Shown: one piece after another, positions 1 through 64,000 of the stretch | Layout of the letters: each line of letters starts with the position of its first letter | Position numbering within the stretch: position 1 is the first letter of the stretch | DNA from: Acutalibacteraceae bacterium | Lineage (GTDB): Bacteria > Bacillota > Clostridia > Oscillospirales > Acutalibacteraceae | Length of the DNA: 64,000 nt | Direction of reading: 5' to 3' | Assembly (NCBI GenBank): GCA_045655905.1 | Contig: JAZOQF010000193.1 | Location: 1,102 to 65,101, forward strand | Made by a program: the position numbers and the translations under genes | The notes under the pieces: model-generated | Told to the model about the DNA's origin: nothing | What the model saw: only the letters and a program-made list of their open reading frames with translations | The model's database searches: none

Positions 1-326
1 CAATCAAAAGACGCATTGTAGGCGCATACTGCGCGAATGTTGTAGCGTTTGAAAATTGCAAGGATTTCTTGGCGAATGGTGTAGAGGTTGGCAACCTTGC
101 GCGTGCCTGCTTTAATCTCCTCGTAGTATTGGGGGATTTTTTCCGCATAGTAGGCACTCTGCATAAGGTCTTGCTCGCCAAAGAAAACTTCCGCATTCAC
201 ATAGGAATGTTGCTCATAGATGTTGCCCTTGCGGTCGCATACGGCAAAGCCGATGTCGTAGAAAAATGGGTCGTCAAGGGTGTTTGCGGTTTCAGTGTCA
301 AGGACAAGGTAGTAGTGTTTTTTCAT
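1..326 (-). CDS. DEDD-type 3'-5' exonuclease domain protein, N-terminal part (runs off left edge)
   Basis: ATG at 326 lies downstream of promoter 356-384. My translation MKKHYYLVLDTETANTLDDPFFYDIGFAV... carries an Exo I type LDTET motif and stays open to position 1. It replaces the antisense track ORF 69-407. Confidence 0.5.
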   Translation of the reverse strand, partial: MKKHYYLVLDTETANTLDDPFFYDIGFAVCDRKGNIYEQHSYVNAEVFFGEQDLMQSAYYAEKIPQYYEEIKAGTRKVANLYTIRQEILAIFKRYNIRAVCAYNASFD

Positions 327-355
327 AAAAGGCGGTTTCCTTTCGTGGTATACCT

Positions 356-384
356 AATTATAACACAGACAACGAAAAATGTCA
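356..384 (-). promoter_or_regulatory. sigma70/sigmaA-type early promoter
   Basis: Minus strand reads TTGACA-17 bp-TGtTATAAT. Drives the CDS ending at 326. Confidence 0.75.
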
Positions 385-392
385 AGCAAAAA

Positions 393-442
393 GTTGCACA
401 AAAATAAAAAAATTTTTTGTGCAAAATGACGGAGCGCCCGGG
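393..442. promoter_or_regulatory. operator-like inverted repeat plus GC palindrome (copy a)
   Basis: TTGCACAA 393-400 and TTGTGCAA 416-423 with a 15 bp gap, then AATGACG and GCGCCCGGGC 433-442. Sits 8 bp upstream of the -35 at 379-384. Confidence 0.5.
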
Positions 443-458
443 CCGCCTTGAGGGCGGC
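442..458 (-). terminator. GC hairpin after CDS 464-736
   Basis: GCCGCC-TTGAG-GGCGGC stem-loop just past the TAA. No clear U-run follows. Confidence 0.4.
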
Positions 459-463
459 TGACT

Positions 464-736
464 TTACAGCTCGCCCCCATAGTGGCTCTCAAGCATTGTC
501 TCAATTGCCACAATTGCGGAACCCCAAGTTTCCTCATCAGGATACCATTCAGCGCCACGCTCACACAGGAAAACAAGCTCTCCTGTGGTCTCATTCATAA
601 CCTCAATATAGGGGAATGCGTGGTCAGCCAATTTCGCCACAAGTCTTGCTTGACAATAAGAAAGATGGGGATAGGTAATTCGCGCAGTGGGCAGAGGGGA
701 ATAGGTGCGAGAGTCAAGAGTAACGGTATAGGTCAT
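464..736 (-). CDS. hypothetical early protein (90 aa)
   Basis: Internal ATG of track ORF 464-886 (MTYTVTLDS...), with an AAGGAG RBS upstream, its own promoter 765-793 and a TAA stop. Confidence 0.65.
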   Translation of the reverse strand: MTYTVTLDSRTYSPLPTARITYPHLSYCQARLVAKLADHAFPYIEVMNETTGELVFLCERGAEWYPDEETWGSAIVAIETMLESHYGGEL

Positions 737-764
737 AATAGTTCTCCTTTTTTTGTTATACCTA

Positions 765-793
765 ATTATAGCACATTTTTGGTCTCTTGTCAA
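765..793 (-). promoter_or_regulatory. sigma70/sigmaA-type early promoter
   Basis: Minus strand TTGACA-17 bp-TGcTATAAT, preceded by an AAAAATTTTTTT tract. Confidence 0.75.
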
Positions 794-816
794 GAGGTTT
801 GGCAAAAAAATTTTTC

Positions 817-843
817 CGCCCGGGCCGCTGCCAAAATTTACCA
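817..843. repeat. 27-nt intergenic repeat, copy 1
   Basis: cgcccgggccgctgccaaaatttacca is identical to 1431-1457. Confidence 0.85.
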
Positions 844-856
844 TTTTTCGCATAAG

Positions 857-878
857 AAAAAAGAGGGACAAGCCCTCT
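857..878 (-). terminator. intrinsic terminator
   Basis: AGAGGG-loop-CCCTCT stem followed on the minus strand by U6. Confidence 0.7.
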
Positions 879-882
879 TTTC

Positions 883-1308
883 TCACTCTGCTTTTGCCTT
901 GTTCCGTCTTGCAGAGTCAGCCGCAATCTTGCGAGCCTTTTTCTCTGCGGCGGCTTTGGCTTTCTGTGCCTTTTCCTCCAAGTCAATCGCATAGGACTCC
1001 AACTCTGCGTTGATGTCGGTATCCAATGCCTTGATTTTGAGGTCAATGGCGATGGTGATAGCACCAGAGCCTCCCTCGTTAGAGATGCCATCTGCGATGG
1101 CGTCGCAAGGGATTTCTACAAGGACACCGTCTGCGGCTCTGCCGACTACCTCAAACTGCTCTGCGAAATCCTCGCAAAGTGCGGCAAGCAACTCTGCTTT
1201 GAGGGCATTTCGTTCAGTTTGATGGATTTGCTCAATGCCAGCGGAATTGACGGTCACACGAAAATCTCTGTCCTTGATGGCGGAAATGAGTGCGGAAAAA
1301 TGAGTCAT
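883..1308 (-). CDS. hypothetical early protein (141 aa) with Lys/Ala/Glu-rich C-terminal tail
   Basis: Track ORF with ATG start, AGAGAGG RBS, promoter 1343-1371 and TGA stop. Confidence 0.7.
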   Translation of the reverse strand: MTHFSALISAIKDRDFRVTVNSAGIEQIHQTERNALKAELLAALCEDFAEQFEVVGRAADGVLVEIPCDAIADGISNEGGSGAITIAIDLKIKALDTDINAELESYAIDLEEKAQKAKAAAEKKARKIAADSARRNKAKAE

Positions 1309-1342
1309 ACCTAATACCTCTCTTTTGTTTTATTGTACTATA

Positions 1343-1371
1343 ATTATAACGCAAATTGCGGTAAAAGTCAA
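1343..1371 (-). promoter_or_regulatory. sigma70/sigmaA-type early promoter
   Basis: Minus strand TTGACT-17 bp-TATAAT. Confidence 0.7.
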
Positions 1372-1379
1372 TAGGCAAA

Positions 1380-1439
1380 TTGCACAAACTTTTACGAAAA
1401 TTGGAATGGAATTTGTGCAAAATGACGAAGCGCCCGGGC
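1380..1439. promoter_or_regulatory. operator-like inverted repeat plus GC palindrome (copy b)
   Basis: TTGCACAA 1380-1387 and TTGTGCAA 1413-1420 with a 25 bp gap, then AATGACG and GCGCCCGGGC 1430-1439. Sits 8 bp from the -35 at 1366-1371. Confidence 0.5.
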
Positions 1440-1457
1440 CGCTGCCAAAATTTACCA
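1431..1457. repeat. 27-nt intergenic repeat, copy 2
   Basis: Identical to 817-843. Confidence 0.85.
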
Positions 1458-1469
1458 ATTCGCGACAAT

Positions 1470-1496
1470 AAAAAAGAGAGGGGCTTTCGCCCCTCT
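1470..1496 (-). terminator. intrinsic terminator
   Basis: AGAGGGGC-GAAA-GCCCCTCT stem followed by a U-run on the minus strand. Confidence 0.8.
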
Positions 1497-1500
1497 TGCA

Positions 1501-1809
1501 TTAGTCAAACAGATTTACCGTAGGGGTAGGCTCTGCGACCTTTGCGGACTTCTTACGCTCTACCTTGACAGTGGGGTCAGCGGTGGAGATGGTAAGAGCA
1601 AGATGTGCGTACACAGTGTTACCTGTGAGATGGTCTTTCGCGACAGGAATGGAAAGACCGCCATTGACATTGGTCACAACCTCTGCGAGATTGGGGTTAG
1701 AGCCAAGTGCGGAAACTACCTGCCCCATAACCTGAGTCGCTACCATAGAGCGAACCTTTGCGGAAACATTGCCCTTCTCGTTAGTGAAAGAAATTACAGA
1801 CATAGCCAT
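1501..1809 (-). CDS. hypothetical early protein (102 aa)
   Basis: Track ORF with ATG start, GGAGAAAGG RBS, promoter 1865-1893 and TAA stop. Confidence 0.7.
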   Translation of the reverse strand: MAMSVISFTNEKGNVSAKVRSMVATQVMGQVVSALGSNPNLAEVVTNVNGGLSIPVAKDHLTGNTVYAHLALTISTADPTVKVERKKSAKVAEPTPTVNLFD

Positions 1810-1864
1810 AGTGGAAAAACCTTTCTCCGTTTTTAAGAGTGACGGCTCTCTTATTTACATACAT

Positions 1865-1893
1865 ATTATACCACAACCTTGGTGGTTTGTCAA
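1865..1893 (-). promoter_or_regulatory. sigma70/sigmaA-type early promoter
   Basis: Minus strand TTGACA-17 bp-TGgTATAAT. Confidence 0.75.
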
Positions 1894-1967
1894 GAGGTTC
1901 TTGAAAGTTTTTTGCAAAAACTTTTTACAGACCAAGCAACGCAATCTCTGTTTTCCACTCTTGACAT
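1890..1967 (-). CDS. possible leaderless micro-ORF (25 aa, MSRVENRDCVAWSVKSFCKKLSRTS)
   Basis: The ATG lies 4 nt after the -10 of promoter 1972-2000, and the TGA stop sits inside the next -35 hexamer. The ATGTCAAG start context is shared with 5749. Confidence 0.2.
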   Translation of the reverse strand: MSRVENRDCVAWSVKSFCKKLSRTS

Positions 1968-1971
1968 AACT

Positions 1972-2000
1972 ATTATACCGCATCTTCCGCCAAAAGTCAA
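1972..2000 (-). promoter_or_regulatory. sigma70/sigmaA-type early promoter
   Basis: Minus strand TTGACT-17 bp-TATAAT. Confidence 0.65.
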
Positions 2001-2012
2001 GACTTTGTTGTT

Positions 2013-2078
2013 CGTCATTTTGCACAAAGTTTTTTGTTTTTTGAGAGGGAATTTGTGCAAAATGACGGGCGCCCGGGC
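2013..2078. promoter_or_regulatory. operator-like inverted repeat with 16-bp arms plus GC palindrome (copy c)
   Basis: cgtcattttgcacaaa 2013-2028 is the reverse complement of tttgtgcaaaatgacg 2052-2067. GCGCCCGGGC lies at 2069-2078. Confidence 0.55.
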
Positions 2079-2080
2079 GA

Positions 2081-2096
2081 GTTAGCATATGCTAAC
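2081..2096 (-). terminator. perfect 16-bp palindrome hairpin overlapping the TAG stop
   Basis: GTTAGCATATGCTAAC. No U-run follows, so function is uncertain. Confidence 0.3.
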
Positions 2097-2346
2097 TCTC
2101 CCACTTTTTTGCGACTTCTTTCGCGTGGAGTTCTTCTTTAAGTAGTTGTTCTACACCAATTTCAACGCCCTCTTTAATGGTGTCAAAATCGTCCACAGAA
2201 AAATAATAAGTGTCTCTATATTTTGTGCGAAATATTTTCCAATTTGGTCTTACTACCTCGTATATACTAACTTCGCACATCGCACAACCAATAGAATAAG
2301 CACGACATTCAAAAGTACGCCCTTCTTTTTCAATAACTACTACCAT
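2092..2346 (-). CDS. hypothetical early protein (84 aa) ending in TAG
   Basis: Internal ATG of track ORF 2092-2406 (MVVVIEKEGRTFE...), with GTGAGGT RBS and promoter 2378-2406. This is the only early-region gene whose stop is TAG. Confidence 0.6.
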   Translation of the reverse strand: MVVVIEKEGRTFECRAYSIGCAMCEVSIYEVVRPNWKIFRTKYRDTYYFSVDDFDTIKEGVEIGVEQLLKEELHAKEVAKKWES

Positions 2347-2377
2347 AATGGATACCTCACTTTTTATTTCTATACAT

Positions 2378-2406
2378 ATTATATCATAAGACATACCAAA
2401 AATCAA
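2378..2406 (-). promoter_or_regulatory. sigma70/sigmaA-type early promoter
   Basis: Minus strand TTGATT-17 bp-TGaTATAAT. Confidence 0.6.
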
Positions 2407-2431
2407 TGGTCAAAGTATACAAAATAAAACC

Positions 2432-2464
2432 GTACAATTGTGCAAAATGACGAAGGCCGGGCGG
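2432..2464. promoter_or_regulatory. operator-like element with abutting half-sites (copy d)
   Basis: GTACAATTGTGCAA followed by AATGACG and a degenerate GGCCGGGCGG. Confidence 0.35.
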
Positions 2465-2602
2465 TTATTCAAAACCGCGCTGCTTCTGCTTGCGTAGCTG
2501 CTTGTCCAGCTTTTCTTGCTTCGTGGGCGTTTTCCGCGTGTACAAGCCGCCCCAAGTGGGGCGCTGCTTGCGTTCCTGTTTTTCAATGTTCTTTTTCAGC
2601 AT
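2465..2602 (-). CDS. small basic protein (45 aa)
   Basis: The ATG follows an AAGGAGAG that overlaps the TAA of 2615-3118. Sequence MLKKNIEKQERKQRPTWGGLYTRKTPTKQEKLDKQLRKQKQRGFE, below the track size cutoff. Confidence 0.5.
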   Translation of the reverse strand: MLKKNIEKQERKQRPTWGGLYTRKTPTKQEKLDKQLRKQKQRGFE

Positions 2603-2614
2603 CTCTTGCTCTCC

Positions 2615-3118
2615 TTATAGCGTCTTGCTTTCCGCTACAAAATATTTGGCGTTGTACTTGCTCAAAATAGCCTTTACTATCTCGCTTTCGTGCTGCGTAG
2701 GGCAATAGCAATTTACAATAGCATACTTGTCTGCCACCAAGATGTTATTTGCAATGCCTAATTGTTGTAGCGTTTTCACCAACTCCGCGCTTTCGTGTAG
2801 CGGAACTGTTGCTTCCACTTTCCAGAGTTTATCCTTGCGCTTCTTGAACTCTACTGCTTTCACGACATACACGCCAATGAGGTTAGCAATGCCAATGATA
2901 ACTGCTTTCCAGAAAAGACCAAGACCGTCAATGGTCATATAGACCACGACAACCGTATAAAGCGCATAGGCTACTGCGTTTGTGGCTGCTGCCGCCCACG
3001 CTCCCCATTTTACGGTGGCGATGCTCTTGATGGTTTGGATAACAACATTGACAATATTAAGGGCTACAAAGACCCAGAGAAAAACCGATAACTCAAAACT
3101 AAACCAATCCATATTCAT
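2615..3118 (-). CDS. integral membrane protein (167 aa), UPF0316/DUF2179-like layout
   Basis: Track ORF with hydrophobic helices in the N-terminal ~100 aa and a soluble C-terminal domain. The family call is from memory of that layout only. Confidence 0.6.
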   Translation of the reverse strand: MNMDWFSFELSVFLWVFVALNIVNVVIQTIKSIATVKWGAWAAAATNAVAYALYTVVVVYMTIDGLGLFWKAVIIGIANLIGVYVVKAVEFKKRKDKLWKVEATVPLHESAELVKTLQQLGIANNILVADKYAIVNCYCPTQHESEIVKAILSKYNAKYFVAESKTL

Positions 3119-3138
3119 TCTCCTTTTGTTTACAATCT

Positions 3139-3167
3139 ATTATAACACATTGTGGTGCTTTTGTCAA
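3139..3167 (-). promoter_or_regulatory. sigma70/sigmaA-type early promoter
   Basis: Minus strand TTGACA-17 bp-TGtTATAAT. Confidence 0.75.
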
Positions 3168-3176
3168 GGTATAATG

Positions 3177-3227
3177 TTGCACAAAGATAATGCGGCGAAA
3201 TTGTGCAAAATGACGGCGCGCCCGGGC
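3177..3227. promoter_or_regulatory. operator-like inverted repeat plus GC palindrome (copy e)
   Basis: TTGCACAA 3177-3184 and TTGTGCAA 3201-3208 with a 16 bp gap, then AATGACG and GCGCCCGGGC 3218-3227. Confidence 0.5.
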
Positions 3228-3229
3228 CA

Positions 3230-3250
3230 CCCTCTCCTTAACGGAGAGGG
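3230..3250 (-). terminator. GC hairpin overlapping stop codon
   Basis: CCCTCTCC-TTAAC-GGAGAGGG. Confidence 0.5.
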
Positions 3251-3462
3251 ATTTCCCAAGCGACCATACCGCAATCTAATGCGTATAGGTGCACACCACG
3301 CTTTTTGCCGTTGCATTCCAAGCCGTTTCGTGCGTTGCTGCGCTTCAAAGACATTGCGATTTTGTAGCAGATTCCGCACACAAGGCTACGGTCATCGGTT
3401 AAGCCGATGCGTTCAAAAACTTCACCAGTTTCGTAGTTGACGATGCGATAAGCGATATCCAT
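3238..3462 (-). CDS. hypothetical early protein (74 aa)
   Basis: Internal ATG of track ORF 3238-3522 (MDIAYRIVNYETGE...), with GAGGAG RBS, promoter 3494-3522 and TAA stop. Confidence 0.6.
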   Translation of the reverse strand: MDIAYRIVNYETGEVFERIGLTDDRSLVCGICYKIAMSLKRSNARNGLECNGKKRGVHLYALDCGMVAWEIPLR

Positions 3463-3493
3463 AATAAGTTCTCCTCTTGTTTGGTTATACCTA

Positions 3494-3522
3494 ATTATAC
3501 CACGGATCGGGACAAAAGTCAA
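3494..3522 (-). promoter_or_regulatory. sigma70/sigmaA-type early promoter
   Basis: Minus strand TTGACT-17 bp-TGgTATAAT. Confidence 0.7.
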
Positions 3523-3560
3523 GGGTTTTGCGAAAAAAATTTTTTGGCCCGGGCTAGGCC

Positions 3561-3579
3561 GCGAGGGTCAAGCCCTCGC
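3561..3579 (-). terminator. GC hairpin overlapping stop codon
   Basis: GCGAGGG-TCAAG-CCCTCGC. Confidence 0.5.
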
Positions 3580-3999
3580 TTCCAGCCATTCTACCATTTT
3601 TCTACTCTCGTCTTTCGCTCTGATTTTGGTCTTGCTACCATTTTTCTCGCTCTCGCGGGTCAAGTAGCCAAATTCGGTAACGAAAGTTCTAAACTCGCTC
3701 GCGTTCATCTCGTAGACCTTGAACTCGCGACTTACATAGGCGAAAGTCTTGCTCGCGACTCTTGCGAAATAATCGTCAAGCATCTCGCTCATTGTAGAGC
3801 CTTTCAGTTGCCCACCAGAGCAGAGGGAGAACTTGGCACTCTTGACGCTCATATCAAGTTCGGGGATATCAGAGCCTTCATACCATTTGAGATTGCCGTG
3901 CTTGCGGAGGCAACCAGTCTTTTCGTATGTAAGGGAGGCTTCACAGTTTTGACCGTGATTGGCATAAGCGGAGATATTAGAAATAAAGTAAGTAGTCAT
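3568..3999 (-). CDS. early paralog family member 1 (143 aa)
   Basis: Track ORF. Shares an N-terminal NHGxN..E, a central S(A/V)K(S)A...C.G and a C-terminal ESEKNG..K.R.KDES..M.E.LE.RA with 5881-6282 and 6493-6894. Confidence 0.7.
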   Translation of the reverse strand: MTTYFISNISAYANHGQNCEASLTYEKTGCLRKHGNLKWYEGSDIPELDMSVKSAKFSLCSGGQLKGSTMSEMLDDYFARVASKTFAYVSREFKVYEMNASEFRTFVTEFGYLTRESEKNGSKTKIRAKDESRKMVEWLEARA

Positions 4000-4032
4000 T
4001 TGGGGTATCCTTTCCTCTTGTGGTTATACCTA

Positions 4033-4061
4033 ATTATAACATACCTCGGGCAGTTTGTCAA
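4033..4061 (-). promoter_or_regulatory. sigma70/sigmaA-type early promoter
   Basis: Minus strand TTGACA-17 bp-TGtTATAAT. Confidence 0.75.
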
Positions 4062-4200
4062 GGGGTTTGGCGAAATTTTTTTTGAAATTTTTTTGTGGCT
4101 ACTGCTGCTGCTCGCATTGGTAAAATTTACCAGGGGCGCTAGCGCGCCCGGGCTGCTTATTTTATCCTTCAGGGATCCGGGCAGCCGGGCCGGGCGCAAT

Positions 4201-4228
4201 AAAAAAGGCCTGCCGAATCCGGCAGGCC
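4201..4228 (-). terminator. intrinsic terminator
   Basis: GGCCTGCC-loop-GGCAGGCC followed by U6 on the minus strand. Confidence 0.8.
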
Positions 4229-4233
4229 CGCGG

Positions 4234-4515
4234 TTAGGGATTTTCCCTAACCTCTGCGGTATGGATGTTGAGCCGCTCATTGCATTCGTAGCAAGTTTTT
4301 GCGGCATAGTAGTCAAACGGCTTGCAGTATTCGCGCATAAAAGCGGAAATGTGTCTGCGGGTAGTTGCGGAATAAAGCCCGTATACGGTTAGCCATCCGT
4401 CCGCGTCAAGTTCGGCTACGCGCGTATAGTAAGAGTAAAGATGGATGTTGCCGTTGTCGTCAATCTCAATGTGTGCTTGTGCATAGGGCATTGCGGAAAG
4501 TTTCTTGATAGTCAT
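4234..4515 (-). CDS. hypothetical early protein (93 aa)
   Basis: Track ORF with ATG start, AAGAGGA RBS, promoter 4549-4577 and TAA stop. Confidence 0.7.
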   Translation of the reverse strand: MTIKKLSAMPYAQAHIEIDDNGNIHLYSYYTRVAELDADGWLTVYGLYSATTRRHISAFMREYCKPFDYYAAKTCYECNERLNIHTAEVRENP

Positions 4516-4548
4516 TGTTGTTATCCTCTTTTCTTTTGGTTGTACCTT

Positions 4549-4577
4549 ATTATACCATATATCGGGCAGTTTGTCAA
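4549..4577 (-). promoter_or_regulatory. sigma70/sigmaA-type early promoter
   Basis: Minus strand TTGACA-17 bp-TGgTATAAT. Confidence 0.75.
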
Positions 4578-4611
4578 GGGTTTTGATGAAAAAAGTTGAA
4601 ATTTTTTGTAG

Positions 4612-4636
4612 AAAAAAAGAGGGACATTATCCCTCT
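4612..4636 (-). terminator. intrinsic terminator
   Basis: AGAGGGA-loop-TCCCTCT followed by U7 on the minus strand. Confidence 0.75.
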
Positions 4637-4752
4637 TTGTGTAGCGCGTGGCTTGGGCATTCTGTACAGTGACAGTTGAAGCACATTTCCTCATCCTCGT
4701 GGGGATTGCGGTCACACCAACGCTCTGGTTTTTCTATGATATTTGTAGTCAT
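4627..4752 (-). CDS. Cys-rich small protein (41 aa, probable zinc binder)
   Basis: My translation is MTTNIIEKPERWCDRNPHEDEEMCFNCHCTECPSHALHKEG, with AGAGGAAAG RBS and promoter 4785-4813. The track ORF 4521-4715 is in another frame and lacks these signals. Confidence 0.5.
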   Translation of the reverse strand: MTTNIIEKPERWCDRNPHEDEEMCFNCHCTECPSHALHKEG

Positions 4753-4784
4753 TTGTCTTTCCTCTTTCTTTTTTGTTATAACTA

Positions 4785-4813
4785 ATTATACCACATATCG
4801 GGTAGTTTGTCAA
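4785..4813 (-). promoter_or_regulatory. sigma70/sigmaA-type early promoter
   Basis: Minus strand TTGACA-17 bp-TGgTATAAT. Confidence 0.75.
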
Positions 4814-4965
4814 TAGGTTTGTAAAAGTTTTTTATTTTTTCTGCGAGTTTTTCGCTTGCCTTGTTTTTTATCCTCGCGCAATTTTCTGAGCCTTGCGCGC
4901 TGACAACAAAAAGCACGCGCGAACTTATCCTCTTTATAGTCTTTTTTATGTTCGTTGTTCGCCAT
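4810..4965 (-). CDS. very basic small protein (51 aa)
   Basis: My translation is MANNEHKKDYKEDKFARAFCCQRARLRKLREDKKQGKRKTRRKNKKLLQTY, with AGAGAGG RBS. The TGA stop is embedded in the next -35 hexamer (TATTGACA). Confidence 0.5.
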   Translation of the reverse strand: MANNEHKKDYKEDKFARAFCCQRARLRKLREDKKQGKRKTRRKNKKLLQTY

Positions 4966-4989
4966 TGTTTTTACCTCTCTTTTGTATAT

Positions 4990-5018
4990 ATTATACCATA
5001 TTTCGGCTCATTTGTCAA
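4990..5018 (-). promoter_or_regulatory. sigma70/sigmaA-type early promoter
   Basis: Minus strand TTGACA-17 bp-TGgTATAAT. Confidence 0.75.
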
Positions 5019-5058
5019 GAGTTTCGGCGAAAATTTTTTTGGCGCCCGGGCCGCGGCC

Positions 5059-5077
5059 GAGAGGGATGTTCCCTCTC
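5059..5077 (-). terminator. GC hairpin overlapping stop codon
   Basis: GAGAGGGA-TGT-TCCCTCTC, followed by GGCCGCGGCCCGGGCGCC. Confidence 0.45.
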
Positions 5078-5237
5078 AAGCCACCTCTGTATAGGTAACA
5101 ACATTGTTGACGGTATACAGTTTTTCAATCTTGATTGACGGATTGGTTTTGAAGACATAGTTGCAAAACTCACCGCCATTTTCAAAATAGAGTCTGCCGT
5201 TGTTAAGGGTTACGATGATATAGGAAAGATGTGCCAT
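5076..5237 (-). CDS. hypothetical small early protein (53 aa)
   Basis: My translation is MAHLSYIIVTLNNGRLYFENGGEFCNYVFKTNPSIKIEKLYTVNNVVTYTEVA, with AGAGGTAAA RBS and promoter 5271-5299. Below the track cutoff. Confidence 0.55.
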   Translation of the reverse strand: MAHLSYIIVTLNNGRLYFENGGEFCNYVFKTNPSIKIEKLYTVNNVVTYTEVA

Positions 5238-5270
5238 AATTTTTACCTCTTTTTCTTTTTGTTATACCTA

Positions 5271-5299
5271 ATTATACCATATCGGGAGAGGGATGTCAA
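5271..5299 (-). promoter_or_regulatory. sigma70/sigmaA-type early promoter
   Basis: Minus strand TTGACA-17 bp-TGgTATAAT. Confidence 0.75.
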
Positions 5300-5347
5300 G
5301 GGGTTTTGAAAAAAAGTTAAAAAATTTTTTGGCGCCCGGGCCGCGCA

Positions 5348-5384
5348 CGAAAGCACCCCAAGCAAGAGGAAAAACTTGGGGTGC
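5348..5384 (-). terminator. intrinsic terminator of the RNA cassette
   Basis: GCACCCCAAG-12 nt loop-CTTGGGGTGC, a 10-bp stem followed by CUUU on the minus strand. Confidence 0.65.
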
Positions 5385-5562
5385 CAAATAGGGGAACCGA
5401 AGCCCACACCTATTTTGTTCAATTTTAATTTACCCTTATTTTTAAGGGTTGAGTGTTGTAAAAGGGAAGCCTTGCAAGGTGACTTCTCCCCTCTCCTAGC
5501 ACCTTTTCTCCCTCTGCGAGAGTGGCAGCCTTGAAGTACAGTTCGTCGTCCTTCCCTCTTAC
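5348..5562 (-). ncRNA. candidate structured small RNA (~215 nt)
   Basis: Lies between consensus promoter 5569-5597 and terminator 5353-5384. The transcript contains no AUG. A closing helix GUAAGAGGGAAG / CUUCCCUUUUAC is present, plus hairpins AAGGUG..CACCUU, ACCCUUA..UAAGGGU and AAAUAGG..CCUAUUU. Confidence 0.4.
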
Positions 5563-5568
5563 ACTCAT

Positions 5569-5597
5569 ATTATACCACAAAACTTGTGGTTTGTCAA
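5569..5597 (-). promoter_or_regulatory. sigma70/sigmaA-type early promoter
   Basis: Minus strand TTGACA-17 bp-TGgTATAAT. The -10 abuts the ATG of track ORF 5425-5610, which argues against that ORF. Confidence 0.75.
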
Positions 5598-5668
5598 GGG
5601 ATTTCTGCAAAAAACTTTAGAATTTTTTGCATCCTCGTGCGTTCCTATGCGACTCGTCTATCGCAATT

Positions 5669-5749
5669 TTATGAGCACTAAGGTCTATTGCTACTTCCAA
5701 CCGTAGCCCCACACCGCAGATGTGGCTCAGAGGTATCTCCCCTTGACAT
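5669..5749 (-). CDS. possible leaderless micro-ORF (MSRGDTSEPHLRCGATVGSSNRP, then TAG-CS-TAA) or short RNA
   Basis: The ATG lies 4 nt after the -10 of promoter 5754-5782. The ATGTCAAG context matches 1967. The region also folds into several small hairpins. Confidence 0.2.
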
Positions 5750-5753
5750 TATT

Positions 5754-5782
5754 ATTATAACATATTGTGGCTTGCTTGTCAA
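5754..5782 (-). promoter_or_regulatory. sigma70/sigmaA-type early promoter
   Basis: Minus strand TTGACA-17 bp-TGtTATAAT. Confidence 0.7.
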
Positions 5783-5791
5783 TATGGCATT

Positions 5792-5851
5792 TTGCACAAA
5801 CTTTGGGGCTGCTGGCGCGCAGCTTTTGTGCATATTGACGGGCGCCCGGGC
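5792..5851. promoter_or_regulatory. operator-like inverted repeat plus GC palindrome (copy f)
   Basis: TTGCACAA 5792-5799 and TTGTGCAt 5826-5833 with a 26 bp gap, then ATTGACG and GCGCCCGGGC 5842-5851. Confidence 0.45.
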
Positions 5852-5866
5852 GCTAGCGGCCGGGGC

Positions 5867-5895
5867 AAAAAAGAGAGGGCTTATACCGCCCTCTC
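5867..5895 (-). terminator. intrinsic terminator
   Basis: GAGAGGGC-loop-GCCCTCTC overlapping the TAA, followed by U6 on the minus strand. Confidence 0.75.
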
Positions 5896-6282
5896 CTCAA
5901 GATATTTCAGCATTGCTTGTGACTCATCTTTTAATCTCATCTTAACCGCACCGCCGTTTTTCTCGCTCTCGGTTGTAACCGTTGCAAATGCGGTACAGAA
6001 TGCGATGTATTCGGCTTTAGTCATCTTGTATGCGATGCCAGCCTTTGTGCCGTAGATGTATTCGGTAGCACAGTCATCTTCAAGATACTTGACGATGTCA
6101 GTGCCCTTGCACACAGTTGCTCTCGCGCTCTTGATTTGGTAAATCAGGCAATCAGTGCCTTTGTTGTGCGCGATGTTGTCGGCTTTTTCAAGCTTGCCTG
6201 TGAGCAAGTAGCGGATGGATTGCTCTACATTGTGCCCGTGGTTGTGGTAGTTGTTGAGATAAGTGAAGTTGAAAGTAGTCAT
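5881..6282 (-). CDS. early paralog family member 2 (133 aa)
   Basis: Track ORF. About half its residues match 6493-6894 (LTGK.EKADNIAH.KGTD, KSARATVCKGTDI, ESEKNGG). Confidence 0.75.
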   Translation of the reverse strand: MTTFNFTYLNNYHNHGHNVEQSIRYLLTGKLEKADNIAHNKGTDCLIYQIKSARATVCKGTDIVKYLEDDCATEYIYGTKAGIAYKMTKAEYIAFCTAFATVTTESEKNGGAVKMRLKDESQAMLKYLEERAV

Positions 6283-6314
6283 TGATTGTGTCCTCTCTTG
6301 TTTGGTTGTACCTT

Positions 6315-6343
6315 ATTATACCATATAAACCCGGGCTTGTCAA
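6315..6343 (-). promoter_or_regulatory. sigma70/sigmaA-type early promoter
   Basis: Minus strand TTGACA-17 bp-TGgTATAAT, with CCCGGG inside the spacer. Confidence 0.75.
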
Positions 6344-6376
6344 GGGGTTTGCAAAAAATTTTTAAAAAATTTTTGT

Positions 6377-6490
6377 AGCTGCTGCTGGTGCGCGTGTGCG
6401 CGTGTATACACGGGTGCTGCTGGTGGTGCTGCTGGTGCTGCGTGTGCGCATATATATACGCGGGCGGGCGGGCGCGTGCGCGTGGACGGG
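6377..6490. repeat. simple-sequence mosaic I
   Basis: Successive blocks of (GCT/GGT)n, alternating GC/GT runs (gcgcgtgtgcgcgtgtatacac), tatatata and GGGCGGGCGGGC...GGGG. Confidence 0.9.
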
Positions 6491-6509
6491 GCTCACCTTG
6501 CGGTGAGCC
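6490..6509 (-). terminator. GC hairpin overlapping stop codon
   Basis: GGCTCACC-TTGC-GGTGAGCC. Confidence 0.5.
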
Positions 6510-6894
6510 ATTCCAACATTCTTTGTGTTTCGTGTCCCAGCCTGATTTTTGGGGTTCCCCCGTTCTTTTGGCTCTCACGGGTTACTGTGCCGAAGACTTG
6601 CACAAATTGCTCATATTCAGTACGGCTCATTATGTAGGCGGTGCCGTCTTTGGTGATGTAGGCGTATTTGCTTGCCTTGTCGGCATCAAGGTAGGCTTTG
6701 ATGTCGGTGCCCTTGCAGACGGTTGCTCTTGCCGATTTTACGGAATAGATGCCGATGTCGGTACCCTTGTCATGTGCGATGTTGTCGGCTTTTTCAACCT
6801 TACCCGTTAGGGTGTAGCGGAACCATTGTTCAAGGTGTTGTCCGTTGTTGCGGTAGGTGCGGTTAAAATTGGGGGTTAGAGTGAAGTGTTTCAT
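6493..6894 (-). CDS. early paralog family member 3 (133 aa)
   Basis: Internal ATG of track ORF 6493-6954 (MKHFTLTPNF...), with AGAGAGGA RBS, promoter 6926-6954 and TGA stop. Confidence 0.75.
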   Translation of the reverse strand: MKHFTLTPNFNRTYRNNGQHLEQWFRYTLTGKVEKADNIAHDKGTDIGIYSVKSARATVCKGTDIKAYLDADKASKYAYITKDGTAYIMSRTEYEQFVQVFGTVTRESQKNGGTPKIRLGHETQRMLEWLTAR

Positions 6895-6925
6895 TTTTGT
6901 ATCCTCTCTTGTTTGGTTGTACCTT

Positions 6926-6954
6926 ATTATACCATATGCACGGGCGGTTGTCAA
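6926..6954 (-). promoter_or_regulatory. sigma70/sigmaA-type early promoter (leftward arm, first cassette)
   Basis: Minus strand TTGACA-17 bp-TGgTATAAT. Confidence 0.75.
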
Positions 6955-7039
6955 TAGGTTTTTGAAAAAAAGTTAAAGAAATATTGCACAAATTTGAGAG
7001 GGAAATTTTGTGCAACTTTTTTTCAAAAACCTATTGACA
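6949..7039. promoter_or_regulatory. palindromic divergent control region
   Basis: The 26-bp arm tgtcaataggtttttgaaaaaaagtt (6949-6974) is the exact reverse complement of 7014-7039. Each arm contains a -35 hexamer. TTGCACAA 6984-6991 and TTGTGCAA 7008-7015 lie between them (copy g). Confidence 0.8.
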
Positions 7040-7062
7040 CGGGCGGAAAAGTGTGCTATAAT
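7034..7062 (+). promoter_or_regulatory. sigma70/sigmaA-type early promoter
   Basis: TTGACAcgggcggaaaagtgtgcTATAAT with a 17 bp spacer. Confidence 0.75.
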
Positions 7063-7095
7063 TAGTACAGAAATAAAGAAAGAGAGGGAAAAACA

Positions 7096-7197
7096 ATGTT
7101 AGGCGGTATTCTTTTTTTCGCAACCGTTGCGCTGTGTGCTTTTCTTCTTTGGGGCGCGTTTGGTGTACGCTCTATCAGAGAAGCGATTATGAGATGA
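7096..7197 (+). CDS. small hydrophobic peptide (33 aa)
   Basis: MLGGILFFATVALCAFLLWGAFGVRSIREAIMR, with GAGAGGGA RBS, TGA stop and terminator 7200-7222. Confidence 0.5.
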   Translation: MLGGILFFATVALCAFLLWGAFGVRSIREAIMR

Positions 7198-7199
7198 GA

Positions 7200-7222
7200 G
7201 GGAGCCGAAGGCTCCCTTTTTT
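7200..7222 (+). terminator. intrinsic terminator
   Basis: GGGAGCC-GAA-GGCTCCC followed by T6. Confidence 0.85.
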
Positions 7223-7258
7223 CTTAAAAAATTTTTTAAAAAATTTTTCAAAAAGTGC

Positions 7259-7287
7259 TTGACACGGGCGGAAAAGTGTGCTATAAT
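7259..7287 (+). promoter_or_regulatory. sigma70/sigmaA-type early promoter
   Basis: Same 29-mer TTGACAcgggcggaaaagtgtgcTATAAT as at 7034 and 8330. Confidence 0.75.
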
Positions 7288-7322
7288 ATAGACAGAAAGC
7301 AAGAGAAAGAGAGGAAAAGAAA

Positions 7323-7460
7323 ATGCTTTGGACTATCAAAAACACAATAACAGGACAGGTAGCCGCGGCTTTTGGTGTTACCAAAAAAGAGGCTTGCGAT
7401 GCTCTCAATTGGAATTATCGCGTTTGCGAAGTTCTCGCCTCTACTTGCCGTTATTGGTAA
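7323..7460 (+). CDS. small early protein (45 aa)
   Basis: MLWTIKNTITGQVAAAFGVTKKEACDALNWNYRVCEVLASTCRYW, with AGAGAGGAAAAG RBS, TAA stop and terminator 7469-7491. Confidence 0.5.
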   Translation: MLWTIKNTITGQVAAAFGVTKKEACDALNWNYRVCEVLASTCRYW

Positions 7461-7468
7461 GAGGGAGA

Positions 7469-7491
7469 GGGAGCCGAAAGGCTCCCTTTTT
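7469..7491 (+). terminator. intrinsic terminator
   Basis: GGGAGCC-GAAA-GGCTCCC followed by T5. Confidence 0.85.
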
Positions 7492-7520
7492 GTATTGCTT
7501 TAATGTTAAAATTTTACAAT

Positions 7521-8034
7521 TTTTAATGCTACTGCTTGCTGCGTGTTGCCGCTGCTGCCTGCTGCTGCTCGTGCTGCCGTCGCCGTTGCTGATGGCGTGT
7601 GCGTGCGTGCGTGCGTGCGTGCGTGGGTGTGTGTGGGTGTGCTTATCCCTATCCTATCCCTATCTTATCCCTATCCTATCCCTATCCTATCCCTATCCTA
7701 TCCCTATCCTATCTTTATCCTATCCCTATCCTATCTTTATCCTATCTTTATCCTATCCCTATCCTATCTTTATCCTATCTTTATCCTATCCCTATCCTAT
7801 CTTTATCCTATCCCTATCCTATCTTTATCCTTGTCTTGTCTTGTCTTTGTCTTGTCTTTGTCTTGTCTTTGTCTTGTCTTTGTCTTGTCTTTTGTGTGTG
7901 TGTGTGTGTGTATGTGCAGACGGAGAGCGACGGACAGAACAACGGAGCAACGGAGAGAGAGGGAGAGAGGGAGAGAGGGAGAGAGAGGGAGAGAGGGAGA
8001 AAGGCTTTTTCTAAAAAAAAAAAAAAAAAAAAAA
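7521..8034. repeat. simple-sequence mosaic II (about 510 bp)
   Basis: Ordered blocks: CTG/GCC-rich 7528-7595; (GTGC)n and GT-rich 7605-7642; a G-free TATCC/TATCTT-type repeat 7643-7830; (CTTGT/CTTTGT)n 7829-7892; (GT)n 7893-7916; ACGG-rich 7921-7953; polypurine (GGGAGAGA)n 7953-8003; A22 8013-8034. Confidence 0.95.
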
Positions 8035-8057
8035 TAAAAAAAATTTTTCAAAATCCC

Positions 8058-8086
8058 TTGACACGGGCGAAAAACTATGTTATAAT
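8058..8086 (+). promoter_or_regulatory. sigma70/sigmaA-type early promoter
   Basis: TTGACAcgggcgaaaaactatgtTATAAT with a 17 bp spacer. Confidence 0.75.
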
Positions 8087-8139
8087 TAGTACAGAAAGAG
8101 GGAAGGAAAACCGACTAAACCAAGAAAGGAAAGAGGAAA

Positions 8140-8256
8140 ATGTTTGATAGAAATGCTTTGGAAAACTTTGTGTGTGGTATCGTTACAAAAGGCTGGATTG
8201 TAGTCGTTGCAATGTTTGCAGTAACTATGGCTTTGTTGATGACAGTAGGAGCATAA
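8140..8256 (+). CDS. small hydrophobic peptide (38 aa)
   Basis: MFDRNALENFVCGIVTKGWIVVVAMFAVTMALLMTVGA, with AAGAGGAAA RBS and TAA stop. Confidence 0.5.
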   Translation: MFDRNALENFVCGIVTKGWIVVVAMFAVTMALLMTVGA

Positions 8257-8263
8257 AAGGAGA

Positions 8264-8321
<58 letters not shown>

Positions 8322-8329
8322 AAAACCCC

Positions 8330-8358
8330 TTGACACGGGCGGAAAAGTGTGCTATAAT
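8330..8358 (+). promoter_or_regulatory. sigma70/sigmaA-type early promoter
   Basis: TTGACAcgggcggaaaagtgtgcTATAAT. Confidence 0.75.
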
Positions 8359-8415
8359 ATAGACAGTAAAAGGGAAGGAAAACCGACTAAACCACAAGAA
8401 AGAAAGAGGTAAAAA

Positions 8416-8598
8416 ATGAAACTTTATATTGTTATGTTCAAGGATGCTTGCGAATGGGAAGCACAGGAATGGTTGGGCGGAGTATTCTCCACCGAGGAAA
8501 AAGCTCAGGCGTATATGGAAGCATACATCAACGATGATGATGACGACGATGTAGAAGGATACATCACCACCCGCACCTTGGATGACGATGAGTTATAA
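8416..8598 (+). CDS. acidic small protein (60 aa)
   Basis: Track ORF with AAGAGGTAAAAA RBS and a D/E-rich C-terminal half (DDDDDDVEGY...DDDEL). Confidence 0.7.
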   Translation: MKLYIVMFKDACEWEAQEWLGGVFSTEEKAQAYMEAYINDDDDDDVEGYITTRTLDDDEL

Positions 8599-8605
8599 AA
8601 AGAGA

Positions 8606-8629
8606 GGGAGCCGAAAGGCTCCCTTTTTT
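8606..8629 (+). terminator. intrinsic terminator
   Basis: GGGAGCC-GAAA-GGCTCCC followed by T6. Confidence 0.85.
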
Positions 8630-8631
8630 CT

Positions 8632-8653
8632 AAAAAAAAAAAAAAAAAAAAAA
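8632..8653. repeat. poly(A)22 tract upstream of promoter
   Basis: A run of 22 A. Confidence 0.95.
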
Positions 8654-8675
8654 TAAAAATTTTTTTAAAAACCCC

Positions 8676-8704
8676 TTGACAAACCCCTCAAACTATGCTA
8701 TAAT
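8676..8704 (+). promoter_or_regulatory. sigma70/sigmaA-type early promoter
   Basis: TTGACA-17 bp-TGcTATAAT. Confidence 0.75.
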
Positions 8705-8735
8705 ATAGACAGAAAGAACGAAAGAGGTAAACACA

Positions 8736-8834
8736 ATGAAAACACTTAAAACTTTTGCAAGAGAGAATAACGCGACTGAGGTAAACATCTACCATCGCAG
8801 AAAGACCGCAACCTTAAAGGGTCTTTGCAAGTAA
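8736..8834 (+). CDS. basic 32-aa peptide, paralog 1
   Basis: MKTLKTFARENNATEVNIYHRRKTATLKGLCK, with AAGAGGTAAA RBS. About 70 percent identical to 9363-9461. Confidence 0.55.
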   Translation: MKTLKTFARENNATEVNIYHRRKTATLKGLCK

Positions 8835-8840
8835 CCGAGA

Positions 8841-8865
8841 GGAAGCCGAAAGGCTTCCTTTTTTT
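8841..8865 (+). terminator. intrinsic terminator
   Basis: GGAAGCC-GAAA-GGCTTCC followed by T7. Confidence 0.85.
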
Positions 8866-8900
8866 ACTAAAAAATTTTTTAAAAATTTTTCAAAAATCCC

Positions 8901-8929
8901 TTGACAAATGCCCGGGAATTTGTTATAAT
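8901..8929 (+). promoter_or_regulatory. sigma70/sigmaA-type early promoter
   Basis: TTGACA-17 bp-TGtTATAAT, with CCCGGG in the spacer. Confidence 0.75.
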
Positions 8930-8986
8930 TAATACAGAAAGAGGGAAGAAAAACCGACTAAACCACAATACAGAAAGAGGTATAAA

Positions 8987-9235
8987 ATGACTAAACTTGA
9001 ATTGATGGCAATGCTTGAAGGTATCGCAGATGATGCAGAAATCACTTTTGTAGAAAGCGTGAGAGACCGCGATGGTTATCCCCAAGATGAAAGAGTAAAG
9101 GTCTACAAGGTACTTGGTGGCGAGGTTGTAAGTGTGAGAGGCGAATGCGGTTGCTACACTCTTGAAAATCTCACAGATGAAATTGAGTATATCCGCTGGA
9201 ATGAATATGGCGGATATTACCGCAGAAAGAAATAA
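8987..9235 (+). CDS. hypothetical early protein (82 aa)
   Basis: Track ORF with AAGAGGTATAAA RBS and TAA stop. Confidence 0.7.
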   Translation: MTKLELMAMLEGIADDAEITFVESVRDRDGYPQDERVKVYKVLGGEVVSVRGECGCYTLENLTDEIEYIRWNEYGGYYRRKK

Positions 9236-9242
9236 AAAGAGA

Positions 9243-9266
9243 GGGAGTCGCAAGACTCCCTTTTTT
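9243..9266 (+). terminator. intrinsic terminator
   Basis: GGGAGTC-GCAA-GACTCCC followed by T6. Confidence 0.85.
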
Positions 9267-9302
9267 ACTAAAAAAATTTTTAAAAAATTTTTTATAAACC
9301 CC

Positions 9303-9331
9303 TTGACAAACTCGCCAAACTATGATATAAT
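9303..9331 (+). promoter_or_regulatory. sigma70/sigmaA-type early promoter
   Basis: TTGACA-17 bp-TGaTATAAT. Confidence 0.75.
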
Positions 9332-9362
9332 TAGTACAGAAAGAAAGAAAAGAGGATACAAA

Positions 9363-9461
9363 ATGAAAACCCTGAAGACCTTCGCAAACACCGCAAACAT
9401 CACCGAGGTAAACACTTACCACCGCAGAAAGCCCGCAACCCTGAAAGCAATGTGTAAGTAA
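9363..9461 (+). CDS. basic 32-aa peptide, paralog 2
   Basis: MKTLKTFANTANITEVNTYHRRKPATLKAMCK, the tail of track ORF 9162-9461, with AAGAGGATACAAA RBS. Confidence 0.55.
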   Translation: MKTLKTFANTANITEVNTYHRRKPATLKAMCK

Positions 9462-9467
9462 GGGGAT

Positions 9468-9516
9468 GCCCCCCTCTCTCCCGATAAAATGGGAGAGACC
9501 CCGGGGGGGTGTTTTT
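9468..9516 (+). terminator. long GC hairpin terminator closing the rightward early arm
   Basis: TCTCTCCC-GATAAAAT-GGGAGAGA inner stem, flanked by C6/G7 runs and followed by T5. Confidence 0.65.
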
Positions 9517-9659
9517 GTGGAAAAAGTTGACCGCCAAAAATGCGTAACGAACACTGGGCAAAAGATTATCTACGCAATTTTTCAGCTTCCCACATTCCAA
9601 AACCCAAACAAAATTAAACCCCACACTCCAATCCAGCCTTTTCCATCCAATCCTCAACT

Positions 9660-9688
9660 AAAAAAAGAGAACCCCTTTCGAGGTTCTC
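9660..9688 (-). terminator. intrinsic terminator
   Basis: GAGAACC-loop-GGTTCTC followed by U7 on the minus strand. Confidence 0.75.
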
Positions 9689-10058
9689 AATCCATTAAAA
9701 TTCGCTTGATCTAATTTAAGCTTTCGACCGCAATTCCTGGAGCGCTCAATTCCAATCCAACCAAAACATTGCCGCTTCTTTTATAAATTCCAGAAGCCAA
9801 ACTGAAAATCATATCGCCACCAACGATCTTACAGTTCAAAATTTTCAACTCTTCTGCGGTCGAAAAATCCAACATTGCGGCAAAAGAGCCATCAGACTGC
9901 ACACTGACCTGAACATTTTGCGGCGGGATCTAACAAAAATGCGCGAGGTTAGCTTGTTTTTCCGCGACGGTGCGGGATAATAGCTACTGAAAGTCAATAT
10001 TGTTTGGACATACTTCGTCTTCTGGCATTATTTTTGTTGTTTTTACTGTTGTTTCCAT
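9687..10058 (-). CDS. hypothetical protein (123 aa) with 3 in-frame TAG
   Basis: Extends track ORF 9711-9902 through TAG at 9711, 9930 and 9984 to a TGA at 9687. Promoter 10121-10149. No good RBS is present, so the start (ATG 10058 or 10028) is uncertain. Confidence 0.4.
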
Positions 10059-10120
10059 ATCTTTTGTAACGGAAGATTTGTTTGTTTGTTTTGTTTCCGT
10101 TCTCCTGTTCTCCTACAATT

Positions 10121-10149
10121 ATTATATCGCAATTTGCGGCCGAAGTCAA
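10121..10149 (-). promoter_or_regulatory. sigma70/sigmaA-type promoter
   Basis: Minus strand TTGACT-17 bp-TATAAT. Confidence 0.65.
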
Positions 10150-10173
10150 GTTCTTTTTTACGCCTCTGTAAAT

Positions 10174-10202
10174 TTGACTTTTACAATCTTTTGTGGTATA
10201 AT
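10174..10202 (+). promoter_or_regulatory. sigma70/sigmaA-type promoter at head of packaging/structural operon
   Basis: TTGACT-17 bp-TGgTATAAT, 29 nt upstream of ATG 10231. Confidence 0.7.
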
Positions 10203-10230
10203 TATAATATAAGGATGAAGGAGGAAAGAA

Positions 10231-11232
10231 ATGATAGAATTCAAAACTGCAAAATGTCCGAAGTGCGGCAAAATTGCGGAAATAATTTTCTCAAACAATC
10301 CTCTGGTGCCAGGAATTTGCAATCGTTGTATTTGCAATGAATTGGATGGCGGAAACCTTGAACAAGCAGATTTCTTTTGTAGAACTTATAATTTGCCCTT
10401 TAGACCAGAACGTTGGATCGAGTTGTAGGAAAGATGCGGCGAAGGAGTTTTTAAGCAATACACCAAAGAATTTTTTGAGACAGATAGCAATAATCTTTAT
10501 CGACAGGACGTGACTCCTGATTGGTGGAAGCGAATAAATGAAGAGTGGGCGAATTGCAGAACTTACGAAGAAGTTTTAGCTAAAATTGAACCCATTAAAC
10601 AATCTTTTATTGCGCGAAGCCAAATCAAATGGGGGCCTAACTACACTTTTGAAGAATATGTGCAGTTAGATAGTTTGTTAATTAGCACATTGCGTGCTGG
10701 TGACATTTCTAACCCTTTGCGAATTGATGCTATCAAAAAAGCTTGTAAGATTTCCGTTGAATTGGATAAAGCCATTTACGCTGGCGATAGCAAGGGTATT
10801 AAAGAGTTGTCCAGTTCTTATAGTTCATTTACGAAATCCGCTCAGCTTGACGAAATTATTGCATCAGACAACAATGATGTAATTTCCACTGTTGCGGAGC
10901 TAGCCGACTACATTGAGAAATGCGGCGGCCAGTATACATATTATGACGGTGTTCAGCGCGACATCGTTGATAAAACAATTGCAGATATTAAAGAATATAT
11001 CCGAGTTTTGGTTCAAGACGCGACTGGTTTGAGTGCAACATTGGAAAATATTGCGGAAAATTATAAGCGTAGTGTGGCTACAGCTGCGGATGAAGAGTCT
11101 TTTGCCGCGGTTTCGTTAGAAGAACTAATGAAACAAAATGAAGGAGATAATGAAGTGCTGGATGCCGAACTCGCGGCGGAAAGCCTTGATGAAGACTTCA
11201 TGGGTGCAGAAGACGGAGATGAATATTTTTAA
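10231..11232 (+). CDS. zinc-ribbon protein, positional candidate small terminase (333 aa)
   Basis: Track ORFs 10231-10428 and 10510-11232 share a frame and are joined through TAG 10426. GGAGGAAAG RBS, N-terminal CPKC...CNRC, acidic C-terminus, and a TAATG overlap with TerL. Confidence 0.55.
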
Positions 11233-13016
11233 TGAATACCTCTGATCTTCTTTACATAGAGCCTGAAATTGATGAATATATAAGTTTTTTCAATTCAGCA
11301 AATACAAAAGATGTTAAAATATTGCGGAAAGAGCGCGTTAAAGAAAAACTTCCGCTTTATTTAGAAGCATTAAACACATTCCTGGTTTATCCTGATATTT
11401 TGTCGGACATCATGACTCCCAAAAAGAGTAAGTTCAGTATGTTCTTTGCACAAAGAATTGTATTGCGCTCGATGGCTCGACACCGACAATCTTTTTTAAC
11501 ATTCCCGCGTGCATTTAGTAAGTCTTTTTTGGCTGACTATTTTGGTAACATTAAATCGATGTGTACTCCACATTGCGATGGCTTTGTTGCCGCAGCAACC
11601 GGTAAACAGGCGGCTCAAATCGTTAAACAGAAGTTTAGCGGAGACCTCTGGGTTAAGTTCCCTTTGCTGAAAAACGAAATGCGGCGAAATGGCCCAGTTG
11701 CACCATACATTCAAGGTGAGGACTATGCGGAATTTCGATTCACTAATGGTTCGAAGTTTGACGTAATTGGCGGACACCCTCGTGGTGGCCGTCGTAGTTA
11801 TGGTATTTTTGAGGAGATTATTGAACAAGACCAAACAAAGGTTAATGAGGAACTTATTCCTCTAATGAACTCGCCGCGAACCCAGTTCGACGGCACGCTT
11901 AATCCCCACGAAAAACAAGGGCAAAAGATTTATATCACAACCGCAGGTTATCAATAGACTTTTGCATACGATAAATGTATTGAAACGCTTTGTTACTGTG
12001 CTCTTGACCCTGACAACTATATTTGTTTGGGCGGAAGTTATGTAATTCCTTTGATGCACGGTCGTCTTGAGGAACAAACAATGCGCGAACTTTTCTCTTC
12101 TCCGTCTTTTGACCGAGGAAGTATGGAACGCGAGTATTGCTCAAGATGGTCTGGCGCAAGAAGTGGTTCAATATTTGGAAGCAAAACTATTGATACTTTG
12201 CGCAAGGTTGTGCGTGCGGAATTTAAAAAAGGCAGTCTTGATGAAAAAGAATTTTACGCTATTTCAGCGGATATGGCGAAAGATGGTAGCGCAAATACCG
12301 CAGTAATTGTTTATAGAGTTACGCCCACTGAATATATGTTCAATTATAGGGCAATTAATTTGTTTACAATTAATAGCACAGACTATGAAATTGTGGCGAA
12401 TGAGCTTAAAAAGACAATTATGAACTACGATGCTCGTTTGTTTATTTATGACGCAAACGGTATTGGTGCGGCATTGCGAGACTGGATCAACAAGCCCACT
12501 CGTGATCGTGAGTCTGGAATGACTTTGCCTGGGTATGGAATTATTAATCCTCCTGATAGTGCAAAATCAGACCTGATTACTTACACAAAAGACCGCGAAA
12601 TTTGCTACGAGATTAAATCTGGTGGTAAACAGGGCGAAATGATTCATAAAATATTCTTTTCTCGTCTTAGTAATGGCTCTGTTCGTTTTCTTATTAGAGC
12701 AAATGAGGCGATATTGCGGCTTTAGAGAAATAAAAATTTTTTATAGGCTCCAGAACACGTAAAACGCGCAAAACTTGCTCCATATAAGTTCGCGGATTAG
12801 ATGGAAGAGGAACTTAAAAACCTCATTATCACAGACACAAGCGATAATATTACAAGTACAATGCGAGTTGAAAGACGCAGTAAAAAGATTCAAAAAGACT
12901 TTTTCTCTGCGGCAGAATACGGCATTTATGGCGTGTCCACTTACATTGAACAAAAATATTACGCAAAGAAAAATAAGCCCACATTCCGCTGGACTAATGC
13001 TGTTTTAATAAGTTGA
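11232..13016 (+). CDS. terL: terminase large subunit (594 aa)
   Basis: Three same-frame track ORFs joined through TAG at 11955, 12723, 12744 and 12798. Walker-A-like FPRAFSKSF, Walker-B-like GIFEEI, nuclease-region acidic motifs ISADMA and IYDANG, and a TGA stop. Confidence 0.8.
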
Positions 13017-13026
13017 GGTGAGTAAA

Positions 13027-14553
13027 ATGCCACTTTTTAAAAAATCAGCAAAAAGCGAGCCTCAAATAGATACAGAAAATTTAGCTCGTTTTAAAATCAC
13101 AAAGGCTGGCATACAGTAGATGTATGCTGATGATTAGAAGGTGCGTGCGGCAGCTGGTAAAGCAACCAGCGGCTCTTCCACGCTACGCTCTCTGACCGCG
13201 GATACCTTCACTTCAAACTACTATAACTTGGGTAGTTTGGATATAGTCAGAAAATACTCCAAAGAGGCCTATGATTTTTATCCCGCATATCAGATTTTAA
13301 TTGATTATCTTGCAAATATGTGTTTATGGAAATACATTTACACTCCACGCAAGGTAAAAGATAAGAAATCTGCGGTAAATTTTGAAGAGGTCTATTAGGA
13401 AATGAGCCAGGTAGTTGATGGTATTTCTCTTGAAACTACTGGCCCGCAAATTATAACCAACTTGCTTATCAATGGTGCAGTTTATTTGTATAGTGTTAAA
13501 CACACTTCTTCAAAAACTGTTACAACAATCCAATTGCCTGTTAAGTATTGCAGACCTGTTGGTTTAACCCAGTTCGGAACCTATCTTTATCAGTTTAATT
13601 ATCAATATTTTGATTCTTTGAGCCTCTCTGCAGAAGAACTTTAGGTAGTTATGTCTATGTATCCTTCTGAGATGGCCGCTGGATATAAACTTTATAAGGA
13701 GAATCCTTCTTTGTATCAATGGCAACAGCTAAACTCCAAGTTTAGCGGCGCGATTCTGCTGAATGATGATGGTTTCCCTACCAAGTTAAGAGCTTTGTTA
13801 AACATTCTTCACTACAACGAGTATCTGGAGAATGAATTAACCAAGAGCCAGCAACAGCTTGATAAAATCATTTCTCACAAAATTCCCACTTGGCAAGATC
13901 AATTGCTTATGGGAATGGAAGAAATGGCTTCGTTACACAAGTCTATTGCAGACAGGCTGTCAGTTAATAAGCACCTTAAACTTGTTACCACTTTTGGTGA
14001 TATGGGTGTTTTACCTGTTGGTAAGGACGACACCAAAGAAAATAAGACATTGAGCAACGCATATGATGCAATATTCAATAATGCGGGCGAAAATGCTCAT
14101 CTTTTCTCTGGAGATTTAAAGGAGTCGGTTGAATTTGCTTCAAAAAGAGATCAATCAATCGTTCTCAAATATGTAAATTAGATTGCAAATTATTTTAATC
14201 TGGTTGTAAATAATTTGTTTAATTTTAAAGGCTATCAATGTGACATTCAAATTTTGCCAATTACAATTTATAACTACAGTGATATGATGGAAATGTACCG
14301 TCAGTCTGCCACTCTTGGTGCGGGCAAGCTTGAGTTTATTGTTTCTACTGGCACAAAACAATGTCATATTGCCGATAAAATTGAACTTGAAGATTATTTG
14401 CGATTGGATAAACTTAAACCTCTGTCTACTTCTTACACACAGACTGAAACCGTTACCGAAACAGAGGAAGTGGTTGAAGAACCTGTTGTTTCTCCCGAAG
14501 AAGAGAAAGAGGAAAACACAACTGAAGTGGAACAAGAGGTAGTAACAGAATGA
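13027..14553 (+). CDS. portal protein candidate (508 aa)
   Basis: The ATG at 13027 and four same-frame track ORFs are joined through TAG at 13117, 13135, 13396, 13642 and 14179. It lies directly after TerL, has an acidic C-terminus and ends in TGA. Confidence 0.55.
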
Positions 14554-16001
14554 TAAGAATACCAACCAATGTTCCCGCTTTTATTCAGTAGGTCGAGGAT
14601 GCCGGCTCTGGCAAATATTCTAAGGCAAAACTTAGCGTATTTTATCAGGGTCGTACGGCCGATAACCGCATTTTTACAGAGCAGTTTTCCAATGAATTAC
14701 TGAAAACTTTACCTCTGACTCCTGTTGTTGGTTATTTTTCAAAAGAAAAAGACGACTTTAAGGGACACAATCCTGAACAGTATATTTATGGTGTGGTTCC
14801 AGAGTCCGCTACAATCTCTTTTGAAGAAGACGATGCAGGACATAAATTTGCGGTTGTTGATGTCATTCTTTTTACTGAGAGAAATGACAATATTGGCGAA
14901 GTTGCGAAAAAGATTGTTGGAAAACAACAGTCCTTGGAACTCAACAAAAACAACCTAAAATATAAGATTAATAGAGACCATTTTGGCCGCTTCGAAAGTC
15001 TTGAGTTTATTTCTGGTGAATTTGTTGGTTTGAGTGTACTTGGTGATGATGAAAAACCCGCATTTCCTGGGTCTCACTTCTTTACCGCTGAAGATGCTCC
15101 TGAACTTTGCACAAAGCTTGAAACATTCTTGCAGATGCTGAATGATGATGGAGGCAATATGGAAACTTTAGAGATCAAAGAATTCGAAGGACCTCTTGCA
15201 AGTTTCATTGAATGGACTGCGCAAGAGACTGAAGAAGCAATTTATGCGGCTTTGGCCCGCAATAATGTCTACGGCTACATTCTTCAGAACACAAGTTCCT
15301 ACGCTATCGTCCGCTGCTACAATGAAGCAACAAGAGCTGCTGAAGACTACAAGTACCCCGTTACAGTTAACGAAGAGTGCGTTGCAGTTCTTGGCGATCC
15401 TGTTCGAGTTTACGGTCGCTTCTACACAGAAGAGGAGATCGAAACCACCGAAAGCAAAGAGATCTTTGCCGAGGAGGAAAAGAAGGAAGAGGAAGATGCG
15501 GAGAAAGAACCTGTTGAAGAAACTCCCGCTGAAGAGACTCCTGAAGAAGAGAAAACTTCTGAGGAGAAAACTGAAGAGGAGAAGTTTGCTGAAGAAAAAT
15601 CTACTGAAGAGGAAGAGCCTTCCGAAGAAAAATTCGTTGAGAAGGAAGAGGAAGAGGAAACTCCTTCCGTAACAGAAGATGACCCCGTAGAAGAAAAAGA
15701 AGAAGACAAGCGAGACGAAGAAGAGGAACGTGTAGAAGATACCGCAGATACTCATTCCGCCGCATTGTCTGATAAAACAGAAGGAGAAGAACTTCATGGA
15801 TTTACCGCATCGGTAGATGGATCTACCCCAGAAGCAGTAAAGTTCTCTAAAGAAGAACTTGTAGATGCTTTGGCCGCGGCGCTTAAGATTGTCATGAATG
15901 ACAATGATGGAGTTGTTCCCGTTGTAACCCGTTTCGTAGAAACTACTCCGGCTTATGATGAAACCAATCCGGAGCATGTAATAAAAAAATATTCTAAATG
16001 A
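14550..16001 (+). CDS. head scaffolding / prohead-protease-like protein with Glu/Lys-rich domain (483 aa)
   Basis: ATGA overlap with the portal gene, TAG at 14589, same frame as track ORF 14793-16001. Contains a long EEK low-complexity segment typical of scaffolds. Confidence 0.5.
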
Positions 16002-16015
16002 GGTGCTAATTTAAT

Positions 16016-16516
16016 ATGATTACTCGTTTAATGCCTAAATTTAAGGTACTTGAGCCTAGCAATCTGACTGGTCTTAGAAATGGCCACGTGCTCGCTCAGA
16101 TGCCCGTTGCAGCTGACATCACCGTCAAGACTGTAGGTGAGCACAAGTTCATCGAGAATGGTCTTTTTGTTGGCCTGAATGCAGAAGGCAAGATTACTAA
16201 TCTTGACGATGCTACAAGTAAGCAGGTTTTCGTTCACTTTGACGAAGAGCTCTCCACTATTCTGGATGCTGCTTGCTACTATGCTACTCCTGTCGAGGAG
16301 TCTGAAGAAACTTATATCCGTGCCGTAGCTATGTATGTTGGTGACACAGTTGTAACTGACAACTATGCTGGCGAGCTTACTACTGCTAAGTATGCAAAGG
16401 TTGTTGACGGTGTTGCTACCCTCCAGACCGCTGCTGATGAGAGCTCCCTGTTTATCGCTAAGGCTACCACTCTTCCCACTGGTGAAGCAGCTGTAGAATT
16501 AATGCTCTACAAGTAA
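16016..16516 (+). CDS. hypothetical head protein (166 aa)
   Basis: Track ORF with no TAG. GC3-rich codon usage like the adjacent capsid gene. Confidence 0.65.
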   Translation: MITRLMPKFKVLEPSNLTGLRNGHVLAQMPVAADITVKTVGEHKFIENGLFVGLNAEGKITNLDDATSKQVFVHFDEELSTILDAACYYATPVEESEETYIRAVAMYVGDTVVTDNYAGELTTAKYAKVVDGVATLQTAADESSLFIAKATTLPTGEAAVELMLYK

Positions 16517-16540
16517 TTTAAATTGAGAGGTATAATATAA

Positions 16541-17554
16541 ATGGCTACTGTAACTGAATTAAAGACTCTGATTAAGAGTGCTCTTACTCCCGCATCCGCT
16601 AATTTCAGCGCAGACAATGCACTGGTTGAGGCTATTTGCGAGACTTATGACCTCCGTAACGCTAGTGCTCGTGAGATCCGCGCTCACCAGGCTGAGGTTT
16701 TTGCTCTGATTGAGGAGCAGATTGAGGCTGTTCTGCCTAAGGCAGTTGAAAACATTGTAGGCGGCTTTGCTGAGGTTAAGACCTTCGCTTATGACGCTGA
16801 GCCTGTTTTTGAGCTGAAGGGTATGGGCAAGGCTCGTGCTCGTATGGGTATCGTTCCTGGCGCACGTGCTGGTATTTACAAGGCTAGACGCCTTGACAAC
16901 AAGTATGTTTCCGTTCCTGTAAAGGTTGAGACCGTTGCAGTTATGGTTACTCTTGAGGAAATTCTGCTTGGTAAGATGTCCCTCGCAGAGCTCATGGCTA
17001 ACATTGCTAATGGCTACGCTGAGCTGATTTACATCAATGCTATTAAGGCTCTCCGCACCGCTAAGACCCTTGCTCCTGCAGCTAACTGCAAGACTGGTAG
17101 TGGTTTTGATGGCGCTGCACTTGATGGCCTGGTAAGCATCGCTAGAGCTTACGGTTCTCCCGTTATCATGGGCTTCCGTTCTGCTCTGTCTAAGATCAAC
17201 AATGGTGCAGGTTGGGATAATGTAACTCCTAACATCTCTGCAGCTGATGCAGATGACATCCGTAGAGCTGGCGTTATTGCTATGTATCACGGTGTTCCCG
17301 TAGTTGAGCTTCCTAACTACCTGGTTGACGAAACTAATTCCGGCTTCGTATTCAGCGAGGGCGATATCTTCGTTCTTCCCGCTGAGTCCCGTCCTGTAAA
17401 GGTTGCTATGAAGGGTGACCTTGTAATCGTAGAGAACCAGCATGCTACTGGCTCTATGGAGCAGCAGGCTCACCGTTTGATGGGTGTAGGTCTTGTACTC
17501 GCTAACAATGTTTGCGTTTACACTGACAGCTCCATCTCTGGCGGTATTGCTTAA
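16541..17554 (+). CDS. major capsid protein candidate (337 aa)
   Basis: Track ORF located after the scaffold gene. It has a strong RBS, distinct high-expression-type codon usage, no TAG, and hairpin 17568-17593 downstream. The long antisense ORF 16559-17605 is rejected. Confidence 0.6.
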   Translation: MATVTELKTLIKSALTPASANFSADNALVEAICETYDLRNASAREIRAHQAEVFALIEEQIEAVLPKAVENIVGGFAEVKTFAYDAEPVFELKGMGKARARMGIVPGARAGIYKARRLDNKYVSVPVKVETVAVMVTLEEILLGKMSLAELMANIANGYAELIYINAIKALRTAKTLAPAANCKTGSGFDGAALDGLVSIARAYGSPVIMGFRSALSKINNGAGWDNVTPNISAADADDIRRAGVIAMYHGVPVVELPNYLVDETNSGFVFSEGDIFVLPAESRPVKVAMKGDLVIVENQHATGSMEQQAHRLMGVGLVLANNVCVYTDSSISGGIA

Positions 17555-17567
17555 TTGATTTAAAATT

Positions 17568-17593
17568 GAGGGTGAGTGAAATATCTCACCCTC
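17568..17593 (+). terminator. hairpin after capsid gene (attenuator or terminator)
   Basis: GAGGGTGAG-8 nt-CTCACCCTC with no T-run. Confidence 0.4.
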
Positions 17594-17616
17594 CCCAAAA
17601 CACAAGGAGAAAATAA

Positions 17617-18096
17617 ATGGCGCGCGAAACCCAAAATTATTATGATATTGTAAAACTTTGTAAAGGTGGGCTGGTTCTTAATTTGCCTTCTCACGACTCC
17701 ACTGTTCTTTCTCGCAGAATTGAGTTCGCTCATAATGTAGATAAGATCAGAGTTCCTCGTACTCATGCACTCGGTATTTTTATTGATGGCACTCTTGAAA
17801 GAATGTATAAGGAAGGCTACTTTAAAGTAGAGCCCGAAGCTTTTTTTAACGCAGAGATTGAGGAGATTTTCTTTCCTATTCAGGGAGTTGCAGAGACCTT
17901 TGATGATGAAATAGTTACCAAAGCTCTGATGTCTGGTAATAGAATGAAGATTAAGGAGATTATTGGCACAAGTGCTGTTAATCGCGACAAGGTATTAAAG
18001 ATTTCTAAGGAAATTCAGGCCGATCTATCCGTTGCAATGATTAAAGATCTTGAAAAGATTTTTGGGGTAGAGTTAATGGTCGATGATGCAGAATAA
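17617..18096 (+). CDS. hypothetical virion protein (159 aa)
   Basis: Track ORF with AAGGAG RBS and TAA stop. Confidence 0.65.
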   Translation: MARETQNYYDIVKLCKGGLVLNLPSHDSTVLSRRIEFAHNVDKIRVPRTHALGIFIDGTLERMYKEGYFKVEPEAFFNAEIEEIFFPIQGVAETFDDEIVTKALMSGNRMKIKEIIGTSAVNRDKVLKISKEIQADLSVAMIKDLEKIFGVELMVDDAE

Positions 18097-18562
18097 TTAT
18101 TGGACTAAAATATTATATCCGGTTTTTCTCGCTGGCATAGACAGTTGTACTTTTGCTTCTTTAAGTGACCAAGACCTGTAGCAAGAACTTGATTTTCTTG
18201 CGCAGCGTGCTGTTGCACAGTTCAAATTTCCTCATATTAATTTGAGCTATGGTTTTGATGAAGAGCTTGAAGACAGCGGCACAGAAAAGGGCTATTACTT
18301 TAATTCTGAGATAACTTTCAAGGAAATAAATGTAATAGTTGCTTGGATGCGCGCGTTTTGGCTTGAGTTCCAACTTGCAAGAGAGAAAAACTACCAAAAT
18401 CTTTATGCAGATAAAGATGTAAAAGCATTTTCAAGTGGTAATTTAATCAGTAGTATTTTGAAAGCATATGAGAGCGCTGTAAAGCACGCTCGAAAAGTTG
18501 AGGAAGAATACGGTAGAGTTACCATTGATGGTGTGCCTGCGATTGGAGCGATAAATGTCTAA
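18083..18562 (+). CDS. head-tail connector-like protein (159 aa)
   Basis: ATG 18083 is in frame with track ORF 18242-18562 through TAG 18179. The function call is from position only. Confidence 0.45.
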
Positions 18563-19361
18563 ATTTGGCACCTTCCGCAGAAAACATGAAGTGTCTGAGT
18601 CCTGTCAGCAGAAATATGAGAGTTCTTTCATTTTTGAAGGCACTGGTTCGGCAGTGATTCATCACTTTAGACCCAATAGAAATAAGAAGGCCGCAATTAT
18701 CTTAACCGATAAAGAAGGCCCCGACATTTCTATTATTTTCACTTTGAAAGAAAATAAAGAAGATATAAACCTTCAAAAAGGTGACTATTATTCTTGGGAA
18801 GATAAAATATATTTTGTTTATGAAAATGTCGACCTTGTAAGAGAGGCGAATTTCATTAAACAAAAGAGCTATCAATGTAATGTGCAGTTTGAAGTTGCGG
18901 GAAAAACCTATTATGGATACTTCGTTTCTTCGTTACAACGTTACGCGGACACGCTACTTCAAAAAAATATTGTTATAAGCGATACCGACAAGCCAGTGCT
19001 TATTTTGCCGCACTCCGATTGGATTTGCAAAGACAAGAAGATTGTGATTGGTAAAAAGCCTTATCGTATTGTTTCTTATGATGATATGACAAATGCGGGA
19101 ATTGTTTATGCATCTCTTGACCGCGATTTCATTTCTGATGAAGGTGATCCAGCAGTTGATGTGAACAGAGTCCGCGCAGGTGATGAAGTAACTGTTGCAA
19201 TTTGCAATGGTTATTTTGATACAGATTTTGAAGTAGAAATTATTGATCTGTCTCTTGATAGCGTAACTTTTAGAATGCCTTTTGGCATTGACAAAATTAA
19301 AGTTTTCTCGCGAGATGAAGAAGGAAACAGTGTTGTTAAAGAAGTGGAGGTTACTTTATAA
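18555..19361 (+). CDS. hypothetical virion protein (268 aa)
   Basis: Track ORF overlapping its neighbours at both ends. Confidence 0.65.
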   Translation: MSKFGTFRRKHEVSESCQQKYESSFIFEGTGSAVIHHFRPNRNKKAAIILTDKEGPDISIIFTLKENKEDINLQKGDYYSWEDKIYFVYENVDLVREANFIKQKSYQCNVQFEVAGKTYYGYFVSSLQRYADTLLQKNIVISDTDKPVLILPHSDWICKDKKIVIGKKPYRIVSYDDMTNAGIVYASLDRDFISDEGDPAVDVNRVRAGDEVTVAICNGYFDTDFEVEIIDLSLDSVTFRMPFGIDKIKVFSRDEEGNSVVKEVEVTL

Positions 19362-19843
19362 TGTTCGAGAGAATAGAAAAAGCACTTTTCGCCATTAGAA
19401 GCGTTATTCTTAATGACGAGGAGATCCGCAAGCTGATTTATAACACTGAGTTTAATCCTCTTGCGGGCGAACTCCCCTCAATTGAGGATACGCTACCTTA
19501 TGTTACAATGAAACCATTTCTTACCTTTGATAATGAAGAAGGATACACAAGAAATGTTGAGTTGAACATTTATGTAGCACTTGGCAGCAGCGAAGATGAT
19601 GTTGCTTCTGCCGCTGTTAGAATTAATATCGTCGTTAACCGTGACAAGTGGGAGATTAAAGATGCAATCCGCCCGTTAAGAATTGCGGATAAGATTGTGG
19701 ATTTATTGGATATGGAAACACATATCACTTCAAATCCTCTTATGTTCCATTCTGTTACTGAATTGGTTGTTGATGATAAATTAGCTGGATATAGCGTACT
19801 GTTCGATATTGCGGATGGTATTGCTACAATAAATAAGTTTTAA
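19361..19843 (+). CDS. hypothetical virion protein (160 aa)
   Basis: Track ORF with a TAATG overlap. Confidence 0.65.
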   Translation: MFERIEKALFAIRSVILNDEEIRKLIYNTEFNPLAGELPSIEDTLPYVTMKPFLTFDNEEGYTRNVELNIYVALGSSEDDVASAAVRINIVVNRDKWEIKDAIRPLRIADKIVDLLDMETHITSNPLMFHSVTELVVDDKLAGYSVLFDIADGIATINKF

Positions 19844-19857
19844 GAGGTAAACAATAA

Positions 19858-20616
19858 ATGGCAAATGTAACTTTTGACCAGTTGATGAAGGGCTTTGGCG
19901 TCGTTACTGTTATGAATGCTACTATTTATAAATTAAATGAGGGGCATAGTTATGTTGGACGCGGAGCTTGTCCTCACGGTGGTGCAAGTGGTGAAGCTTT
20001 AAGACCTAGTGATTTTTATTGCACAGGCCTTTATCTTGACACTCTGAAGATTGCTAACCTGAACCAGGAAGGTCCTACAAAGACTATCACTGGTGGTCAG
20101 TATGCAAACCCCCTGATTAAATATGGTAAAACCATGACTTGCGAGATGCAGGACGCTCTCGGCCGCCAGGCAGTTATGACTGAATTCTTTGGTTGTAAAT
20201 ACGACAAGGACACTGAAACTCTTTCTATTGGTGATACATTCCCCGGTCCTTTTGCGATTGAAGGAGACACTTTCTTTATCGATCAGAAGAGTGGTGAGCA
20301 GGTTTCTGTTCATATCTTCATCCCTCAGTTCATTCCTGATGGTATCCTTAACCTTACCCAGGACGCTGAAGGCGATGCCACTGTATTCGACCTTAACGGC
20401 ACTCTCGGCATGACAGAAATTGTCGTTATCGATAAAGAGGGTCAGGAAGTCAAGGAGCAGGAGTCTGACAAGGCTAAGACTGAGAAAGTCTTCTACCAGA
20501 TTAGATCTACTTCTTGGTTTGAGAACGCAGTTACTTATCCCACTGATCGTAAAGACGCAGAAGATAACTATCATGAAGAGGGGACAGAACATGATGATTC
20601 CCCTACTGGTGAGTAA
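19858..20616 (+). CDS. candidate major tail (tube) protein (252 aa)
   Basis: Track ORF with AAGAGGTAAA RBS and no TAG, followed by strong terminator 20637-20665. Confidence 0.45.
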   Translation: MANVTFDQLMKGFGVVTVMNATIYKLNEGHSYVGRGACPHGGASGEALRPSDFYCTGLYLDTLKIANLNQEGPTKTITGGQYANPLIKYGKTMTCEMQDALGRQAVMTEFFGCKYDKDTETLSIGDTFPGPFAIEGDTFFIDQKSGEQVSVHIFIPQFIPDGILNLTQDAEGDATVFDLNGTLGMTEIVVIDKEGQEVKEQESDKAKTEKVFYQIRSTSWFENAVTYPTDRKDAEDNYHEEGTEHDDSPTGE

Positions 20617-20636
20617 TCCAATAATAAAAATTTTTC

Positions 20637-20665
20637 CCTCAGGAGCTTAGCCTCCTGAGGTTTTT
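20637..20665 (+). terminator. intrinsic terminator
   Basis: CCTCAGGAG-loop-CTCCTGAGG followed by T5. Confidence 0.85.
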
Positions 20666-20679
20666 ATTTCCCCAAAAAC

Positions 20680-20708
20680 TTGACAAATAGAACAAAATAT
20701 GTTATAAT
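20680..20708 (+). promoter_or_regulatory. sigma70/sigmaA-type promoter inside the structural operon
   Basis: TTGACA-17 bp-TGtTATAAT. Confidence 0.7.
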
Positions 20709-20732
20709 ATAAATATAAGATGGAGGTTGTCT

Positions 20733-21446
20733 ATGAACAAATTATATGAGTTTGGCGGTTTAGCGACCGTTACTTTAAAAACAAAAGTCCCCGTTACCAT
20801 TGGGGGAAAAGAATATGAAGCAGGCGAACCATATACTGTAATGGACGATGTAGAGGTTTCCTTTACATATAAGCCTATTTCGTCTGAGTCGTCTGGCAAA
20901 AGGACGGTTTATTCGGGGCAGGAAGCGTATCCTACCTCAATCGTTTTAGATAAAGTGCCGATGCAGACAAAAATCCATGACTTAATTTTTTAGCCCTATG
21001 ACACAGAAATGCTTGTGCATACTGAACGGCTTATTTTGACCGCGAGAGATGGAAAAATTATTTTGCCAAAATAGCCGCGAAATTTTGAGTCTGTTTTTGT
21101 TTATGATATGGGATATTCTAAACAAACTAAAACTGCGCTAAATGATAATATTTTAGAAGGTGAATTTGCGGAAAAAGAAGCATATTTTGTATTCTTTGAA
21201 GTAGAGGAGCCTGCCCATGTTTATAGTTTAGACACTCCAAGATTGCCTTATTTTTCAATGGAGATTGAATTAAAGGGTAATGTGGACAAAAAACCTGGTT
21301 GTGGTTTTATTTGTTTTGATGCGGTGTCTTTACAAGCAACGCCGAGCTTAGATATTGCAGTACAAGATGTAGAAAATTCTACATTAAGGTTTAATCCTAT
21401 TTATACCAATCAGAAAAAACCTTATTTTGGATTACAAAAGAGGTGA
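20733..21446 (+). CDS. hypothetical tail-module protein (237 aa)
   Basis: ATG 20733 with GGAGG RBS. Track ORFs 20727-20993 and 21108-21446 share a frame through TAG 20991 and 21072. Confidence 0.55.
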
Positions 21447-21452
21447 TGAACC

Positions 21453-22991
21453 TTGGCTGAAAAAAACAAAAAAAATAGCGGGCCGGTCGCAAAAACCAGT
21501 AAAGCCGCTGTTGATAGTATCGCAAATTGGGTCTCTACTAATTATAGCACGCTTGCTCAAAAGTATTATTTACATACAACAGATAGATATTTTTCTGTAG
21601 CAGCCATGTCGATTTATGAAAAATTACAGACTAAGAAAAAATATTATCGACAATTCACATCGAAAAAATTAAAAACAATAATAGATATCTGTGAACAAAA
21701 AGAAGAAGAAATTTATGAAGTGCTTTTTGGAAACAGTGATTGTAATTTTGGAAGAAAGAAAATGCAAGAATGGCTTTCGGCTATGTTATCCACCTCTTCT
21801 GATTTGTCAACTTTGATAGCTCTTAGAACTCTCCAAACGCAATTATATTTTAAAGAGACGGAAAGCGCAGAAGCAAGAAAAGTTTTAGAAGACGGAGCAG
21901 AATCAATGTTTTAGACGATATAGAAAACAATACAAGATGAAAATGCTCCCGAGATTATAAGAAAAAGATTTTAGACTTTTTTATCACGAATTTTTAAAAA
22001 ACAGGTTTCTGATATAGATTATGTATAGTTATTAGAGTCCTTAAAAAATCGAGATGAAAAAACTATTACTTAGCTTCTTTCCGCAAGTAAAGAAGCACTA
22101 GCAAGTGAAGGTTTTTTAGCTGAACCCTTTTTTGTTGACCTGGTTAATAAGGCCATAGAAAAAAATCCAGAGATAGTAAAACGAATAGGCGATAAATATA
22201 TTGGAGCAGAACTTTTTGGTAGAGAACTTGGAGCAGGAAAACAGGGTTCTACTGACGTAAAAATTACTATAGGTGATATAGAATTTGGTGTGAGTCTTAA
22301 ATTACAAAGGACAGTATCGGGTTTTTCGGGATAGAATACATGGGGTGGCTTTATGTTCAAAAAAACAGAAGGTAGCTTCAGCAGGGACAATAAAACAGTA
22401 AATGATATAGTAGAATACCTTGGGAATAGTGTTCCGGGGAGTGATTTATTTTATATAAGAGATGGAAAATTTTTACAAGAACTTAGATATCTTTTAACTA
22501 ATATGCGCACTACGAGAACGTCTTTTATACGAGGTAATAAAAATAAAATTTATACAGAAGTTTACGAAATTGCTTACTTAAAAAGATTAATTTTTAGTGT
22601 CTTTGGCGAAGGTTCTAGCGGAGACACTATCGATTTAGATGTTTTGCCAATATTTTTAGTTAGTGGTGATCAATTTATAGCGAGCGCAGAAATTGCCAGA
22701 TATTTATTTAAAAAAGTCGGCTCGCATACTTTAACAGGCAATACATGGACTCTTCCTGATATTTACCCAGGCGGCATTATAAAACAAAAGAAAGAAGTTT
22801 TAAAAGCTGCTTTACAGAAAAGAAAAGAAGGTGGGGATTTCGTAGATCCTCAAGATGGTCTTTATTATAGATTGCTCACAGAAGATGAAGCGGCAATTAA
22901 TTTATTTAAGAGCCTCTACAACAATACTTCTCTAGCCTGTAAAGTGCAATATAAAGCGATTTTATCATCTGTAAAAAGGAGTGGACTATGA
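21453..22991 (+). CDS. hypothetical tail-module protein (512 aa) with 6 in-frame TAG
   Basis: TTG start after an AAGAGGTGA RBS. Track ORFs 21453-21914 and 22353-22991 share a frame. TAG at 21912, 21921, 21972, 22026, 22071 and 22332, with no TAA/TGA between them. Confidence 0.45.
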
Positions 22992-23713
22992 CCTTTCAAG
23001 ATAACTTTTCCCGCGTACTCCTTTTATCTGAGTCGCCTGTATTCTTTTACCTTGATGACCCTTATCTTGTTGAAACTACAACAATAACAATGAGATTTCT
23101 CACTATACAAGAGACTCTTACAGATCCATATATACAGACAACGTTAAGTGTTTTAAACATGATTAGCGATGATATAAAAGAAAAGCTCAAAATGCCAAAC
23201 TGTTCTTCAGTCTGGGAATTACTTAAAACATTAAAAACATATGGTGGAACAGATCAAGTTTCACGTCACTTCAATTATTTTTGTGAAAAAATTTTTGGAG
23301 ATCAATTTGTATCCACAGATAGCGGATGGAAACTTGGCATTTTTGAACTTGATGAATAGCTCTTCGAGCGCATATCAGAAATTTAGTTAATCGCATCGGG
23401 ACTTAAAAAATACGAAGATCAAAATAACGGAAAAATTAAAAAACCTCGTACTATGATCGAGCAAGAGGAGCGCATTAGACGAATCAAATCTCGTGCAAAG
23501 AATGGTAATCCTCTAGACGATGGATACGATAATCTAATGAAAATGTTCTTGCCGATTAATTACGAGCTTGGATATACATTTGAACAATTGTTTCAAATGA
23601 ACCAATATCATGTTTTGGCACTGTAGCAGCAAATAAGTAAAATTGTTCGCTACGATATTCAAAAACGCCAAATCATGAGCAAAAAGAAAATTACCTATAT
23701 TACAGGAGATTAA
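22988..23713 (+). CDS. hypothetical protein, positional tail-assembly chaperone candidate (241 aa)
   Basis: ATGA overlap. Track ORF 22988-23359 extends through TAG 23357, 23384 and 23624 to TAA 23711. Confidence 0.45.
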
Positions 23714-23715
23714 AA

Positions 23716-24120
23716 ATGACTAATACACAACTCTTAGAGCTTTTCAAAACTATTGCTGAAGTTGATAATTGTTTTGATCGCGAAATTATGCTTAAAAAAG
23801 CTAAAAAACAATACAAGAAAAGCTATTTTTACAGAGAAACAAAGATGAATATTCATCGCGCTTATGCGGTTTTTACGCTATCTGGATTAAGCAAAATTGC
23901 CGCAATTTTGAGCAGTCCTATTCTGTCTGCTTTTGCGAAGGGCGATGTTAAGGCAATTATCGAGCAGATTGAAGAAGGCATCAAAAACTTTGACAAAGCT
24001 TCTCTTGACGGAATTATCGCTTATGTTAATGATAATTTTAGCACAGACCTTGAAGCCGCTCGTGCTTTAATTGGTGAATACAAAGGAGTTGCAGAATTGC
24101 TCTTAGGCTCCTTGAAATAA
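23716..24120 (+). CDS. hypothetical protein (134 aa)
   Basis: Track ORF immediately upstream of the tape measure gene. Confidence 0.6.
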   Translation: MTNTQLLELFKTIAEVDNCFDREIMLKKAKKQYKKSYFYRETKMNIHRAYAVFTLSGLSKIAAILSSPILSAFAKGDVKAIIEQIEEGIKNFDKASLDGIIAYVNDNFSTDLEAARALIGEYKGVAELLLGSLK

Positions 24121-24133
24121 GAGGTGGTGAATA

Positions 24134-27100
24134 ATGGGAGCAAATAACTCCACAACTTATACAATAGACTTTAAAGCCCAATTTGATGATTTAAAAAGGC
24201 TTCAATAGACAATTCAAGGTATTTCTGAAAGTGCAGATTTTAAACTTGATGACAAGCTAAAAGGGCAAATAAGTTCTTTAAAAATGGATTTTGGTAGCGC
24301 AATGCAGTCCTTGGAACAGGATATGCAAAAGGGGCTACTTACTCCTGAAAAAGCGAAGACATATACATCACTTTTTTAGGGGCTAATTACTTAGGCACAG
24401 ACTCTTTAGCAAGACCTTTCAAAAACGAGTTTTGGCGAACAACTTCAAAAAGATATTAAAAAAGTAGATAACCAAATTAGTAATTTAAAGGCAAAAATTG
24501 CAAAAAAGACTGGTACAGAAGGTTATAGACCTGAACTTGATGATCAAGGTAATGCTATTGCTATGCAGGCTACACCGCAGCAATAGGCAAAAACTTGGCA
24601 GAGTCTGACCAGAGGTCAGACAGGTTTTGATACTGCGGCAAAAGCGCAAGAAGCTCTTAACCAGGGACTCGTCGAAGAAGAACGACAAAGACAACTATTA
24701 TTAGAGCTTTTGGAACAATACGACATTCAAGTAAAGAATGATCAAGCCCTTGCTGTATAGACTTATAATGCAAATAAAGATGGTGCAAAAGCAGAAATTG
24801 ATGCCCTGCAAGAGAAAATTCAGCTCAGGGATCAGCTAAAATCTGGAATAGAAGGAACGCCGCAATATCAACAACTTCAAGAACTATCTAAAGCAGCAAC
24901 TGATGCAAAAGTTTCTTTAAGTGCGGCTGCAGATTCCACTGGCGATTTTAATAAACAGCAAAAAAAGACAACTACAACAGTCGAAGACAATACAGAAGAA
25001 CTAAAAAAGAATGCGGATACGACTAAAAAGACTATAGGTCAGGTATTCTCATTCCGAATGGCTTTACAAGCACTTCGTCAACTTTTACAAAGTTCCATTC
25101 AAACTATAAAAGAAATGGATGCCGCGCTTACGAACATGACGGTCGTTACTGACTTAACTCGTAAACAGGCACAAGAACTTACAACAACATTCTCTGCATT
25201 AGCAAAAGAGACAGGTACAACAACAACTGAAATTGCGAATATGACAACTTTGTATTTGCAACAAGGTAAAACACTTGCTGATGCAATTACATTAACTGAA
25301 ACCGCAGCGAAAGCGGCAAAAATCGCAGGTATTAGCGGTCAAGAGTCTATTGACCTTTTGACTAACGCGATGAACGGCTTCCAGTTAAAGGCTGAAGAAG
25401 CTCTTGCAGTTTCTGATAAATTCGCGGCTCTGGCAGCTGCATCTGCAACAGACTACGAGGAAATGGCTACTGCGTTAAGTAAGGTAGCATCTCAGGCAAA
25501 CCTGGCCGGTATGTCTATGGACTTTACTCTGGGTCTGCTTGCAAAAGGTATTGAAACAACTCGAGAAGCGCCTGAAACAATCGGTACCGCGTTAAAAACT
25601 ATCATCGCGCGTATGCGTGAGATTACTGACTATGGTGAAACACTTGAAGATGGCTCTGACATTAACCGAGTTGAAAAAGCACTGGACGTCGTCGGGGTTA
25701 AACTTCGTGATGAGGCCGGTCAGTTTAGAGACCTCGAGTCTGTATTAACCGAGGTTGGTGGAAAATGGGATACATTAACGACTAACCAGCAAGCGAATGT
25801 TGCGGTTGCATTAGCGGGTACTCGTCAGCAGTCTCGTTTGATTGCTATGATGCAGAACTTCGACCGCACACAAGAATTAGTTAATATTTCCATGAATTCT
25901 GCTGGTGCGACAATTGCTCAGCATAGTAAATATATGCAGGGTATGGAAGCGGCCACAAGTAAAATGACCGCGGCATATCAGTAGTTAATTACGAATTTAC
26001 TTAATAGTGACCTTATTATTGGGGTTATTAATACAGCTTCAAGTGCCTTGGAAACATTATCTGAGAACACTTGGATAATTTATACCGCTATGGGAGCGAT
26101 ACTTGCTCTTTCTGGTCCTCTGCTTGCCAATAAGGCAGCTGAGCTGGTACTTACCACAAAAGAAATTGCTCTTAGCGCAATTAGTATTTTTTCTAAAAAA
26201 GCGGAAACAAAAGCAATAAATGAGCAAACTAAGGCAAAACTAGCAGAGACAGTGGCTGAAAAATCGGTCAACGCGGAAAAAGAAAAAGAAATTGCTCTTA
26301 CCACAATATTAAACGCTCTTAAAAACGCGGATCCCATTTACTTTATTGTGGCTGCTGTTGTTGCGCTTGTTGCAGCATATATTATGTTAAATAAAGAGTC
26401 AGAAACGGTTGTTAATTTCATGCAATCTATGAAGAATCTTTTTAGTACTCTCGGACAGATTCTGGGCTCTTTGCTTAATATTGTGATGTCTTTGGTAGAA
26501 GTTATCTTTTAGATCCTTGAACCTGTTTTAGATTTAGTCTTTACCGTTCTTGCTGCAGCATTAGATTATGTTGAGTCTTTACTTAAACCAGTAATGTTGC
26601 TTATAAATGTTATAGCAAAACTTGTTGAGGGTTTTGTTAATTTCAGCAGCTAGCTGATTGATGGCTTTAAAAACTTTTTAAATGACCTTGGTTTAACCGA
26701 AGATGTTTTAGAAAGAATATTTTTATTTATTATGTCTTTTGCTACTGGCAACATTTTTGGTATATTATCCGCAATTTTTGGCCCTGAAGAATTTGAAAAG
26801 CAGATGGACGAAGCTCTGGAAGCAATTGAAGAGTTCTTTATGACCAGCGAACAAAAAGTTGAGAAGTATGCTGACAATATTGTAAAAGCACAAGAAAAAA
26901 TTTATGCAGCGAATGAAACTAAAAAAACCTTAGACCCCCTGCTTGATGAATACGATGAGTTAAGTAAAAAAGCTAATAAAACCACAGAAGATTTTGAGAG
27001 ACTTAAAGAAATCGAACAGTCTATCGGCGAAATTGAGGGCGGCAAATTTAAGCGAGAAGATGGCACTGTAGATTTTGAGGCTGCTGCATAGGCCTTAGAA

Positions 27101-29272
27101 GATGCCGATACCATTATTAAAGACAACACTGCCGTAGCTTATAGAGAAGCTCAAGCCGCACAAAAACTTCTTAAAAAAGGGACAAAAGCATCAGCAGAAA
27201 CAATAAAAACAATCAAATCTGGTATTTCTCAAAAATGGTTACAAGACACTCTTGGCAGCGAACTTGAAGAAAATATCAAGGCAAATGTTATTAGTGGTTT
27301 TGAAGCTGCTATGAAACAATTGAGCGAAGAGCAACTTGCTACTTTTACTGAAGACGACCAAAAGAAACTTTATGATGGTATTGTAGAAATGCAAGAAATT
27401 CTTGCAGATCAAGATGCCGAATTGATAGATAAACTTGAAGTTTATGAAAAACATTTGGCAGAAATGCCGGATGAAGCTCGAGATGCTTTTAAGGCTATTT
27501 ACTAGTCTTATGCAAATTATAGCGACTTAATTGGTACAATAGGGTCGCAGGCTGGAAAGAAGGAAGCCTTTGACTCGATAGCCAAACTTGGTCTAAGCTC
27601 CACCTCTTATGAAGAAATGCAGAGCAAATGGCTTGAAGGAGATGAAAATCGCACAAAAGAGCAGTTTGATGAAATTCTTGGGAGCATCCTCGCAAAAGGC
27701 GGTTCGAGAGAAGAAATGGTAGCTGCACTTCTTCAAGTTGCTGGCGCAGGCGAAGATAACCAAGAAATTCGTAACGCTTTTGAAAAAAATCTTACTAAAG
27801 GTCAGCAAAATGCGATAGAAGAATTAACAAAAGCAGTGTCTAAATCTGACAATATAATGGAGCTTCAAGAAAAGATGCTTACCGGCGGACTTTCTGCCGA
27901 AGAGTTGCGTTAGATTGGCCAAGATTATGAAGACATTCTCGGTGTTGATAACAACTGGGAAAAATTCCAAAAAGGCGAGCTGACCCGACAGGACTTAATC
28001 AATTAGGCGCGTGCAAAAACTATTGAAGAACTTAAGATAGAATTGCAATTTGCCAAAGCAAATGGTGAAGCAGACTCTTTTAGAGTTTAGATTTTGGAGC
28101 AAGAATTAGAGCAACTTAAATACGCCCATCTTTACGCTACAGAGCTTTGGAAACAATATTACAATCAGACTGAAGAACAAAAGCGTCAAATTCGCATTAC
28201 TGCAGAGCTTGAACGCGCGCAGAAAGATTATGAAAAAGCCGCAACTAAATCTGCAAAAACACGAATTGCTCTTTTACATGAGCAGCACGCATTGTATCAA
28301 GCACAAATTGCAGATGCTGAAGCACTGCTCAATAATGAAAATTATTTAACGGCTCTTGAGAGAGGCGCTGTCGAAATTGTTAATGGTGAAATTATCATTG
28401 ACCAAGAAGCGTTAAAACAAGATCCGGATGCTCCTTGGGTAGCTTGGGTAAGTGATTATTAGGACTTACTTAAAGAAGCCTATAATACAGTTAAAGAAGC
28501 TAAAGAAGCTCAAGAAGCGCTTATCGAAGAATACAAATCAATTCTTCAGGAACAGTATGAAAGAGAGAAGGCAGCATGGGAAAAGTTGCAAACTTCTTTT
28601 GATGAATATTGGGAGAAGATTGATAAGAGAGATGAAGAAGTCGAATATATAGAGAATCGCGAATCTTTGTTAAGACAAATTTCTGCAGCATCAGGCGGGT
28701 CTGATACAGCAAGTAAGACCTTGCGCAAAGACTTATTGCAAAAATTGCAAGAGCTGAATGAAGAAGAGCAAGACAGACGTCGTGAAGATATGCGCGATGA
28801 TGTGCAAAAGAGAATTGAAGACCATGTGGCTAGCATTGATAAAAAAATTGAGGCTATCCCTGGACTTAATTTAGCACAGACATTAAAAGAACTTGGCGCA
28901 GAAGCGCTTGGTGAAATTACTTTTGTTTATGGCGAAAGAGGTCACGGAACAATTCTTTCAGATGGCAAACAAGTAACCGCCTTTGCGAGTGGTGGTCTCG
29001 TAGATTATACTGGTCCTGCATGGGTTGATGGTACCAAACGCAATCCTGAAGCATTCCTTAGCGCAACAGATACAGCACTTATTCAAAGGCTTGTAAACAG
29101 TCTCTATGAAGAAGGCACCGCAGTTGGAGGCGTAACAATTACGAATTTGAATATTCACACAGATCATTTGGATAATAATCAAGATTTTGCTAACGCCGGC
29201 AGATTTCTTGCAGAAGAATTTAAGAAGGCAATGGATAAACGGGGGATAAGACGAAATGCCAGCAATAAATAA
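24134..29272 (+). CDS. tail tape measure protein (1712 aa)
   Basis: ATG 24134 after a GAGGTGG RBS. Seven same-frame track ORFs are joined through 15 TAG (24206, 24377, 24392, 24407, 24584, 24758, 25982, 26510, 26651, 27089, 27503, 27911, 28004, 28088, 28460). The core resembles the TP901-type tape measure region (TGTTTTEIANMTTLYLQQGKTLADAI...NAMNGF), followed by transmembrane segments and coiled coils. Confidence 0.8.
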
Positions 29273-30569
29273 TGTTTATGGTTATGTTGATAATTATATG
29301 TATTTCTCTTTTGCGGGAAAACATTCAAGTCAATATAATCTGTTTATGATTAATGAGGGAGAAGATTTACAATTTTATAGTGATCTTTCTTCTTCAAGCG
29401 ATTATACATCCCCTGCATTTTAGGAAGTAACATATCATCTTGGTACATATAATACACAAAAGACAATATCAAAGAGATGCGCGGCGAAGGGTCTTTCCTT
29501 CGCTGCGTGCCAAGATATGTTGAAGTGGTTAAAACCAGGCACAACAGGTATATTAGTTTTTGATAACAATCCTTATTGGGGGTATACCGTTGTTTTGGAA
29601 AGTGTTTCTGATACAACTTTTTATACCGCAGAAGAAGGATATATTATTGAATTTGAGTTGAATTTTAAGACAATTGGAAAATACTATGCGACAGGAATTC
29701 GCACCCCTTATTTAGACGATCTTTCTTTGGGGGACGAAAATGATTACAATCCTTATAGAGCTTCTTTGGCGAATGAATATGGAATTATTGAAATAGTAAG
29801 CACAGATTTAATAGAAAGTTATGCAGACGATGTCTCGGAAGAACCTGAAAAAGAGCCTAATAAAATTGTCCTTTATCTATGTCCTATTGCGAATGAATAT
29901 ATGTTCTTTAATTTAAAAGATTTCAATTTTGTGGGCTTAATTGACGACGAGCGGACATATATTATTGAACTCTCTGTTGATGACGAAATTGTAGCCCATT
30001 ATGAATTTAAATTTTCGAATAATGCACAAAAAGACAGTTCTCTAACTTTGTCTTATTACGGAGAGAATGGCCTTTGGATTTCCGAGGGTGAAGTTTCAAA
30101 TGTTATCTTTGAAAAGAGTTTAAAAGAAAATGAATTAGTATATGGTTATACTTCTCCTGTTAAAATCTCTTGCACCCCCCCTCGGACTATTAATAATGAT
30201 AATGATTTTAATAGCCTTTTCCTAAGTAGCGAAGAACAAGCAGAAGATTGTTACCACAGAGCTGTGTTTAAGAGTATAGCAGTACACAAACCAGCGACTT
30301 ATTGGGATGAGCAGGACAGTGTATTTGACTGTTGGTTCTCTTCTGACACAACTATTTATGACGAAATTTCTTATCAGGAACCAATAGATTCTGCACAAGT
30401 CACATTTGACGGAGTAGGTTCTCCAGAAGGCCCTTAGATTATTACTGCAGGCTATGCAAATAAAATCGTTCTCTCTATTAAAGAAAATGTTCCAGATGGC
30501 AAAGAGGAAAGTGCAGAATTAGCAATCAAAGGAGGTTCTGTTGAAGTTTATCGCTTCAACACGATTTAA
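29256..30569 (+). CDS. distal tail protein (Dit-like) (437 aa)
   Basis: ATG 29256 is in frame with track ORF 29517-30437. TAG at 29421 and 30435, TAA at 30567. Siphovirus Dit-like N-terminus and position after the tape measure gene. Confidence 0.6.
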
Positions 30570-30571
30570 GT

Positions 30572-32878
30572 ATGAAGAGTTTTAAACTTTATATTAAAAA
30601 AGGACGCTCACGTATTCTTGTTACAGAATTTGACAACCTCAAGCATGAAAGCTATTTTAACGCACTTTCGACTTTTGACGAAAATCTTTCTTGCGAAGAG
30701 AACGATAAATATCAATTAACTTTTTCACTTTCAAAAACTATCCCGTAGATTGGCAAAAGTGGAGAAATGGAATATGCTCTCAACCCATATTTTCCGCTTT
30801 TGTCCTTCGGGGCAAAAATTATTCTTGAACTCGATGAACTTGATGAAATTGAGTTTGTTATAACGGGTATTTCGCCAAAAACAGGCAAAAACGGAGCAAT
30901 TTTAGAATATACCGCGCAAGATTCTTTGTCTTATCAGTGGAGTCGTCGCAGACTCGGTTATTCTTACACCAACAGTTTTGCTGATGATGAAAATGCTCCT
31001 GGTCCTGAAACGATATATGAAATTGCGCGAAAAGTTATTGATGAAACATATATGTGGATTGACGGCTGGTCTTTGGCCACTGTCCCAGATGATAATTTGT
31101 CAAAAGAAAAATTTACTTTATCTGTTTAGGATAGTAACCCATATAATGTGTTAATTGAGGCTTGCACTACAATAAATGCGTACATGAAAGTAGATTTTAG
31201 ACAAAAGAAAATTTCTTTTATTCGCAAAGATACTATCCCATTTTCTGGCTATCGTTTTAGGCCTGATGTCAATATGGTTGATTTTAAGCCTGACTTTTCA
31301 GCTGATGATATGGTAACCGTACTTCATGTAAAGGGCGCCGAAAATGAATATGGCGAGGTTCTATCTCTTGTTCCCGCGATTCCTGAGGCTATTGAAATGT
31401 GGTTAACAGACCATAAAACAGATTGGATGGAACGGAACATTGACGAAGTCTTTTCAGAGACAGACCAGACCGGTAAGGAAACTCAATATACTTTTTGGGA
31501 ATGGATTGAAAAAGAGTCCACAAAAGAATGTCTTTGGCAAATAGTGGATTCGCTGTCTTCAAATTTGGATCCTGACTATTTAACAGAAGAAAAGAAAAAG
31601 GAATACGATAAACAGGTAAAATTGATGAAGGACTTTACTACTATTGCTAATAAAGTCCCCTATCTCGGCCAATTTATTATTAATCTTGACTTTTTTAAAC
31701 ATTGTGGCGAAATTTTAGATGCAGAAAAAGGGTCTTTGGACAATGTTCTTAAATAGATGCGAAATTGCAATGTGTTTTTAAGATTTTATAATGCTTTAAA
31801 ATATAAATTATTAAGTAATATAGGCCTACAGCTTGTTAAAGTAGAAGAATATGCTTTTCAAATTAAAACAACTGAAGAAGCCATTGCAGAAGCTGAAGAG
31901 ACTATTAAAGAATATGAAGGCAATGAAAATCAATGGGCTTTGCTTGAGCAAGCAAGAGAAAATAAAAGAGTAGCAGAAGAGACAAAAGCATAGGCCATCG
32001 CAGATTTTGATATGTCGATGAAAGACTTGATCGCCTTATTAAAGGAATTTTATGGCTTTGCGGTAAGCGTCGGGACAAAAAGTTGTCCGGAATATGACCA
32101 TTATGTCTCAAGACTCTCCGCTTATAAAGAACTTCTAAAAGATTGGGAAAGGCAGGCTCGCATCGCCCGAAAAAAATATGGCGATATATTGAAGCAGGGT
32201 TAGGTTGATAGTTTAGTAATATACCATTGGAAACAAAAAGTTGCTGAAGCAGAACAATCTGTTAAAGATTATAATAGATATATTGCAGCATACAATCTCA
32301 TACTTGATGGAATAGATGTGATAGAAGGCGGAAAGCCATATACAAAAGTTAAAGGATGGAATGATTATAGCGGAGAGTAGACTTTTGAAATTACTATTAA
32401 TCAGCGCATTTCCGAACTTGAAAAACAATCTGCTTTAATTTGGCGCACATTCTACGTTCTCTTTGGTGATTACATTATTGAGGGTGAATATTCTGACGAT
32501 ACAGAAATAGATTCTATAAGTTTGTTTAACCAAGCAATTTCCCATTTTGAGTCTTTGCATCATCCAATTCAAAATTATAGTTTTGAGGCTCTTGACCTTT
32601 CAATCCTTGAACCTATCGCAATTCCTCGGCTTAGCGTTGGTAGTAAAATTAAAGTTTTTGACCCTATGATTAATTTAGGCGAAAAGCTTCTTTATGACGA
32701 CGAAGGCAATGTTGCTGGTATTGAGGCTACCCTTAACGACATTTCTTATACAAACTATGATATGACAGTTTCTTCGTTGTCTTACCCATTACGAAATGCG
32801 GAAAAAGTGTCTATCTCGATTGAGCAAATTATACCTTATCAAATTCTGCTGGAAAAGATGATAATGCAGGTTAAATAA
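30572..32878 (+). CDS. tail-associated (Tal / minor structural) protein (768 aa)
   Basis: ATG 30572 plus five same-frame track ORFs, with TAG at 30746, 31127, 31754, 31991, 32201 and 32378. Prophage-tail-like N-terminal region and a TAA stop. Confidence 0.6.
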
Positions 32879-32880
32879 TA

Positions 32881-32914
32881 AAAAAGAAGAGGAGACTTAA
32901 CATCTCCTCTTTTT
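32881..32914. terminator. bidirectional intrinsic terminator between convergent operons
   Basis: A5-AGAGGAGA-7 nt-TCTCCTCT-T4, between Tal (ends 32878) and RuvC (ends 32918). Confidence 0.8.
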
Positions 32915-32917
32915 CCA

Positions 32918-33625
32918 TTAAAAAAGTTTCTGGGGCGTTTTTTCTTTCATTTTGTCTGCCGCATATTTTCCAATTAAAATTGCTTCTGCAACATCATCAC
33001 TAACTTTTACACCGTACATTTTCTAAACAAGTTCAACAGCCTTCATTTTTTCTTCAATGCGTTTTTTGCCGTCAATCATAAAATGTTTACGCCAAACCTT
33101 GCTTAAAACAAGGTCAAAAGCAATATTGTTTTCTCTTGCCGCAGTTACGGAGCTGCCCAAGAGCATAGACAAAACCTTAAAAACATAAACATTATTCTAC
33201 TGCTAAATGTCTTCGAACATAATAAAATCTGGTCGCCATTTTTTAATAATTTCATTTACTAAAAAGTGTCTATTTTTTACAATTCGGTCTATCGTTTCAC
33301 CATAAAATCTATACAAATTATAATAAACTAGCTTTCCGTTATCAAAAACTGACACACCCATGTTTTCTGTTGCATTATCAATAGCCACAAGTCGATGACC
33401 AATTTTTACGGGAATTTCGTCACGCAATCTCGAACTATCTTCTCCCGCGCATTCCTGACAACAGAAACGAGCATCTCGTATAGTTCTGTAATTGGCTTCT
33501 GTCTTGTGTCCTTTTGAGCATTGCAGTCTTAAAATGGTATCCAAATTTTTATATTCATCAACATTCTCGCAAGAAAAACCTTTTTCGCCCAGTGTCTTTA
33601 AAATTTCTTCTTTAGATATTCTCAT
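32918..33625 (-). CDS. ruvC: RuvC-like Holliday junction resolvase with N-terminal zinc ribbon (235 aa)
   Basis: Track ORF 33203-33625 continues through TAG 33203, 33197 and 33023 to TAA 32918. Motifs LVAIDNATENMG, FMFEDI-TAG-Q-TAG-NN and DDVAEAILIGKYA match the phage RuvC layout. Confidence 0.7.
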
Positions 33626-33801
33626 TTTCTCAGTTGTGCAAGCTATTGGAAGTCCGAAATCGCGGCCAAGAGCTCTGCATTAATATTAGTCATGCAGCTC
33701 AAAACTCGCAGTATTTCAGCATTCAGGCGGTCAATTCTCTCCTGTCCGCAAGTTGCAAAATTTGTTAATTGTAATTCTCTTAATAGAGTTTGTTCATCCA
33801 T
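33622..33801 (-). CDS. small hypothetical protein (59 aa)
   Basis: ATG 33801, TAG 33643, and an ATGA overlap with the ruvC start. My translation begins MDEQTLLRELQLTNFATCGQERIDRLNAEILR... Confidence 0.4.
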
Positions 33802-33804
33802 AGA

Positions 33805-34344
33805 TTAAAACCCCACATCTTCTTCCTGTCCTTTCATACAGGAGTAAATTTGAATAAGAGCAGCGGCGTCACTTAATGCGCTATGCGCTTCATATTCAAT
33901 ATCATAAAAAGCAGCAATAGTTCCTTGTTTTAAATTGGGGACACTAATTTCTCCAGCCTTGTTCATTCTGCGCGCGAGAGCAAGTGTGTCAATAACATCA
34001 TACTGCGGCAGTTTTGTGCCGTATCTCTCACATTTTGCGTTAATAAAACTAAGGTCGAATGATTTGCAGTTATGCCCAATAATAGTGATATTGCGCTTTT
34101 GACTCAACCATTCTGTAAAGTCAAACAACACCTCTTTTTCGGAACGACAATTGCGCAGAGCCTCATTTGTAATACCTGTCAATTCGGTAATTTTAGGCGG
34201 TACTTTTCTGCCAGGCTTAATGTATTCGTGGAACTGGTCGATAATTTCGCCCGTGCTTGGATCATACTCTATCGCCGCAATTTCGATTATATAGTCCCAA
34301 TCTCTACTAAAGCCTGTAGTTTCAATATCTAAATAAATTTCCAT
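33805..34344 (-). CDS. DnaQ-like DEDDh 3'-5' exonuclease (179 aa)
   Basis: Track ORF with motifs LDIETTG, GHNCKSFDLSF and HSALSDAAAL. Confidence 0.85.
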   Translation of the reverse strand: MEIYLDIETTGFSRDWDYIIEIAAIEYDPSTGEIIDQFHEYIKPGRKVPPKITELTGITNEALRNCRSEKEVLFDFTEWLSQKRNITIIGHNCKSFDLSFINAKCERYGTKLPQYDVIDTLALARRMNKAGEISVPNLKQGTIAAFYDIEYEAHSALSDAAALIQIYSCMKGQEEDVGF

Positions 34345-34346
34345 TT

Positions 34347-35459
34347 TTACTCCTTATACAATAAGTTTAAATATTCCTAAATATTCTGTTTATTAATCAA
34401 ATTTGAATTTAAAGTTTCATATCCCCATTGGGTAAAAACAAATTCACTATAGTTATCGTATTTTCCACTGGCAATAATAGATAGTAGAAAATCTATATTT
34501 GGGTTATCCCATTTTGAAGGATTGTTTAGTATATTGTACCAAAAAATTCCTTCAGTCTGTGTTTTGTGATGGGTAATAAACTCGACATAACTTAATTTAT
34601 GGCAATATCGAGTCCAATATTCAAGAAGAGTGTTACCACCATTTCCCGCAATTATCACACACCGCAGCTTTGCCCTTTTAAAATTATGGATAATTTCCAG
34701 ACACCTGCAAAAATCAAAGTCCCATTCTTGTACGAGTCTTCCTTTTATTGGCACAAAACCCAAATCACTTTTGGTCTTTTGCCGCAATTTCGTTAGAAAC
34801 TCTATAATTGGTTTACTGTCTTTTGCTTCTGAGCCGTAGTCATTTCTCCACTTAAAGAGCGTTCCTTTACTAAAATGTAAGTCTAAAAATTTTTGTTGAA
34901 TTTCTATATTATTGATTATTTTTTCAAGCGAAATCGGATGTAAAAAAGCTATATTTTTCTCTTCTTTTAAGACTTCTAAACAAAATAAAATTTCTTTTTC
35001 TTCGTGTTGCCAAAAGTCTTTATCAGTCACAAGTGTTTTCTTATGGTACTTGCGTGTGCTATGAAAGTCTTGGCGTTTTTTTATTAGTTGTCCATTAACA
35101 TAAAAATTAATAAAATGAGCGTTAGAATAGGCATTTTTCTCTTCCTCTGGATACAATAAATAGTCAGGTCGACATCCTGCAATTACCTTGTTCAATTTGA
35201 AAGTTTTAAAAAACTTAAATCCTTCGCCAACTAAAAATACATTCTCTTTGTCAATGATGCTGCGCGGAGGCATTTTTCCTTTTTCTGATGCTTTAAAAAT
35301 ATACATCACATCAAAATCCATCAGTATATGAGCTTCTTCTTGCACAAAATTAATTTGTGCGCCTTTTTGCTTATAAAAAGAAGACATCTTCATACAATCA
35401 ATGTTAGGAATGCTGCCTCGCGCGTAATACCAATCGACATCCCACAATGTCACCAACAT
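34347..35459 (-). CDS. hypothetical protein (370 aa)
   Basis: Track ORF 34377-35459 reads through TAG 34377 for 9 more codons to TAA 34347. TAATG overlap with the polymerase gene. Confidence 0.6.
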
Positions 35460-38400
35460 TACTCTGACTTCCTCAACAAATAATCAACCTCTCCCGCATC
35501 ATTCAATATAATGCGGAGAATGGGGTCAAATCCTGTTTCTTTATAGGTCTTTGGTACAAAAACATTACCGCGATAGATACCTGTCACCGCAAGATGGACA
35601 CCCTTTTTAAAGAAACTGTCCTCTAACACATCCTTTTCTCCATCTTCTTCTGAAGAAACTATATGTGTGTAACGAGCAAATTGTTGTTTAAAGACTTTAA
35701 TATCTACAACATCATGCTCTTTTGTTTGAATGGTAACAAGTCCTTTAATTTTGTCTTTGTCAATAACCGTACCCATAATCGTTCTTAATTTGTATTTAGG
35801 AACCGATCTGCCCTTAATCATCCAGAAGCCATCAAACTCATTTTCAACAAGTGAAGAAAGCGGGACAGTTTCAATAGGTAAAACTGTATTTGCAAGCGGA
35901 TGGGTGTTATAATAAAAACTTAAACTATCAAGCTCCCACTGCGAAGGGTCTCCACTTGCGTACTTCTCGTATTCTTCATCAAACAAAATTTTGTTTAATT
36001 TAGCAAGCAGTTCATCGTGATTTGCTTTGATGTAGGCTCTTGCCTTGTCCATGATGGAGTCATAAGTTGCGTCCCAAAGTTTTTCACTAATTACGCTAAC
36101 AATTACGCCGTCTTTTTCAACTTGCTTGACCTTACTCATATCAAAATGCTGACCATAAAATCTTAAACCATTGGCCTCATCTAAAATATAGTTGCTCATA
36201 AAACGCTGTTTACGAATATATTTTGTAAAGTTATAAACCTTAACACAGAAATCAAGCTCAGGCGGAATAAGACCTTTATTTACAAGCATTTGGAAGTTCT
36301 GCAAAGTTAAACGCTTTTTGGTATCTGCAATAGACTGAATAAAACTATACAAAATTTCTTCGGTGCTCTTGCCTTCGATGCGGTTAAAAGCGCCCGCTTT
36401 AATTAAGTTAATAACTTTATCTTTGCTAATTAACTTTTTACCGTCAGAAGCGACCATTCTTTGCACAAAGTCGTCAAGCGATGCGTAAGGTTGGTTGATA
36501 ATAATGTCGTGGATAACATTTTCACCAATTTTACTTATACCGCGCAATCCAAAACGCACAGTATTATTCTCAACATCAGGAGTAAAACCAAAGCGAGAAT
36601 TATTGATGTCTGGCAGCGCGACTTCGCCAGTCTGTCTAAACTTAATAATCGCAGTTGCCATCTTACCATATCTTACTTTTGTTTGTTTACGCTTGTCATC
36701 ATCGTCAATAAGTTCGAGTGTACCGGTTTCAACAAGATTATAAAAGTCTTCATCATTAATTGCGCCTGCGTCAACAGACAGACAGGCTGTTTTCCAATAA
36801 ATGTTGGGATAGAAATAGAACAAGTTCATTTCTTGCAATGCTATGTAAGAATATGCAGTTGTATGAATGTCGGAGAATGAATAACCTGCCTGCCGCAGAA
36901 TTTGAACATTCCACACATAATCCAGCAACTGTAACGATGTGCCGCGTTCCAATCCCTTGTTGTAAAAGAGTTGTCTACCTTGTTCAAGAACTTCTCTCTT
37001 TTTCTTCGCAACACCTTTACGCAAGATGTTTGCTTCTGCAATCGAGAATCCCGCAATTTCCTCATCCATACTCATCATCATCATTAATTCCTGAGAACCT
37101 GCAACACCATAAACAGGCAGCAAATATTTTTCAAGAATTCGCTGTTCTTTGAGAGTTAGACCGGCTTGAGTCATTTCCTCATACCATAGCCCAATATCGC
37201 GGCGATAAGCTGCATAAATATTTAGAGGCTGTTCTTTTCCATCTTCTGCCATAAGTCGCAGAATACTATTGATGGTAAGAAGCTCAAGCAAATTTGTTGG
37301 ATGAATAAGTTGTACCGCTTGTCCACCAACGGCAGTATCAAACTGAAAACAAGAAGGAATTTCTTTGTTAAAGAGTGCGTCCCACATACCCTTATTATCA
37401 TAATTTAGAACTTTTGGATCTAAATACTTTTGGTATGTTTTGCGAAGAGATCCTTGCCATTCCATCGCGCCATCTTCAAGCATCCAGTTCATACAAACTC
37501 GAATTTTGTCCAGTGCTTCAACTGTCAGATAGTCATACTTTACGCCAGACATCTGTTCGCTATCACCGAGGTCAAAAGCAGTTACAAGAACTCCCGCAGA
37601 AGTTTTCATGACAGAATTAGAACGCCAAACAGGCTCATTTAATGCCAAAACACCAGATGCGTGACAGGTTAAAGAAGTTACAAGACCCTCAATTTTGGAA
37701 GCTACCTCCCACAACATAGGATACTTATTAATTTCTTCTACAAAAGCCTGAATTGGTTTATGCTCATCATCGCCCAAATAACATTGACGAAGTGTCCAGT
37801 CAAAACCGCGGTTGTTAGGAATCATCGCAGTCAAATAACTACCAACATCTTCGTTAATTTCAAGACCCTTAATTGCTGCATTGATTGCACCTTTTGCTTT
37901 TTCTGTACCGAATGCGCATACATGGATAAGGTCACCACCGATATTGCGGAAGTAATCTTGTACCTTGTTAAATACTGCAACTCGTTTAGATGCTTCTGTG
38001 TCAATATCAATATCTGGCAAACCAGGTCGGTCAGAGTGAATAAAGCGCCAAAATGGCAACTTTACGGGCTGGCTAAGCGGGTCAATCTGTGTGATACCAA
38101 GCAAATAATTGATAAGAGAACTTGCGGCAGAACCACGGGCAGGGCCAACAATAGAGTTCGCATCTTCCCACATAATGTCAATCATCTTTGCCATTGTGAT
38201 GAAGTAGTCAGACATGGATTGCTTTAATGCTTGACCAATTTTAAATAACTGCTCAAACTCATAATCCAATTCTATAACATATTCTCTCTCACGCTCCGCT
38301 GCAATTTTTTCATGCCACGGAGACACAAGCATATTAAGAAGATGAATATCTGCTTTATTTCCATTGACAATAACTTGTTGAATATAAGATGTTTCTTCTG

Positions 38401-39373
38401 GATACTTATTAACGACAGTACGATAAAATGGGTTCAGAGCTTCTTCTTCATAAACAATTTTAGGAATAACGGAAGTACGCGCGAGATTGTAACCTTGAAC
38501 TCTGGCTGCAATTTTGTTAGTATTATCCCGCATTTCCTCAATTATTTCAAGAGACAGTCCTTGTCCCACAAAATAAGAACAAATTTCTTCATAAGACATC
38601 AAATAAGCAGAAGAATAGAAACTATCTACTTCTCTGTCACCACTGCTTTTAGAGTTCAAAAAAATCTTATGAATTTTTCTGTCTGCTAATTTTAAGTAAT
38701 GGCTATCAGTTGTCATAATAAAAGGATACTTGTCCCAATAATGTTCAATCATATAATTATTGTAAAGTATCTGGTCCTCTTGTGTGGAAGGCTGCAGCTC
38801 GATAAAGAAGTTGTCCTTTCCAAACAGCTCTTGCATACCTTGCAAATGACGATCAATTGCTTCATATTCGCCAATTGAAAACATGGAACCGCAGTAGCCA
38901 CCAAGACAAGCAGTAGAAGCGACAACATGGCCAGGATTTTCACCAATAATTTCCCACAAGTCCTCACTAAAAGTAGGAGTTCTCATAATTGCGCGGACAT
39001 AACCTCTCGTCCATGCTCTGGAACTTATTTGTCTAATCTGCTCATGCCCGATGTCATCAAGAGCAATTAGAATAAGATGATAAAACTTTTCGCCTTTTTT
39101 ATGCGTTTCCTCTGTTAAGTCGCTTCTGCATAAATAAATTTCATTACCTAAAATAAGTTTATACTTTTCTTTTTGTTCGTCAGAAAAAGCTTTATTATAG
39201 TAATTCCAAGCCCTAATATGACCACTAACTGTATCATGGTCAGTAATTGCAAGAGCAGTAAGGCCTAACTCAAAGCCGTATTGGACAAGCTCTTCGACTT
39301 TATTAATACTATCAATTAACTTTAAATTAGACTGTTCTGTATGATTATGCAGACTTGCATATGACATACACAT
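35459..39373 (-). CDS. dnaE: DNA polymerase III alpha subunit (DnaE-type, 1304 aa)
   Basis: Track ORF with an N-terminal PHP domain (SLHNHTEQS...AITDHDTVSGH). Size and layout fit Pol III alpha. No in-frame TAG. Confidence 0.85.
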   Translation of the reverse strand: MCMSYASLHNHTEQSNLKLIDSINKVEELVQYGFELGLTALAITDHDTVSGHIRAWNYYNKAFSDEQKEKYKLILGNEIYLCRSDLTEETHKKGEKFYHLILIALDDIGHEQIRQISSRAWTRGYVRAIMRTPTFSEDLWEIIGENPGHVVASTACLGGYCGSMFSIGEYEAIDRHLQGMQELFGKDNFFIELQPSTQEDQILYNNYMIEHYWDKYPFIMTTDSHYLKLADRKIHKIFLNSKSSGDREVDSFYSSAYLMSYEEICSYFVGQGLSLEIIEEMRDNTNKIAARVQGYNLARTSVIPKIVYEEEALNPFYRTVVNKYPEETSYIQQVIVNGNKADIHLLNMLVSPWHEKIAAEREREYVIELDYEFEQLFKIGQALKQSMSDYFITMAKMIDIMWEDANSIVGPARGSAASSLINYLLGITQIDPLSQPVKLPFWRFIHSDRPGLPDIDIDTEASKRVAVFNKVQDYFRNIGGDLIHVCAFGTEKAKGAINAAIKGLEINEDVGSYLTAMIPNNRGFDWTLRQCYLGDDEHKPIQAFVEEINKYPMLWEVASKIEGLVTSLTCHASGVLALNEPVWRSNSVMKTSAGVLVTAFDLGDSEQMSGVKYDYLTVEALDKIRVCMNWMLEDGAMEWQGSLRKTYQKYLDPKVLNYDNKGMWDALFNKEIPSCFQFDTAVGGQAVQLIHPTNLLELLTINSILRLMAEDGKEQPLNIYAAYRRDIGLWYEEMTQAGLTLKEQRILEKYLLPVYGVAGSQELMMMMSMDEEIAGFSIAEANILRKGVAKKKREVLEQGRQLFYNKGLERGTSLQLLDYVWNVQILRQAGYSFSDIHTTAYSYIALQEMNLFYFYPNIYWKTACLSVDAGAINDEDFYNLVETGTLELIDDDDKRKQTKVRYGKMATAIIKFRQTGEVALPDINNSRFGFTPDVENNTVRFGLRGISKIGENVIHDIIINQPYASLDDFVQRMVASDGKKLISKDKVINLIKAGAFNRIEGKSTEEILYSFIQSIADTKKRLTLQNFQMLVNKGLIPPELDFCVKVYNFTKYIRKQRFMSNYILDEANGLRFYGQHFDMSKVKQVEKDGVIVSVISEKLWDATYDSIMDKARAYIKANHDELLAKLNKILFDEEYEKYASGDPSQWELDSLSFYYNTHPLANTVLPIETVPLSSLVENEFDGFWMIKGRSVPKYKLRTIMGTVIDKDKIKGLVTIQTKEHDVVDIKVFKQQFARYTHIVSSEEDGEKDVLEDSFFKKGVHLAVTGIYRGNVFVPKTYKETGFDPILRIILNDAGEVDYLLRKSE

Positions 39374-39408
39374 CGTAAAACTACCTCACATTCTTTTATA
39401 CTATAATA

Positions 39409-39437
39409 ATTATAACGCATTTTTCGTTAAAATGCAA
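39409..39437 (-). promoter_or_regulatory. possible promoter for polymerase gene
   Basis: Minus strand TTGCAT-17 bp-TATAAT. Confidence 0.4.
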
Positions 39438-39834
39438 TTTCCCATTCCAAAAAATAAGCTATCGCAATCAAAAAAGCCATAATATCAGCAGATGTATAGT
39501 ACGCTTCCGGAATTGCGGGATAGGAGGCTAAATACAATCCAAGATCAAAAACCGCAGTTTCTTCTTCAAACTGTTCTGTAATGGCTTCTGCAGTTTCAAA
39601 TATCTGCTCAAAAATATAATCAAAGTCAATATTTTGAGTTTCTTGTGTTAACTTGAAAACCTTAATGTATTGCGTCATAGCCTTTTCAAGCGCGGTTTCG
39701 ACAACACTGCTGTTGGTTATAATCGCGCGAGCCACCTCGGCGACGTCGCAATTAAAAATTGCGACCTCGTAACTCAAAGTGGTGGTATCTTTTAGTTTAA
39801 TCTTTTTAAAAACTTTCTTTAAATTAACTCTCAA
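39427..39834 (-). CDS. hypothetical protein (135 aa)
   Basis: Track ORF overlapping the recJ stop. Confidence 0.6.
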   Translation of the reverse strand: MRVNLKKVFKKIKLKDTTTLSYEVAIFNCDVAEVARAIITNSSVVETALEKAMTQYIKVFKLTQETQNIDFDYIFEQIFETAEAITEQFEEETAVFDLGLYLASYPAIPEAYYTSADIMAFLIAIAYFLEWEIAF

Positions 39835-41585
39835 AACAAGCTCCTTGCCGCGACTTCTTCAAACTCAAAACCTTCGATTTTGATTTGAGGATCTGTGCGA
39901 CCATTCCAAGTATTTAATTCGACCTTGCCGACGATTTTACATTTAATATTGCCGACTCCATCAAGCTGCTCTGCAAGTTGAGCCTTTTTTAGAGCAACGC
40001 AACTTAATTGACCAACCTTAATTCTGACAGAACTTCTGTCTTGCCCCATAATAAAGATGTTTTGCGCGGGAACATATGCCTCAATAGCAAATCGAGGCTC
40101 TGGAATTCCGGTTGTATACAGGTATCGTTGATTAGCAAAATTAAGAAGTAAACTTTGGTTTACACTTTCCTTAAAAATCTGTTCGACTTCAATAAAGTCG
40201 GTGCCGAAATCAATAGAAGCAAGGGCTTCATTACTGCGAGCAATAAATGCTTTTAATTCGCTTGCCTTAATGCTTGTACCAAAAGCAAAGTCATGGCCTT
40301 CTGCATAAATTACAGCAGGATCTTTCTTCATAAACTGCAAGAAAGAATTGAAACCTTCTGCCTTTGCGGCTCTGGCACTACCAGAATATGCGTGAATTTC
40401 AGTTGTCACTTCTACTCCGTCAATAATCTGTGTGACCTTTTCTTTTCTCGCACGCAAAACAAGCGCAGGCTTCTTATATTCCTTTTGCAGCTCCATGGCG
40501 ATAAGTCCATTAAGTGTAGAAGGGCATCCAACAGACTCTGCGTCTGTCACAATTGCAATAATAATCTTGTTTTTATCGGCTCCTTCTTTTTCAATTTTGC
40601 TTTTCAGAGCCAAGAAATACTTATTCTTTTTACGGTCTTGGCGAGTTTTCGTATTATACGAAAGTCGCGCAATTTCGTCTCGGTCTAACATAGTTGTTTT
40701 TGAGCCTTCAAGAAAACCGCGGAAAAGTAAGCTTTTTTCTTCTTGAGTGCCTTCGCGAATTACGCCATTAACAATGGGCGACACATAGAATACAATTTCA
40801 GTCTTTGTAGGAAGATTAACATCCTTAATACTGAAAGCCTGTTTCTTCAACAAAGCAGCGAGCATTGCATTTTTGATATTATGTAAACCTTTGTATACAA
40901 TATAGTTATTATCCAAAGTGCGCATATCCATACAGTCGCTTAAAATTCCAAGCGCTGCGAGGTCATAAAAGTCAGAAGCTCGCACAAAAAGGTCGGGATA
41001 GACTTCATCATAAGCCTCAATAACTTTTAGCACCATTCCAGCGCCGCTTAGCGCTTTATTACTAAAATGGGGACTGGTTTGATTATTTACCAACACAACA
41101 TTCTCGTGATAGAATCTTCCGTCAACATGGTGGTGGTCGATAATAATAACTTTCTTTCCCATATTTACAAGTTCTTCCTATTGCTGTAAGTTCATACTAC
41201 CGGCATCTGGAACAACCACATAATCGCAGCCGTGCGGAATTCTATTCATAATAATTCCGTGCTCTTTTCCATCGTGCAACATCCATTCGATTTTTGCTTC
41301 GGGATATCTGCGAATGAAATAATTATAGAAAATTGAAGAAGAAGTGTAACCATCAGTATCACTATCTACAATTAAGAAGATTGAGGCATTATTAACAAAA
41401 GCTTCATGCAAAAATTGGATACATTTGTGTATATCTTCCAAAAGCCAATGGCTGAGTCTATCCTCCGAGGGAGGAGTTCTCAAAAAATGGTCTGGTTCTT
41501 CAACCCCCAAACTAACCAAATACTCTTTTACTGGGTCGGAGCTAAGGGGATTAATTGCTCCTTTTCTCAATTTGTACTTTAACAT
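39831..41585 (-). CDS. recJ: RecJ-like DHH-family ssDNA exonuclease (584 aa)
   Basis: Track ORFs 41178-41585 and 39831-41162 share a frame and are joined through TAG 41178. Motifs IVDSDTDGYTSS, VVVPDAGS and IIIDHHH. Confidence 0.75.
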
Positions 41586-42655
41586 TATAAATAAATTCTA
41601 TTAGAATAGATCCTTTCAAAAATTTCTTTTCCCTTATCAATGGGAGAGTCTTTGTAGTCCAAAAGACCATCAAAGTCAATTAGTACACACACAGTAAAAA
41701 AGTTTTTTAAAGAAGCGGCTATTCGTTTATATTCTTCACGCTTTGCCCGCAATGTCGCATAATCATAATAGTCTGCGTCATATGCCAATACGACTTCTCT
41801 AATTCCGAGTTTAAGTAGTTGTCTAATTTGTTGTTGAGATATTGTTTTTCCAAGTGTCGCGACAGAGCAATTATTTTGTGGGCCATAATAAGTGTCCATT
41901 TTCATAACACTTTTTTCAGACTCGAAGATAATTGCGCGACGAGCTTTTTTTATTGTGTTTTTATTGTGAAAAATACCATACAAAGTAGCGGAACTTGGGT
42001 GGCTTAAAACCTTTCCGTTCCAAATAATTGGGCGGTATTTGGCAGGGGCGTCTTCATTTAAAAAGCGCCCACGAATACTGATTAAGTTTCCTTCTGTATC
42101 TCTATTTGGAATTATAATACAATTTTCTATCGGGTCATACATAATTCCATATTTTTGAAGAGTTTTATCGTCAATACCTTCGTCACGCCAAAGATCCAGC
42201 GCAGGGTCATCACTTAAAAATCTTTCCAAAACTATTTCATCAAGTAGCGGCAAAGGAATATCGGTATATTTTTGTTTTAGTAAGTTATATAAGTAATTGA
42301 TATCGGCTTCTGTTGTAGAATTTTCTTCGCCTAATTTTCTTAATCCTTCTGTGTCTATGCCACATAACCGAATTGCTTGAAAAAGATTTATCTCATTTCC
42401 GCGCATCTTCTCCATTTTCATTAAAAGCTCAAAAATGTCAAAGGCACTATCGCATTCGGTATAACATTTAAAAATCTTGCTATCAAAATAATAATATAAC
42501 TTGTTGCTTCCGCCATCAAGATTGTGGCAGCAGGTAGGAAAAACAAAGGAACTGCTCGTTTCTCGTACCGGAGATACATCATAACGCGCTAAAATACGCA
42601 ATATATCATCCGGAGTTAACTTTTCCCGCAGTTCCTCAAAATCTATATTACTCAT
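41585..42655 (-). CDS. dnaG: DNA primase (DnaG-like, 356 aa)
   Basis: Track ORF with a CHC2-type zinc finger (CCHNLDGG...KCYTEC) and TOPRIM acidic motifs (IIFESEKS, LAYDAD). Confidence 0.7.
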   Translation of the reverse strand: MSNIDFEELREKLTPDDILRILARYDVSPVRETSSSFVFPTCCHNLDGGSNKLYYYFDSKIFKCYTECDSAFDIFELLMKMEKMRGNEINLFQAIRLCGIDTEGLRKLGEENSTTEADINYLYNLLKQKYTDIPLPLLDEIVLERFLSDDPALDLWRDEGIDDKTLQKYGIMYDPIENCIIIPNRDTEGNLISIRGRFLNEDAPAKYRPIIWNGKVLSHPSSATLYGIFHNKNTIKKARRAIIFESEKSVMKMDTYYGPQNNCSVATLGKTISQQQIRQLLKLGIREVVLAYDADYYDYATLRAKREEYKRIAASLKNFFTVCVLIDFDGLLDYKDSPIDKGKEIFERIYSNRIYL

Positions 42656-44186
42656 AGTCTTCCAAGTTAATCCTTTCTACTTCACATTCAAGTGTTGGTA
42701 TATCTGTTAAAATTTCATATCCTGTTGTTGTTATTAGAATGTCGCGTGTGCGGCAAGTACCATAATTAAAGTTTCTAAAAATCTTTACATTACACATTTT
42801 TCCGCGACGGTTTTTGTAAATGTCAATTACAATGTTTGGAAGCGGCAGTTTCGACTCTTCACAGTATGTTCTTACCTGCTGCAATTCTTCATCGGGGCAT
42901 CTGATACCAATCATCGCTACGTCAACCTTATCTACGATTGATTTTGCGCCTCGGATCATGTTCGCATTACGAATTGTTTTTCCTTCCCAACTGCCGTTCA
43001 GCTGGGTACCGGTCATAAGAAATACATTATAAGTCGCCGCAATTTCCTTCAATGTATTGGAAAGAAGCATTAACACTACATCTTCACGAAGGCCAACTCC
43101 AGAAAATTCGCTCATTAGTCCTGCAGAAGTAAAAATATAATCATAAAAAATATATTCTATATCTTCTTTTAAAATGTAGTTTGTAATCATACTCTTTAAA
43201 CTTTGCACAGACGGGTTCGGAATCATCTCTATAACAAAATTCTTTTCATACTTTTCCATAATTGAAGCAGCAATGTTTAACAATCGAATTTCATCGTCTG
43301 AACAAGTGTTCATCAAAATCTTTTCTTCATCAACACCACTGATATACGCAAGAATCATTGTTTGGATTTCATCTGCCTGTTGCTCTGTAGCAATATACAA
43401 AACTGGGTGTAGATAATCACTAATTACAATTTTACCATTCTCTATGCGTGGAAAAGCAATAGAACAGGCATTTCCTACCATTGTTCTACTTTTACCACCA
43501 CCGCTATTAGAGGAATACATATACATTTTACCTTTTCTGCAACCTCTTGTAGCATAATTTAAGATTGTTCCTTCTATTGGCAAACCAATTTCTGGCTCTT
43601 GACTTAAATTTTTCAATAACGTTCTGATGCCTTTTGCGGCATATTGTCCTCTTGCATCTTGTTTGGCAAGATTTTGATTTTCTACAAGCTGAATTTTGTT
43701 TCTAATTCTACCCAAAATGTCTTGTATTGAGAGTTGATTAAACTTAATTTCTTCGTCTTCGCTATTTAACAAATTCGGGTTATAGAACTCGTTAATGTTG
43801 AAGCCTTTTCGCCGCAATTCCCTTAATACAGAGAATTTTTTAAGTCTATCATAATATAGATTAAATTGTCCAATATCAAATTCTTCGGTTAACTCATACA
43901 AATAATTTAACAATGTGATGCCATCTTGATCACTATAATATTGATATTGGTTTTGGTACGCTGTAAGATAAAGGTCGATATTATTCGGTGTTATCTTTTC
44001 CGCACCTTGAAATGATAAGTTGTAAACTGCGCCAAAAATTATTGTATACAGTTTTTCGTCAAAATCGTCAACTGTTAAGATATATTTATCTTCCAAATAC
44101 AACAAACTCGGCTGATGCATTAGCCCCCCTATAACATATTGAGCGGCATAAGCATCAAAGAGGGGCGCCTGATTTACTTTATTCAT
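42648..44186 (-). CDS. dnaB: replicative DNA helicase (DnaB-like, 512 aa)
   Basis: Track ORF with a DnaB-type N-terminal domain and Walker A SNSGGGKSR. Confidence 0.75.
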   Translation of the reverse strand: MNKVNQAPLFDAYAAQYVIGGLMHQPSLLYLEDKYILTVDDFDEKLYTIIFGAVYNLSFQGAEKITPNNIDLYLTAYQNQYQYYSDQDGITLLNYLYELTEEFDIGQFNLYYDRLKKFSVLRELRRKGFNINEFYNPNLLNSEDEEIKFNQLSIQDILGRIRNKIQLVENQNLAKQDARGQYAAKGIRTLLKNLSQEPEIGLPIEGTILNYATRGCRKGKMYMYSSNSGGGKSRTMVGNACSIAFPRIENGKIVISDYLHPVLYIATEQQADEIQTMILAYISGVDEEKILMNTCSDDEIRLLNIAASIMEKYEKNFVIEMIPNPSVQSLKSMITNYILKEDIEYIFYDYIFTSAGLMSEFSGVGLREDVVLMLLSNTLKEIAATYNVFLMTGTQLNGSWEGKTIRNANMIRGAKSIVDKVDVAMIGIRCPDEELQQVRTYCEESKLPLPNIVIDIYKNRRGKMCNVKIFRNFNYGTCRTRDILITTTGYEILTDIPTLECEVERINLEDYE

Positions 44187-44190
44187 TTGT

Positions 44191-44550
44191 TCACACCAAC
44201 TGATTTAAATCAATTGCCTTTCTGCTTGTTTTTGAATTTTCAGAGGGCTTATATTTTATAACTTTTGCTTGCCCTTGATTCGCAGCTCTCTTTTGAGCTT
44301 CTCGCGCCTTTCGTTCTTGTTCGAAATAGCGGCGAGCCTCGTCAATAACGAAGGGGACTATGCCGATGCCATATTTTAAGTCAACGGTTTTGCCCTGAAT
44401 GTCTGTAAAATAACACAAAGCACGAGCAATGTCTTTATAACTATACCCGTGCTCTGTTACATATTTGTTAATTTGCCGCAGGATCATATCATTACATTTA
44501 TTAATGTTAAATAAATCACAAATAAAAGTAACAAGTTCCTGTTTTGTCAT
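44191..44550 (-). CDS. hypothetical protein, possible replisome organizer/helicase loader (119 aa)
   Basis: Track ORF. The function call is from position upstream of dnaB only. Confidence 0.55.
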   Translation of the reverse strand: MTKQELVTFICDLFNINKCNDMILRQINKYVTEHGYSYKDIARALCYFTDIQGKTVDLKYGIGIVPFVIDEARRYFEQERKAREAQKRAANQGQAKVIKYKPSENSKTSRKAIDLNQLV

Positions 44551-44556
44551 ACAATA

Positions 44557-45546
44557 TTATACCAGTAGATCACTCAAAGAAGTGAAGGCAACCTGCAATT
44601 TTTCAAGTGTTGCCGCGGACTCCGTTAAAGCGGAAAGCCGCTCGCCCTTAAAGATGTTAAATAAAATTGTGTTAACTTCGTTTTCTTTGCCTCGTTCAGT
44701 TGCTTGGACGGCTGTGTCAATAGTCTTTTGCAGAAGAACCGCAAAATCTTCTTTACCTTGTTCATAAAGATTTACAGGCACAATCGCATCAGGCATCTGT
44801 CTTCCTTCTTCCTCATACTGTCTCTGAATTGCAACTGCAAATTCATGCTGCAGATTTTCATATGTAAACTCGAAACGAGGAGACAAAAACTTACTTCTGG
44901 TTTTAGTGTCAATGTCCACAAGGTTAGAATAAGCATAAACAGTGGGGGTTCCGTCCGCGTCACCGTCGCGTGGTTCCTTATGTAAGAAAAGACAGAAGTC
45001 AGACAGACCCTTAATAATGAGGTCAGGTCGTTTATCGATGTCCATTTTTACAACCGTGGTTTTTTGCTTTGTAACTTTGTCTTCGCGCTCAACTTCATCA
45101 CTATGGGCAATAAGAATTAATCCATATCCCATCTGCGGAATTGCGCGGACAGTGTCTTCAAATTCAAGACGAATCTTTTTCCAGCCCATACCAAATGCAC
45201 CGGCTTGACCAGGTTCGTCAACGCCCATCTGGGTTAACATATACTTGTAGCAAAGTTGATAAAGTTCGCCGACAGTATCAATTGCGATAATATCAAAACG
45301 ATCTTTGTTCTTTTGCATACCAAGCTGTTTTACCGCAGACTTGAAGTCGGACCAGCTCTGAATGAGAATTGGCATAGCACCATTGATAAGTTTAAAACCT
45401 GCTTCACAAGCAAGAAGAAGGTGTCGAGGGAAAGAACAGGCGACAGAAGTTTTTCTTGTCGCCATCTCTCCGTAAAATAACCAAGTTTTGTCAGACAAAT
45501 TAGGAGTTACAACATTAGGTTGCACATTATCTAAATTTACTGCCAT
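44557..45546 (-). CDS. RecA-fold ATPase, Sak4-like recombination protein (329 aa)
   Basis: Track ORF with degenerate Walker A YGEMATRKTS and Walker B IIAIDTVGE. Confidence 0.5.
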   Translation of the reverse strand: MAVNLDNVQPNVVTPNLSDKTWLFYGEMATRKTSVACSFPRHLLLACEAGFKLINGAMPILIQSWSDFKSAVKQLGMQKNKDRFDIIAIDTVGELYQLCYKYMLTQMGVDEPGQAGAFGMGWKKIRLEFEDTVRAIPQMGYGLILIAHSDEVEREDKVTKQKTTVVKMDIDKRPDLIIKGLSDFCLFLHKEPRDGDADGTPTVYAYSNLVDIDTKTRSKFLSPRFEFTYENLQHEFAVAIQRQYEEEGRQMPDAIVPVNLYEQGKEDFAVLLQKTIDTAVQATERGKENEVNTILFNIFKGERLSALTESAATLEKLQVAFTSLSDLLV

Positions 45547-45562
45547 AACCAGTTACCTCAAA

Positions 45563-46435
45563 TTAAATCAAAGAGCTTCTACGAGTAATTGCGCCCATTG
45601 CGGCAGCAGCAGGAGAAGCAGGAGCTGCGGGAGCAGAGCTTTCCTTTGCGGCAGCCAGACGAGCTGCATCGGCGTCCTTATAAGCCTGAATGAAGCGAGT
45701 GATTACTTCCTCGGAGTAGCAGTTGGGAGAATCTACATCATAAGGCTCATTACCGCCCTTAATGCGATATACCTTTTCTACAGAAGTATAAGTCTTAGAA
45801 ACAGGGTTACCAAATGCAACTTCTTCAGTCTTGGTTACAGAACGACTGGTATACTGGATTTCACCATTGAAACATACACTTGCGCCAGGCAGGTAATGTG
45901 CCTCAATTGCGGAAGCGATATTCAGGTCGTCCTTGTCAATGTCAAAGCGAACAATCTGAATAGCGGTATCGTTGTAGTTAGCCTGTGCAACTTCAATACG
46001 GTATCCAATAACATTGCCTTCACGGTCGGTGCGCTCATAAATGGGCTTAACGACGAAGCCGTTAAACTCAAAAGTGATTGCATCTACTGCATCGGCTCTC
46101 GCGGCGCTAACGAACTTAGCGTAAACTTCATTAAACTTTCTAATGGTGCCTTCCTGAGTTACCATAGAACCCTCACGAAGCTCAGCGGTTACGCGAACAC
46201 GCTTATTCAGGTATGCCTCGAGAGTAGAGAAAGTCTGATATGCCTTGCTGACGGAACCATCCTTGGTGAGCTCAAAAGCAAGAACCTTGAGGTCAATAAG
46301 GTTTTCTACGCCATTACTTACAGACTTTACAACAAGTTTGCCGTTGATATACTTTCTACCATCGGCGGTCTGGCGGATAGAGGTATCCACTTCAACAACT
46401 GTACCCACCACAAATACTTTATTAATCTTTTCCAT
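45563..46435 (-). CDS. putative ssDNA-binding protein (290 aa)
   Basis: Track ORF next to the recombinase, with GC3-rich high-expression-type codon usage. The OB-fold assignment is a guess. The antisense ORF 45488-46459 is rejected. Confidence 0.4.
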   Translation of the reverse strand: MEKINKVFVVGTVVEVDTSIRQTADGRKYINGKLVVKSVSNGVENLIDLKVLAFELTKDGSVSKAYQTFSTLEAYLNKRVRVTAELREGSMVTQEGTIRKFNEVYAKFVSAARADAVDAITFEFNGFVVKPIYERTDREGNVIGYRIEVAQANYNDTAIQIVRFDIDKDDLNIASAIEAHYLPGASVCFNGEIQYTSRSVTKTEEVAFGNPVSKTYTSVEKVYRIKGGNEPYDVDSPNCYSEEVITRFIQAYKDADAARLAAAKESSAPAAPASPAAAAMGAITRRSSLI

Positions 46436-46536
46436 TTTAATTCTCCAATCTGTTATTAATATTTTAATCTGTGTTCTTTATCGTTAGTTTGTTTAATTTA
46501 TTAACTATTTTAATAAAGTATCAAAATATTTAAGCA

Positions 46537-46565
46537 GGGGATGTTACAGCCCAAATAACATCCCC
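46537..46565 (-). terminator. hairpin terminator
   Basis: GGGGATGTTA-9 nt-TAACATCCCC. Confidence 0.55.
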
Positions 46566-46602
46566 ACTTTTAATTATTTAAACTTCTAAGTGTTAGAACG
46601 AA

Positions 46603-46887
46603 TTACGCACCGAAAGCGCGGCCAGCGTCAGTCAGGTGGTAAGTAGTGTAGGGCTTAGTGCCAGTCTTACCAGCCTTGTCGGTGTAAGCAGCCTCGCGAG
46701 AGCCCTTAGCAACGAGCTCATTCTTAACGAGGGAGTTCATAACACCATGAATACCCTTGGGATTGAGACCCAGAGCTGCAGCGATATCTGCACCGAAGTA
46801 ACCCTCGTCACCGCAATCGTTTGCTCTCATCCACTGAAGTACTGCCTCACAGTTCTCTGTAAGCTTAATTTCTACCATTTCTGCCAT
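46603..46887 (-). CDS. small winged-helix-like DNA-binding protein (94 aa)
   Basis: Track ORF with GC-rich biased codons, AAGGAGAAA RBS, a long leader and its own promoter 46982-47010. Confidence 0.5.
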   Translation of the reverse strand: MAEMVEIKLTENCEAVLQWMRANDCGDEGYFGADIAAALGLNPKGIHGVMNSLVKNELVAKGSREAAYTDKAGKTGTKPYTTYHLTDAGRAFGA

Positions 46888-46981
46888 TTTTAAATTTCTC
46901 CTTGTAATTAAAAGTTTTTGTTTGTTTTTTTATTTTTTAGTTCAGAGAAGAGTGGGCTTTTCTCTCCCTTTTACTATATAT

Positions 46982-47010
46982 AGTATATCACAATTTTCGC
47001 TCTAAATCAA
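46982..47010 (-). promoter_or_regulatory. sigma70/sigmaA-type promoter
   Basis: Minus strand TTGATT-17 bp-TGaTATACT. Confidence 0.55.
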
Positions 47011-47044
47011 TTTTTTAGAAGCTATATCTCAAACTTGACTTTTC

Positions 47045-49303
47045 TCAAATCGAGATTATTTTCGCGGATTCGGAGTTCGCAATTTTGGCTCCGACCGCGG
47101 TTTTGCCTTTTAGGGCAAGGGTCTTTTTACTGCACCTTGTAATTTTTGCATCGTCAATCAAATAATAGAGTTCATCTACCTTTGCAATTAAGGTTGTTTT
47201 TTCCGCAATTACCTGACCCTTTCCGCCTTTCGCAGTTAAATGAAATTCGGAGATAGGTGTTCTTTTTCCCTTACCTTCCGCAATACACACAACTTCTTCT
47301 GTATCATGCCCAATTGCGGCAGATACAACAACATCAGCCATTCCCTTAATTCCAACAGTAGTTCTACCTGTTGCGCTAATACTTGAAACTGCAAGTTTAA
47401 GAACTCCACCACCAGCACCAAGCAAGAGTAAGTTATCATGCTCTGCCGCGCATCCGCACCAAAGCAGTTCGTCTCCTTCTTTAATCTTGACTGCCGCACC
47501 AGATCGTCTCGACTTCGTATACTCCGAAATTGCGGTCTTTTTGATTATTCCGTTTTTGCTAACAGTTATCAAGTAATCTTTTTCAAGTGTAGGAAGAACT
47601 TGTACAAGCTCTTTCGCCGCGATTTCGTTTTCCATTCCAACGCCTAACTCGGCACAATTTACTAAATACATTCGGCCACTCTTGTCAAAAGCATAAACGA
47701 TTGAGGTGTCCTTTGCCATAAAACCAAATTTAACCTTTTGTTTTGTAATTACGGCATTTTTCTTATTCAATACAATTTTATCTTCTGGAATTAGTGGCAA
47801 AATACTATCATTATCAAGTACCAAGTAAAGAAGTGTTGCAGAAGATTTTTCTGTCTCTTCTTCATTTCGCTCAACTTCTTCTTGGACTTTTGTTCTACGA
47901 GGGTCGCCAAACTTTTTCGCAGTTTCTTGCCACCCTGCAATTAGACAACCATTAAAAAGTTCTGGAGTTTCAAGAATTTCTGTAATGCGGGCAATTTCAG
48001 CCTCAAGTTTTTCTTTTTCAGATACTAATTTATTAACTTCGAGTTTTGCCAAACGAGCCAATTTAATATCTAAAATGGCTTTTGCTTGAACTCCATCAAG
48101 AACAAAATTCTCAATCAAGTTCTTTATCGCTTCTGCATTATTGCTGGAATGTTTAATGACCGTAACAACTTCATCAATATTTGCCAAGGCTATCAAAAGG
48201 CCATTAACAATATGGACACGATCTTGGGCTTTTGCTTTGTCAAACTCAAACCCTTTTCTATAAACAATTTTTTCATGGTCAATATGCGCCTATAAAGCCT
48301 GTTTCCAAGTAAAGACTTTCGGGAATCTGCCATCCTCAAGCATTGTCATATTAATGGAATAGAAAGATTGTAGGGAAGTGTTTTTGTATAAAAAATCTAA
48401 AACACGATTATAATTAATTCCCTTTTTTAAATAAATTTCAATTAAAGGTGTTCCTTTAGTCAAATCTTTATATATATCAATTCCGGGGTTTTCATCTCCA
48501 TTTACAATGTTATCAAGCTCACGACAAATGGTATCTGTATAAACTCCATATGGAATTTCAGTTACAATAAGACAGTTTTCTTTTTCAGAGTAAGTAATAA
48601 CCGATCTTAACTTGCACGCTTTGCCCTGGCCGTTCTTAAGACTTTCTCTTACCTCTGCAGGATTAAGAAGAAGGCCACCGGTCGCAAAGTCTGGCATTAT
48701 AATAAGCTCTTCATCCGCGATTTCTGGATTTTGCAAAAGACGAATAAGTGAACTATTCAATTCTTTAATGTTAAATTGAGGAATTGAAGAAGATAAACCA
48801 ATACCAATACCAAAGCCACCATTACAAATATTGTAAAATCCCTTTGACGGCAACACCGCGGGATATTGTTCAGTATCGTCATAGTTATCTCTCCATTCTT
48901 CAATTGTGTTCTTCTTCATATCTGCAAACAAATAATTTGCGACAGAAGAAAGACGAGAAGAGGTGTAACGAGGAGCAGACCAGTTACCACTTTCCATCAA
49001 GTTGCCATAAGAACCTTCAATTTCAACGAGAGGATATCTCATAACAAAAGGCTGTCCGGCTCTCATGATAACGCCCACACAAGAACTGTCTCCATGGATA
49101 TAAAGACGCATTGCAGAACCGACAGATTTAAGAGTTTTCTTAAAAGGCTTGTTTTCTGTAAAACCATCGGTTTCCATACAATAAAAAATTTGACGTGCGG
49201 AGGGTTTTAAGCAGTCTCTTACATCAGCTAATGCTCTACTCTGCAGAACTGCACCAGCATATTGTGAGAAACTTTCTTCAATTATTGGTTTTAATTCTGC
49301 CAT
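47045..49303 (-). CDS. type IIA topoisomerase subunit A (GyrA/ParC-like, 752 aa)
   Basis: Track ORFs 48290-49303 and 47045-48196 share a frame and are joined through TAG 48290. Motifs LKPSARQIFYCM, the catalytic-Tyr region SAPRYTSSRL and NGLLIALANIDEVV. Confidence 0.85.
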
Positions 49304-49306
49304 TTA

Positions 49307-51166
49307 TTACTCCTTTATCATACTAAAATCTATATTTTCAAAAATGAATTTGCGGCGTTTTTCCGCATCTTCACCCATTAATTCTTCTAAAAGTGTTAAA
49401 CCTTCGACATCTGGTGTTAGAACTTCAAGTCTTTGGTATTGCGGTGTGAACATTGAAATGTGGGCCTGGTCTGCGGAAAGAGAACCTAATCCCTTATTGC
49501 GCTGGACTTCACCTACCACTTTACCTCTCGCGGCATCCATTTCTTCATCGGTAAAGAAATAAGATTCTTTTTTTCCGTTCTTTACAATATACAGAGGAGA
49601 TCTCAACCAACACAATCTCCCTTCTTTAATAAATTGGGGCGCGAGCTTGTACAATGCAGCCATGATAAGCAAACCTATGTGACTACCATCACTATCGGCG
49701 TCAGTACATATTGCGACTTTACCATATCTTAATTTACTACTACTGTAATTACCAGGGGTGATGTTCAATGCACTTAACAGCAACTTGATCTCTTCATTGT
49801 CAAAAATATCTTCTTCACTGTTTGCAAGACAATTTATCATTTTTCCTTTCAAACCGAGAATACCATATTTCTCAACATCTCTTGCAACGGCCATTGAACT
49901 CGCTGCACTTTTACCCTCTACCAAAAGCAAAATGCTATCTTGACCAAGAAATTTTGCATCTTTAAGTTTGTCGCTCGCAAACACTTTCTTGCGCTGATTG
50001 ATTTCAACTTCTTTGGTTGCTTCCATAACCTTTTTGCGCGCGTTTTCTGCCGCTGCTTCGGCTTTTACAACCTTGTTCAAAATTTCAACCACTCTTGCAA
50101 AATCCGCAGGGTTTTTCGCCGCGAATTCCTTCAATGCGTTGGTGATTGCTGTTGAAGTCGCGGTTCGAGCCTCGGGGTTTGCCAAAGCGGTCTTTGCTTG
50201 GTTAGAGAACTGACCAACCCTAACTTTAACAGAAACAAAGCCATCAAGAACATCTCTAATCTGCTCACCAGTGAACTTGCCACCGCTTAAATTATTAAAT
50301 GCTTTTGTTAGAGAAGTCCTAAAGCCTGTAATAAAAGCACCACCATCGGGCATAAACAAGCCATTTGCATAACCCCTAATATCACCTTTTTTCTGCACCC
50401 ACTGCAAAGCCAACTCAACTTTACAATCAGGTGTTTCATAAAAATATGAAAAAGGTTTAGATATGGGCTGCGGGTGTTCAAGACCGTCAACCAAACCGTT
50501 TTTACACAAGAAAATTTCTTCAGTTCCATCAACATCCAATACAATCTTCAGTCCAATGGTAAAATAAGAAATTTCTGTGAGCATTCTGCGAAGTGCGGCC
50601 ACATCAATAAAGACATCGCCATAAACCGCAGGGTCGGGCTGATATACAATGTATGTGCCGGTTGCGGGAGTGCCAGGAAATTCTTGCACTTCACTTAACG
50701 GATGTGCGCCTTCATCATTACTCTCAAATTGCTGACGATAAATCTTACCATCACGATGTACTTCTACTTTTAACCATTTGGCGGTATGACAAACTACCTT
50801 ATTTCCTTCTCCGTTAATACCAATTGCGCTTGAATATGCACCTTCTGTATGTTTGCCACCAGAATGGGGGATGAGAAACGCCGCGGTTAACGAGTTAATT
50901 CCATCTTGTCGAATGCCGACGGGAATGCCTCGCATATTATCTTCTACGCTAATTATGCGGTTAATCGTATCAAGACGAATTTTCAAGAAAGGATTTCTTG
51001 GTTTATATATTTCATATTCATCTTGCACATTTACAATCAATTCACGCAGACCAAGGTTAATTGCTTCCTGTCTGTCCGCGCTAAGATACATACCGATCTT
51101 CTCTCGGAACGCGCGGCCAGCAGATAAACTTACTATTTGCTCTGCTCCATAATTTGTTGTTGACAT
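49307..51166 (-). CDS. type IIA topoisomerase subunit B (GyrB/ParE-like, 619 aa)
   Basis: Track ORF with an ATPase N-box ELIVNVQDE, TOPRIM LLVEGKSAASS and CTDADSDGSHI. Confidence 0.85.
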   Translation of the reverse strand: MSTTNYGAEQIVSLSAGRAFREKIGMYLSADRQEAINLGLRELIVNVQDEYEIYKPRNPFLKIRLDTINRIISVEDNMRGIPVGIRQDGINSLTAAFLIPHSGGKHTEGAYSSAIGINGEGNKVVCHTAKWLKVEVHRDGKIYRQQFESNDEGAHPLSEVQEFPGTPATGTYIVYQPDPAVYGDVFIDVAALRRMLTEISYFTIGLKIVLDVDGTEEIFLCKNGLVDGLEHPQPISKPFSYFYETPDCKVELALQWVQKKGDIRGYANGLFMPDGGAFITGFRTSLTKAFNNLSGGKFTGEQIRDVLDGFVSVKVRVGQFSNQAKTALANPEARTATSTAITNALKEFAAKNPADFARVVEILNKVVKAEAAAENARKKVMEATKEVEINQRKKVFASDKLKDAKFLGQDSILLLVEGKSAASSMAVARDVEKYGILGLKGKMINCLANSEEDIFDNEEIKLLLSALNITPGNYSSSKLRYGKVAICTDADSDGSHIGLLIMAALYKLAPQFIKEGRLCWLRSPLYIVKNGKKESYFFTDEEMDAARGKVVGEVQRNKGLGSLSADQAHISMFTPQYQRLEVLTPDVEGLTLLEELMGEDAEKRRKFIFENIDFSMIKE

Positions 51167-51168
51167 TT

Positions 51169-52161
51169 TTATGCCTCCGTACGAATTCTTACGAGTCGAG
51201 GATGTCGCAAGCTGCCATCACTTGTAATTTCCATACAAGAAACAACAGCAACAAGTTCGCCATTTTCTAACATCTGTTGAGCTTCTTCTGTCGCAAGCCA
51301 TTCTCGGTCTGCATCACTCAATCCGCTTGTGACTCTTACTTTTGTGTTGCCATTGAGGACTACGACACCATTTTTCCAGCCAAAATAATAAGGCTTTGTC
51401 ACCGCGACTTCGTCTTTCCAGTATTTCCAACTGTCATGTTCTGTGCCAGTATAAAGTTTGGTAGGCTCAATTAAGTCTACAATAGGCAATTCTAATTCCT
51501 TTGTGATTTTCTTAACCTTGAGAGTTTTCCACGCAGTGCGTTTACCTGGCTCATATTTGGCGTCACAGCGATGAATTACAATTCCTTCACCGCCTCTTGC
51601 AAGAATGTCCTGCAAAAATTCTTCAAATTCAATGAGCTGCCAATTGGTTAAACTAATGTATGTAAAACTTCTTGTGCTTATCAAACCAAAAGCCTCTTCA
51701 AGTCTGGTCACATATCCATAAGAACACAGGTCTTTTCCGCTTACACATAGACAATCAAAAACCTTAAAAACAAGTTTCTTTGTCGCCTGTCTTGCTACGG
51801 CTTTTGCTGGTAAACATCTCAAAATGGAACCAACATCTTTACTTGTCGCAGTTACGTCTTCAAAACAAAGCTCACCCAACAGTACAGTCCCAACTGGGAG
51901 GTTTCTTGCCTCTTCAATAATGTGGGGGATGTGCAATGTTTTATCGCCATATTCACCAGTTACCTTACTAATAGTGCGACTTTGCGCGATAATGCCTTCC
52001 TCGCCTACGATTAGCCGGCACCATTCTCCATCGAACTTTTGAGTAGCAATATAGTCATGATCACGATTTTCAATCATATTTCGCGCATTTGGTAAATCAT
52101 AATTCTGTGGCTGATAATACTTCTGCGGCACCATTGTAGAATAATGTTCAAAAAAGTCCAT
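51169..52161 (-). CDS. ATP-dependent DNA ligase (330 aa)
   Basis: Track ORF with the adenylation motif TQKFDGEW (KxDG). Confidence 0.8.
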   Translation of the reverse strand: MDFFEHYSTMVPQKYYQPQNYDLPNARNMIENRDHDYIATQKFDGEWCRLIVGEEGIIAQSRTISKVTGEYGDKTLHIPHIIEEARNLPVGTVLLGELCFEDVTATSKDVGSILRCLPAKAVARQATKKLVFKVFDCLCVSGKDLCSYGYVTRLEEAFGLISTRSFTYISLTNWQLIEFEEFLQDILARGGEGIVIHRCDAKYEPGKRTAWKTLKVKKITKELELPIVDLIEPTKLYTGTEHDSWKYWKDEVAVTKPYYFGWKNGVVVLNGNTKVRVTSGLSDADREWLATEEAQQMLENGELVAVVSCMEITSDGSLRHPRLVRIRTEA

Positions 52162-52209
52162 TTAGTCCTCCTATATGTTAAAATTTTTCTTTCCTTATTC
52201 TCTATTATT

Positions 52210-52238
52210 ATTATATCAAAAATCGCGGAAAAAGTCAA
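52210..52238 (-). promoter_or_regulatory. sigma70/sigmaA-type promoter
   Basis: Minus strand TTGACT-17 bp-TGaTATAAT upstream of the ligase gene. Confidence 0.7.
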
Positions 52239-52259
52239 ATTTTAAGCCGAAATTAAGGC

Positions 52260-52430
52260 TCAAATAGACTTTTCCGCGTCTTCCATAATTTTATTTATTT
52301 TTTGTTCTATGGAGTCAAGTCGTTGCAAAATTTCTGCAAGCGTTTCTTGTGTTGTATTGTGTTCTTCGATATTTAATGTTTTGCCTTCAAGCTATAAAAG
52401 AAAAGACAGAACGGTTAAAATATCAAGCAC
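52260..52430 (-). CDS. possible small coiled-coil protein (56 aa)
   Basis: GTG start is uncertain. In-frame TAG at 52392. Sequence ...LEGKTLNIEEHNTTQETLAEILQRLDSIEQKINKIMEDAEKSI with a TGA stop. Confidence 0.3.
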
Positions 52431-52450
52431 TTCAATACTATTATTTATAT

Positions 52451-53704
52451 TCAAAACAGTTTTCCTCCGCTTTGCTCTATCTTGTTTGTGGCAGAAAAAT
52501 AAAGCAAAACATCGAAATCAATTAAACAAAGTTGATTTTTCGCGCGAGTAATGGCAACATATGCAATATTACGCTCTTCAGTTGAAGTAATAGGAAAATC
52601 CACAAGCACAACATTGTCATATTCAAGACCTTTTGCTTGATGCACTGTGCTTACATTGACAATATTCATAGACTGAAGTTTTTTAACTTGCTTGTTGCTA
52701 CGGCACAAAATTTGTGTTTTAGGGTCTTCAAGCAGTCTGCGAATTAGAAGCGTGTCATTATAGTGTCGACCATCAACTAAACTTTCGCATTCACCCATTT
52801 CCGCAATTCGATAAATTTGTGCGCCGCTACCTCGTTCACACTCTATATCACAATAGTCCCAAGAGTCAATATCAAGAGTTGAAAATTTACGGTTATTTCC
52901 CGCAATTTCGTAGGTTGCCATCTTTCTAAATTCTTCTGCAAAATCTAAAATTTCTTGGTAACTTCTGTAATTTGTGGTTAACTTAAAAGCATCAAAATCA
53001 TCTAATTTTTCAATTACTTCTTCAAGAGAACCTCTGAATTGGTAAATACTTTGATTAGGGTCTGCAATATAGAACTTTTTAGAGGCTTCGACAAGATTAA
53101 AAACATCATATTGCACAGGGTCGATGTCCTAAAATTCGTCAACAAACAATGCTTGAGTGTCTGTAATTGTTAAACCAAATTCTTCAAGTTTGTCAAGCAA
53201 GTATTTTGGCAAATCGGTAAAATCATAAAGCTGATTACGGGCTTTAAATTTTACATAGTCATGTCGGATAAGCTCAAAAGTGCGCTTAATTTTTTCGTCA
53301 ACATCAACATTATAGTTGCCCATAACAAAACTAAACAAAAGATACTGATTTAAATAATATTGTTTACGATTGTTACAAAGCCGCTTCAAAATTTCTTTAA
53401 TTATGTCTTCTTCAAGCAACTGAACTTTAAACCCATATTGTGCGCTCATTTCCCGCAATTTCGAGAAAGCCCAAGAATGGATTGTGCTAATGCTAATGCC
53501 CATAATTTTAATACGAGATTGTAATTCTGCGGTGGCTTTCTTTGTAAAAGTAATTGCGGTAATATGATGCGTGGGATGCTCATGATGATATTTTTCTATC
53601 GCACCAACAAGTGTCGCAGTTTTACCCGCGCCTGGCGGAGCAATAACCAGCATTTTTTCGCTTTCCGCATCAATTACTTTTTGTTGTGAGGTATTATACA
53701 GCAT
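52451..53704 (-). CDS. UvrD/PcrA-like superfamily 1 helicase (417 aa)
   Basis: Track ORFs 53129-53704 and 52451-53116 share a frame. Walker A APPGAGKT. Motif II reads VDEF-TAG-DIDP, so TAG sits at the conserved Q of DEFQD. YQFRGS is present downstream. Confidence 0.8.
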
Positions 53705-54167
53705 CTTCGCGCTCCTTCAATCCAAGAGTTTCAAGAAAAACTTGAAGATGATGAACAGAGGGAAAAGTATAAATTGCTTCTTCTGGAGAGTACCATCTAA
53801 CTTGCTCGTCAAAATCTTTGAAAACTTCTCTTGCCTTTCGAAGATAATCGTCAAAAACATCAGTATTACCATAGGCAGGAGCCACTGCAAGAATCATGTC
53901 AAATTTCATATTGGAACGCTTGTCAAGGTTGCCGTAAATAATATTATTGGTTTTATCTTTAAACCATTTTTTAGGGCCTTTTGTAGTTCTAAAAGCCTGA
54001 GACAATAGGATATTTGCGGCAGGATAAGGCAATTCATTCTGTTCTTCAAACATAAGAGCCATTTCCTATATAGAAAAGACCTCTGTATCGTCATAGCGGC
54101 CGTGAAGCCCCTGCGCAATATCGAGTATCTGCATTGGGTGTATTGATGTTAAAACTAAAATGTTCAT
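53694..54167 (-). CDS. hypothetical protein (157 aa)
   Basis: ATG 54167 overlaps the RNase H stop (ATGA) and is in frame with track ORF 53694-54062 through TAG 54066. Confidence 0.5.
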
Positions 54168-54616
54168 TTGTCTCCTTCTTTTTCCAGAGCTTTGCGGGCT
54201 TTTACCGCAGTTTTGTCTGCTAAATTGTTATATTCATCGTCTTTATGCGCTTGTGCTTTTAATATTGTTACTTGTAATTGTTCGTATAGTGATAGCATTT
54301 CTTCCCAAAGGTCTTTGTTTTTAACCGGTTCGCCTGACATATTTTTCCATCCGTTGCGACGCCAGCGCGCATACCATTTTGCATCGAAGCAGTTGAAAAC
54401 ATATGCGCTGTCTGTATAGATAGTATGAGGAGATGCGGGAAAAGAGGCTAAATGTCGAAGCGCATTAACCACTGCCAGCATCTCCATGCGATTTCCAGTT
54501 GTGTTACGCTCTGCCCCTGATAAGATTGTAGGGGGAGAGTCGTTGTTTATGATTATGGTAGCCCATCCTCCAATTTGGGACTTGGAGGAGTGGGCGCCGT
54601 CAGTGTAAATTATCAT
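54164..54616 (-). CDS. rnhA: ribonuclease HI (150 aa)
   Basis: Track ORF with motifs IYTDGA, GNRMEMLAV, IYTDSAYV and the WRRNGWKN..G.PVKNKDLW region. Confidence 0.8.
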   Translation of the reverse strand: MIIYTDGAHSSKSQIGGWATIIINNDSPPTILSGAERNTTGNRMEMLAVVNALRHLASFPASPHTIYTDSAYVFNCFDAKWYARWRRNGWKNMSGEPVKNKDLWEEMLSLYEQLQVTILKAQAHKDDEYNNLADKTAVKARKALEKEGDK

Positions 54617-56754
54617 GAAGAGAGGGGATACAAAGAGCCAGTTTTCTCGATATCACCATCGGAATTTCGTCTAACAATTTGTATACATATATTTCCATTT
54701 TCTGCTGTTACAAAAGAAAGCTCGTAAGACTTACCGCCTTTGTCAGAAAAAAACAAAGACTTTAATCCATTTGTTTTATTACCTATAGAAAGTAAATTTG
54801 GCGCAGATGGAACTATATTATGATATAAAATTTTATTGTTTTCGTCCTCTTCTGTACCTATTTTCCACCCCACATGAGAATAGGCGTCATCAAATCCTAA
54901 TCCTGTAACGATTACAGAAGGACTCAATGCAAGTAAGCTTGTTTCGCCGATTGTTTGTTCCCCTACAAAAAGAGAGGGGGCGTTTTTTATTACTTTTTTA
55001 GTTAATTCAGTGTAGGCGCTGGTTAATGTTTTTGGCCATTTAAAAACAATTTTTCCTTTTATTGTTATTGTTACGGTACTGTTACCTACTAATACTATAT
55101 CTTTTATTTCTGTTTCTGAAGCTGGGGCATTGAAGATATTAGAAAAAGCAGTATTCATATTGCCAATTCTAGTTTCTGCAGTATATTTAACAGAAGTATT
55201 GTCACTCTATCCCCTGTCAATATTTTTTATTTTTATCTTTTTTTGTTTTTCTTTTCCTAAAGTTTCTGAGGTTTTTGTGTCTGTGTTTATATCATATTCA
55301 ACGTCATATTGTAGGAAATAACATCCATATTTTTTATAATAGGTTTCTAATCTCCCATCATAGGTAGCTGGTTCAGTAATTAATAAATCAAAATCCTAAC
55401 CAAGAATGGTAGACACATTTATATAATTACTGTATCCTCTGAATGTTTTAGGAGGGGTAATTTCTAAAGATAAACCATTCTCTTTATTGGTTGTAATGGT
55501 AAAATTGTCCTCACCATTTTTTACTTCCTCGCCATTTACTTTTGTTAATTCCCAGACTCTCGAACCAACAATTATAGAAGAAAATACTGAAAAAGGACCT
55601 GGCAGCAATAGCCCTGGACCATAATAGACTATACCAGATTCATAAATAAGTTCAAATTCTGCAATTTCTTCATCCGGTAATTCTATGGTTTGATTGTCCG
55701 ATACAGAGAAGTCATCTAGTCTAGAAGAAATCATACCAGCATGCAATTCAGAGAACGGAGATTCCTTTTCCCCAAGAGCAACACGCTCTCCATCAATTGG
55801 AAAAATACCGTTTTCGGATAGCTCTAGATTTGCAGGCTCTATATATTTTGCCTATAGCGTTGCATCAACCTCAAAACCGCTGTATGAAATTGAAAAATCA
55901 AAATTACAATCATTTTCTGTAGTGCCAGGCCCCTTTATACTAGCTTCGACTGTAAAATACACTTCATCAGCTGAAGAACCTTCATATCTTCTATTGCGTG
56001 TTATAATTTGTACATTCATGGCTACACCGCCATCGTTATATTGATATAACGTTACTGTATTGGCGGCGGTTTCGCAATTGACAAAAATGTCATCTTCTAA
56101 TTCGCAAGCTAAACTGAGGTACCCGCTGGTACCATTTGTATTTGCTTTAAAATTCTTAATACAGAGCATGCCGTCACTAAAATTGGAAATATCAAAGGTT
56201 TTTGACCATCGATATAAATTTTCTATCTAGTCGTCTTTTGTGCGAGGCACTGAAATATTAAAATGCCTTTCTATTTGATCAGGCCTAGTAGTAAAAGTTA
56301 ATGCTTCTGATAGGTCATTAAAGAACATTCCACCACCGCTTTTAGATTCTATATTTATTTTATCTTTGACTTCGGCGCCCGCTATTGCATCAAAAATAAT
56401 TTTTTGAGACGTGTCTTCAGGTTTTGTGCCTGTAGCTGTAATACACGCATTACCAGACTCATCATGGTGCATTTTTAAAACGCCCATGCTGTTTTTCATC
56501 ACAATGCAAGGCAATTTTTCGTCACCTACAACACCCATTTTTACAAAAGACGGAGAATTGTCACTCTAGGTTAATGTAAGTTCTTTTGGTGTTAATTCTG
56601 CCTTGGGGCCGTTGTTTGAAGTTAATGTAATTTGCTCCGGTGCCAGTTCTGTTTTAGGAGGTTCTGTACTATTTTCTTGTGTATCTGCAGTTACTAAAAC
56701 TTTTTTTGTTTTTAAACTTGGCGCCTGAGCATCGCTATAAATTTCTAATGCCAT
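54613..56754 (-). CDS. large hypothetical beta-rich protein (713 aa) with 5 in-frame TAG
   Basis: Five same-frame track ORFs (56566-56775, 56227-56538, 55852-56169, 55396-55746, 54613-55158) are joined through TAG at 56566, 56227, 55852, 55396 and 55207. I translated the gaps by hand. ATGA overlap with rnhA. Confidence 0.6.
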
Positions 56755-56758
56755 TTTA

Positions 56759-57193
56759 TTACCCCACAAGTTCAACTCTATGCCACTTATTCATAACACT
56801 CATTCCAAAACAATTCACAATTGTCTTATAGTTCACGAGCCTCATTAGATTAGCATAAGTCAAACAAAAATTTTTATTTTGACACGACATTCTAAATTCT
56901 TCATGTCGCGGTTCATCCATAATTAAAATATCAATTAAGCATCTTGCCGCAATTAGCTGCAGTTGCAAAAACAGTTCGCCGTCCTTTACAAAATCTGGCA
57001 ATATACACTCAAAAACAGTATTTTCCCGCAATTTCGCAACATCTATTGTTTCAAATGCCTATTCAATTTTGCTATAGTAGTGTTCATAATGTTCCAGATC
57101 GTCATCATCCAATGGAACAATAATCTGCACCACTTCACATTTTTTAAGTGGCCGTTTTACCACCACATTTTTTTCAAAATTAAACAATTTCAT
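56759..57193 (-). CDS. hypothetical protein (144 aa)
   Basis: ATG 57193 with a GGAGAA RBS, TAG at 57059, then the frame of track ORF 56759-57031. Confidence 0.45.
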
Positions 57194-57740
57194 TCTAACT
57201 ATTCTCCAATTCGTTTAAGAAACAAAAAGCGTACAAAGTTCCCCACACATCTGCATAAGCATTATGTTCATTAAAAAGAATATAGCCACCTTCTTTAGCC
57301 ACATCCCTTAACTTGAGGTCCTTTTTACGCTTTAAAAGTTTGCGTGCATTGTTGTAGGTACAATAGCGATGCACAAATTGATCAAAACAAAAACCGTTTT
57401 CACACAGTAAATTTATATCATCGTCAACACCGTGGCTAACAATTAAACAATCTTGTGGATCGATATCGAATATGACCTCTTCCATCAATGCCTTCGCTCC
57501 GGACTGATCAATTCCATTGTCGCAAAGGTAATCATTGTTGATATTTGTGTAATTGCGAAAGAAGCTATTTAGCGCGCGATCAGGTCGTAAATATATGTTA
57601 ATGCTTCTTGTTAATTCATAAATACCTGGTTCTACTTGGCTGAGAATGAGAAAGGCGGTTTGAACCAACAGGCTTTGGTCATACTCGATATCAAAGAAAA
57701 CAATGTTTCTTTGTTCTATGTTTTGTAATTGTATTTTCAA
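57180..57740 (-). CDS. DEDDh-type 3'-5' exonuclease (186 aa)
   Basis: TTG start after an AAGGAAG RBS. Motifs FFDIEYD, SHGVDDDINLL and HNAYADV. TAG 57195 is followed by 4 codons and TAA 57180. Confidence 0.6.
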
Positions 57741-57770
57741 GATATTGTTTCTTCCTTATTTACTGTAATT

Positions 57771-57799
57771 ATTATATCACGGTTTTTGTTAAAAGTCAA
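57771..57799 (-). promoter_or_regulatory. sigma70/sigmaA-type promoter
   Basis: Minus strand TTGACT-17 bp-TGaTATAAT. Confidence 0.7.
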
Positions 57800-57941
57800 A
57801 TTTGTGAAAGTTTATAAGGAAAATTGCAGAAGGTTTATGTTTTGGGAAGGATTAAGTCTCTCCTTATTTTTTCGATGGCCTCTTTACGAATTTTCTCTCT
57901 GGTCTCTTTTAACCACTCTTTGAAATTGGTTACTTTGATTC

Positions 57942-58592
57942 TCATATTTCAACACCCTCTAATTCATAAATATCTACAAAACATTCTTTTGGTAACGTGT
58001 AGGTGCCATCTACATTTTGTTTAATATAAACTATTATAGCCGGTGTCATTATACCTGGAAGATAATTATCATTTTGACAATATAATGGCACAACACGGAA
58101 CTCTTCGCTACTCGAGCTAAAATATGTTACGTAATGAGTACCTGTGTAGTTTCCATCAGTGCCATTATACACGTCCCCCGTAAATAAGTAGTACGATTCC
58201 CATACTACAAAGATATCTACGTCAATATCGTCACCTTCTGCCATATAGGGGACATCATCCGGCGTGCCAAGCACAACTTTTAGGATGCGACGGGTATCTT
58301 CTGCTTCCCACAGTTCTATACCATCACCGTAATTCGAAAATTCATGCGCGCGATAAATATTACCGTTTATGTCAATTTCATCGCCTTCATAAAGCTCACA
58401 ATAATCTATTAAATTTATACGCTTAAAAAGCTTCCATCCGGCAGAAGAAGAAGTTTTACCCTCTTCAACGCCAGCGGCATAAACTTCATCAACCCCCGCC
58501 GCAATTCCGTCGAGTGTTAAAGGTTCTTCTCCACCAGTTTTTGCTCTAATCGCGTCAGCAATAGCTGTCATTTTTTCATTAAAAGTTGCCAT
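57942..58592 (-). CDS. tail fibre / receptor-binding-like protein (216 aa)
   Basis: ATG 58592 (TAATG overlap) with AGGAGG RBS. The N-terminal MTAIADAIRAKTGGEEPLTL motif is one I recall from fibre-type proteins of gut phages. Confidence 0.5.
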   Translation of the reverse strand: MATFNEKMTAIADAIRAKTGGEEPLTLDGIAAGVDEVYAAGVEEGKTSSSAGWKLFKRINLIDYCELYEGDEIDINGNIYRAHEFSNYGDGIELWEAEDTRRILKVVLGTPDDVPYMAEGDDIDVDIFVVWESYYLFTGDVYNGTDGNYTGTHYVTYFSSSSEEFRVVPLYCQNDNYLPGIMTPAIIVYIKQNVDGTYTLPKECFVDIYELEGVEI

Positions 58593-59635
58593 TACCAAGA
58601 GCCTCCTAAAATTTCTTCTTCAATCGTAATTTTAAGTGCGGCAAGAGCGTCATCAACATATTGTTTAGTAGTAGCATGTTCGCTTTTAGTGGGGGTGCCA
58701 ACAACTAAGATCCCCTTGTCTCCTCTCTCTGCTATACTCCAAGATGATGCCTATGCGAACGCTATGGGCTGCATCTTTTGTTTGCCACCCTCGATGATAT
58801 AGGCTTTTGTGCCCGACTCGGTGGATTTATTAAGTTTGCCGTCAAGAGGAATCTTGATTATTGCGAGAGGCTATTCTTGTTCTGATGTATAGAGCGCCAA
58901 AACATTTGCCTCGCTATCAAACTCCAAACGCAAGCCGTAAATCATTCCAGTAGCATAACCAAGCGCCTCACCAATACTGTTCCAAACACCACCAGACTGC
59001 ACAAGATTTGAGCTGCCCTCTGTGGGCAGAACATCAGCATTAGCAACAAGATTTTCTACATACTGACTTGCAAATTCCTCTGCAACTTGAGGAACCCAAC
59101 TATAAACTCCACCAGAGCTGATTAGTCGCAAACTGCCTTCAGTCGGAATTTCGTCAACGGGAATGTTCTTAATTTGTTCAAGAACATATTTTTCCAATGT
59201 AGCGGTCTGCTCACTGATCTGGGTCTCTAAAGCCGCAATTTCGTCATCAGTGTAAACTTTTAGTTCAGCAACTTTTTCATCAACATACCCCTTTGTTGCA
59301 TTAGGATCAGCAGGACGACGAGGATGACCAATAGTGCCCTCTCTTATAATAGACGTGAAAACTGGGATCTCTGTCGCAGTAGTAGAAATTTCATCTCCCG
59401 CAATAACACCAACAAGTAATTGCGTGCCATTTTTCACATAAGGAATCGCGGCTTTTCCGTCTTTAATTTCCTCGTCCCAATAATATTTATTCCAAACAAA
59501 ACGAGCATACAAGGGTAAAGAAGACCAGTCTTCGTCAAAAACAAAAGAAAGAACATAATCCTCATTTTCAGCGACAATTCCCTGTCCCTCGTAAGATGCT
59601 ATCCTGTTATTAATTTTTACTTGTAATTCTGGCAT
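58592..59635 (-). CDS. tail fibre-like protein (347 aa)
   Basis: Track ORF 58871-59635 extends through TAG 58871 and 58751 to TAA 58592. Contains a coiled coil and a repeated PTEGS..L(V/I)SSGGV motif. Confidence 0.5.
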
Positions 59636-59661
59636 TGTTATAATACCTCATATTTATTTTT

Positions 59662-59684
59662 GGAGAGGAGTTTGACTCCTCTCC
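59662..59684. other. 10-bp GC hairpin between fibre genes
   Basis: GGAGAGGAGT-TTG-ACTCCTCTCC. T-runs flank it on the plus strand only, so it is not a canonical terminator for the minus-strand genes. Confidence 0.5.
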
Positions 59685-59693
59685 TTTTATTAA

Positions 59694-59942
59694 TTATAAA
59701 TAGTAGCGAATTCTTTCTGGTATATTTTTTATGGCCTCAGGATTAAGCGACTTGATTTCAGAAAACCACTCCATAATTTCGGGGTCGTCTACTTCTCTGC
59801 CGCGCGTGACTGCCTTTTCCCAAATATCAAATGCGGCAAGAAGAGGTTTTCTCAATTGTCGAAGAGCGTCTTGTTCCGCAGATGTTCCTTTTAATAATTC
59901 GATACTATTGCTATCAATTGGCTTTCTTTTTATAATTCTCAT
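59694..59942 (-). CDS. small protein, possible fibre assembly chaperone (82 aa)
   Basis: Track ORF with an ATGA overlap to the upstream fibre gene. The function call is from position only. Confidence 0.5.
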   Translation of the reverse strand: MRIIKRKPIDSNSIELLKGTSAEQDALRQLRKPLLAAFDIWEKAVTRGREVDDPEIMEWFSEIKSLNPEAIKNIPERIRYYL

Positions 59943-62900
59943 AGACTCTCTCCATTAGTAAAATATGTCTAAGTGATTGTTATCTATGGACCACCTGTTG
60001 TTGTACCATCTTTTGATATTGTACTTTCTGTTCCGTTTGGCCATACTGTATAAGAATTTGTCATTGTTATTTTTTCTCTGTCGCCGTTACTGCGATAAAT
60101 AGTTTGGTTTAAAAGATCAACATATTCCTGACTACCTAACTTAATTGAGGTCTCTGGCGCCATTACCGACTCCTCAGAGCCATTAAACGATCTAATACCA
60201 TAGAAAGTAATTTCACTATTGCCATTGTTCTCAATACGACTTACTAATGTCTTACTGCCACTAACAACATTGTCGGGTGTTACCCACTCAGAAACATCGC
60301 TACTCTCAAAAGTAGTTTCTAAAATTTGTGCCTGCCATGGAAGCGTTTTTAAAAAGTCCACTTTACTCGTTAAAGTTTCAAGGTCTGAAACAATAACAGG
60401 AATTTTGTCTTCTATAAGCTGTATTCTTAATTCTTGCTCTTCAATTAAAATCTATAAATCTTCTAAAGATGCAAAAGAATAATAAGTTTGTCGGACGGTC
60501 AATGTGGGCGCGCCGACTTCGTAAGAGGGGATTATTTCCTCTTTTCCATTTTCATCTTCTATTAACAAATAAGAATTGCTGTTAGTGCTGTATATGGTTT
60601 CAGTAGGTGAGCCTGCAGTTTTTCCATAAAGAACTAATGCAAGAGCGTTCCAATTTGCTTTCCAATCGTCGAGCGTGGTGTACTTTGAATTTCTAACATA
60701 AAAGTTGTAGTCGCTATATCCTCTTACCATGTAGAAAGTTTTATCTTCACTTAATGTCTCGTCATATTTATATTCAGAAAGCATAAAGTTTGCTGAATAA
60801 GGACTCCCCACCTAAAAGAGTTTATCAATATAAAGCGAAAAGGAGACTACGCCACTTTCTATTTGTGTTGTTGTTTTCAGTTTGTCAGCACTAATTTTAC
60901 TTGGAAGACTAGTGCCTTTGAAATAATCATATAAAGTAACAACGTTTGGAGAAGAGAAAATTAAATACGACCACCTGGGAATTTCTATACCTTCGTCATG
61001 ACCTAAAATTTCTACTTTATTTTCCCTAGCGCTGTTTCCATTAGAATCTGTGCATCTCACACTTTTAAAACGCGCATGCTGGGGGCCTTCGCTCTCGTCA
61101 AAGACTGTATCACCATCAATTCTTAATACGCGGGTAGTAGGAAGAACGCTTTCGGGAAGTTCACCGTACCCCGTTGGAATATTTATACCTGTTGTGGAAG
61201 AAGTGAAAGTTCTTGTGGCTTCATATTCAGATAAGCCACCGGTATAGTGCAAATCAAGAATTAATTTATTAATATCATCAATTCTATTTTCTAACTCTTG
61301 TACTTCCTCGCTTGAGGCTCCTGAGCCGCCACCGCCTCCTTGGCCAATATTCTTAACTTCGCTAATTACCTTGCCATTGGCAGTAAGTTTTAATGTTTTT
61401 GTTGCACTGTCATATGACATTGCGTCTGCTTTTTCTTTATCTAAAACATCAATGTCACTTCCTATTTCGTCAAGGGCAGAAGATAAACCAGCTATTGCAT
61501 CGATTGAATGCTAATTGGGATCATATCTTCCTCTAAGTTCACTATGTTCTGTAATACTTACAACATTATCAACATATTTTTTTACTCCGCCAGAGGTTAT
61601 AAGATATTCGCTATCGTCTCTGGGTTCGTCATCTATTTTTGCTAAAAAATAGGATTGATATATAGCGATGCTACTATTAGCACCACGCCAACCAAAAGCT
61701 GTTTCTTTTCCGCCATGAAATACTGTATATGTAAACTTATTGTCGTCAGTATAGGAAGCACTACCGGTATTACCACCAAAATCATATGCTATTCTATCTG
61801 TCTCAAAAGTGATTACTCCAGGACCAGTTAATTTAGCTATACCTTGTGGGATAAGAAGTTTGCTTTTAACATTTCCGTCAGCATCTGTGCTTTCAATATA
61901 AGACAAACTTGCTCCTGCAGCAACTCTTATTTCATAAACAGTTGTTAATGTACCGTCGACTACATAAGCACCATTTGCTGTCTCTCTTGTGGTAAAAAAT
62001 GAGTCGCGGCGGCTTGACATCTCTTCCTCGGTTTCTCCACGAGAAAAAATTTCAGGGACACCTTCCAAGTTATTTGTAACTACTTCTTGAATTTGTGCTG
62101 TCGCGGCTTTTAAGTATTCCTGCACTGCACCAACAGTAGGGACAGTAGTTTTAGACTCTTCTTGTCCGTCCATGGACATACTTTCGGCAATTTCAAATTT
62201 GTAATATCTGATGACTTTTGCAGCAATGTTGTCAGTGTCCATGCCACTTGCCGGAGATACCTAAATTCTGTAGCCATCATCAGTTTTGATTACTTCGTAT
62301 TCTAAATAAATTTCTTCATAAGAAGTGTCGTCCCCTTTTACAAAAAATACACTTATTTCTTCATTTGGATCTGCTGTTATACTCTTTGCCCAGGGGCTAT
62401 TTTGATGCTTCGTAAAGTCAGACAACGGAAAAGAATTCAACGTAGCATAACAATAAGAAGAAGGTATATTAAAAATTGTCTGTCTCGGAGCCAATCTTGA
62501 AGGAGTTTTTGTAAAAGTAATTGTACTATTCCATAAGTCTTGCTCAGTTGGCAAATAATAACCACCGGCACTATCTCTAAACAATGTAAAAGTAGGAATT
62601 CCGGCATCAGCATTTTTTACAAAAATTTCATCTTCATGCGGCGCAAGTTGCTAAGGCTCATCATAATAAGCAATTTCTCCAGATTTTTCAATAACTTTGC
62701 CATAGCTATAAAATCCAGTGTTATTGGGGATATTTTCATAAATGCTTGTGCCAAGATTGTCACGATCAAAAATAATATACAAGGGAAGGACGGCAGTTTT
62801 ATCAATTGTTTCCCCTATTCCATAAGTATCTATTACATAAGCAAATATGGAACCGCTAGCACCAGATAAAACTATTTTGACTTGATGCAGATTCTCTCTG

Positions 62901-63298
62901 TCGGGGTCTCCTTCATAAAACCAGCTTTCAAAATTTTGACAAGCTCCGGCTTCTTCTTCTCTTGCCTTATTGTAAAAATAATTTTTAGGCTTAAAAGCGT
63001 ATGCTTTTTCCACTATAGGAACAAGCTCACCGCCGTTATCCACTTTTACAACTTCAATTAAGTCGCCTGTATAAAAACCACTATATTTTCCGTAAGGATG
63101 AACGAACGCATATTCGCCATATTCTTTACTAAACTGAATATAGCCATGCTGTAATAAATCTCTGCTAATTCTTTCCGAGTCTTTTCTGACCTGCGCAACT
63201 TCGCGGTCAATAATCCGCATATTCGCGTTAATTGTGCTGCCCCAGTTTGTGGAGCCTTGCGAGGGCAAACCAAGTTTCAAATTCTTTGTCTGAGCCAT
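59939..63298 (-). CDS. large tail fibre protein (1119 aa) with 7 in-frame TAG
   Basis: Six same-frame track ORFs are joined through TAG at 62651, 62261, 61511, 60812, 60452, 59984 and 59969. The true stop is TGA 59939. Fibre-type N-terminus MAQTKNLKLGLPSQGSTNWGSTINANMRIID, plus Gly-rich and coiled-coil segments. Confidence 0.65.
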
Positions 63299-63708
63299 TA
63301 CTCATCCACCTCGTCGCTGTCTTCGCTCTCTGCCTCCTTTTCTTCAAGGCTTCCATCTAATTCAAGAGCAAAAACATATTCATTAATCAACTCTTCAAGA
63401 GAGCTAACTCCTTCGCTTTCAAGCAATGTTTCCCAAGTCGCGGGAAAAGTGTCTTTAATGGCTTTTTCCACCCAAGCAAGTTTTTCTGCACCACGCCCAG
63501 AGCCAGTAAAATGTTTCTCGGCAACTTTAATGCAAAAAACGATGAAATTCTCGACCATCTCAGCTCTCTCCTTATCGGAGGCACGATAAAACTTGATAGC
63601 GAAAAACGCCGCGATTCCGGCTACCGCAACAGCGGCAGCGACAGCAATCCAAAGTCCGAGGTTAGACGACTCTTGAACTACTGCAGAAAGGGTCAATAAT
63701 TCTTTCAT
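63298..63708 (-). CDS. holin-like membrane protein (136 aa)
   Basis: Track ORF with a single N-terminal TM helix, then AEKHFTGSGRGAEKLAWV, which resembles the LL-H holin family as I recall it, and an acidic tail. Confidence 0.45.
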   Translation of the reverse strand: MKELLTLSAVVQESSNLGLWIAVAAAVAVAGIAAFFAIKFYRASDKERAEMVENFIVFCIKVAEKHFTGSGRGAEKLAWVEKAIKDTFPATWETLLESEGVSSLEELINEYVFALELDGSLEEKEAESEDSDEVDE

Positions 63709-63722
63709 TTTTTCACCTCACA

Positions 63723-64000
63723 TTACAAATGTAATGTTCTTTCTTTTATTTCTTCTGTACGCCCCTGATTCCAATACTGGCTACCGATATAACCGCAAGT
63801 TCGACGAGCAACATTCATTGTGTTTTGGTCTTGGTTATGGCAATTAGGACATTCCCAAATAAGCTTACCATCTTCATCCTCAACAATTACAATTTCACCG
63901 TCATACCCACACTTCTGACAATAGTCACTTTTGGTATTCAGTTCGGCATACATAATATTCTCATAAATATACTAAATTACCGCAATTACTGCGTCCAAGT
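63723..64000 (-). CDS. nrdD: anaerobic ribonucleoside-triphosphate reductase, C-terminal part (runs off right edge)
   Basis: Zinc site CQKCG...CPNC and glycyl-radical motif RRTCGYIG. The frame stays open upstream of the track start through TAG 63972 to the window edge. Confidence 0.7.

Follow-up and report, generated by a model that had tools for sequence, protein, structure and literature searches.

A divergent array of self-contained expression cassettes in an uncultivated, putatively SPbeta-related phage

What kind of region carries 24 near-consensus promoters in some 9.5 kb? The question arises for one end of the 64-kb stretch of DNA analyzed here (the window), which an initial annotation had compared with the host-takeover module of phage SPO1. 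The region carries at least 24 self-contained expression cassettes in a divergent array. We consider it fairly probable that it represents a hyperplastic accessory-gene region, expressed early, of a large uncultivated siphovirus-like phage that is distantly akin to SPbeta and probably has a gut or rumen Clostridia host. The array occupies positions 1–9520, as had been proposed, but extends past both limits: the window start falls within its last gene, an exonuclease, and an additional divergent promoter pair was found at 10121–10202.

Within positions 1–9520, 24 sigma-A-type promoters were found, 17 leftward (minus strand) and 7 rightward (plus strand), so that the cassette coordinates exactly reproduced the count in the initial annotation. 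A 17-bp spacer and a TATAAT -10 were present in all 24; the -35 hexamer was TTGACA in 20, TTGACT in three, and TTGATT in one, and 22 had the extended -10 TG. A consensus scan recovered 20 sites with 12/12 hexamer positions, all having the 17-bp spacer and the TG, and together with the cassette coordinates it confirmed the near-perfect promoters described earlier. The search for TTGACA-N14-TGN-TATAAT with at most one mismatch across the 64 kb gave 25 matches vs. approximately 0.06 expected by chance, 21 of them within 357–9331, and the promoter density was 2.5 per kb in the array vs. 0.07 per kb in the rest of the window. The hexamers were invariant, whereas the spacer sequences differed, which indicates that the hexamers were kept by selection and not by recent duplication alone. 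The A/T tract reported upstream of the promoters was real: runs of at least 6 A or T occurred in 19 of the 24 cassettes. The tracts, which include AAAAAATTTTT units with an 11-bp period, are helically phased and UP-like; the region also holds three poly(A) runs of 28–35 nt. Host-type promoters of the same form also occur in Clostridia bins, ahead of tRNA and rplJ genes. From the promoter type, and solely from it, we infer early expression of the array.

The cassettes follow a regular order. A G/C-rich stem-loop that sits at the preceding stop codon or overlaps it is followed by the palindrome GCCCGGGC (leftward arm only), an A/T tract or a CGTCATTTTGCACAA inverted repeat, a near-ideal extended -10 promoter, and the transcript; from promoter to gene, the order is CCC-TTGACA-N14-TGn-TATAAT, a conserved transcript start, a polypurine Shine-Dalgarno sequence, and one small ORF or structured RNA. 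The products are 22 ORFs of 32–167 aa with AGAGG-type ribosome-binding sites and two non-coding transcripts. One small ORF or RNA per promoter was mostly observed, with the exceptions of the tandem second promoter at 2000 and the two-gene cassette at 3167. The GC hairpin said to close each unit was canonical, with a U-tract, in all seven rightward cassettes but in only about 5–6 leftward ones; five further leftward cassettes had a GC hairpin at the stop codon and then a GCCCGGGC box in place of the U-tract. Because a U-tract terminator is absent from several of the leftward cassettes, transcription probably reads through, and “autonomous” does not hold strictly. Repeated cassette DNA comprised units of 104 nt (seven copies), 60 nt (nine), 90 nt (six), and 65 nt (seven), and the GC content of coding sequences was 46% in the array vs. 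39% in the core genes.

Two elements that appear to be undescribed, the GCCCGGGC palindrome and the CGTCATTTTGCACAA inverted repeat, accompany the promoters. The ten 8-bp GCCCGGGC boxes (436, 818, 1432, 2071, 3220, 3547, 4146, 5044, 5334, and 5844; span 436–5851) lie after the hairpin of the upstream cassette and before the A/T tract or inverted repeat of the next promoter. These ten copies in 64 kb compare with 0.2 expected, and none was found outside 436–5851. The box is conserved in the related loci L001 and L002, and across the clade it is about 100-fold over-represented (862 copies in 1.65 Mb of retrieved sequence vs. 8.5 expected). Its variable distance to the promoter and its absence from the rightward arm rule it out as an obligatory promoter element. 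The CGTCATTTTGCACAA / TTGTGCAAAATGACG inverted-repeat boxes (394–431, 1380–1427, 2013–2067, 3177–3215, 5785–5840, and a half-site only at 2438–2452; repeat families D11, D14, and D16) replace the A/T tract in their cassettes and occurred in 67 copies in 39 related loci vs. 2 in the control. The initial annotation mentioned neither these boxes nor the cassette shuffling described below.

On the leftward arm, cassettes 1 (6470–6954; promoter 6954–6926) and 2 (5860–6343; promoter 6343–6315; terminator overlapping the stop codon) encode paralogs of a 133-aa family (ORFs 6493–6894 and 5881–6282, 59% identical), of which cassette 9 (3555–4061; promoter 4061–4033) carries a divergent third member (3568–3999, 143 aa). 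Cassettes 3 and 4 specify non-coding RNAs. RNA1, of approximately 120–150 nt (5598–5782; promoter 5782–5754), had a folding z of -3.03 and a full-length homolog in L191/L224 (E 5e-25), where the body was about 90% identical with three compensatory pair changes and the promoter spacer had diverged. RNA2, of approximately 220 nt (5345–5597; promoter 5597–5569; terminator hairpin 5384–5353), had an MFE of -81.2 kcal/mol (z -3.07) and matched no Rfam family; its 5′ ~100 nt were conserved in L156 and L119. Cassette 5 (5060–5299; promoter 5299–5271; orphan ORF 5076–5237, 53 aa) ends in a GAGGGAACATCCCTC hairpin and then a GCCCGGGC box, without a U-tract. Cassette 6 (4810–5018; promoter 5018–4990; ORF 4810–4965, 51 aa, pI 10.5) has no terminator; the ORF ends in a stop codon located within the -35 hexamer of the next promoter. 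The Cys/His-rich ORF of cassette 7 (4608–4813; promoter 4813–4785; ORF 4627–4752, 41 aa) has its stop codon within the loop of the terminator (4638–4616). Cassette 8 (4198–4577; promoter 4577–4549; strong terminator 4229–4206) encodes a 93-aa phrog_4264 protein (4234–4515), the L002 homolog of which has DUF8033.

Farther out, cassette 10 (3228–3522; promoter 3522–3494, TTGACT with TG) holds an orphan ORF (3238–3462, 74 aa) with a stop-codon hairpin and then a GCCCGGGC box. Cassette 11 (2455–3167; promoter 3167–3139) comprises a three-TM, UPF0316/YebE-like ORF (2615–3118, 167 aa) and a highly basic one (2465–2602, 45 aa). In cassette 12 (2080–2406; promoter 2406–2378, TTGATT; ORF 2092–2346, 84 aa), the hairpin overlaps the stop codon. 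Cassette 14 (1470–1893; promoter 1893–1865; ORF 1501–1809, 102 aa; terminator 1496–1477) is preceded by the leftward tandem promoter (1972–2000, TTGACT-17-TATAAT without TG). Cassette 15 (850–1371; promoter 1371–1343, TTGACT without TG; terminator hairpin and T-run) encodes 141 aa with a Lys/Ala-rich tail (883–1308; homologs in three loci), and cassette 16 (440–793; promoter 793–765) an orphan of 90 aa (464–736) with a GC hairpin at its stop codon. The last, cassette 17 (1–385; promoter 385–357), holds a DEDD-type exonuclease gene (phrog_20187, E 9e-25) that continues past the window start, so that only its 5′ part, from the ATG at 326, is present; its homologs in 72 related loci are likewise the last array gene.

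The arms diverge from a 79-bp near-palindromic control region between back-to-back promoters (6955–7033), centered on a TTGCACAAA...TTTGTGCAA inverted repeat (6984–7015). The rightward cassettes all carry short ORFs: cassette 1 (7034–7225; promoter 7034–7062; ORF 7096–7197, 33 aa, hydrophobic; GAGGGAGCC...GGCTCCC terminator), cassette 2 (7259–7495; promoter 7259–7287; ORF 7323–7460, 45 aa; terminator 7464–7491), cassette 3 with a long polypurine leader (8058–8290; promoter 8058–8086; ORF 8140–8256, 38 aa, hydrophobic; terminator 8263–8282), and cassette 4 (8330–8632; promoter 8330–8358; ORF 8416–8598, 60 aa, acidic, DUF7336; terminator 8605–8624). Cassettes 5 (8676–8870; promoter 8676–8704; ORF 8736–8834, 32 aa, basic; terminator present) and 7 (9303–9515; promoter 9303–9331; ORF 9363–9461, 32 aa; strong terminator at ~9467–9510) encode paralogs with 75% identity, and between them lies cassette 6 (8901–9268; promoter 8901–8929; ORF 8987–9235, 82 aa, acidic; terminator 9242–9261).

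The view that no product is recognizable is a little overstated, given the DEDD-type exonuclease, the UPF0316/YebE-type membrane protein, and the DUF7336 and DUF8033/phrog_4264 proteins. For none of the array proteins has a takeover or anti-defense role been demonstrated or deduced from homology, and host-takeover, host-shutoff, or anti-defense functions are only suggested. The sole hint, a sub-threshold match to the anti-defense protein Tad8, was not upheld on re-examination. The ORFs do not represent pieces of larger degraded genes.

The likeness to SPO1 is confined to layout and promoter type: both have small genes with strong ribosome-binding sites in a block of approximately 10–13 kb. The genes of the SPO1 module have been described as small and early, with promoters and ribosome-binding sites that are strong (PMC6873191), and when the 13-kb terminal region of SPO1 was scored in the same way, approximately 13 TTGAC[A/T]-17-TGn-nATAAT promoters were recovered, with 10–11 of 12 matches. 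If the array were a true host-takeover module of this type, it would be a terminal-redundancy early host-shutoff block sharing an ancestor with that of Herelleviridae. However, the array proteins had no homology with gp36–gp60, its replication and structural counterparts in the phage resemble those of SPbeta rather than those of Herelleviridae, the arms diverge whereas those of SPO1 converge, SPO1 lacks the GCCCGGGC box, and no repeat marking a terminal redundancy was found within the window. Membership in an SPO1-type module is thus largely refuted, and common descent is very improbable.

The designed look of the DNA (perfect promoters, a SmaI site in GCCCGGGC, A28–A35 runs, microsatellite-like blocks) could in principle suggest an assembly chimera or synthetic, vector-like DNA. 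However, hundreds of contigs, assembled independently from the rumen and gut metagenomes of many animals, show this cassette grammar with other genes and a diverged sequence; a milder form occurs in cultured Enterococcus phages, and ordinary phage genes flank the array. An artifact, to which we assigned a negligible probability, is refuted by these independent occurrences.

Hundreds of related contigs have the repeated regulatory DNA in conserved form, while their gene content turns over. The box-plus-promoter pattern was found in 93 stretches of genome bins and in more than 120 of IMG/VR, and the 1.65 Mb retrieved contained 1,206 array-type promoters. L001 has 16–17 promoters and nine GCCCGGGC boxes, and L002 has 23 and 12; only about 6 of the 24 array ORFs have a counterpart in L001/L002, and 11 of 24 have any homolog in the 219 loci. 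Loci L112 and L184 (~94% identical) differ by cassette-sized indels or replacements that end within promoter repeats; at one 1.7-kb indel, the alignments on either side overlap for 27 nt within the promoter. Homology breakpoints (n = 285) were over-represented 3.8-fold in the 40-nt stretch upstream of the -35 (p 4.5e-13) and 5.8-fold at up to 10 nt from the GCCCGGGC box center (p 7e-10), and they were depleted within genes. These breakpoints are ends of BLAST segments from closely related but non-independent pairs, the enrichment is moderate, and it would also arise from random recombinants filtered for intact cassettes. A close relative of the present phage was not found (the best array protein match was 75% identical); therefore, cassette exchange is documented for clade members and not for the present array. 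T4-like phages provide the nearest mechanistic precedent in their PeSL promoter/stem-loop cassettes (PMC2839356; PMC4122927), in which, as in this clade, regulatory DNA is repeated and conserved and genes turn over. Repeated control DNA, GCCCGGGC included, appears to let related phages swap mostly unknown genes.

Judged by its genes, the phage is an uncultivated, distant relative of SPbeta. The YorL-like (SPbeta-like) polymerase and the YonB/D/G neighbors in relatives support the Firmicutes (Bacillota) host proposed earlier, as do the array-bearing bins, mostly Clostridia, and the cultured Enterococcus phages that carry the hallmark exonuclease; the host is probably a gut or rumen member of Clostridia. 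This kinship also raises the alternative of a moron-type, lysogenic-conversion array of a temperate SPbeta-like phage, in which the prophage would express autonomous units that serve superinfection exclusion, host fitness, or toxin/antitoxin functions. A moron is reportedly defined by its own promoter, ORF, terminator, and atypical composition, and the units fit this definition. The two palindromic boxes adjoining array promoters would then be master-repressor operators, as in SPbeta, where an element repeated in about ten intergenic promoter regions is the MrpR operator, SPBRE (PMC10516654). However, the conserved 133-aa array gene had no copies in approximately 186,000 species-representative bacterial genomes, array-bearing contigs of genome bins resemble binned phage genomes, and no integrase or repressor was seen within the 64-kb window of this incomplete genome. 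Moreover, 24 tandem maximal-strength promoters would be costly in a lysogen, silent or active, and 14 of the 24 cassettes have no box. A moron array is thus unlikely, albeit the least implausible of the alternatives.

Under the preferred reading of an early-expressed accessory region, unmodified host sigma-A RNA polymerase would read the array promoters at DNA entry without a phage factor; the strongest promoters of the host are of this type. Some 20 small proteins and two RNAs may then be produced in an immediate burst, with the hairpins presumably insulating cassettes from one another. The repeated 60–100-nt regulatory DNA, which serves as portable homology for recombination in relatives, may do so in the present phage; cassettes would thereby be gained, lost, and swapped among related phages like PeSL elements, which would account for the abundance of orphan genes, the differences in gene content among relatives, and the higher array GC. 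The two palindromic boxes are most likely protein-binding sites, putatively of a regulator switching a subset of cassettes or of a recombination or insulation factor.

Low-complexity DNA also separates some cassettes. A GC-rich tract of (TGC)n, GTGCGCGT, and GCGG repeats (6380–6480) lies between leftward cassettes 1 and 2, and a tract of approximately 520 bp (7527–8043; repeat family D1) between rightward cassettes 2 and 3 consists of (TGC)16, (GTGC)9, and (TATCCCTATCC)17 with a period of 11, followed by (CTTGTCTTTGT)6 with a period of 11, (TG)12, (GAGAGAGG)6, and then A31.

The 24 promoter–gene cassettes of window 1–9520 are best described as a probably early-expressed hyperplastic region that is both PeSL-like (after the promoter-early stem-loop elements of T4-like phages) and SPO1-like, belonging to Clostridia phages that are related to SPbeta and form a new and abundant clade. 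The cassette table contained 17 promoters reading leftward, their −35 hexamers starting between 6954 and 385, and seven reading rightward (7034 to 9303), a count identical to that of the initial annotation. Its description of the promoters was likewise borne out by promoter consensus scoring: the 17-bp spacer and TATAAT were each found in 24/24 cases and the TG in 22/24, and the −35 hexamer was TTGACA in 20 promoters, TTGACT in three, and TTGATT in one. A consensus scan of positions 1–10500 returned 20 sites that matched TTGACA-17-TATAAT at 12/12 hexamer positions, all with TG at −15/−14. Both this grammar and its statistical excess were observed directly. When up to one mismatch was allowed, TTGACA-N14-TGN-TATAAT occurred 25 times in 64 kb versus 0.06 expected from shuffles, with 21 of the matches located within 357–9331. 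The 17-nt spacers varied among cassettes, whereas the hexamers were invariant, which points to selection on the hexamers and argues against recent copying alone. The annotated upstream A/T tracts were also recovered: 19 of the 24 cassettes had an A or T run of at least 6 nt, with phased AAAAAATTTTT units of 11-bp period (A6T5), and three poly(A) runs of 28–35 nt (A28–A35) were present in the rightward arm. In seven cassettes, the A/T tract was replaced by the TTGCACAA inverted repeat. The predicted 5′ UTRs were 14–51 nt long. Judging from knowledge of sigma-A promoters and UP elements, host RNA polymerase would transcribe such an array immediately upon DNA entry, factor-independently and very strongly.

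The intergenic regions all followed a strict modular order. Read along transcription, leftward cassettes consisted of a stop codon with a GAGGG...CCCTC-type hairpin, the 8-bp palindromic GCCCGGGC box, either an A6-7T6-7 tract or CGTCATTTTGCACAA-N(0-31)-TTTGTGCAA, (A)AACCCC, TTGACA-N14-TGn-TATAAT, TAGGTATAAC or AAGGTACAAC, and a ribosome-binding site with ATG. In the rightward arm, the terminator GAGAGGGAGCCGAAAGGCTCCCTTTTTT was followed by poly(A) or (A6T6)n, CCCC-TTGACA...TATAAT, the TAGTACAGAAAG leader, and a ribosome-binding site. Three rightward leaders carried an extra polypurine element, the Shine-Dalgarno-like AAGAGGGAAGGAAAACCGACTAAACCA (8094–8125, 8370–8400, and 8940–8970, plus strand), some 35 nt before the actual ribosome-binding site; we take this second element to be reminiscent of 5′ mRNA stabilisers (STAB-SD, SP82 leader). 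The repeat families returned by the repeat finder (7 × 104 nt, 9 × 60 nt, 6 × 90 nt, and 7 × 65 nt) corresponded to cassette units.

Each promoter was followed by a purine-rich Shine-Dalgarno sequence (AGAGG, GGAG) and then by one ORF of 32–167 aa. The annotated rule of one ORF or RNA per promoter held for most cassettes, including the ORF-less ones at promoters 5782 and 5597, but not for promoter 3167, which serves two genes, or promoter 2000, which is itself a tandem second promoter. The proposed closing hairpin, often over the stop codon, could similarly be retained for most cassettes, since about 17 of the 20 assessable ones had a GAGGG...CCCTC-type hairpin at the stop codon or close to it. 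However, a U-tract behind the hairpin was found in about 13 cassettes, namely in 7/7 rightward but only about 5–6 leftward ones; five leftward hairpins were followed by a GC box instead, and ORF 4810–4965 terminated within the −35 hexamer of the next cassette. As intrinsic terminators, these hairpins would insulate the units from one another partially.

The window starts inside the last leftward gene; thus, the array slightly exceeds 1–9520. Just to the right of it, a divergent promoter pair of the TTGACT type was located at 10121–10202 (both strands). Its rightward promoter preceded a Cys-rich 65-aa ORF (10231–10428, plus strand) and a long plus-strand operon, and its leftward promoter preceded a 63-aa ORF (9711–9902, minus strand) with its own terminator at 9688–9667. 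A lone element of the same grammar was also noted in the structural-gene block (20640–20708, plus strand), comprising a terminator hairpin, CCCCAAAAAC, and a perfect TTGACA-17-TGnTATAAT; this was the sole perfect promoter of the window outside the array. Inspection of 34 intergenic gaps elsewhere in the window revealed no obvious distinct middle or late promoter motif.

The palindromic repeats of the array were also strongly overrepresented. The GCCCGGGC box was present in 10 copies in the window versus 0.2 expected, all within 436–5851, and TTGTGCAA in 18 copies versus 4.6 expected, 13 of them within 394–7015; the CGTCATTTTGCACAA half-site occurred eight times. The 79 bp between the back-to-back promoters (6955–7033) formed a near-palindrome centred on a CGTCATTTTGCACAA/TTGTGCAA-type inverted repeat. 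Across the 1.65 Mb of fetched related loci, there were 862 copies of GCCCGGGC versus 8.5 expected from composition, which made it by far the most enriched 8-bp palindrome. The share of these copies lying no more than 150 nt upstream of a consensus promoter was 53%, or 38% when the selected pair of each locus was left out, and such zones made up 10.6% of the bases. The CGTCATTTTGCACAA half-site was found in 67 copies in 39 loci versus two in a reversed-sequence control. In the literature searched, the GCCCGGGC string was encountered only in primers and cloning sites; both palindromic elements, this box and the inverted repeat of CGTCATTTTGCACAA, are apparently new to description.

The context of GCCCGGGC was YGCCCGGGCR with non-conserved flanks, and its distance to the −35 was clustered but not fixed. 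With such variable spacing, and with no copy among the rightward cassettes, the box is unlikely to be a core promoter element. The box was also considered as part of an RNA hairpin or terminator, which was rejected, since a perfect palindrome of 8 bp is too short for a stable hairpin and its flanks were neither conserved nor complementary. A role as a host promoter element was rejected as well, because the single box-plus-promoter matches on chromosomal contigs were chance strings; those in L011 and L072, two of the loci fetched for comparison, apparently lay inside ribosomal-protein coding sequence, just upstream of an rplJ-type leader. GCCCGGGC and the CGTCATTTTGCACAA repeat are most likely sites for proteins at the DNA level. 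As the upstream element comes in two “flavours,” different subsets of cassettes may be under different regulation, and the two conserved palindromic boxes point towards a putative regulatory or recombination factor.

In SPbeta, the operator of the master repressor MrpR is a short element found repeatedly, in about 10 intergenic promoter regions (PMC10516654). The array resembles this SPBRE/MrpR system in the placement of its short repeated elements, with GCCCGGGC occurring 10 times and the CGTCATTTTGCACAA half-site 8 times in intergenic promoter regions. By this analogy, the boxes could have an operator role; however, they are situated at cassette junctions, at variable distance from the −35. 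A non-exhaustive scan of the window proteins found no MrpR-type repressor of tyrosine-recombinase fold.

The same grammar was observed directly across the clade. A 94-kb IMG/VR contig (L001), whose 133-aa protein was 64% identical to that of the window, carried 16–17 promoters and nine GCCCGGGC boxes in a 10.4-kb one-strand array, together with additional palindromic boxes of its own; a third lineage (L002) had 23 promoters and 12 boxes. A grammar probe, GCCCGGGC-N18-45-TTGACA-N14-TGN-TATAAT, was run on genome bins and IMG/VR and retrieved 93 stretches from the former and at least 120 from the latter, on contigs of up to 239 kb. The 1.65 Mb of fetched sequence contained 1,206 extended −10 consensus promoters, i.e., 0.73 per kb. 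The genes between these repeats turn over, which was likewise seen directly. Only about six of the 24 window ORFs had homologs in L001 or L002, and 11/24 had a homolog anywhere in the 219 loci; the other 13 had none in about 1.65–1.7 Mb of related arrays, and all seven rightward mini-genes were orphans among these loci. The window and L001 shared the order of several conserved “anchors,” namely the 133-aa family, with three copies per genome beside the divergence point, a short-RNA cassette bearing the CGTCATTTTGCACAA inverted repeat, the 167-aa membrane protein, and a terminal exonuclease.

Closely related phage pairs among the fetched loci allowed cassette exchange to be followed. Loci L112 and L184 were about 92–95% identical and collinear save for cassette-sized differences. 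One replacement had its right edge within a promoter, and an indel of 1,708 nt had a promoter copy on either side, the alignments to its left and right sharing 27 nt of the promoter; other small indels were flanked by 75-nt promoter-plus-box repeats. For all pairs of at least 88% identity, 285 non-terminal alignment ends were pooled, with the pairs being non-independent and BLAST ends serving as crossover proxies. These ends were enriched 3.8-fold in the 40 nt directly upstream of the −35 (p 4.5e-13) and 5.8-fold within 10 nt of the box centre (p 7e-10), depleted 70–400 nt downstream, inside genes, and not enriched in zones further upstream of the −35. That homology breakpoints cluster at the repeats is thus a direct observation. 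A similar breakpoint picture would result from random recombination followed by selection of phages whose cassettes were intact; however, deletion between direct promoter repeats, as in the 1,708-nt indel, is a classic signature of homologous exchange. Exchange at the elements was seen in clade members; for the window's own phage, the searches yielded no close relative.

Homologous exchange between the repeats may also be compared with a more specific scheme, in which GCCCGGGC, possibly together with CGTCATTTTGCACAA, is the site of a dedicated phage protein that catalyses or targets cassette exchange, with the 133-aa protein and the terminal exonuclease as candidates. We consider this scheme rather unlikely. 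If true, the array would act, much as an integron does, as a self-expressing “gene-swap platform” for genes of counter-defence and takeover, not as a passive substrate of homologous recombination, and such a platform would be common to the Clostridia phages of gut and rumen that make up a very large clade. An integron platform consists of an integrase and attI with promoterless cassettes ending in attC, whereas every cassette of the array has its own promoter, and no integrase was found among the window proteins scanned, the genome being incomplete.

Among known systems, the array comes closest in mechanism to the PeSL of T4-like phages, which is defined by a repeated early promoter of sigma-70 consensus, an AT-rich tract upstream of the −35, and an adjacent G/C-rich stem-loop terminator, clustered around ORFans in hyperplastic regions with recombination-mediated indels and replacements (PMC2839356, PMC4122927). 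All five of these sequence-level features were found in the array or in members of its clade, with the stem-loops being predicted terminators. The array thus shares with the PeSL (Arbiol, Comeau, Krisch 2010; Comeau et al. 2014) the early promoter, AT tract, and G/C stem-loop, the flanking small ORFans, and the variable region, and in its clade members, the indels and replacements between close relatives likewise end in the elements. Moreover, GGGC/GCCC motifs lie at T4 deletion endpoints, for which a binding protein was speculated by the PeSL authors (PMC2839356), an intriguing parallel to GCCCGGGC. In contrast to the PeSL, the array promoters have the extended −10 TG, the GCCCGGGC box and the CGTCATTTTGCACAA inverted repeat are additional, and the cassettes form one continuous, two-armed divergent array of about 10 kb, whereas T4-like phages have several scattered hyperplastic regions. 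The lineage is also unrelated, being SPbeta-like with a Gram-positive host; since the replication and structural genes are SPbeta-like, the array is a convergent analogue of the PeSL rather than a member. The literature searched contained no report of PeSL-like cassettes outside the T4-like phages.

The resemblance to the SPO1 host-takeover module proposed in the initial annotation held for layout and promoter type but not for membership. Both regions are blocks of 10–13 kb with small genes of mostly unknown function, TTGAC[A/T]-17-TGn-nATAAT promoters, and strong ribosome-binding sites. Under identical scoring, the terminal 13 kb of SPO1 had about 12–13 promoters of the form TTGAC[A/T]-17-TGn-[A/C/T]ATAAT, matching at 10–11 of 12 positions and none perfectly, which serve about 26–30 genes in operons on converging arms. 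In contrast, the array has about one promoter per gene, 20 of them perfect, on diverging arms, and the GCCCGGGC box is absent from SPO1. No homology to the SPO1 module genes 37–60 was detected (24 array proteins against SPO1 1–14500, tblastn best E 0.07, all matches short). The array thus operates like the SPO1 module in its promoter logic without being a member of it. By analogy with SPO1, T4, and T5, the array products may act in host takeover or counter-defence.

Two further systems are similar in part. In lambdoid and other temperate phages, morons are inserted singly between core genes and are expressed from the prophage. They share with the array autonomous promoter–ORF–terminator units of atypical composition; however, the array has 24 units in tandem, and no sign of lysogeny was seen (no prophage copy of the 133-aa gene and no integrase in the window of this incomplete genome). 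Enterococcus phages H1, EF1, EF5, and VRE9_1-4 (about 140 kb; unclassified Caudoviricetes near Spbetavirus) have about 23 small, spaced hypothetical genes on one strand and the same terminal DEDD exonuclease, and H1 has 10 sigma-A consensus promoters, six of them perfect. They differ in lacking the GCCCGGGC box and the 133-aa family and in their lower promoter density, and may be regarded as a cultured but distant analogue.

These comparisons extend PeSL-type evolution, so far reported for T4-like phages infecting Gram-negative bacteria, to phages of gut and rumen Clostridia, an unrelated clade that is very abundant. They suggest that portable promoter/terminator cassettes are a convergent, general means for large phages to keep a fast-turnover arsenal. 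The DNA signature of GCCCGGGC, 18–45 nt, and a perfect extended −10 promoter retrieves such arrays from metagenomes and, with them, thousands of small, mostly orphan genes, predicted to be highly expressed, and a few structured RNAs. Screens for host takeover and anti-defence in little-known hosts could best begin with these genes and RNAs, and the cassettes are ready-made, insulated expression parts of predicted maximal strength for Bacillota.

Nearly all array products were uncharacterised, without Pfam or PHROG function, which largely agrees with the earlier statement that none is recognisable, apart from four: a DEDD-type exonuclease (phrog_20187), a three-TM protein of 167 aa (2615–3118) called UPF0316/YebE-type by some sources (4,268 clusters), an acidic DUF7336 protein (30.6 bits versus a cut-off of 25), and a phrog_4264/DUF8033 protein. 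The others included two hydrophobic mini-proteins and several very basic, acidic, or Cys-rich ones. No product was fragmentary, as would be expected of remnants of larger degraded genes. For the 167-aa protein, a sub-threshold match to Tad8 (anti-Thoeris) was not backed by homologs, and its family is UPF0316/YebE-like.

The 133-aa family, with paralogs at 5881–6282, 6493–6894, and 3568–3999 (all minus strand), comprised 281 metagenomic clusters without a Pfam domain and was labelled “predicted DNA-binding protein” by one source. Its AlphaFold model was very confident (pLDDT 94.4, pTM 0.87) and had no PDB neighbour in Foldseek (best E 0.12), so that a PD-(D/E)xK nuclease (D44/Q49/K51), which had been considered, was dropped. 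A profile search of PDB sequences and tblastn against deposited phages returned nothing, an exact-sequence search for contigs gave no record, and no prophage copy was detected in about 186,000 bacterial genomes. A protein identical to the product of ORF 5881–6282 is recorded from an NCBI contig of 66 kb. The only viral match was an uncharacterised protein of the uncultured “Siphoviridae sp. ct2vX3.” The predicted structure possibly represents a new fold.

The two non-coding leftward cassettes, RNA1 (promoter 5782) and RNA2 (promoter 5597), folded better than shuffled controls (z ~ −3) and matched no Rfam family. RNA1 had a full-length homolog on a second contig (E 5e-25), in which the body was about 90% conserved and the adjacent promoter spacer had diverged, with compensatory double changes at three helix positions between the two sequences. 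An 18-mer scan of viral and metagenome contigs gave only the same second contig and unrelated matches, so that covariation is limited to two sequences. The 5′ domain of RNA2 was kept in two further loci. These very few sequences hint at structured RNAs that are under selection. In its 3′ domain, RNA2 contains an ACCCTTA...TAAGGGT hairpin (5424–5453) with a weak Rfam match to CRISPR-DR11 (E 0.28, plus strand). The match is probably due to chance, and an RNA mimic of a CRISPR repeat is not the probable reading. In the array of L001, a 94-nt element (14936–15029) matched only the tRNA-like domain of tmRNA (RF00023, 35 bits, gathering score 47) and was not called by ARAGORN; it may be a phage mini tRNA-like RNA.

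The minus-strand remainder of the window is a large-phage replication module with a Pol III-alpha-like polymerase, type II topoisomerase, DnaB, primase, and RecJ. The polymerase (35459–39373, minus strand) was about 40% identical to SPbeta YorL, and the topoisomerase was encoded by three consecutive ORFs of 619, 337, and 383 aa (47045–51166, minus strand) adjoining the polymerase, RecJ, DnaB, and primase. The plus strand was mostly dark matter with one tape-measure-like domain. In relatives, genes adjoining the array belonged to Pfam YonB, YonD_N, and YonG_N. The terminal exonuclease of the array was also present in the cultured Enterococcus phages (H1, EF1, EF5, VRE9_1-4) and in the gut phage phAss-1. 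EF1, Enterocloster phage PMBT10, and human-gut “ct” genomes have been placed near Spbetavirus with Clostridia/Eubacteriales as predicted hosts, and promoters were not mentioned (PMC10607447). Megablast of the region gave no DNA match to deposited phages, no tRNAs were present in the window, and no long or terminal repeat was found within the window of this incomplete 66-kb contig.

About 16 of the ~23 genome-bin contigs with real arrays were binned as Clostridia (Eubacterium, Ruminococcus, Acutalibacteraceae, Lachnospiraceae, and Clostridium), a share that is indicative only, since binning of phage contigs is unreliable. The samples were from rumen and gut of many animals and humans. Host promoters of the exact array form were found before tRNA and rplJ genes in Clostridia bins. 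The extended −10 promoters, strong Shine-Dalgarno sequences, lineage, and bin evidence together make a Bacillota host well supported and a Bacteroidota host not, in accordance with the Firmicutes-like host first proposed.

The array also differed from the core genome in composition. The GC content of its coding sequences (window 1–7000) was 46% versus 39% in 17 core genes, a difference of about 7 percentage points, which would fit cassette genes that are foreign in origin or differ in codon usage. In addition, striking low-complexity DNA was observed within the array (7527–8043, 6380–6480, 8291–8325, and 8632–8659). Its blocks were arranged in the order (TGC)16, (GTGC)9, (TATCCCTATCC)17, (CTTGTCTTTGT)6, (TG)12, (GAGAGAGG)6, and A31, with an 11-bp period in TATCCCTATCC and CTTGTCTTTGT; an A35 run, an A28 run, and a GC-rich microsatellite patch stood apart from these main blocks. 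The tract could be curved DNA, a protein-wrapping array, an origin, or slippage debris. Unrelated short tandem arrays were located at the array borders of the relatives L002 (9785–9852) and L001 (8023–8227 and 19162–19360).

Follow-up and report, generated by a model that had tools for sequence, protein, structure and literature searches.

The divergent early region of the 64-kb stretch of DNA analysed here (the window) carries a recurrent inverted repeat close to some of its promoters, raising the question of whether this repeat is the operator of a regulatory protein. Six complete TTGCACAA-N-TTGTGCAW inverted repeats and one lone arm are present, all between coordinates 394 and 7015. The paired pattern TTGCACAA-N10-40-TTGTGCAW occurs at six sites in the window (11 strand-wise matches) against 0.00 expected, and the 8-mer itself is found 18 times against 4.5 expected, a count reached in none of 100 shuffles. 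Six 8-mers outside the early region (at 6598, 11446, 15107, 33634, 35340 and 36461) are partnerless and at chance level. The original prediction had named the frequency of the motif elsewhere as its own test; within the 64-kb window the pairs are enriched and confined to the early region, and the finding holds.

Seven copies had been proposed, with gaps of 15, 25, 25, 0, 16, 26 and 16 bp, and six of these are true pairs with the gaps given. The exception is the copy with zero gap at 2432-2445, where an abutting 8-mer matches at just five of eight bases; the site is instead a lone distal-type arm, TTGTGCAAAATGACG, at 2438-2452, which has no proper partner and has a degenerate GC box after it at 2455-2464. 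The arms are also longer than the 8 nt that had been implied: TTGTGCAAWWTKMC is present 11 times in the window against 1.06 expected, and the copy at 2013-2067 is symmetric over 15 nt. The true arm is 14-15 nt long, TTGTGCAA-WW-TGAC, and the full element is GTCA-WW-TTGCACAA, spacer, TTGTGCAA-WW-TGAC, with the TTGCACAA/TTGTGCAA pairs as cores; in related loci the WW-TGAC extension is present on both arms.

There are 25 early promoters in the window, 17 leftward and eight rightward, and about a quarter have the repeat just upstream. Copy 1 (394-431, one base later than the predicted start of 393) is TTGCACAA-N15-TTGTGCAAAATGACG, with exact 8-mers at 394-401 and 417-424 (gap 15), and 8 bp separate the end of its proximal core from the -35 of the leftward promoter 357-385, an example of a repeat-served promoter with the form TTGACA-N17 (with TG)-TATAAT. 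Copy 2 (1374-1427) has an extended proximal arm at 1374-1387 (reverse complement TTGTGCAATTTGCC) and a distal arm at 1413-1427, separated by 25 bp (exact 8-mers 1380-1387 and 1413-1420), and its core is 8 bp from the -35 of the leftward promoter 1343-1371. Copy 3 (2013-2067), with perfectly symmetric 15-nt arms, is CGTCATTTTGCACAA-N25-TTGTGCAAAATGACG (exact 8-mers 2020-2027 and 2053-2060, gap 25); its core is 19 bp from the -35 of the leftward promoter 1972-2000, which is in tandem with a second promoter, 1865-1893, that has no repeat. The lone arm lies upstream of the leftward promoter 2378-2406, whose -35 is weak (TTGATT). Copy 5 (3177-3215) is TTGCACAA-N16-TTGTGCAAAATGACG, with exact 8-mers at 3177-3184 and 3201-3208 (gap 16), and copy 6 (5786-5840) has a proximal arm at 5786-5799 (reverse complement TTGTGCAAAATGCC) and a distal arm, TTGTGCATATTGACG, at 5826-5840; its 8-mers are at 5792-5799 and 5826-5833 (gap 26), the second being TTGTGCAT with one mismatch. 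The cores of these two copies are 9 bp from the -35 hexamers of the leftward promoters 3139-3167 and 5754-5782, respectively, and the predicted spacing of 8 or 9 bp is thus found at four copies (-35 starts at 385, 1371, 3167 and 5782). Copy 7 (6984-7015; exact 8-mers 6984-6991 and 7008-7015, gap 16) consists of cores without the TGAC extension and lies between divergent promoters, with one -35 at a distance of 18 bp (rightward promoter 7034-7062) and the other at 29 bp (leftward promoter 6926-6954); this core-only, N16, 17-19-bp layout is found again in two relatives, L170 and L171.

As had been noted from the sequence, GCGCCCGGGC comes after the distal arm TTGTGCAAAATGACG at five copies, and a version with two mismatches does so at one more. 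A GCCCGGGC box at 436-443 adjoins the distal arm of copy 1, with equivalent boxes at 1432-1439, 2071-2078, 3220-3227 and 5844-5851, and five more (at 818, 3547, 4146, 5044 and 5334) stand ahead of promoters that have no repeat, giving 10 copies against 0.2 expected.

Relatives were sought using the distal arm and GC box alone as the query, which recovered six viral contigs, 50 metagenome loci and one MAG contig, from phages with SPbeta-like replication genes. The proximal TTGTGCAA, with two or fewer mismatches, follows at a gap of 15, 16, 25 or 26 in 50 of 52 non-redundant instances, with unrelated spacers between. When every gap between 5 and 44 was scanned, the counts were 10 at 15, 47 at 16, 2 at 17, 41 at 25, 94 at 26, 2 at 27 and 6 at 43, with no others, and the two spacing classes one helical turn apart therefore hold in an independent sample of related loci. 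The associated argument that half-sites share one face of the DNA stands for the 10-bp difference between the classes, but the half-site centres are not thereby integral turns apart; core centres are separated by 23/24 and 33/34 bp. The distance from the end of the proximal core to the -35 is 8 nt in 25 cases and 9 nt in 28, with a second class at 17-19 nt (seven cases), and in some layouts the core is 23-25 or 32-33 bp away, which does not match the phase of the 8-9-bp distance. The spacers are periodic in AT/GC content at about 10 bp: N16 spacers have a GC-rich centre (38% AT) and A/T-rich ends, and the middle of N25/26 spacers is AT-rich (76-85%), flanked by GC dips at about 9 nt from either arm; unidirectional bending of the DNA between the arms would be expected to give such a pattern.

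These data bear directly on whether the repeat acts as DNA or as RNA. It lies downstream of the preceding gene, and a clear T-run is missing from several of the upstream hairpins, such as those at 385 and 3167, which makes some read-through conceivable; the repeat might then form a processing, attenuation or termination signal in the read-through transcripts. We consider this extremely improbable, because the stem would have just eight A/U-rich pairs around a loop of 15-26 nt with no fixed T-run, proper terminators are present ahead of copies 2 and 6, and the register is held to the downstream -35 and not to the upstream gene. Moreover, it is the sequence that is kept and not the pairing: of 50 one-sided changes in the arms 39 break the pairing and 11 leave it intact, with only five double changes besides, and this absence of compensation rules against a hairpin. 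The element is kept in more than 40 metagenomic loci with conserved arms and free spacers at a fixed -35 register, and the original preference for a protein operator over an RNA hairpin is borne out. The repeat is thus a genuine site, selected and conserved, whose spacing is quantised and whose place is tied to the -35, and it does not act as an RNA structure.

The repeat-bearing promoters form a distinct class. After de-duplication, 37% of 99 of them have TTGACA as their -35, compared to 77% of 448 other promoters (Fisher p about 1e-13, which is optimistic because the loci are not phylogenetically independent), and their A/T runs are shorter (4.3 versus 6.0 nt). Repeat-less early promoters have AAAAATTTTT-type A/T tracts upstream, where the repeat-bearing ones have the mixed-sequence proximal arm. 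The poorer -35 and missing A/T tract support the original prediction of a separate class, whose temporal character is a further conjecture; the early promoters number 25 and not the 24 first counted. A sigma-70/sigma-A UP element, an A/T tract at about -40 to -60 that has no dyad and is bound by the alpha C-terminal domain, does not fit these mixed-sequence arms. A consensus extended -10 (TGnTATAAT) is retained by every repeat-bearing promoter, and TTGACA or TTGACT by about 60%; the distal core (one mismatch or fewer) is absent from 42 of the 99 promoters with a proximal core, and many of these 42 have degenerate distal arms.

Conserved as it is in dozens of related phages, the repeat is very probably a docking site for a regulatory protein, and with a probability of roughly 0.7 we interpret it as a double-stranded DNA operator, at which a sequence-specific protein would bend the spacer and contact RNA polymerase. 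At some of the early promoters, which use the host's main sigma factor, the repeat fills the slot between the conserved GCCCGGGC box and the -35, standing in place of the A/T-tract upstream element of the others. Two protomers, or two dimers, may occupy the arms with the 15/16-bp or 25/26-bp spacer bent between them, and the proximal protomer would end 2-3 bp from the -35, where it could touch sigma region 4 or the alpha C-terminal domain. Under this proposal the repeat promoters would respond to the factor through polymerase contact, and the others would be constitutive. As to the sign of regulation, we lean, at a little under even odds, towards a factor that activates or stabilises polymerase, so that these promoters would be a delayed-early class; retention of the extended -10 and of TTGACA or TTGACT suggests that they should fire unaided, which weakens this view. 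Repression or shut-off through the same contact is the alternative, and a rather unlikely one.

The closest functional analogue of such an operator is the p4 site of phi29, although the repeat is not a member of that family. The p4 site, CTTTTT-N15-AAAATG, is found at promoters A2c, A2b and A3, where A/T patterns matter; the p4 dimer bends DNA, a promoter whose -35 is poor depends on it, strong promoters are repressed by it, and promoters are split into regulatory classes (PMC3100819). Both are found in Firmicutes phages, as inverted repeats that can have their arms about 15 bp apart and that abut the -35 of host sigma-A promoters or lie upstream of it, and the N15/16 class fits the p4-type arm separation, whereas the N25/26 class is the more frequent here. 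The sequences are unrelated, with 14-15-nt mixed arms in place of A-tracts carrying a single recognised G; the centre of the N16 spacer is GC-rich (38% AT) where p4 sites have a central A-tract; and the sites number dozens per genome, against four for p4.

A second comparison is with SPbeta, whose replication module yorG-yorL is syntenic with the window and whose polymerase is 40% identical. Half-site architecture of the present kind also recalls upstream activator sites: CRP sites are compact 22-bp palindromes (TGTGA-N6-TCACA), and AraC is a flexible-spacing regulator. CRP class I/II and AraC-type sites are likewise upstream of or adjacent to the -35 and dependent on helix face, as are the 8-9 and 17-19-bp classes here, and AraC-type half-sites tolerate whole-turn changes in spacing; unlike the 22-bp CRP palindrome, the cores here are 23-34 bp apart, and no regulator of the CRP/AraC type is recognisable in the window. 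In SPbeta, SPBRE is the operator of the master repressor MrpR/YopR and marks about ten promoters as one regulon (PMC10516654). It too is a repeated, intergenic, promoter-associated motif, but the form we derived from ten MrpR-bound promoters of NC_001884, ACAAATACAAAWAATATGTATAT, bears no resemblance to TTGTGCAAWWTGAC of the repeat. SPBRE is a single motif of the 15-bp class within the core promoter (spacer and -10 region), and the element described here is a long-spaced inverted repeat wholly upstream of the -35; dissimilar sequence and a position outside the core promoter argue against membership. Neither the paired TTGCACAA repeat nor GCCCGGGC is present in SPbeta (NC_001884).

The protein that would bind the repeat is probably phage-encoded. 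No recognisable regulator was found among about 50 window proteins (Pfam and PHROGs), and 30 window proteins scanned against PHROGs, of which 20 are small, from a genome that is probably incomplete, gave neither a transcription regulator nor a p4-like protein. For MrpR/YopR, a repressor with the tyrosine-recombinase fold, the window ORFs of about 290-340 aa that were scanned (44557-45546, 45563-46435, 25058-25984, 29517-30437 and 16541-17554) have no integrase-type Pfam match; the source contig is about 66 kb long and again probably part of an incomplete genome. The product of 46603-46887, the binder suggested originally, is a genuine winged-helix protein, but its family is detected in just one of seven repeat-bearing IMG/VR contigs; it is one of two winged-helix candidates checked, and neither is supported, co-occurrence or specificity having failed. 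That no conserved phage-encoded binder emerged among the window proteins scanned would fit an operator of the same kind read by a host factor, such as a clostridial global regulator tying a subset of early genes to host physiology, and a Eubacteriales MAG includes one of the matching contigs. We think this unlikely: that contig is just 2.9 kb and has two phage-type promoter cassettes, and is thus probably phage DNA, the contigs on which the motif was found are all phage-like, and no regulator that we are aware of in Firmicutes combines such a 14-nt arm with the N15/25 geometry.

In sister lineages the slot is retained but holds another motif, with TTGAR-N6-CTYAA in L200 and L201, AAATATATTAT/ATAATATA in L196 and CTTAAC in L197, each adjoining the shared GCCCGGGC box. 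Such swapping points to lineage-specific factors rather than an element intrinsic to polymerase, but could also mirror different hosts. The same early gene families are found behind repeat-bearing or repeat-less promoters depending on the phage, indicating that promoters and genes have been reshuffled, and many contigs that diverge elsewhere share an unchanged 27-nt block, GCCCGGGCGC-N-CGTCATTTTGCACAA. A role in cassette shuffling has been proposed for the promoter/stem-loop repeats of T4-like phages, and both observations would suit an intergenic block (terminator hairpin, GCCCGGGC, arms and promoter) that is mainly a recombination or mobility module, conserved for its homology. There is little probability in this explanation, which leaves unaccounted for the inverted symmetry, quantised gaps, free spacers, 8-9-bp register to the -35, AT/GC periodicity of the spacers and replacement by other palindromes in the same slot.

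An extension of the operator interpretation, which we regard as possible but when taken as a whole fall short of believing, is that the repeat is one "word" of a wider regulatory code, common to a large clade of phages that are uncultivated and have SPbeta-like replication genes. Every early cassette would have a fixed slot between GCCCGGGC and the -35, filled by a palindrome that differs with lineage (TTGCACAA-N15/25-TTGTGCAA here; TTGAR-N6-CTYAA, ATAATATA...TATATTAT or CTTAAC elsewhere) and is read by fast co-evolving phage factors. In the present lineage the factor would wrap about 45-65 bp in two discrete registers and contact RNA polymerase, and GCCCGGGC may be a second, clade-wide protein site or a boundary element.

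The repeat does not overturn the current view of transcription control in phages, to which it adds one more case of a gene switch of a common type. If confirmed, it would provide the first handle on the order of early expression in a large uncultivated group of big Firmicutes phages. Its defined 14-nt arm, two registers and fixed distance to the -35 make it usable as bait for the regulator, and also as a computational marker for sorting early genes into regulons across metagenomes. Lineage-specific swapping of motifs within a conserved slot would make these phages a natural system for the co-evolution of operators and their regulators.

The window belongs to a large phage with a double-stranded DNA genome. 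Its replication module shows synteny with SPbeta yorG-yorL (Sak4-like ATPase, DnaB-like helicase, primase, RecJ-like nuclease and polymerase), and its polymerase (1304 aa) is 40% identical to SPbeta YorL. The source contig is ~66 kb long and relatives reach 94-197 kb, so the phage genome is probably incomplete. A near-identity search with positions 1-8000 of the window found no deposited phage with a closely matching DNA sequence, and a sensitive search with the 81-nt element at 2005-2085 returned nothing usable, so that no cultured relative with this element emerged. The divergent early region at 1-10,200 contains 17 leftward and 8 rightward promoters, nearly all of them perfect TTGACA-N17 (with TG)-TATAAT, each serving one short gene, with a hairpin after most genes. 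Scans of the window matched no Rfam families or tRNAs.

Three of the early genes, at 3568-3999, 5881-6282 and 6493-6894 (all minus strand), encode paralogous proteins (133-143 aa), each under a separate promoter; neither Pfam nor PHROGs gave a match, and homologues are found in the early loci of 9-14 relatives. Downstream of two consensus promoters, whose -35 hexamers start at 5597 and 5782, lie stretches lacking a credible ORF, 5345-5562 and 5625-5747 (both minus strand), that may be phage non-coding RNAs. The first of these (218 nt) outperforms shuffled sequence in folding (z = -3.3), and one part, along with the promoter, is 78% identical in the related phage locus L026 (184 nt aligned, roughly 5455-5631); the second (123 nt) has a folding z of -1.8, and neither matched an Rfam family. 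Dense simple repeats are present in the rightward early arm at 7599-8043 and 8291-8325 (GTGC x9, TATCCCTATCC x17, CTTGTCTTTGT x6 and GAGAGAGG x6), and the promoters with -35 starts at 8058 and 8330 are each immediately preceded by a poly(A) run (31 and 35 nt). A GC-rich block at 6360-6490 contains a GGTGCTGCTGGT repeat at 6413-6441.

A subset of the early promoters is preceded by an inverted repeat, with copies within 394-7015; the analysis both confirms the recurrence noted in the original prediction and extends it. The window contains 18 copies of the 8-mer, counting its complement, where 4.5 are expected, and twelve of these copies form six pairs (expectation for the paired pattern, 0.00) with gaps of 15, 25, 25, 16, 26 and 16 bp. 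The 8-nt half-sites first described are therefore present as six pairs, but the arm is longer: the extended form TTGTGCAAWWTKMC is found in 11 copies where 1.06 are expected, and both arms of the copy at 2013-2067 are perfect over 15 nt. The 0-gap copy at 2432-2445, which had brought the proposed number of inverted repeats to seven, is a lone arm instead. Within the 64-kb window, the 8-mers outside the early region are unpaired and at chance frequency, and the motif is not equally frequent elsewhere. On the minus strand, in transcriptional order, the elements are a hairpin, GCCCGGGCGC, 1-2 nt, CGTCATTTTGCACAA as the distal arm, a spacer of N15, N16, N25 or N26, TTGTGCAA as the proximal arm, 8-9 nt, and the -35 hexamer. 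The copy numbered seven consists of cores only, with an N16 spacer, at a distance of 18 bp from the rightward promoter (7034), a layout that recurs in the related loci L170 and L171.

Public collections were searched with the distal arm and the adjoining GC box only, leaving out the proximal arm, so that the presence of the latter provides an independent test. The query recovered six contigs in IMG/VR, 50 metagenome loci and a single contig (2.9 kb) assigned to a Eubacteriales MAG, and in 50 of 52 non-redundant instances TTGTGCAA (≤2 mismatches) is present at a gap of 15, 16, 25 or 26, with a promoter next. When all gaps from 5 to 44 were scanned in the relatives, only 15 (10 cases), 16 (47), 17 (2), 25 (41), 26 (94), 27 (2) and 43 (6) were found. 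Consensus profiles show a WW-TGAC extension on both arms and, in 88% of cases, an A as the first base of the spacer; the spacers are otherwise mutually unrelated in sequence. From the end of the proximal core to the -35 hexamer the distance is 8 nt in 25 cases and 9 nt in 28, with minor classes at 17-19, 23-25, 29 and 32-33 nt. A literature search with the 8-mers yielded primer noise only.

This pattern of conservation bears on what the repeat is. A duplication relic is ruled out because the spacers are free to vary. If the repeats acted as AT-rich RNA hairpins, the stem would be formed by eight weak pairs around a loop of 15-26 nt, and it is sequence rather than pairing that is kept, with 39 of 50 one-sided changes breaking the pairing and only five double changes; moreover, the register is held relative to the downstream -35 hexamer. 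The poor fit of the hairpin reading, already noted in the original prediction, is thus borne out. On inspection, no partner resembling a -10 or a -24/-12 element was seen at a constant distance from the arms, and a role in sigma-54, alternative or divergent promoters was rejected. The comparative evidence supports well the interpretation that the repeat is an operator, as originally predicted.

The repeat-bearing promoters stand apart as a class. In a set de-duplicated at 70% identity, 37% of 99 repeat-bearing promoters have TTGACA as the -35 hexamer, against 77% of 448 others (Fisher p ~1e-13), and the former lack the A/T-tract upstream element seen at other promoters. Spacer composition is also periodic: the centre is GC-rich in N16 spacers (38% AT) but AT-rich in N25/26 spacers (76-85%), which show GC dips at ~9 nt from either arm. 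Bending of the DNA between the arms in a single constant direction would be expected to produce this, because an additional 10 bp moves the dyad by half a turn.

In the mechanism that we propose, a sequence-specific protein would bind both arms and bend the spacer, and the proximal protomer, ending 2-3 bp from the -35 hexamer, would contact RNA polymerase. Among characterised systems, the closest analogue is phi29 p4, a dimer that bends DNA at the site CTTTTT-N15-AAAATG, is needed at the late promoter because of its poor -35 hexamer, and represses early promoters (PMC3100819). The sign of the regulation, the stoichiometry and any temporal meaning are points that we infer, and the temporal class put forward in the original prediction is putative; with weaker -35 hexamers and no upstream element, activation or stabilisation is the favoured sign. 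Repression is the alternative, since these promoters retain a consensus extended -10 element and may fire alone.

The SPbeta-like polymerase provided a lead to MrpR (YopR), which binds ten SPbeta promoters (PMC10516654). However, the SPbeta repeated element (SPBRE) derived from these ten promoters, ACAAATACAAAWAATATGTATAT, lies inside the core promoter, and this candidate was rejected by both sequence and position; SPbeta has neither the repeat nor GCCCGGGC.

Six further contigs, found through an early protein family and not through the motif, share this cassette architecture, and most have the GCCCGGGC box. The slot upstream of the promoter contains other recurrent palindromic motifs in these lineages (IMG/VR contigs 3300031760_004865, 3300028591_000834, 3300045988_167483 and 3300031760_000018 for L200/L201, L196 and L197): GCCCGGGC-N2-4-TTGAR-N6-CTYAA in L200/L201 (7-8 copies); ATAATATA...(G)TCCGGGCG...AAATATATTAT in L196 (about 14-20 copies), in which AAATATATTAT pairs with ATAATATA across the GC box; and CTTAAC/GTTAAC words abutting the -35 hexamer in L197. 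A conserved slot with a lineage-dependent motif points to lineage-specific binding proteins, rather than to a property of RNA polymerase or of the RNA.

The GC box itself, the palindrome GCCCGGGC, occurs ten times between positions 436 and 5851 (at 436, 818, 1432, 2071, 3220, 3547, 4146, 5044, 5334 and 5844) compared with 0.2 expected. All copies are intergenic and in the leftward early arm, with none in the rightward arm, and they lie between the upstream hairpin and the promoter whether or not the repeat is present. The box is kept across relatives, including lineages with other motifs, and where a promoter lacks the repeat, the spacing between the box and the -35 hexamer shows a weak 9.5-10-bp periodicity (Rayleigh p ~5e-4, uncorrected). 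Candidate functions for the box are a second protein site and a boundary element.

Pfam and PHROGs scans identified no recognisable regulator among about 50 of the window's proteins. The candidate first put forward as the binder, 46603-46887 (minus strand), is a monocistronic 94-aa winged-helix protein inside the replication module (AlphaFold2 pLDDT 82; best Foldseek matches to MepR/MarR and TFIIE winged-helix domains), with its own promoter (46982-47010, TTGATT-N17-TATACT), strong ribosome-binding site and terminator. It has 41 homologous clusters, with homologues at 56-73% identity in 40 clusters on contigs up to 122 kb. This assignment is unsupported: the family was detected on only one of seven repeat-bearing IMG/VR contigs, and no repeat is present in the 10-kb flanks of the homologues, although in the window the early region lies ~40 kb from the gene, outside the reach of such flanks. 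Nearly all relatives (L121-L174 and L196-L201; e.g. L148, L144, L127 and L199) carry an early winged-helix family, cluster 0, of 105-138 aa, with N-terminal helices, a basic linker, a winged helix and sub-threshold MarR_2/TrmB matches; their early loci contain it one to four times, and one to five paralogues, each with its own promoter, are encoded per 10-14 kb of early region. Cluster 0 was rejected as the specificity factor, since it is absent from the window and its recognition helix, NQKASALL, is unchanged in lineages with other motifs and so is unlikely to set specificity. A host-encoded factor is a less probable, but possible, binder of the repeat.

The repeat is modular, with identical early gene families behind promoters with or without it across phages, and no tie to any one downstream gene family was found. 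The motif is new and the kind of element, an upstream operator contacting polymerase, is known; what is unusual is that the arms are long, the spacing is quantised in two registers, a GC palindrome is a conserved partner, and the motif is replaced by lineage. Upstream of the single gene at 1501-1809 are tandem promoters (1865-2000, minus strand), the distal one with the inverted repeat and a -35 of TTGACT, and the proximal one a plain consensus with an A/T tract. If both fire, this gene would receive a constitutive as well as a regulated input.

Follow-up and report, generated by a model that had tools for sequence, protein, structure and literature searches.

What does a strong phage promoter make when the unit behind it holds no AUG? 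Positions 5348-5597 of a 64,000-nt stretch of DNA from an Acutalibacteraceae bacterium (hereafter the window) raise this question, and the original prediction, made from the sequence alone, proposed a candidate structured phage small RNA as the answer. That proposal holds in part. The unit is noncoding and structured, and it descends from a real, covarying RNA family that is absent from Rfam, but it is not an intact member. Comparison with related phages indicates that it is a core-deleted derivative of this family, here called family A, in which the 5′ accessory domain is kept.

A Phage Early Region Built from Promoter Cassettes

The contig that contains the window is 66 kb long and belongs to a fragmented MAG of 1.46 Mb in 196 contigs. 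The window carries genes for DNA polymerase, topoisomerase II subunits, DnaB, primase, and RecJ, the replication set of a large phage of lytic type. Between 357 and 10202, two divergent arms carry 22 perfect or near-perfect TTGACA-N14-TG-N-TATAAT promoters in ~10 kb, and the whole window has 25 such sites compared with 0.06 expected. Ordinary early cassettes have a 25–35-nt leader (GUAAGAAAGAGAGG…AUG) followed by a tiny protein gene (32–60 codons). Two adjoining leftward cassettes have no start codon preceded by a Shine–Dalgarno sequence, namely the unit of the promoter at 5597-5569, which is our subject, and that of the upstream promoter at 5782-5754. Two further leftward consensus promoters lie outside the window at contig positions 100 and 676 (minus strand; genome G000, contig C193), so the leftward early arm extends to the end of the contig, which probably cuts it short. 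An intact full-length copy of the RNA gene could lie off the contig (relatives span 65–183 kb, compared with 66 kb here).

A 133-aa early protein has three paralogs in the window (3568-3999, 5881-6282, 6493-6894; −). It is abundant in metagenomes (281 homologs at E ≤ 1e-10 in the protein collection); Pfam and PHROG searches with it returned no match, and one JGI name reads "predicted DNA-binding protein." A DNA search of deposited phage genomes with this region of the window gave no relatives, and homologs of this protein led us to ~30 related metagenomic phage loci (numbered with the prefix L), all of which have the same promoter-cassette architecture.

Cassette boundaries are marked by a GC-rich CCCGGG block (GCGCCCGGGCGC; window 5331-5346), followed by an A-run and a T-run UP-like tract. 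This punctuation is conserved across related phages, with equivalents in L005, L013, L032, L034, and L039, and may be a recombination or protein-binding site. In L004 (5640-5890), a 16-bp palindrome (GTTAGTTATAACTAAC or GTTAGTCATGACTAAC) occurs four times, flanking a CCCGGG site and overlapping a short promoter unit; the repeats look like an operator array. One related phage (L026 10441-10779, L027 4746-5084) has, among its early cassettes, a gene for a protein with a PemK-family toxin domain (PF02452). The called 167-aa homolog of the 133-aa protein in L022 (4001-4504) matches the database sequence only if TAG is read as Gln, which hints at stop-codon recoding in part of the phage group.

A Consensus Promoter Followed by No Gene

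The promoter of the unit matches the extended consensus TTGACA-N14-TG-N-TATAAT at 12 of 12 positions on the minus strand, as predicted, and has an A/T-rich UP-like tract upstream (Table 1). The only ATG directly abuts the −10 hexamer and had been taken to lie off the transcript. We agree, since standard promoter geometry leads us to infer initiation 5–8 nt past the −10 (about G5564/G5562). L039, L013, and L016 have ATA at this position. From 5565 to 5348 the minus strand is free of ATG, which bears out the proposed AUG-less transcript; this absence is in itself unremarkable, as 27% of dinucleotide shuffles are likewise ATG-free.

Table 1. Features of the promoter unit, its neighbor, and related elements (window coordinates unless a locus is named)
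Feature	Location	Strand	Details
Early promoter	5569-5597	−	−35 TTGACA 5597-5592; extended −10 TG 5577-5576; −10 TATAAT 5574-5569; 12/12 consensus
A/T-rich UP-like tract	about 5598-5630	−	upstream of the promoter
Sole ATG of the unit	5566-5568	−	directly abuts the −10 hexamer
5′ clamp domain P1	5458-5562	−	closing helix, three-way junction, long purine-rich arm, small hairpin CCUUGCAAGG at about 5479-5470
25-codon GUG ORF (VLGEGRSH…)	5425-5502	−	inside the P1 domain; judged noncoding
ACAAC deletion junction	5455-5459	−	single copy joins the flanks; L039 has two, the second 109 nt further downstream, where the core junction ends (…CAAAGACAAC)
3′ pseudoknot remnant	5432-5456	−	ACACUC; AACCCUU 5450-5444; loop AAAAAU; AAGGGU 5437-5432; blastn matches to L005, L013, L016
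Hairpin with cUUCGg tetraloop	5387-5414	−	loop 5401-5398; from folding
Terminator-like hairpin	5353-5384	−	GCACCCCAAG / CUUGGGGUGC; 10–12-bp stem, loop of ~10–12 nt, then UUUCGUG
Neighboring ORF-less family B unit	5617-5782	−	consensus promoter 5782-5754; RNA starts UGUCAAGGGGAGA and enters the UP tract of the next promoter
tRNA-like element 3′ of core	L016 1339-1440		
tRNA-like element 3′ of core	L039 13247-13348		
tRNA-like element 3′ of core	L013 about 640-716		
tRNA-like element 3′ of core	L057 about 1692-1768		
Family B units elsewhere	L004 9140; L005 6305; L010 194; L019 7940; L022 6845; L023 7106		
Family B units elsewhere	L026 7273, 11565; L038 5418, 6123; L039 13724, 11561, 11432		

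The 25-codon GUG ORF had been described as the only frame available. It does exist, but the 3′ part also contains the starts of three TTG/GTG ORFs (59 codons from 5422, 39 from 5387, and 30 from 5409). These three were rejected as genes; they cross the hairpin, the CCCGGG palindrome, and the next promoter. Protein, Pfam, and PHROG searches with the 61-aa frame (the ORF at 5425-5610) and a 47-aa peptide found nothing. A long open frame is common to the window and L039, where it enters the covarying core described below and has ATA instead of ATG. Synonymous-site variation, which had been named as a finding that would count against the RNA, is not what the comparison gives: 4/4 substitutions relative to L039 in the alignable parts would be nonsynonymous, and the L039 frame is startless. 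Because the start is ATA in L039, the frame runs into a covarying core, every substitution would be nonsynonymous, and no homolog or family match was found, we reject a coding role, and the unit reads as noncoding.

A small protein gene, whether the 25-codon GUG ORF (5502-5425) or the 59-codon TTG ORF (5422-5243), is very improbable and the peptide reading already largely refuted: GGGAG lies 5 nt upstream of the GUG, and many real genes of this early region are just as tiny (32–60 codons), but the GUG sits within a stable helix domain, its equivalent in L039 is directly abutted by GGAG and opens a frame that enters the structured core, the ORF is not conserved as a gene, and the TTG ORF makes the crossings noted above.

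A Stable Fold with a Weak Terminator

Folding of the whole ~215-nt RNA gives −78.1 kcal/mol (z = −2.77, 1/200 shuffles), and folding of the 3′ part gives −41.1 (z = −3.98). The proposed 12-bp closing helix, formed by GUAAGAGGGAAG (5562-5551) and CUUCCCUUUUAC (5469-5458), appears in both the MFE and the centroid folds, and an equivalent helix is found in L016, L026, L032, L034, L039, and L057. All three 3′ hairpins of the original prediction are also present (5450-5432, 5414-5387 with its cUUCGg loop, and 5384-5353). The cUUCGg hairpin aligns loosely with the tRNA-like element of L039 and, on this weak homology, may be what is left of the T-arm/acceptor after decay.

The last hairpin had been called a terminator. 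It does have a GC-rich stem, of 10–12 bp, but the tail is UUUCGUG, and a terminator scan does not call it. With intrinsic terminators defined by at least 5 U within 8 nt past the stem and a loop of 3–8 nt, the hairpin falls short on both counts; the terminators of neighboring units, unlike this one, have 5–6 U. Given the weak U-tract, termination here is probably partial.

The statement that the RNA is not tRNA-like is upheld: ARAGORN finds no tRNA or tmRNA, and the Rfam tRNA model has no match in the window. At the gathering threshold, Rfam 15 gave 0 matches across the whole window (including ROOL, GOLLD, tmRNA, 6S, riboswitches, and ribozymes), and the best match in a permissive scan of the window was atoC at 24 bits, compared with a gathering score of 50.

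Family A Is a Structured, Pseudoknotted RNA of Gut and Rumen Phages

In related phages, units that open with the leader GUGUAAGAGGGAAG run on into a long conserved sequence. A pattern of two invariant blocks added L039/L042, L043, L046, L056, and L057 to this set; the corresponding scan of the genome collection yielded 24 matches with ~17 expected by chance, of which only L046, L056, and L057 carried other hallmarks. Family A and its covariance model, R1, were defined in this analysis, the family from 17 distinct metagenomic phage sequences. Its core of ~150 nt has five nested helices (Pa, Pb, Pg, Pf, and Pd), a 3′ pseudoknot, PKe (AACCCU/AGGGU), and long invariant joints GUAAGAC, GGUAUAnAA…AGUAGACCAAAGACAAC, and GUGUGGAC.

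Covariation supports this structure. Among 11 cores aligned with MAFFT, 95% of cells are paired compared with 82% in shuffles, and 15 pairs changed on both sides (0/500 shuffles). For the 17 distinct sequences, in an alignment made to the model and thus leaning toward the structure, the figures are 95.2% and 74.8%, with 20 pairs changed on both sides (0/500 shuffles) and 32–42% in slid controls. Copies outside the training set of model R1 (L026/27/28) score 143 bits. PKe is well supported. A second pseudoknot, PKc (CUCCG/CGGAG in subtype T1; UCCAG/CUGGA in subtype T2, in a shifted register), is tentative: when tested directly, each subtype has 5-bp complements, with an equal run in 7–19% of shuffles, and column counting cannot credit T2 because of its shifted register. 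Subtype T3 keeps the Pb–Pg–Pf junction and the GGUAUAnAA block and is otherwise rearranged and looser; RNAalifold recovered only a partial structure for it, and we left it out of the model as a rearranged relative.

We conclude that family A is a previously undescribed structured, pseudoknotted RNA of related gut and rumen phages, and its promoters suggest that it is made at the start of infection. Rfam 15 gave no match to the core of intact members, even in a permissive search of a 451-nt input, and detected only the adjacent tRNA. Nor did family A match any of 50,697 deposited phage genomes, including in a search with the full L039 unit. Scans with model R1 were negative for the genus (150 genomes) and the class (150 genomes) of the host; as a positive control, the model gave one match (177–189 bits) in each of three known carriers. 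A tmRNA-like reading of the family was discarded, as no frame is tag-like and candidate frames cross covarying helices. Resemblances to RNase P, T-box, HDV-like, and hammerhead RNAs were not borne out by Rfam.

Members share the core and differ around it. In most, a purine-rich 5′ leader is clamped by a downstream CU tract around an insert that ranges from 8 nt (T2) to ~170 nt (L057). The P1 interiors of the other members are unrelated, and only the closing helix is common. In L013, L022, and L046 the core occurs with no large P1/clamp domain, which makes the core the constant part and P1 an accessory. The 3′ context also varies: a tRNA-like element follows PKe at 4–5 nt in L013, L016, L039, and L057; a GC-rich hairpin follows in L005, L032, and L034, an ORF in L022 and L046, and the next promoter in L043. 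This variety argues that the constant core acts as an autonomous RNA rather than as the leader of one gene.

The tRNA-like elements are of two types. The type in L016 and L039 has a GCU anticodon, a ~32-nt insert in the variable region, an encoded CCA, and a G3–U70 pair; these elements score 53–56 bits with the Rfam tRNA model, lie directly 3′ of the core, and escape ARAGORN. The L013/L057 type was detected neither by ARAGORN (L013) nor by an Rfam scan of L013. L004 (10936-11029) carries a minimal tmRNA-like acceptor/T-arm (GGGG…GGGUUCGAAUCCCG…CCACCA) in which ~27 nt replace the message part; it scores 35 bits, below the Rfam tmRNA gathering score of 47.

These observations suggest how an intact member might be made. 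A strong sigma-70-type early promoter would drive a three-part RNA: a 5′-terminal clamp, in which the leader GUAAGAGGGAAG would pair with the downstream CU tract around a variable insert; the ~150-nt core, with Pa, Pb, Pg, Pf, Pd, PKe, the tentative PKc, and long invariant single-stranded joints; and often, 4–5 nt further on, a tRNA-like element at which RNase P could define the 3′ end. As a working guess, the RNA may be a stable decoy or aptamer that acts early, with RNase P forming its 3′ end at the fused tRNA-like element.

The Window Copy Keeps the Clamp and Lacks the Core

The window and L039/L042 are syntenic across the 133-aa gene, a family B unit (see below), the family A unit, and shared early genes, with flanking proteins 40–65% identical. 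The order B then A is also found in L010 and L019. The window leader is identical to those of L013, L016, L022, and L039. Compared with the L039 unit, the promoter aligns, 2 of the first 31 nt of the RNA are mismatched, and so is 1 of the last 37 nt of the clamp. Across the P1 domain, 65/68 alignable bases are identical (96%) in L039/L042, the only relative with which the P1 interior is shared, compared with ~70–78% identity in the surrounding DNA.

Past the clamp, ~109 nt of core are missing, a stretch that in L039 begins just after one ACAAC and ends with the next; alignment to L039 resumes at ACAACACUCAACCCUU. A second difference lies downstream, where AAAAAUA in the window replaces 22 nt of L039 with the Pd and PKc partners (GAGUGU and CGGAG) and the invariant GUGUGGAC. 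The window also lacks GAGUGUGUGGACGGAGCG and the tRNA-like element of L039. What remains of the 3′ side is a short remnant. ACACUC (5456-5451) is the 5′ strand of Pd, whose partner GAGUGU is missing, and both PKe strands are present (5450-5444, 5437-5432) but fold as a plain hairpin; the 3′ strand might derive from the D-loop region of the tRNA. In the L039 alignment, the core helices Pa, Pb, Pg, and Pf with the invariant GUAAGAC are absent from the window, and of the joint GGUAUAnAA…AGUAGACCAAAGACAAC only the terminal ACAAC is kept. With model R1 there is no match across the whole MAG, and the top score in the window is 5 bits; nhmmer profiles built on T1 and T3 were negative as well.

Relic or Working Short RNA

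The host RNA polymerase would still be expected to make a stable, folded RNA of ~215 nt from this unit, ending at or passing the weak hairpin at 5353-5384. Promoter and clamp are intact; the core was lost by deletion between the two ACAAC repeats, 7 A/U bases stand in place of the segment with the Pd and PKc partners and an invariant joint, and the tRNA-like element is gone or decayed. With the core missing, the activity of the family should be impossible, so this noncoding early unit is most likely a relic, a reading that we favor with modest confidence. Nearly all of the family-invariant bases are gone, through three separate lesions, and clamp interiors are not conserved across the family. 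Exact scans of the viral contigs for the 5′ core and junction of the window found no second phage with the short form, and a scan for the 3′ strand of P1 returned L039/L042 only. Among 211 genomes of the host genus searched with the DNA of the element, only the promoter part was matched. Uniform neutral decay of a relic does not fit the P1 domain, where 96% of bases are identical while the DNA around it has diverged further; this identity would imply that the deletion is recent, that the cassette was exchanged not long ago, or that P1 is still under selection.

The same identity is an argument that the short form is a functional stand-alone small RNA, consisting of a clamp with a GGA/GGAG-rich arm and three 3′ hairpins, in which loss of the core was tolerated or selected. 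We consider this possible but doubtful. Such an RNA might, for example, be a decoy that titrates a host RNA-binding protein or the anti-SD of the ribosome, and it would account for 65/68 identical P1 bases between phages whose flanking proteins are 40–65% identical, for a perfect consensus promoter, for stable folds (z = −2.3 to −4.0), and for several GGA/GGAG motifs in the arm. However, the unrelated P1 interiors of other members, with only the closing helix in common, point to an accessory clamp rather than a conserved effector, and the short form was found in no second phage. The P1 arm is shared with one relative and has no covariation support. An antisense search of the phage contig and the MAG found nothing beyond chance (longest match 15 nt, E = 0.2).

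A broader version joins both levels: family A would be a new class of complex-fold RNA that uncultivated gut and rumen phages make first and that RNase P cuts at a fused tRNA-like element to give the 3′ end, and the window clamp a separable, independently selected, core-free small RNA. The core would then be an aptamer or ribozyme-like element with one or two pseudoknots, and the clamp could be, e.g., a GGA/GGAG-rich decoy. Taken as a whole, this combination is speculative and seems unlikely to us.

Two further readings are improbable. The first is an assembly artifact or minority deletion variant, in which the real population would be full-length and the MAG contig collapsed between the ACAAC repeats. 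The junction does fall exactly at a 5-nt direct repeat, in a fragmented MAG (196 contigs), but 5 nt is far too short to mislead an assembler, and the two other independent differences (22 nt to 7 nt; the missing tRNA-like element) would require more than one event. At a similarly low level we place a cis-acting structured leader, with read-through into the 53-aa gene cassette (5237-5076) and a 5′ fold that stabilizes or insulates the mRNA. The weak UUUCGUG tail, on a hairpin that is unscored as a terminator, would permit read-through, and 5′-terminal helices are a general means of slowing 5′-end-dependent decay (RNase J, RNase E). Yet the downstream gene has its own perfect promoter and a standard 33-nt leader, and homologous units end in a tRNA-like element or GC hairpin followed by unrelated neighbors. 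We retain the relic as the preferred reading of the window RNA.

Very Short Promoter Units of Family B

The ORF-less unit directly upstream belongs to a second group, family B, and is syntenic with units in L010, L019, and L039/L042. Family B comprises very short promoter units without ORF or terminator, with an RNA of ~50–90 nt that starts UGUCAAGRGG and runs directly into the UP tract of the next promoter; there are several units per phage (Table 1). Their downstream sequences differ, and some subgroups have a covarying hairpin (GAGAGGGU/ACUCUC compared with GUGAGGGU/ACUCAC).

Significance of the RNA Units

The window element is itself minor, a truncated RNA gene, and it led to an unannotated RNA family. 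The core of family A is compact and pseudoknotted, covaries strongly, and contains many unpaired bases that are invariant; the family sits in the first-transcribed region of widespread, large, uncultivated phages of ruminant and gut Firmicutes. Folds of such complexity usually bind a ligand or protein or catalyze a reaction, and early expression points to host takeover or counter-defense. The natural core-deleted copy in the window offers a ready comparison for which part of the RNA matters. With the family B units as well, a sizeable share of the early program of these phages may be RNA rather than protein.

Comparison with Known Systems

The pRNA of phi29 is an ORF-less structured RNA expressed from a strong early promoter near the genome end of a Firmicute phage, and in this respect it is of a kind with family A. 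It serves small terminal-protein phages as a component of their packaging motor. Nothing ties family A to packaging, and family A has no Rfam match.

[quoted passage not shown] A sequence relationship between the two was sought and none was found. To our knowledge, the SPO1 module has not been described as holding ORF-less RNA cassettes like those of families A and B.

ROOL and GOLLD RNAs are "often near tRNA islands," and GOLLD can be covalently linked to tRNAs (PMC12286853). Like family A, they are phage-borne, noncoding, and highly structured with pseudoknots. They differ in being ~500–800+ nt long and forming multimeric cages, whereas the family A core is ~150 nt and has no sequence or structure match in Rfam 15. 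The window copy does not have even the family A core.

The stable RNAs species 1 and 2 of T4 (rnaC/rnaD) are small, cotranscribed with tRNAs, and released by tRNA-processing enzymes. They belong to another phage group and host and are likened here by description, and the window copy has no tRNA-like partner. What they share with family A is tRNA adjacency, the core lying 4–5 nt upstream of a tRNA-like element in L013, L016, L039, and L057.

Follow-up and report, generated by a model that had tools for sequence, protein, structure and literature searches.

A probable hypervariable compound tandem-repeat spacer in the early-gene cassette array of a phage distantly related to SPbeta

The mosaic of simple-sequence blocks at positions 7492-8012 of the window (the whole 64-kb stretch of DNA analysed here) is best read as a dispensable, non-transcribed, hypervariable compound tandem-repeat spacer in a phage early-gene cassette array, an interpretation to which we assign a probability of roughly 60%. 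The mosaic is a chain of abutting repeat blocks that differs between strains, is absent from the closest relatives, and carries neither coding nor RNA signals. It most likely arose by slippage and most likely lacks a function.

The phage and its early cassette array

The window is part of a metagenomic phage that is distantly related to SPbeta. It encodes a 1304-amino acid (aa) YorL-type DNA polymerase III alpha with 40% identity to SPbeta-group proteins, as well as topoisomerase II, DnaB helicase, primase, and RecJ; genes with YonG, YonD, and YonB domains are present in relatives of this phage. The early region (positions 1-10,000) is made up of approximately 25 autonomous cassettes, in each of which a consensus TTGACA-17-TGnTATAAT promoter and purine-rich leader precede a gene of 27-167 codons, followed by a hairpin terminator. 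The direction of the cassettes diverges at approximately position 7000, the site of a divergent promoter pair. A scan of GTDB genomes for the cassette promoter returned no matches, and a family scan of genomes returned one distant match, to an uncultured Bacilli MAG.

Plus-strand junctions in this array share a common layout: the stop codon is followed by GAGAGGGAG, GGGAGCCGAAAGGCTCCC, T6, CT, and an A/T tract, and then by CCCCTTGACA. Their length is 70-86 bp everywhere in the array except at the mosaic, where the junction is 606 bp long. The genes flanking the mosaic, including a 45-aa gene on its left and a 38-aa gene (8140-8256) on its right, encode peptides of 33-60 aa that have either no Pfam match or a match only to DUF7336 (a domain of unknown function). 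Two short elements, GTCATTTTGCACAA (eight copies) and GCGCCCGGGC (12 copies), are repeated in the minus-strand early junctions of this phage and have no copies in the mosaic.

Anatomy of the mosaic

A preliminary description of this DNA had reported a chain of distinct low-complexity blocks in an intergenic region. Composition, repeat, and motif scans confirmed the position of every block described, as well as the intergenic location of the chain between a genuine terminator and a genuine promoter (Table 1). The true start of the mosaic is position 7492, directly after the terminator, where it opens with an A/T-rich palindromic element; from its sequence, this element looks like an operator, for which it is a candidate only. 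Hairpins of the type found at 7464-7491 terminate five plus-strand cassettes, and this one is kept in two of the related contigs described below (L014 and L001).

Table 1. Features of the mosaic, its boundaries, and a similar block in the same early region
Feature	Position	Strand	Evidence or remarks
Second, smaller simple-sequence junction block	6373-6490	.	CTG/GTG-rich, with alternating GCGC/GCGT runs
Intact intrinsic terminator of the 45-aa gene	7464-7491	+	GGGAGCCGAAAGGCTCCC and T-run; 12-pair stem, T tail
A/T-rich element with palindrome AATGTTAAAATTTTACAATT	7492-7530	.	Sole inverted repeat in 7400-8150
Imperfect CTG/GCC-rich block, almost A-free	7531-7594	+	Composition and repeat scans
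Alternating purine-pyrimidine block, (GTGC)n then GGGTGTG	7595-7643	.	Z-DNA-prone sequence type
G-free array, 17 units of 11 bp	7644-7831 (188 bp)	+	TRF score 271
(CTTGT/CTTTGT)n, 11-bp compound unit, A-free	7827-7892	+	5.8 x 11 bp; TRF
(TG)12 dinucleotide repeat	7893-7916	.	26-nt alternating run
T-free purine-rich block: four ACGGA motifs, then (GGGAGAGA)n	7917-7984	+	T-free run, TRF rows
Decayed second cassette-terminator copy, GAGAGGGAG-AAAGGCT-TTTTTCT	7985-8012	+	Junction comparison
A22-T-A8 tract (8013-8043; A22 = 8013-8034) and T/A stretch	8013-8057	+	Upstream tract of the next cassette promoter
Consensus sigma-70 promoter (12/12) with extended -10, for the 38-aa gene	8058-8086	+	Promoter scan

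The periods detected by TRF (3, 4, 11, 5/11, 2, and 8/18/26) abut head-to-tail over 7527-8004, such that the mosaic has the form of a compound microsatellite or variable number tandem repeat (VNTR) locus: a series of adjacent tandem arrays of short units. The units of the 188-bp array follow the order A x A A A A B A B B A B B A B A B, where A is TATCCCTATCC, B is TATCTTTATCC, and x is the variant TATCCCTATCT. This array is hierarchical, with units of 5-6 bp pairing into the 11-bp A and B units and these in turn showing a 33-bp higher-order period (autocorrelation peaks at lag 33, with a value of 0.94). A hierarchy of 5-6, 11, and 33 bp is the expected outcome of repeated rounds of slippage or unequal exchange.

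At the right boundary, comparison of 7985-8012 with the canonical junction (GAGAGGGAG-CCG-AAAGGCT-CCC-TTTTTCT followed by A22TAAAAA) reveals two 3-bp losses, one of CCG and one of CCC. The hairpin of this segment is destroyed because of these losses, and the terminator scan made no call at 7985-8012; MAFFT nonetheless pairs the segment with the L001 terminator. The (GGGAGAGA)n array runs straight out of the GAGAGGGAG flank of this decayed copy. The mosaic is bounded by one intact and one decayed terminator and therefore occupies a cassette slot that has neither gene nor promoter.

The bases just before A22TA8 read CTTTTTCT. In the preliminary description the A22 tract had been taken as the end of the chain; instead, it is part of the upstream tract of the promoter and lies outside of the mosaic, because the same tract stands upstream of other cassette promoters. 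Long A-tracts precede these promoters at 8291 (A29), at 8632 (A22-T-A5), and in L001 (A24), while other junctions carry phased A6T5 tracts (AAAAAATTTTT) in place of A-runs.

Compositional extremes and non-B DNA motifs

The mosaic holds the longest A-free, G-free, T-free, and purine runs in the window, along with its two longest alternating purine-pyrimidine runs. The longest alternating run in the 64 kb is 31 nt in length (7595-7625), the G-free run is 191 nt (7642-7832), the T-free run is 90 nt (7916-8005), and the polypurine tract is 53 nt (7952-8004). Five GGG runs with loops of 5-7 nt (7961-7997) make up two of the three G-quadruplex (G4) motifs identified in the window with a regular expression. 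In the 596 kb comprising the window and 75 related loci, the mosaic is by far the largest low-complexity block. This concentration of extreme runs is not due to chance.

The claim that the blocks are prone to non-B structures was borne out insofar as the corresponding motifs are present: the 31- and 26-nt alternating runs, the 53-nt polypurine tract, and the five-fold G3N5-7 series have the sequence motifs of Z-DNA, H-DNA, and G4, respectively. The capacity of the mosaic to form such structures is putative and is proposed here at the motif level.

Coding, RNA, and replication signals

A promoter scan of both strands of the mosaic found no promoter-like site, an intact terminator lies upstream, and the terminator scan made no call inside the mosaic. 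Judging from these scans, the mosaic appears not to be transcribed by design. Long open reading frames (ORFs) do cross it, but they encode low-complexity repeat peptides (LSLSYPYPI...) and have no ribosome-binding site or promoter; we thus agree with the preliminary description that they are artefacts, and a protein-coding reading was rejected. Rfam returned no matches for 7492-8012 at E <= 1. Folded as single-stranded DNA, the mosaic is weakly better than shuffled sequences (z = -2.5) and its centroid is unstructured. A large hairpin between the TATCCC array and the GGGAGA array does pair in the minimum-energy fold, but was rejected given this z-score and the open centroid. Of the features of a structured non-coding RNA (promoter, known family, and stable fold), the mosaic thus has none.

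No DnaA boxes were found in the mosaic when TTATCCACA-like sites with up to one mismatch were sought, and the only inverted repeat in 7400-8150 is a 14-nt palindrome, with no large ones present. The mosaic resembles a VNTR locus, which is non-coding and carries no requirement for conservation, in having neither promoter nor ribosome-binding site and in having an interior that matches only L014 among 75 related loci.

Relatives with and without the mosaic

The 133-aa protein encoded nearby has 587 metagenomic homologues. The junction is covered by three relatives only (L001, L002, and L014), all of which are short-read contigs.

L001 and L002 are the contigs closest to the window (ENA, two assemblies), with 98% protein identity and 89-93% DNA identity in the flanks. 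Neither has the mosaic: between the 45-aa and 38-aa genes lie the terminator hairpin, a 6-bp link (AACCGC in L001, ATCCGC in L002), A24, and the promoter. Both contigs also lack two cassettes, the 33-aa one (7063-7287) and that at 5881-6343, with breakpoints inside repeated promoters, and cassettes are therefore gained or lost by recombination between repeated regulatory sequences.

L014 is an independent 793-bp contig from a different sample that was reached through the 45-aa protein. It contains the 33-aa and 45-aa genes with the terminator and palindromic element, shares the first ~300 bp of the mosaic, and ends in the array. Identity between the window and L014 is 93.2% in the flanks, 95% in the A/T-rich palindromic element (7492-7530), and 96.9% in the imperfect CTG/GCC block, which is thus no more variable than the flanks. 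Identity is 73.5% in the alternating block, where L014 has (GTGCGTGG)n and an 8-bp indel, and 65.9% in units 7-10 of the 11-bp array, of which the first five units were scored as identical. The L014 array reads AAAAA followed by four copies of TATCTTTATTC, as opposed to AxAAAABABB... in the window. Besides a difference in unit type in L014, related genomes show the length polymorphism that the preliminary description proposed as a check (an 8-bp indel in L014) and, as in VNTR loci, the units are polymorphic between close genomes, up to complete absence in L001 and L002.

Because L014 carries a variant copy and L001 and L002 go without, the mosaic is real and present in at least two strains, its variation falls in the perfect repeats, and the nearest relatives can dispense with it. 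L014 provides a second assembly for the left ~300 bp, while the path through the array and its link to the right half are based on one assembly.

Matches to the mosaic elsewhere are scarce. L014 is the sole match to the interior (7534-7982) among the 75 related loci, and searches of GenBank phages for near and distant DNA similarity gave no matches to the mosaic region, although the BLAST low-complexity filter limits the sensitivity of these searches. Neither the cassette promoter nor the TATCC unit nor the A/T palindrome was matched in pattern scans of IMG/VR, and exact look-ups of the 133-, 82-, 60-, and 38-aa proteins of the window found them to be either absent or present in the source contig only. 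In other lineages of the family, tandem arrays (units of 12-31 bp) occur only singly in non-coding DNA of the early region. Contig assemblies break within arrays in L014, L001/L002, L045, and L036; since contigs end inside such arrays, array copy numbers are to be distrusted.

A possible precursor is found in L001, where the palindromic element occurs twice at another junction, following the 38-aa gene (87% identity over 70 bp). This junction consists of the terminator and palindrome, a short GT-rich segment, and a hairpin with the loop and right arm TTATCCCT. It may represent an unexpanded counterpart of the left half of the mosaic, as suggested by the shared order of elements, with significant similarity stopping at the palindrome.

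Similar junction blocks in the same lineage

The smaller simple-sequence block at 6373-6490 stands upstream of a minus-strand promoter at 6343. In its L001/L002 ortholog, a 37-nt core is kept and indels are found in the simple parts (L002 ends within this block). When the left third of the mosaic is read on the minus strand, it consists of alternating ACGC/CACA, CAG-rich sequence, GCAGTAGC, and an A/T tract; the same order is found in the junction at 6343-6493 and, in miniature, at 4095-4125. (CTG)3 is on the same strand in all three junctions (in the mosaic, at 4102, and at 6379). Within the 596 kb, only the window and L001/L002 have GC-rich alternating purine-pyrimidine runs of 18 nt or more; the one other alternating run of this length, in L009, is AT-rich. 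The recurrence of these block types on the same strand at three junctions could mean selection rather than mutational bias. A Chi-site cluster was also considered: GCTGGTGG (one copy) and GCGCGTG (four copies) fall in 6373-6490, and none are in the mosaic.

Origin of the mosaic and alternative explanations

If the mosaic is a variable repeat spacer, its blocks would have expanded where they stand, with short seeds at the junction lengthened by replication slippage and unequal recombination. The clearest candidate seed is the GAGAGGGAG flank of the terminator, from which (GGGAGAGA)n would be derived, and growth may have proceeded from 5-6 bp units to 11-bp units to 33-bp super-units. As with the gene cassettes, the whole mosaic could be gained or lost through recombination between repeated terminator and promoter sequences; the event at this junction may have been an insertion or a deletion. 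No sequence-specific function would be needed, with the mosaic contributing at most passive spacing of two strong transcription units and structure-prone DNA. Between the window and L014 the imperfect CTG block is stable and the perfect arrays are variable, a pattern that slippage predicts. Several observations run counter to a reading as pure filler: conservation of the CTG/GCC block equals that of the coding flanks, 0.5 kb of such filler is unusual for a phage, and the 11-bp period shared by the main arrays, which is near the helical repeat, would also be predicted by a role in protein binding or bending.

The mosaic could alternatively be a functional structural spacer, in which Z-, triplex-, and G4-prone blocks absorb supercoiling or insulate strong early promoters and in which the type of sequence, rather than the exact sequence, is selected. 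Under the twin-domain model, inserts of alternating purine-pyrimidine sequence placed upstream of active promoters form Z-DNA in vivo, and the placement of the motifs is compatible with such a role: they cluster in the mosaic and in 6373-6490, which flank the divergent promoter pair at ~7000, and the GC-rich alternating runs of at least 18 nt in the window and in L001/L002 each stand upstream of a promoter A/T tract. We consider this reading unlikely, however. The same two genes with the same promoters are found in L001 and L002 with no spacer at all, the six other plus-strand junctions lie between equally strong promoters and are only 70-86 bp long, and more distant relatives have the same promoter architecture without such blocks; structure formation is itself putative, with a weak single-strand fold (z = -2.5) and an unstructured centroid. 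Because relatives do without the mosaic, a role as an insulator or supercoiling sink is not required at this position. A related and bolder proposal, to which we give only a slim chance, is that the recurring alternating, CTG, and purine/pyrimidine blocks are selected 'structure-switch' DNA (either supercoil-absorbing insulators or a decoy or sink for a host nucleoid or defence protein) in which the exact repeats turn over rapidly, or else that gene-less slots are birthplaces of micro-genes. The latter version is more speculative still: the slots are open in several frames and are flanked by ready-made promoters and terminators.

The variability of the mosaic bears on its possible role as a hypervariable contingency locus, one of several suggestions made in the preliminary description. 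Hypervariability is evident from the unit differences in L014 and the absence of the mosaic from L001 and L002; contingency is another matter. A phase-variable locus would alter, through repeat number, either the spacing and phasing of upstream DNA relative to the 8058 promoter or the amount of read-through out of the 45-aa gene. Expression of the small genes downstream would thereby be tuned. Repeat units are polymorphic between strains, poly-A length varies (A22 in the window, A24 in L001), and the mosaic is directly upstream of a promoter. Against this, the variable arrays are 200-450 bp upstream of the -35 element and are separated by more than 50 bp from a complete module of A-tract and promoter, which has the same layout as at mosaic-free junctions, rather than lying within a promoter spacer or coding sequence, and a strong, intact terminator precedes the mosaic. 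Known contingency tracts are inside promoters or coding sequence and have a single repeat type. This explanation is thus very unlikely. We regard as more improbable still an array of the centromere, iteron, packaging, or injection type, in which a phage or host protein would bind the 11-bp units cooperatively. Two arrays with a period near the helical repeat (17 x 11 bp and 5.8 x 11 bp) would suit such binding, as would the units of 12-31 bp that form single tandem arrays in the non-coding early DNA of other lineages; large untranslated repeat regions are also found in the pre-early cassette region of T5 (bioRxiv 10.1101/866236). The T5 regions, however, keep their order across 25 relatives, the opposite of what is observed for the mosaic, which is missing from the closest relatives and has different repeat units in different strains. 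DnaA boxes are absent, inverted repeats are limited to the 14-nt palindrome, and none of the adjoining genes, with their 33-60 aa products, is a recognisable partner. The earlier suggestion of a recognition site for packaging, injection, or replication is not supported as regards an essential signal, as both flanking genes are retained in the nearest relatives although the mosaic is absent.

An error of assembly is the remaining alternative: the left part may be real and the path through the 188-bp array wrong (in copy number or by mis-joining), such that the 510-bp chain is not contiguous. The array is presumably long for short-read assembly, L014 breaks within it and L001/L002 and L045 within others, 7800-8012 is covered by one assembly, and look-ups of the right-flank proteins gave the source contig or nothing. 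However, the right end meets the decayed terminator, the canonical A-tract, and the promoter in the expected register, and the pattern of A and B units provides enough internal variation to anchor reads. Reproduction of the left ~300 bp in L014 argues against the artefact envisaged in the preliminary description, at least for this part of the chain; the right half depends on one assembly. Overall, we judge an assembly error to be quite unlikely.

Comparison with known systems

The mosaic is most similar to compound microsatellites and VNTR loci, with which it shares short head-to-tail units in abutting arrays, polymorphism between strains in both the number and type of units, stable imperfect parts alongside variable perfect ones, and assembly breaks within the arrays. 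It differs from VNTR loci in that it sits within a highly ordered array of promoter/terminator cassettes. Simple-sequence repeats in phages are short and of low density, and ~78% of them are in coding sequence (PMC6426759). The mosaic is far longer and more composite than these, combining six or more types of block within 0.5 kb.

The untranslated repeat regions and injection stop signal (iss) of T5 contain direct and inverted repeats, palindromes, and eight DnaA boxes, and their order is conserved in 25 T5-like phages (bioRxiv 10.1101/866236). Like these, the mosaic is a large, repeat-filled non-coding stretch amid units of promoter, small gene, and terminator in a large early region of virulent type. 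Unlike these, it consists of simple-sequence arrays with no DnaA boxes and one small palindrome, and neither its presence nor its order is conserved: L001 and L002 lack it and distant relatives have no counterpart. An iss-like site was ruled out by this lack of conservation, DnaA boxes, and inverted repeats.

Close relatives differ in the mosaic as one unit, as they do in the 33-aa and 5881-6343 cassettes, and in this respect it resembles 'moron'-type cassettes, but it has no promoter or gene and is instead a slot filled with simple sequence. A parallel can also be drawn with SPBRE, a 15-bp MrpR operator found in intergenic and promoter regions of SPbeta (PMC10516654): the phage of the window is SPbeta-related and has short conserved repeats (GTCATTTTGCACAA and GCGCCCGGGC) in its early intergenic regions. 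The mosaic differs in not being a repeated operator and contains neither of these repeats.

In some gut and rumen phages related to SPbeta, the early cassette arrays include long simple-sequence spacers that vary by strain and could act as high-resolution strain markers. The locus also shows repeated promoter and terminator sequences driving the gain and loss of cassettes. The recurring blocks of Z-prone and purine/pyrimidine sequence have a small probability of being under selection, in which case they would be a rare natural use of non-B DNA by a phage against transcription-driven supercoiling between very strong promoters.

Literature searches turned up no account of an element of this type in phages, whether SPbeta-like or not. 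The earlier statement that no phage element looks like this one is nevertheless too strong, as sporadic compound islands occur in other viral contigs: chaining six types of block within 0.5 kb makes the mosaic unusual, yet as a compound microsatellite or VNTR locus it is not unique in kind. (GTGC)6 is present in 60 of 2.9 million IMG/VR contigs, and compound islands in unrelated viral contigs include (CAGCGCC)n(ACGC)n in L085 and (GCGT)n with a 21-bp array in L080. These islands are rare, are found in unrelated contigs, and mostly have only one or two block types, but they share with the mosaic a long (GTGC/GCGT)n tract in non-coding DNA that sometimes abuts a second array and is often located at a contig end.

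Organization of the early region

The first 10,200 nt of the window (positions 1-10200) form a divergent array of approximately 25 cassettes, with the strand switch at approximately 7000. Every cassette contains a perfect TTGACA-17-TGnTATAAT promoter; a leader rich in purines, a gene 27-167 codons long and a terminator hairpin complete the unit. Twenty of the promoters in this array score 12/12. An Rfam match to sraA at window 9177-9273 is weak and below threshold (39.8 bits; gathering score, 56; E = 8e-4). It overlaps the terminator of one of the cassettes and probably reflects nothing more than that hairpin.

The A/T tracts found upstream of promoters are either long poly-A stretches (A22-A29, as at 8013-8034, 8291-8319 and 8632-8653) or A6T5-type tracts with a phasing of 11-12 bp, the latter being of the curved-DNA type; the two forms are interchangeable. 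Poly-A length varies among relatives (A22 in the window versus A24 in L001, which together with L002 is its closest relative).

Two further sequences are restricted to minus-strand junctions, both within window 417-5853: GTCATTTTGCACAA, present in eight copies (≤2 mismatches), and the palindrome-containing GCGCCCGGGC, present in 12. They usually adjoin each other, with a terminator on one side and the next promoter on the other. We consider them candidate operator sites, whose location parallels that of the SPBRE/MrpR sites in SPbeta.

Cassette turnover

Two cassettes of the window, one encoding a 33-aa protein and the other a 133-aa paralogue, are missing in L001 and L002. The breakpoints of both fall within repeated promoter sequences, indicating that cassettes turn over by homologous recombination. 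No Pfam domain is found in the 133-143 aa family, which has three paralogues in the window and 587 homologues from metagenomes; more distant relatives have one copy, adjoining YonG/YonD/YonB-like genes.

Coordinates of repeats, tracts and variable cassettes in the window and in other contigs
Feature	Contig	Position	Strand
133-143 aa family paralogue	window	3568-3999	minus
133-143 aa family paralogue	window	5881-6282	minus
133-143 aa family paralogue	window	6493-6894	minus
Missing cassette, 133-aa paralogue	window	5881-6343	
Missing cassette, 33-aa gene	window	7063-7287	
A/T tract	window	6353-6374	
A/T tract	window	7220-7254	
A/T tract	window	8013-8034	
A/T tract	window	8291-8319	
A/T tract	window	8632-8653	
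A/T tract	window	8870-8897	
A/T tract	window	9269-9298	
CTG/GTG-rich block	window	6373-6490	
GGGGTCAACGGGTCAC-bearing block	L001	1-81	
GGGGTCAACGGGTCAC-bearing block	L002	1-133	
(GCGT/GTGC)n array	L079	5368-5670	
(GCGT/GTGC)n array	L080	2966-3236	
(GCGT/GTGC)n array	L085	4119-4363	
(GCGT/GTGC)n array	L108	278-1126	
Non-coding low-complexity DNA	L009	1540-2330	
Non-coding repeats	L036	1-84	
Non-coding repeats	L043	19049-19217	
Non-coding repeats	L054	48-147	
Iteron-like repeats	L003	10580-10750	
Iteron-like repeats	L019	10542-10629	
Divergent spacer	L009	10400-10510	
Divergent spacer	L010	900-1009	

Simple-sequence junctions

Besides the mosaic, the window has a second simple-sequence junction block, which is CTG/GTG-rich and contains three alternating runs of the GCGC/GCGT type (25, 24 and 13 nt), four copies of GCGCGTG and one of GCTGGTGG. 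Its orthologue in L001 and L002 keeps a 37-nt core, with indels in the simple parts, and the L002 contig end falls inside it. At another junction, these two relatives carry a different block upstream of a promoter A/T tract: a 27-nt alternating ACGC-type run is followed by at least seven copies of the 16-bp unit GGGGTCAACGGGTCAC, and both contigs terminate within this block. Some unrelated IMG/VR viral contigs also have long (GCGT/GTGC)n arrays, which reach approximately 850 bp and in some cases adjoin a second array; (GTGC)6 occurs in 60 of 2.9 million contigs in this database, often at contig ends.

More distant relatives have either non-coding DNA built of low-complexity sequence of the TACATAT and GGTAGGTAAG types, approximately 800 bp long in L009, or tandem arrays with a period of 12-16 bp in which similar motifs recur. 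Such DNA may represent a non-coding region that is conserved. Iteron-like repeats of 30-31 bp (TGTGAAATATTTAACAAAT...) lie directly 3' of the 133-aa gene in one of the more distant lineages (L003, also L004-L007 and L019), and have no counterpart in the window. The purine-rich spacer downstream of the 132-aa gene is strongly divergent between L009 and L010, whose genes are nearly identical, and is another fast-evolving junction.
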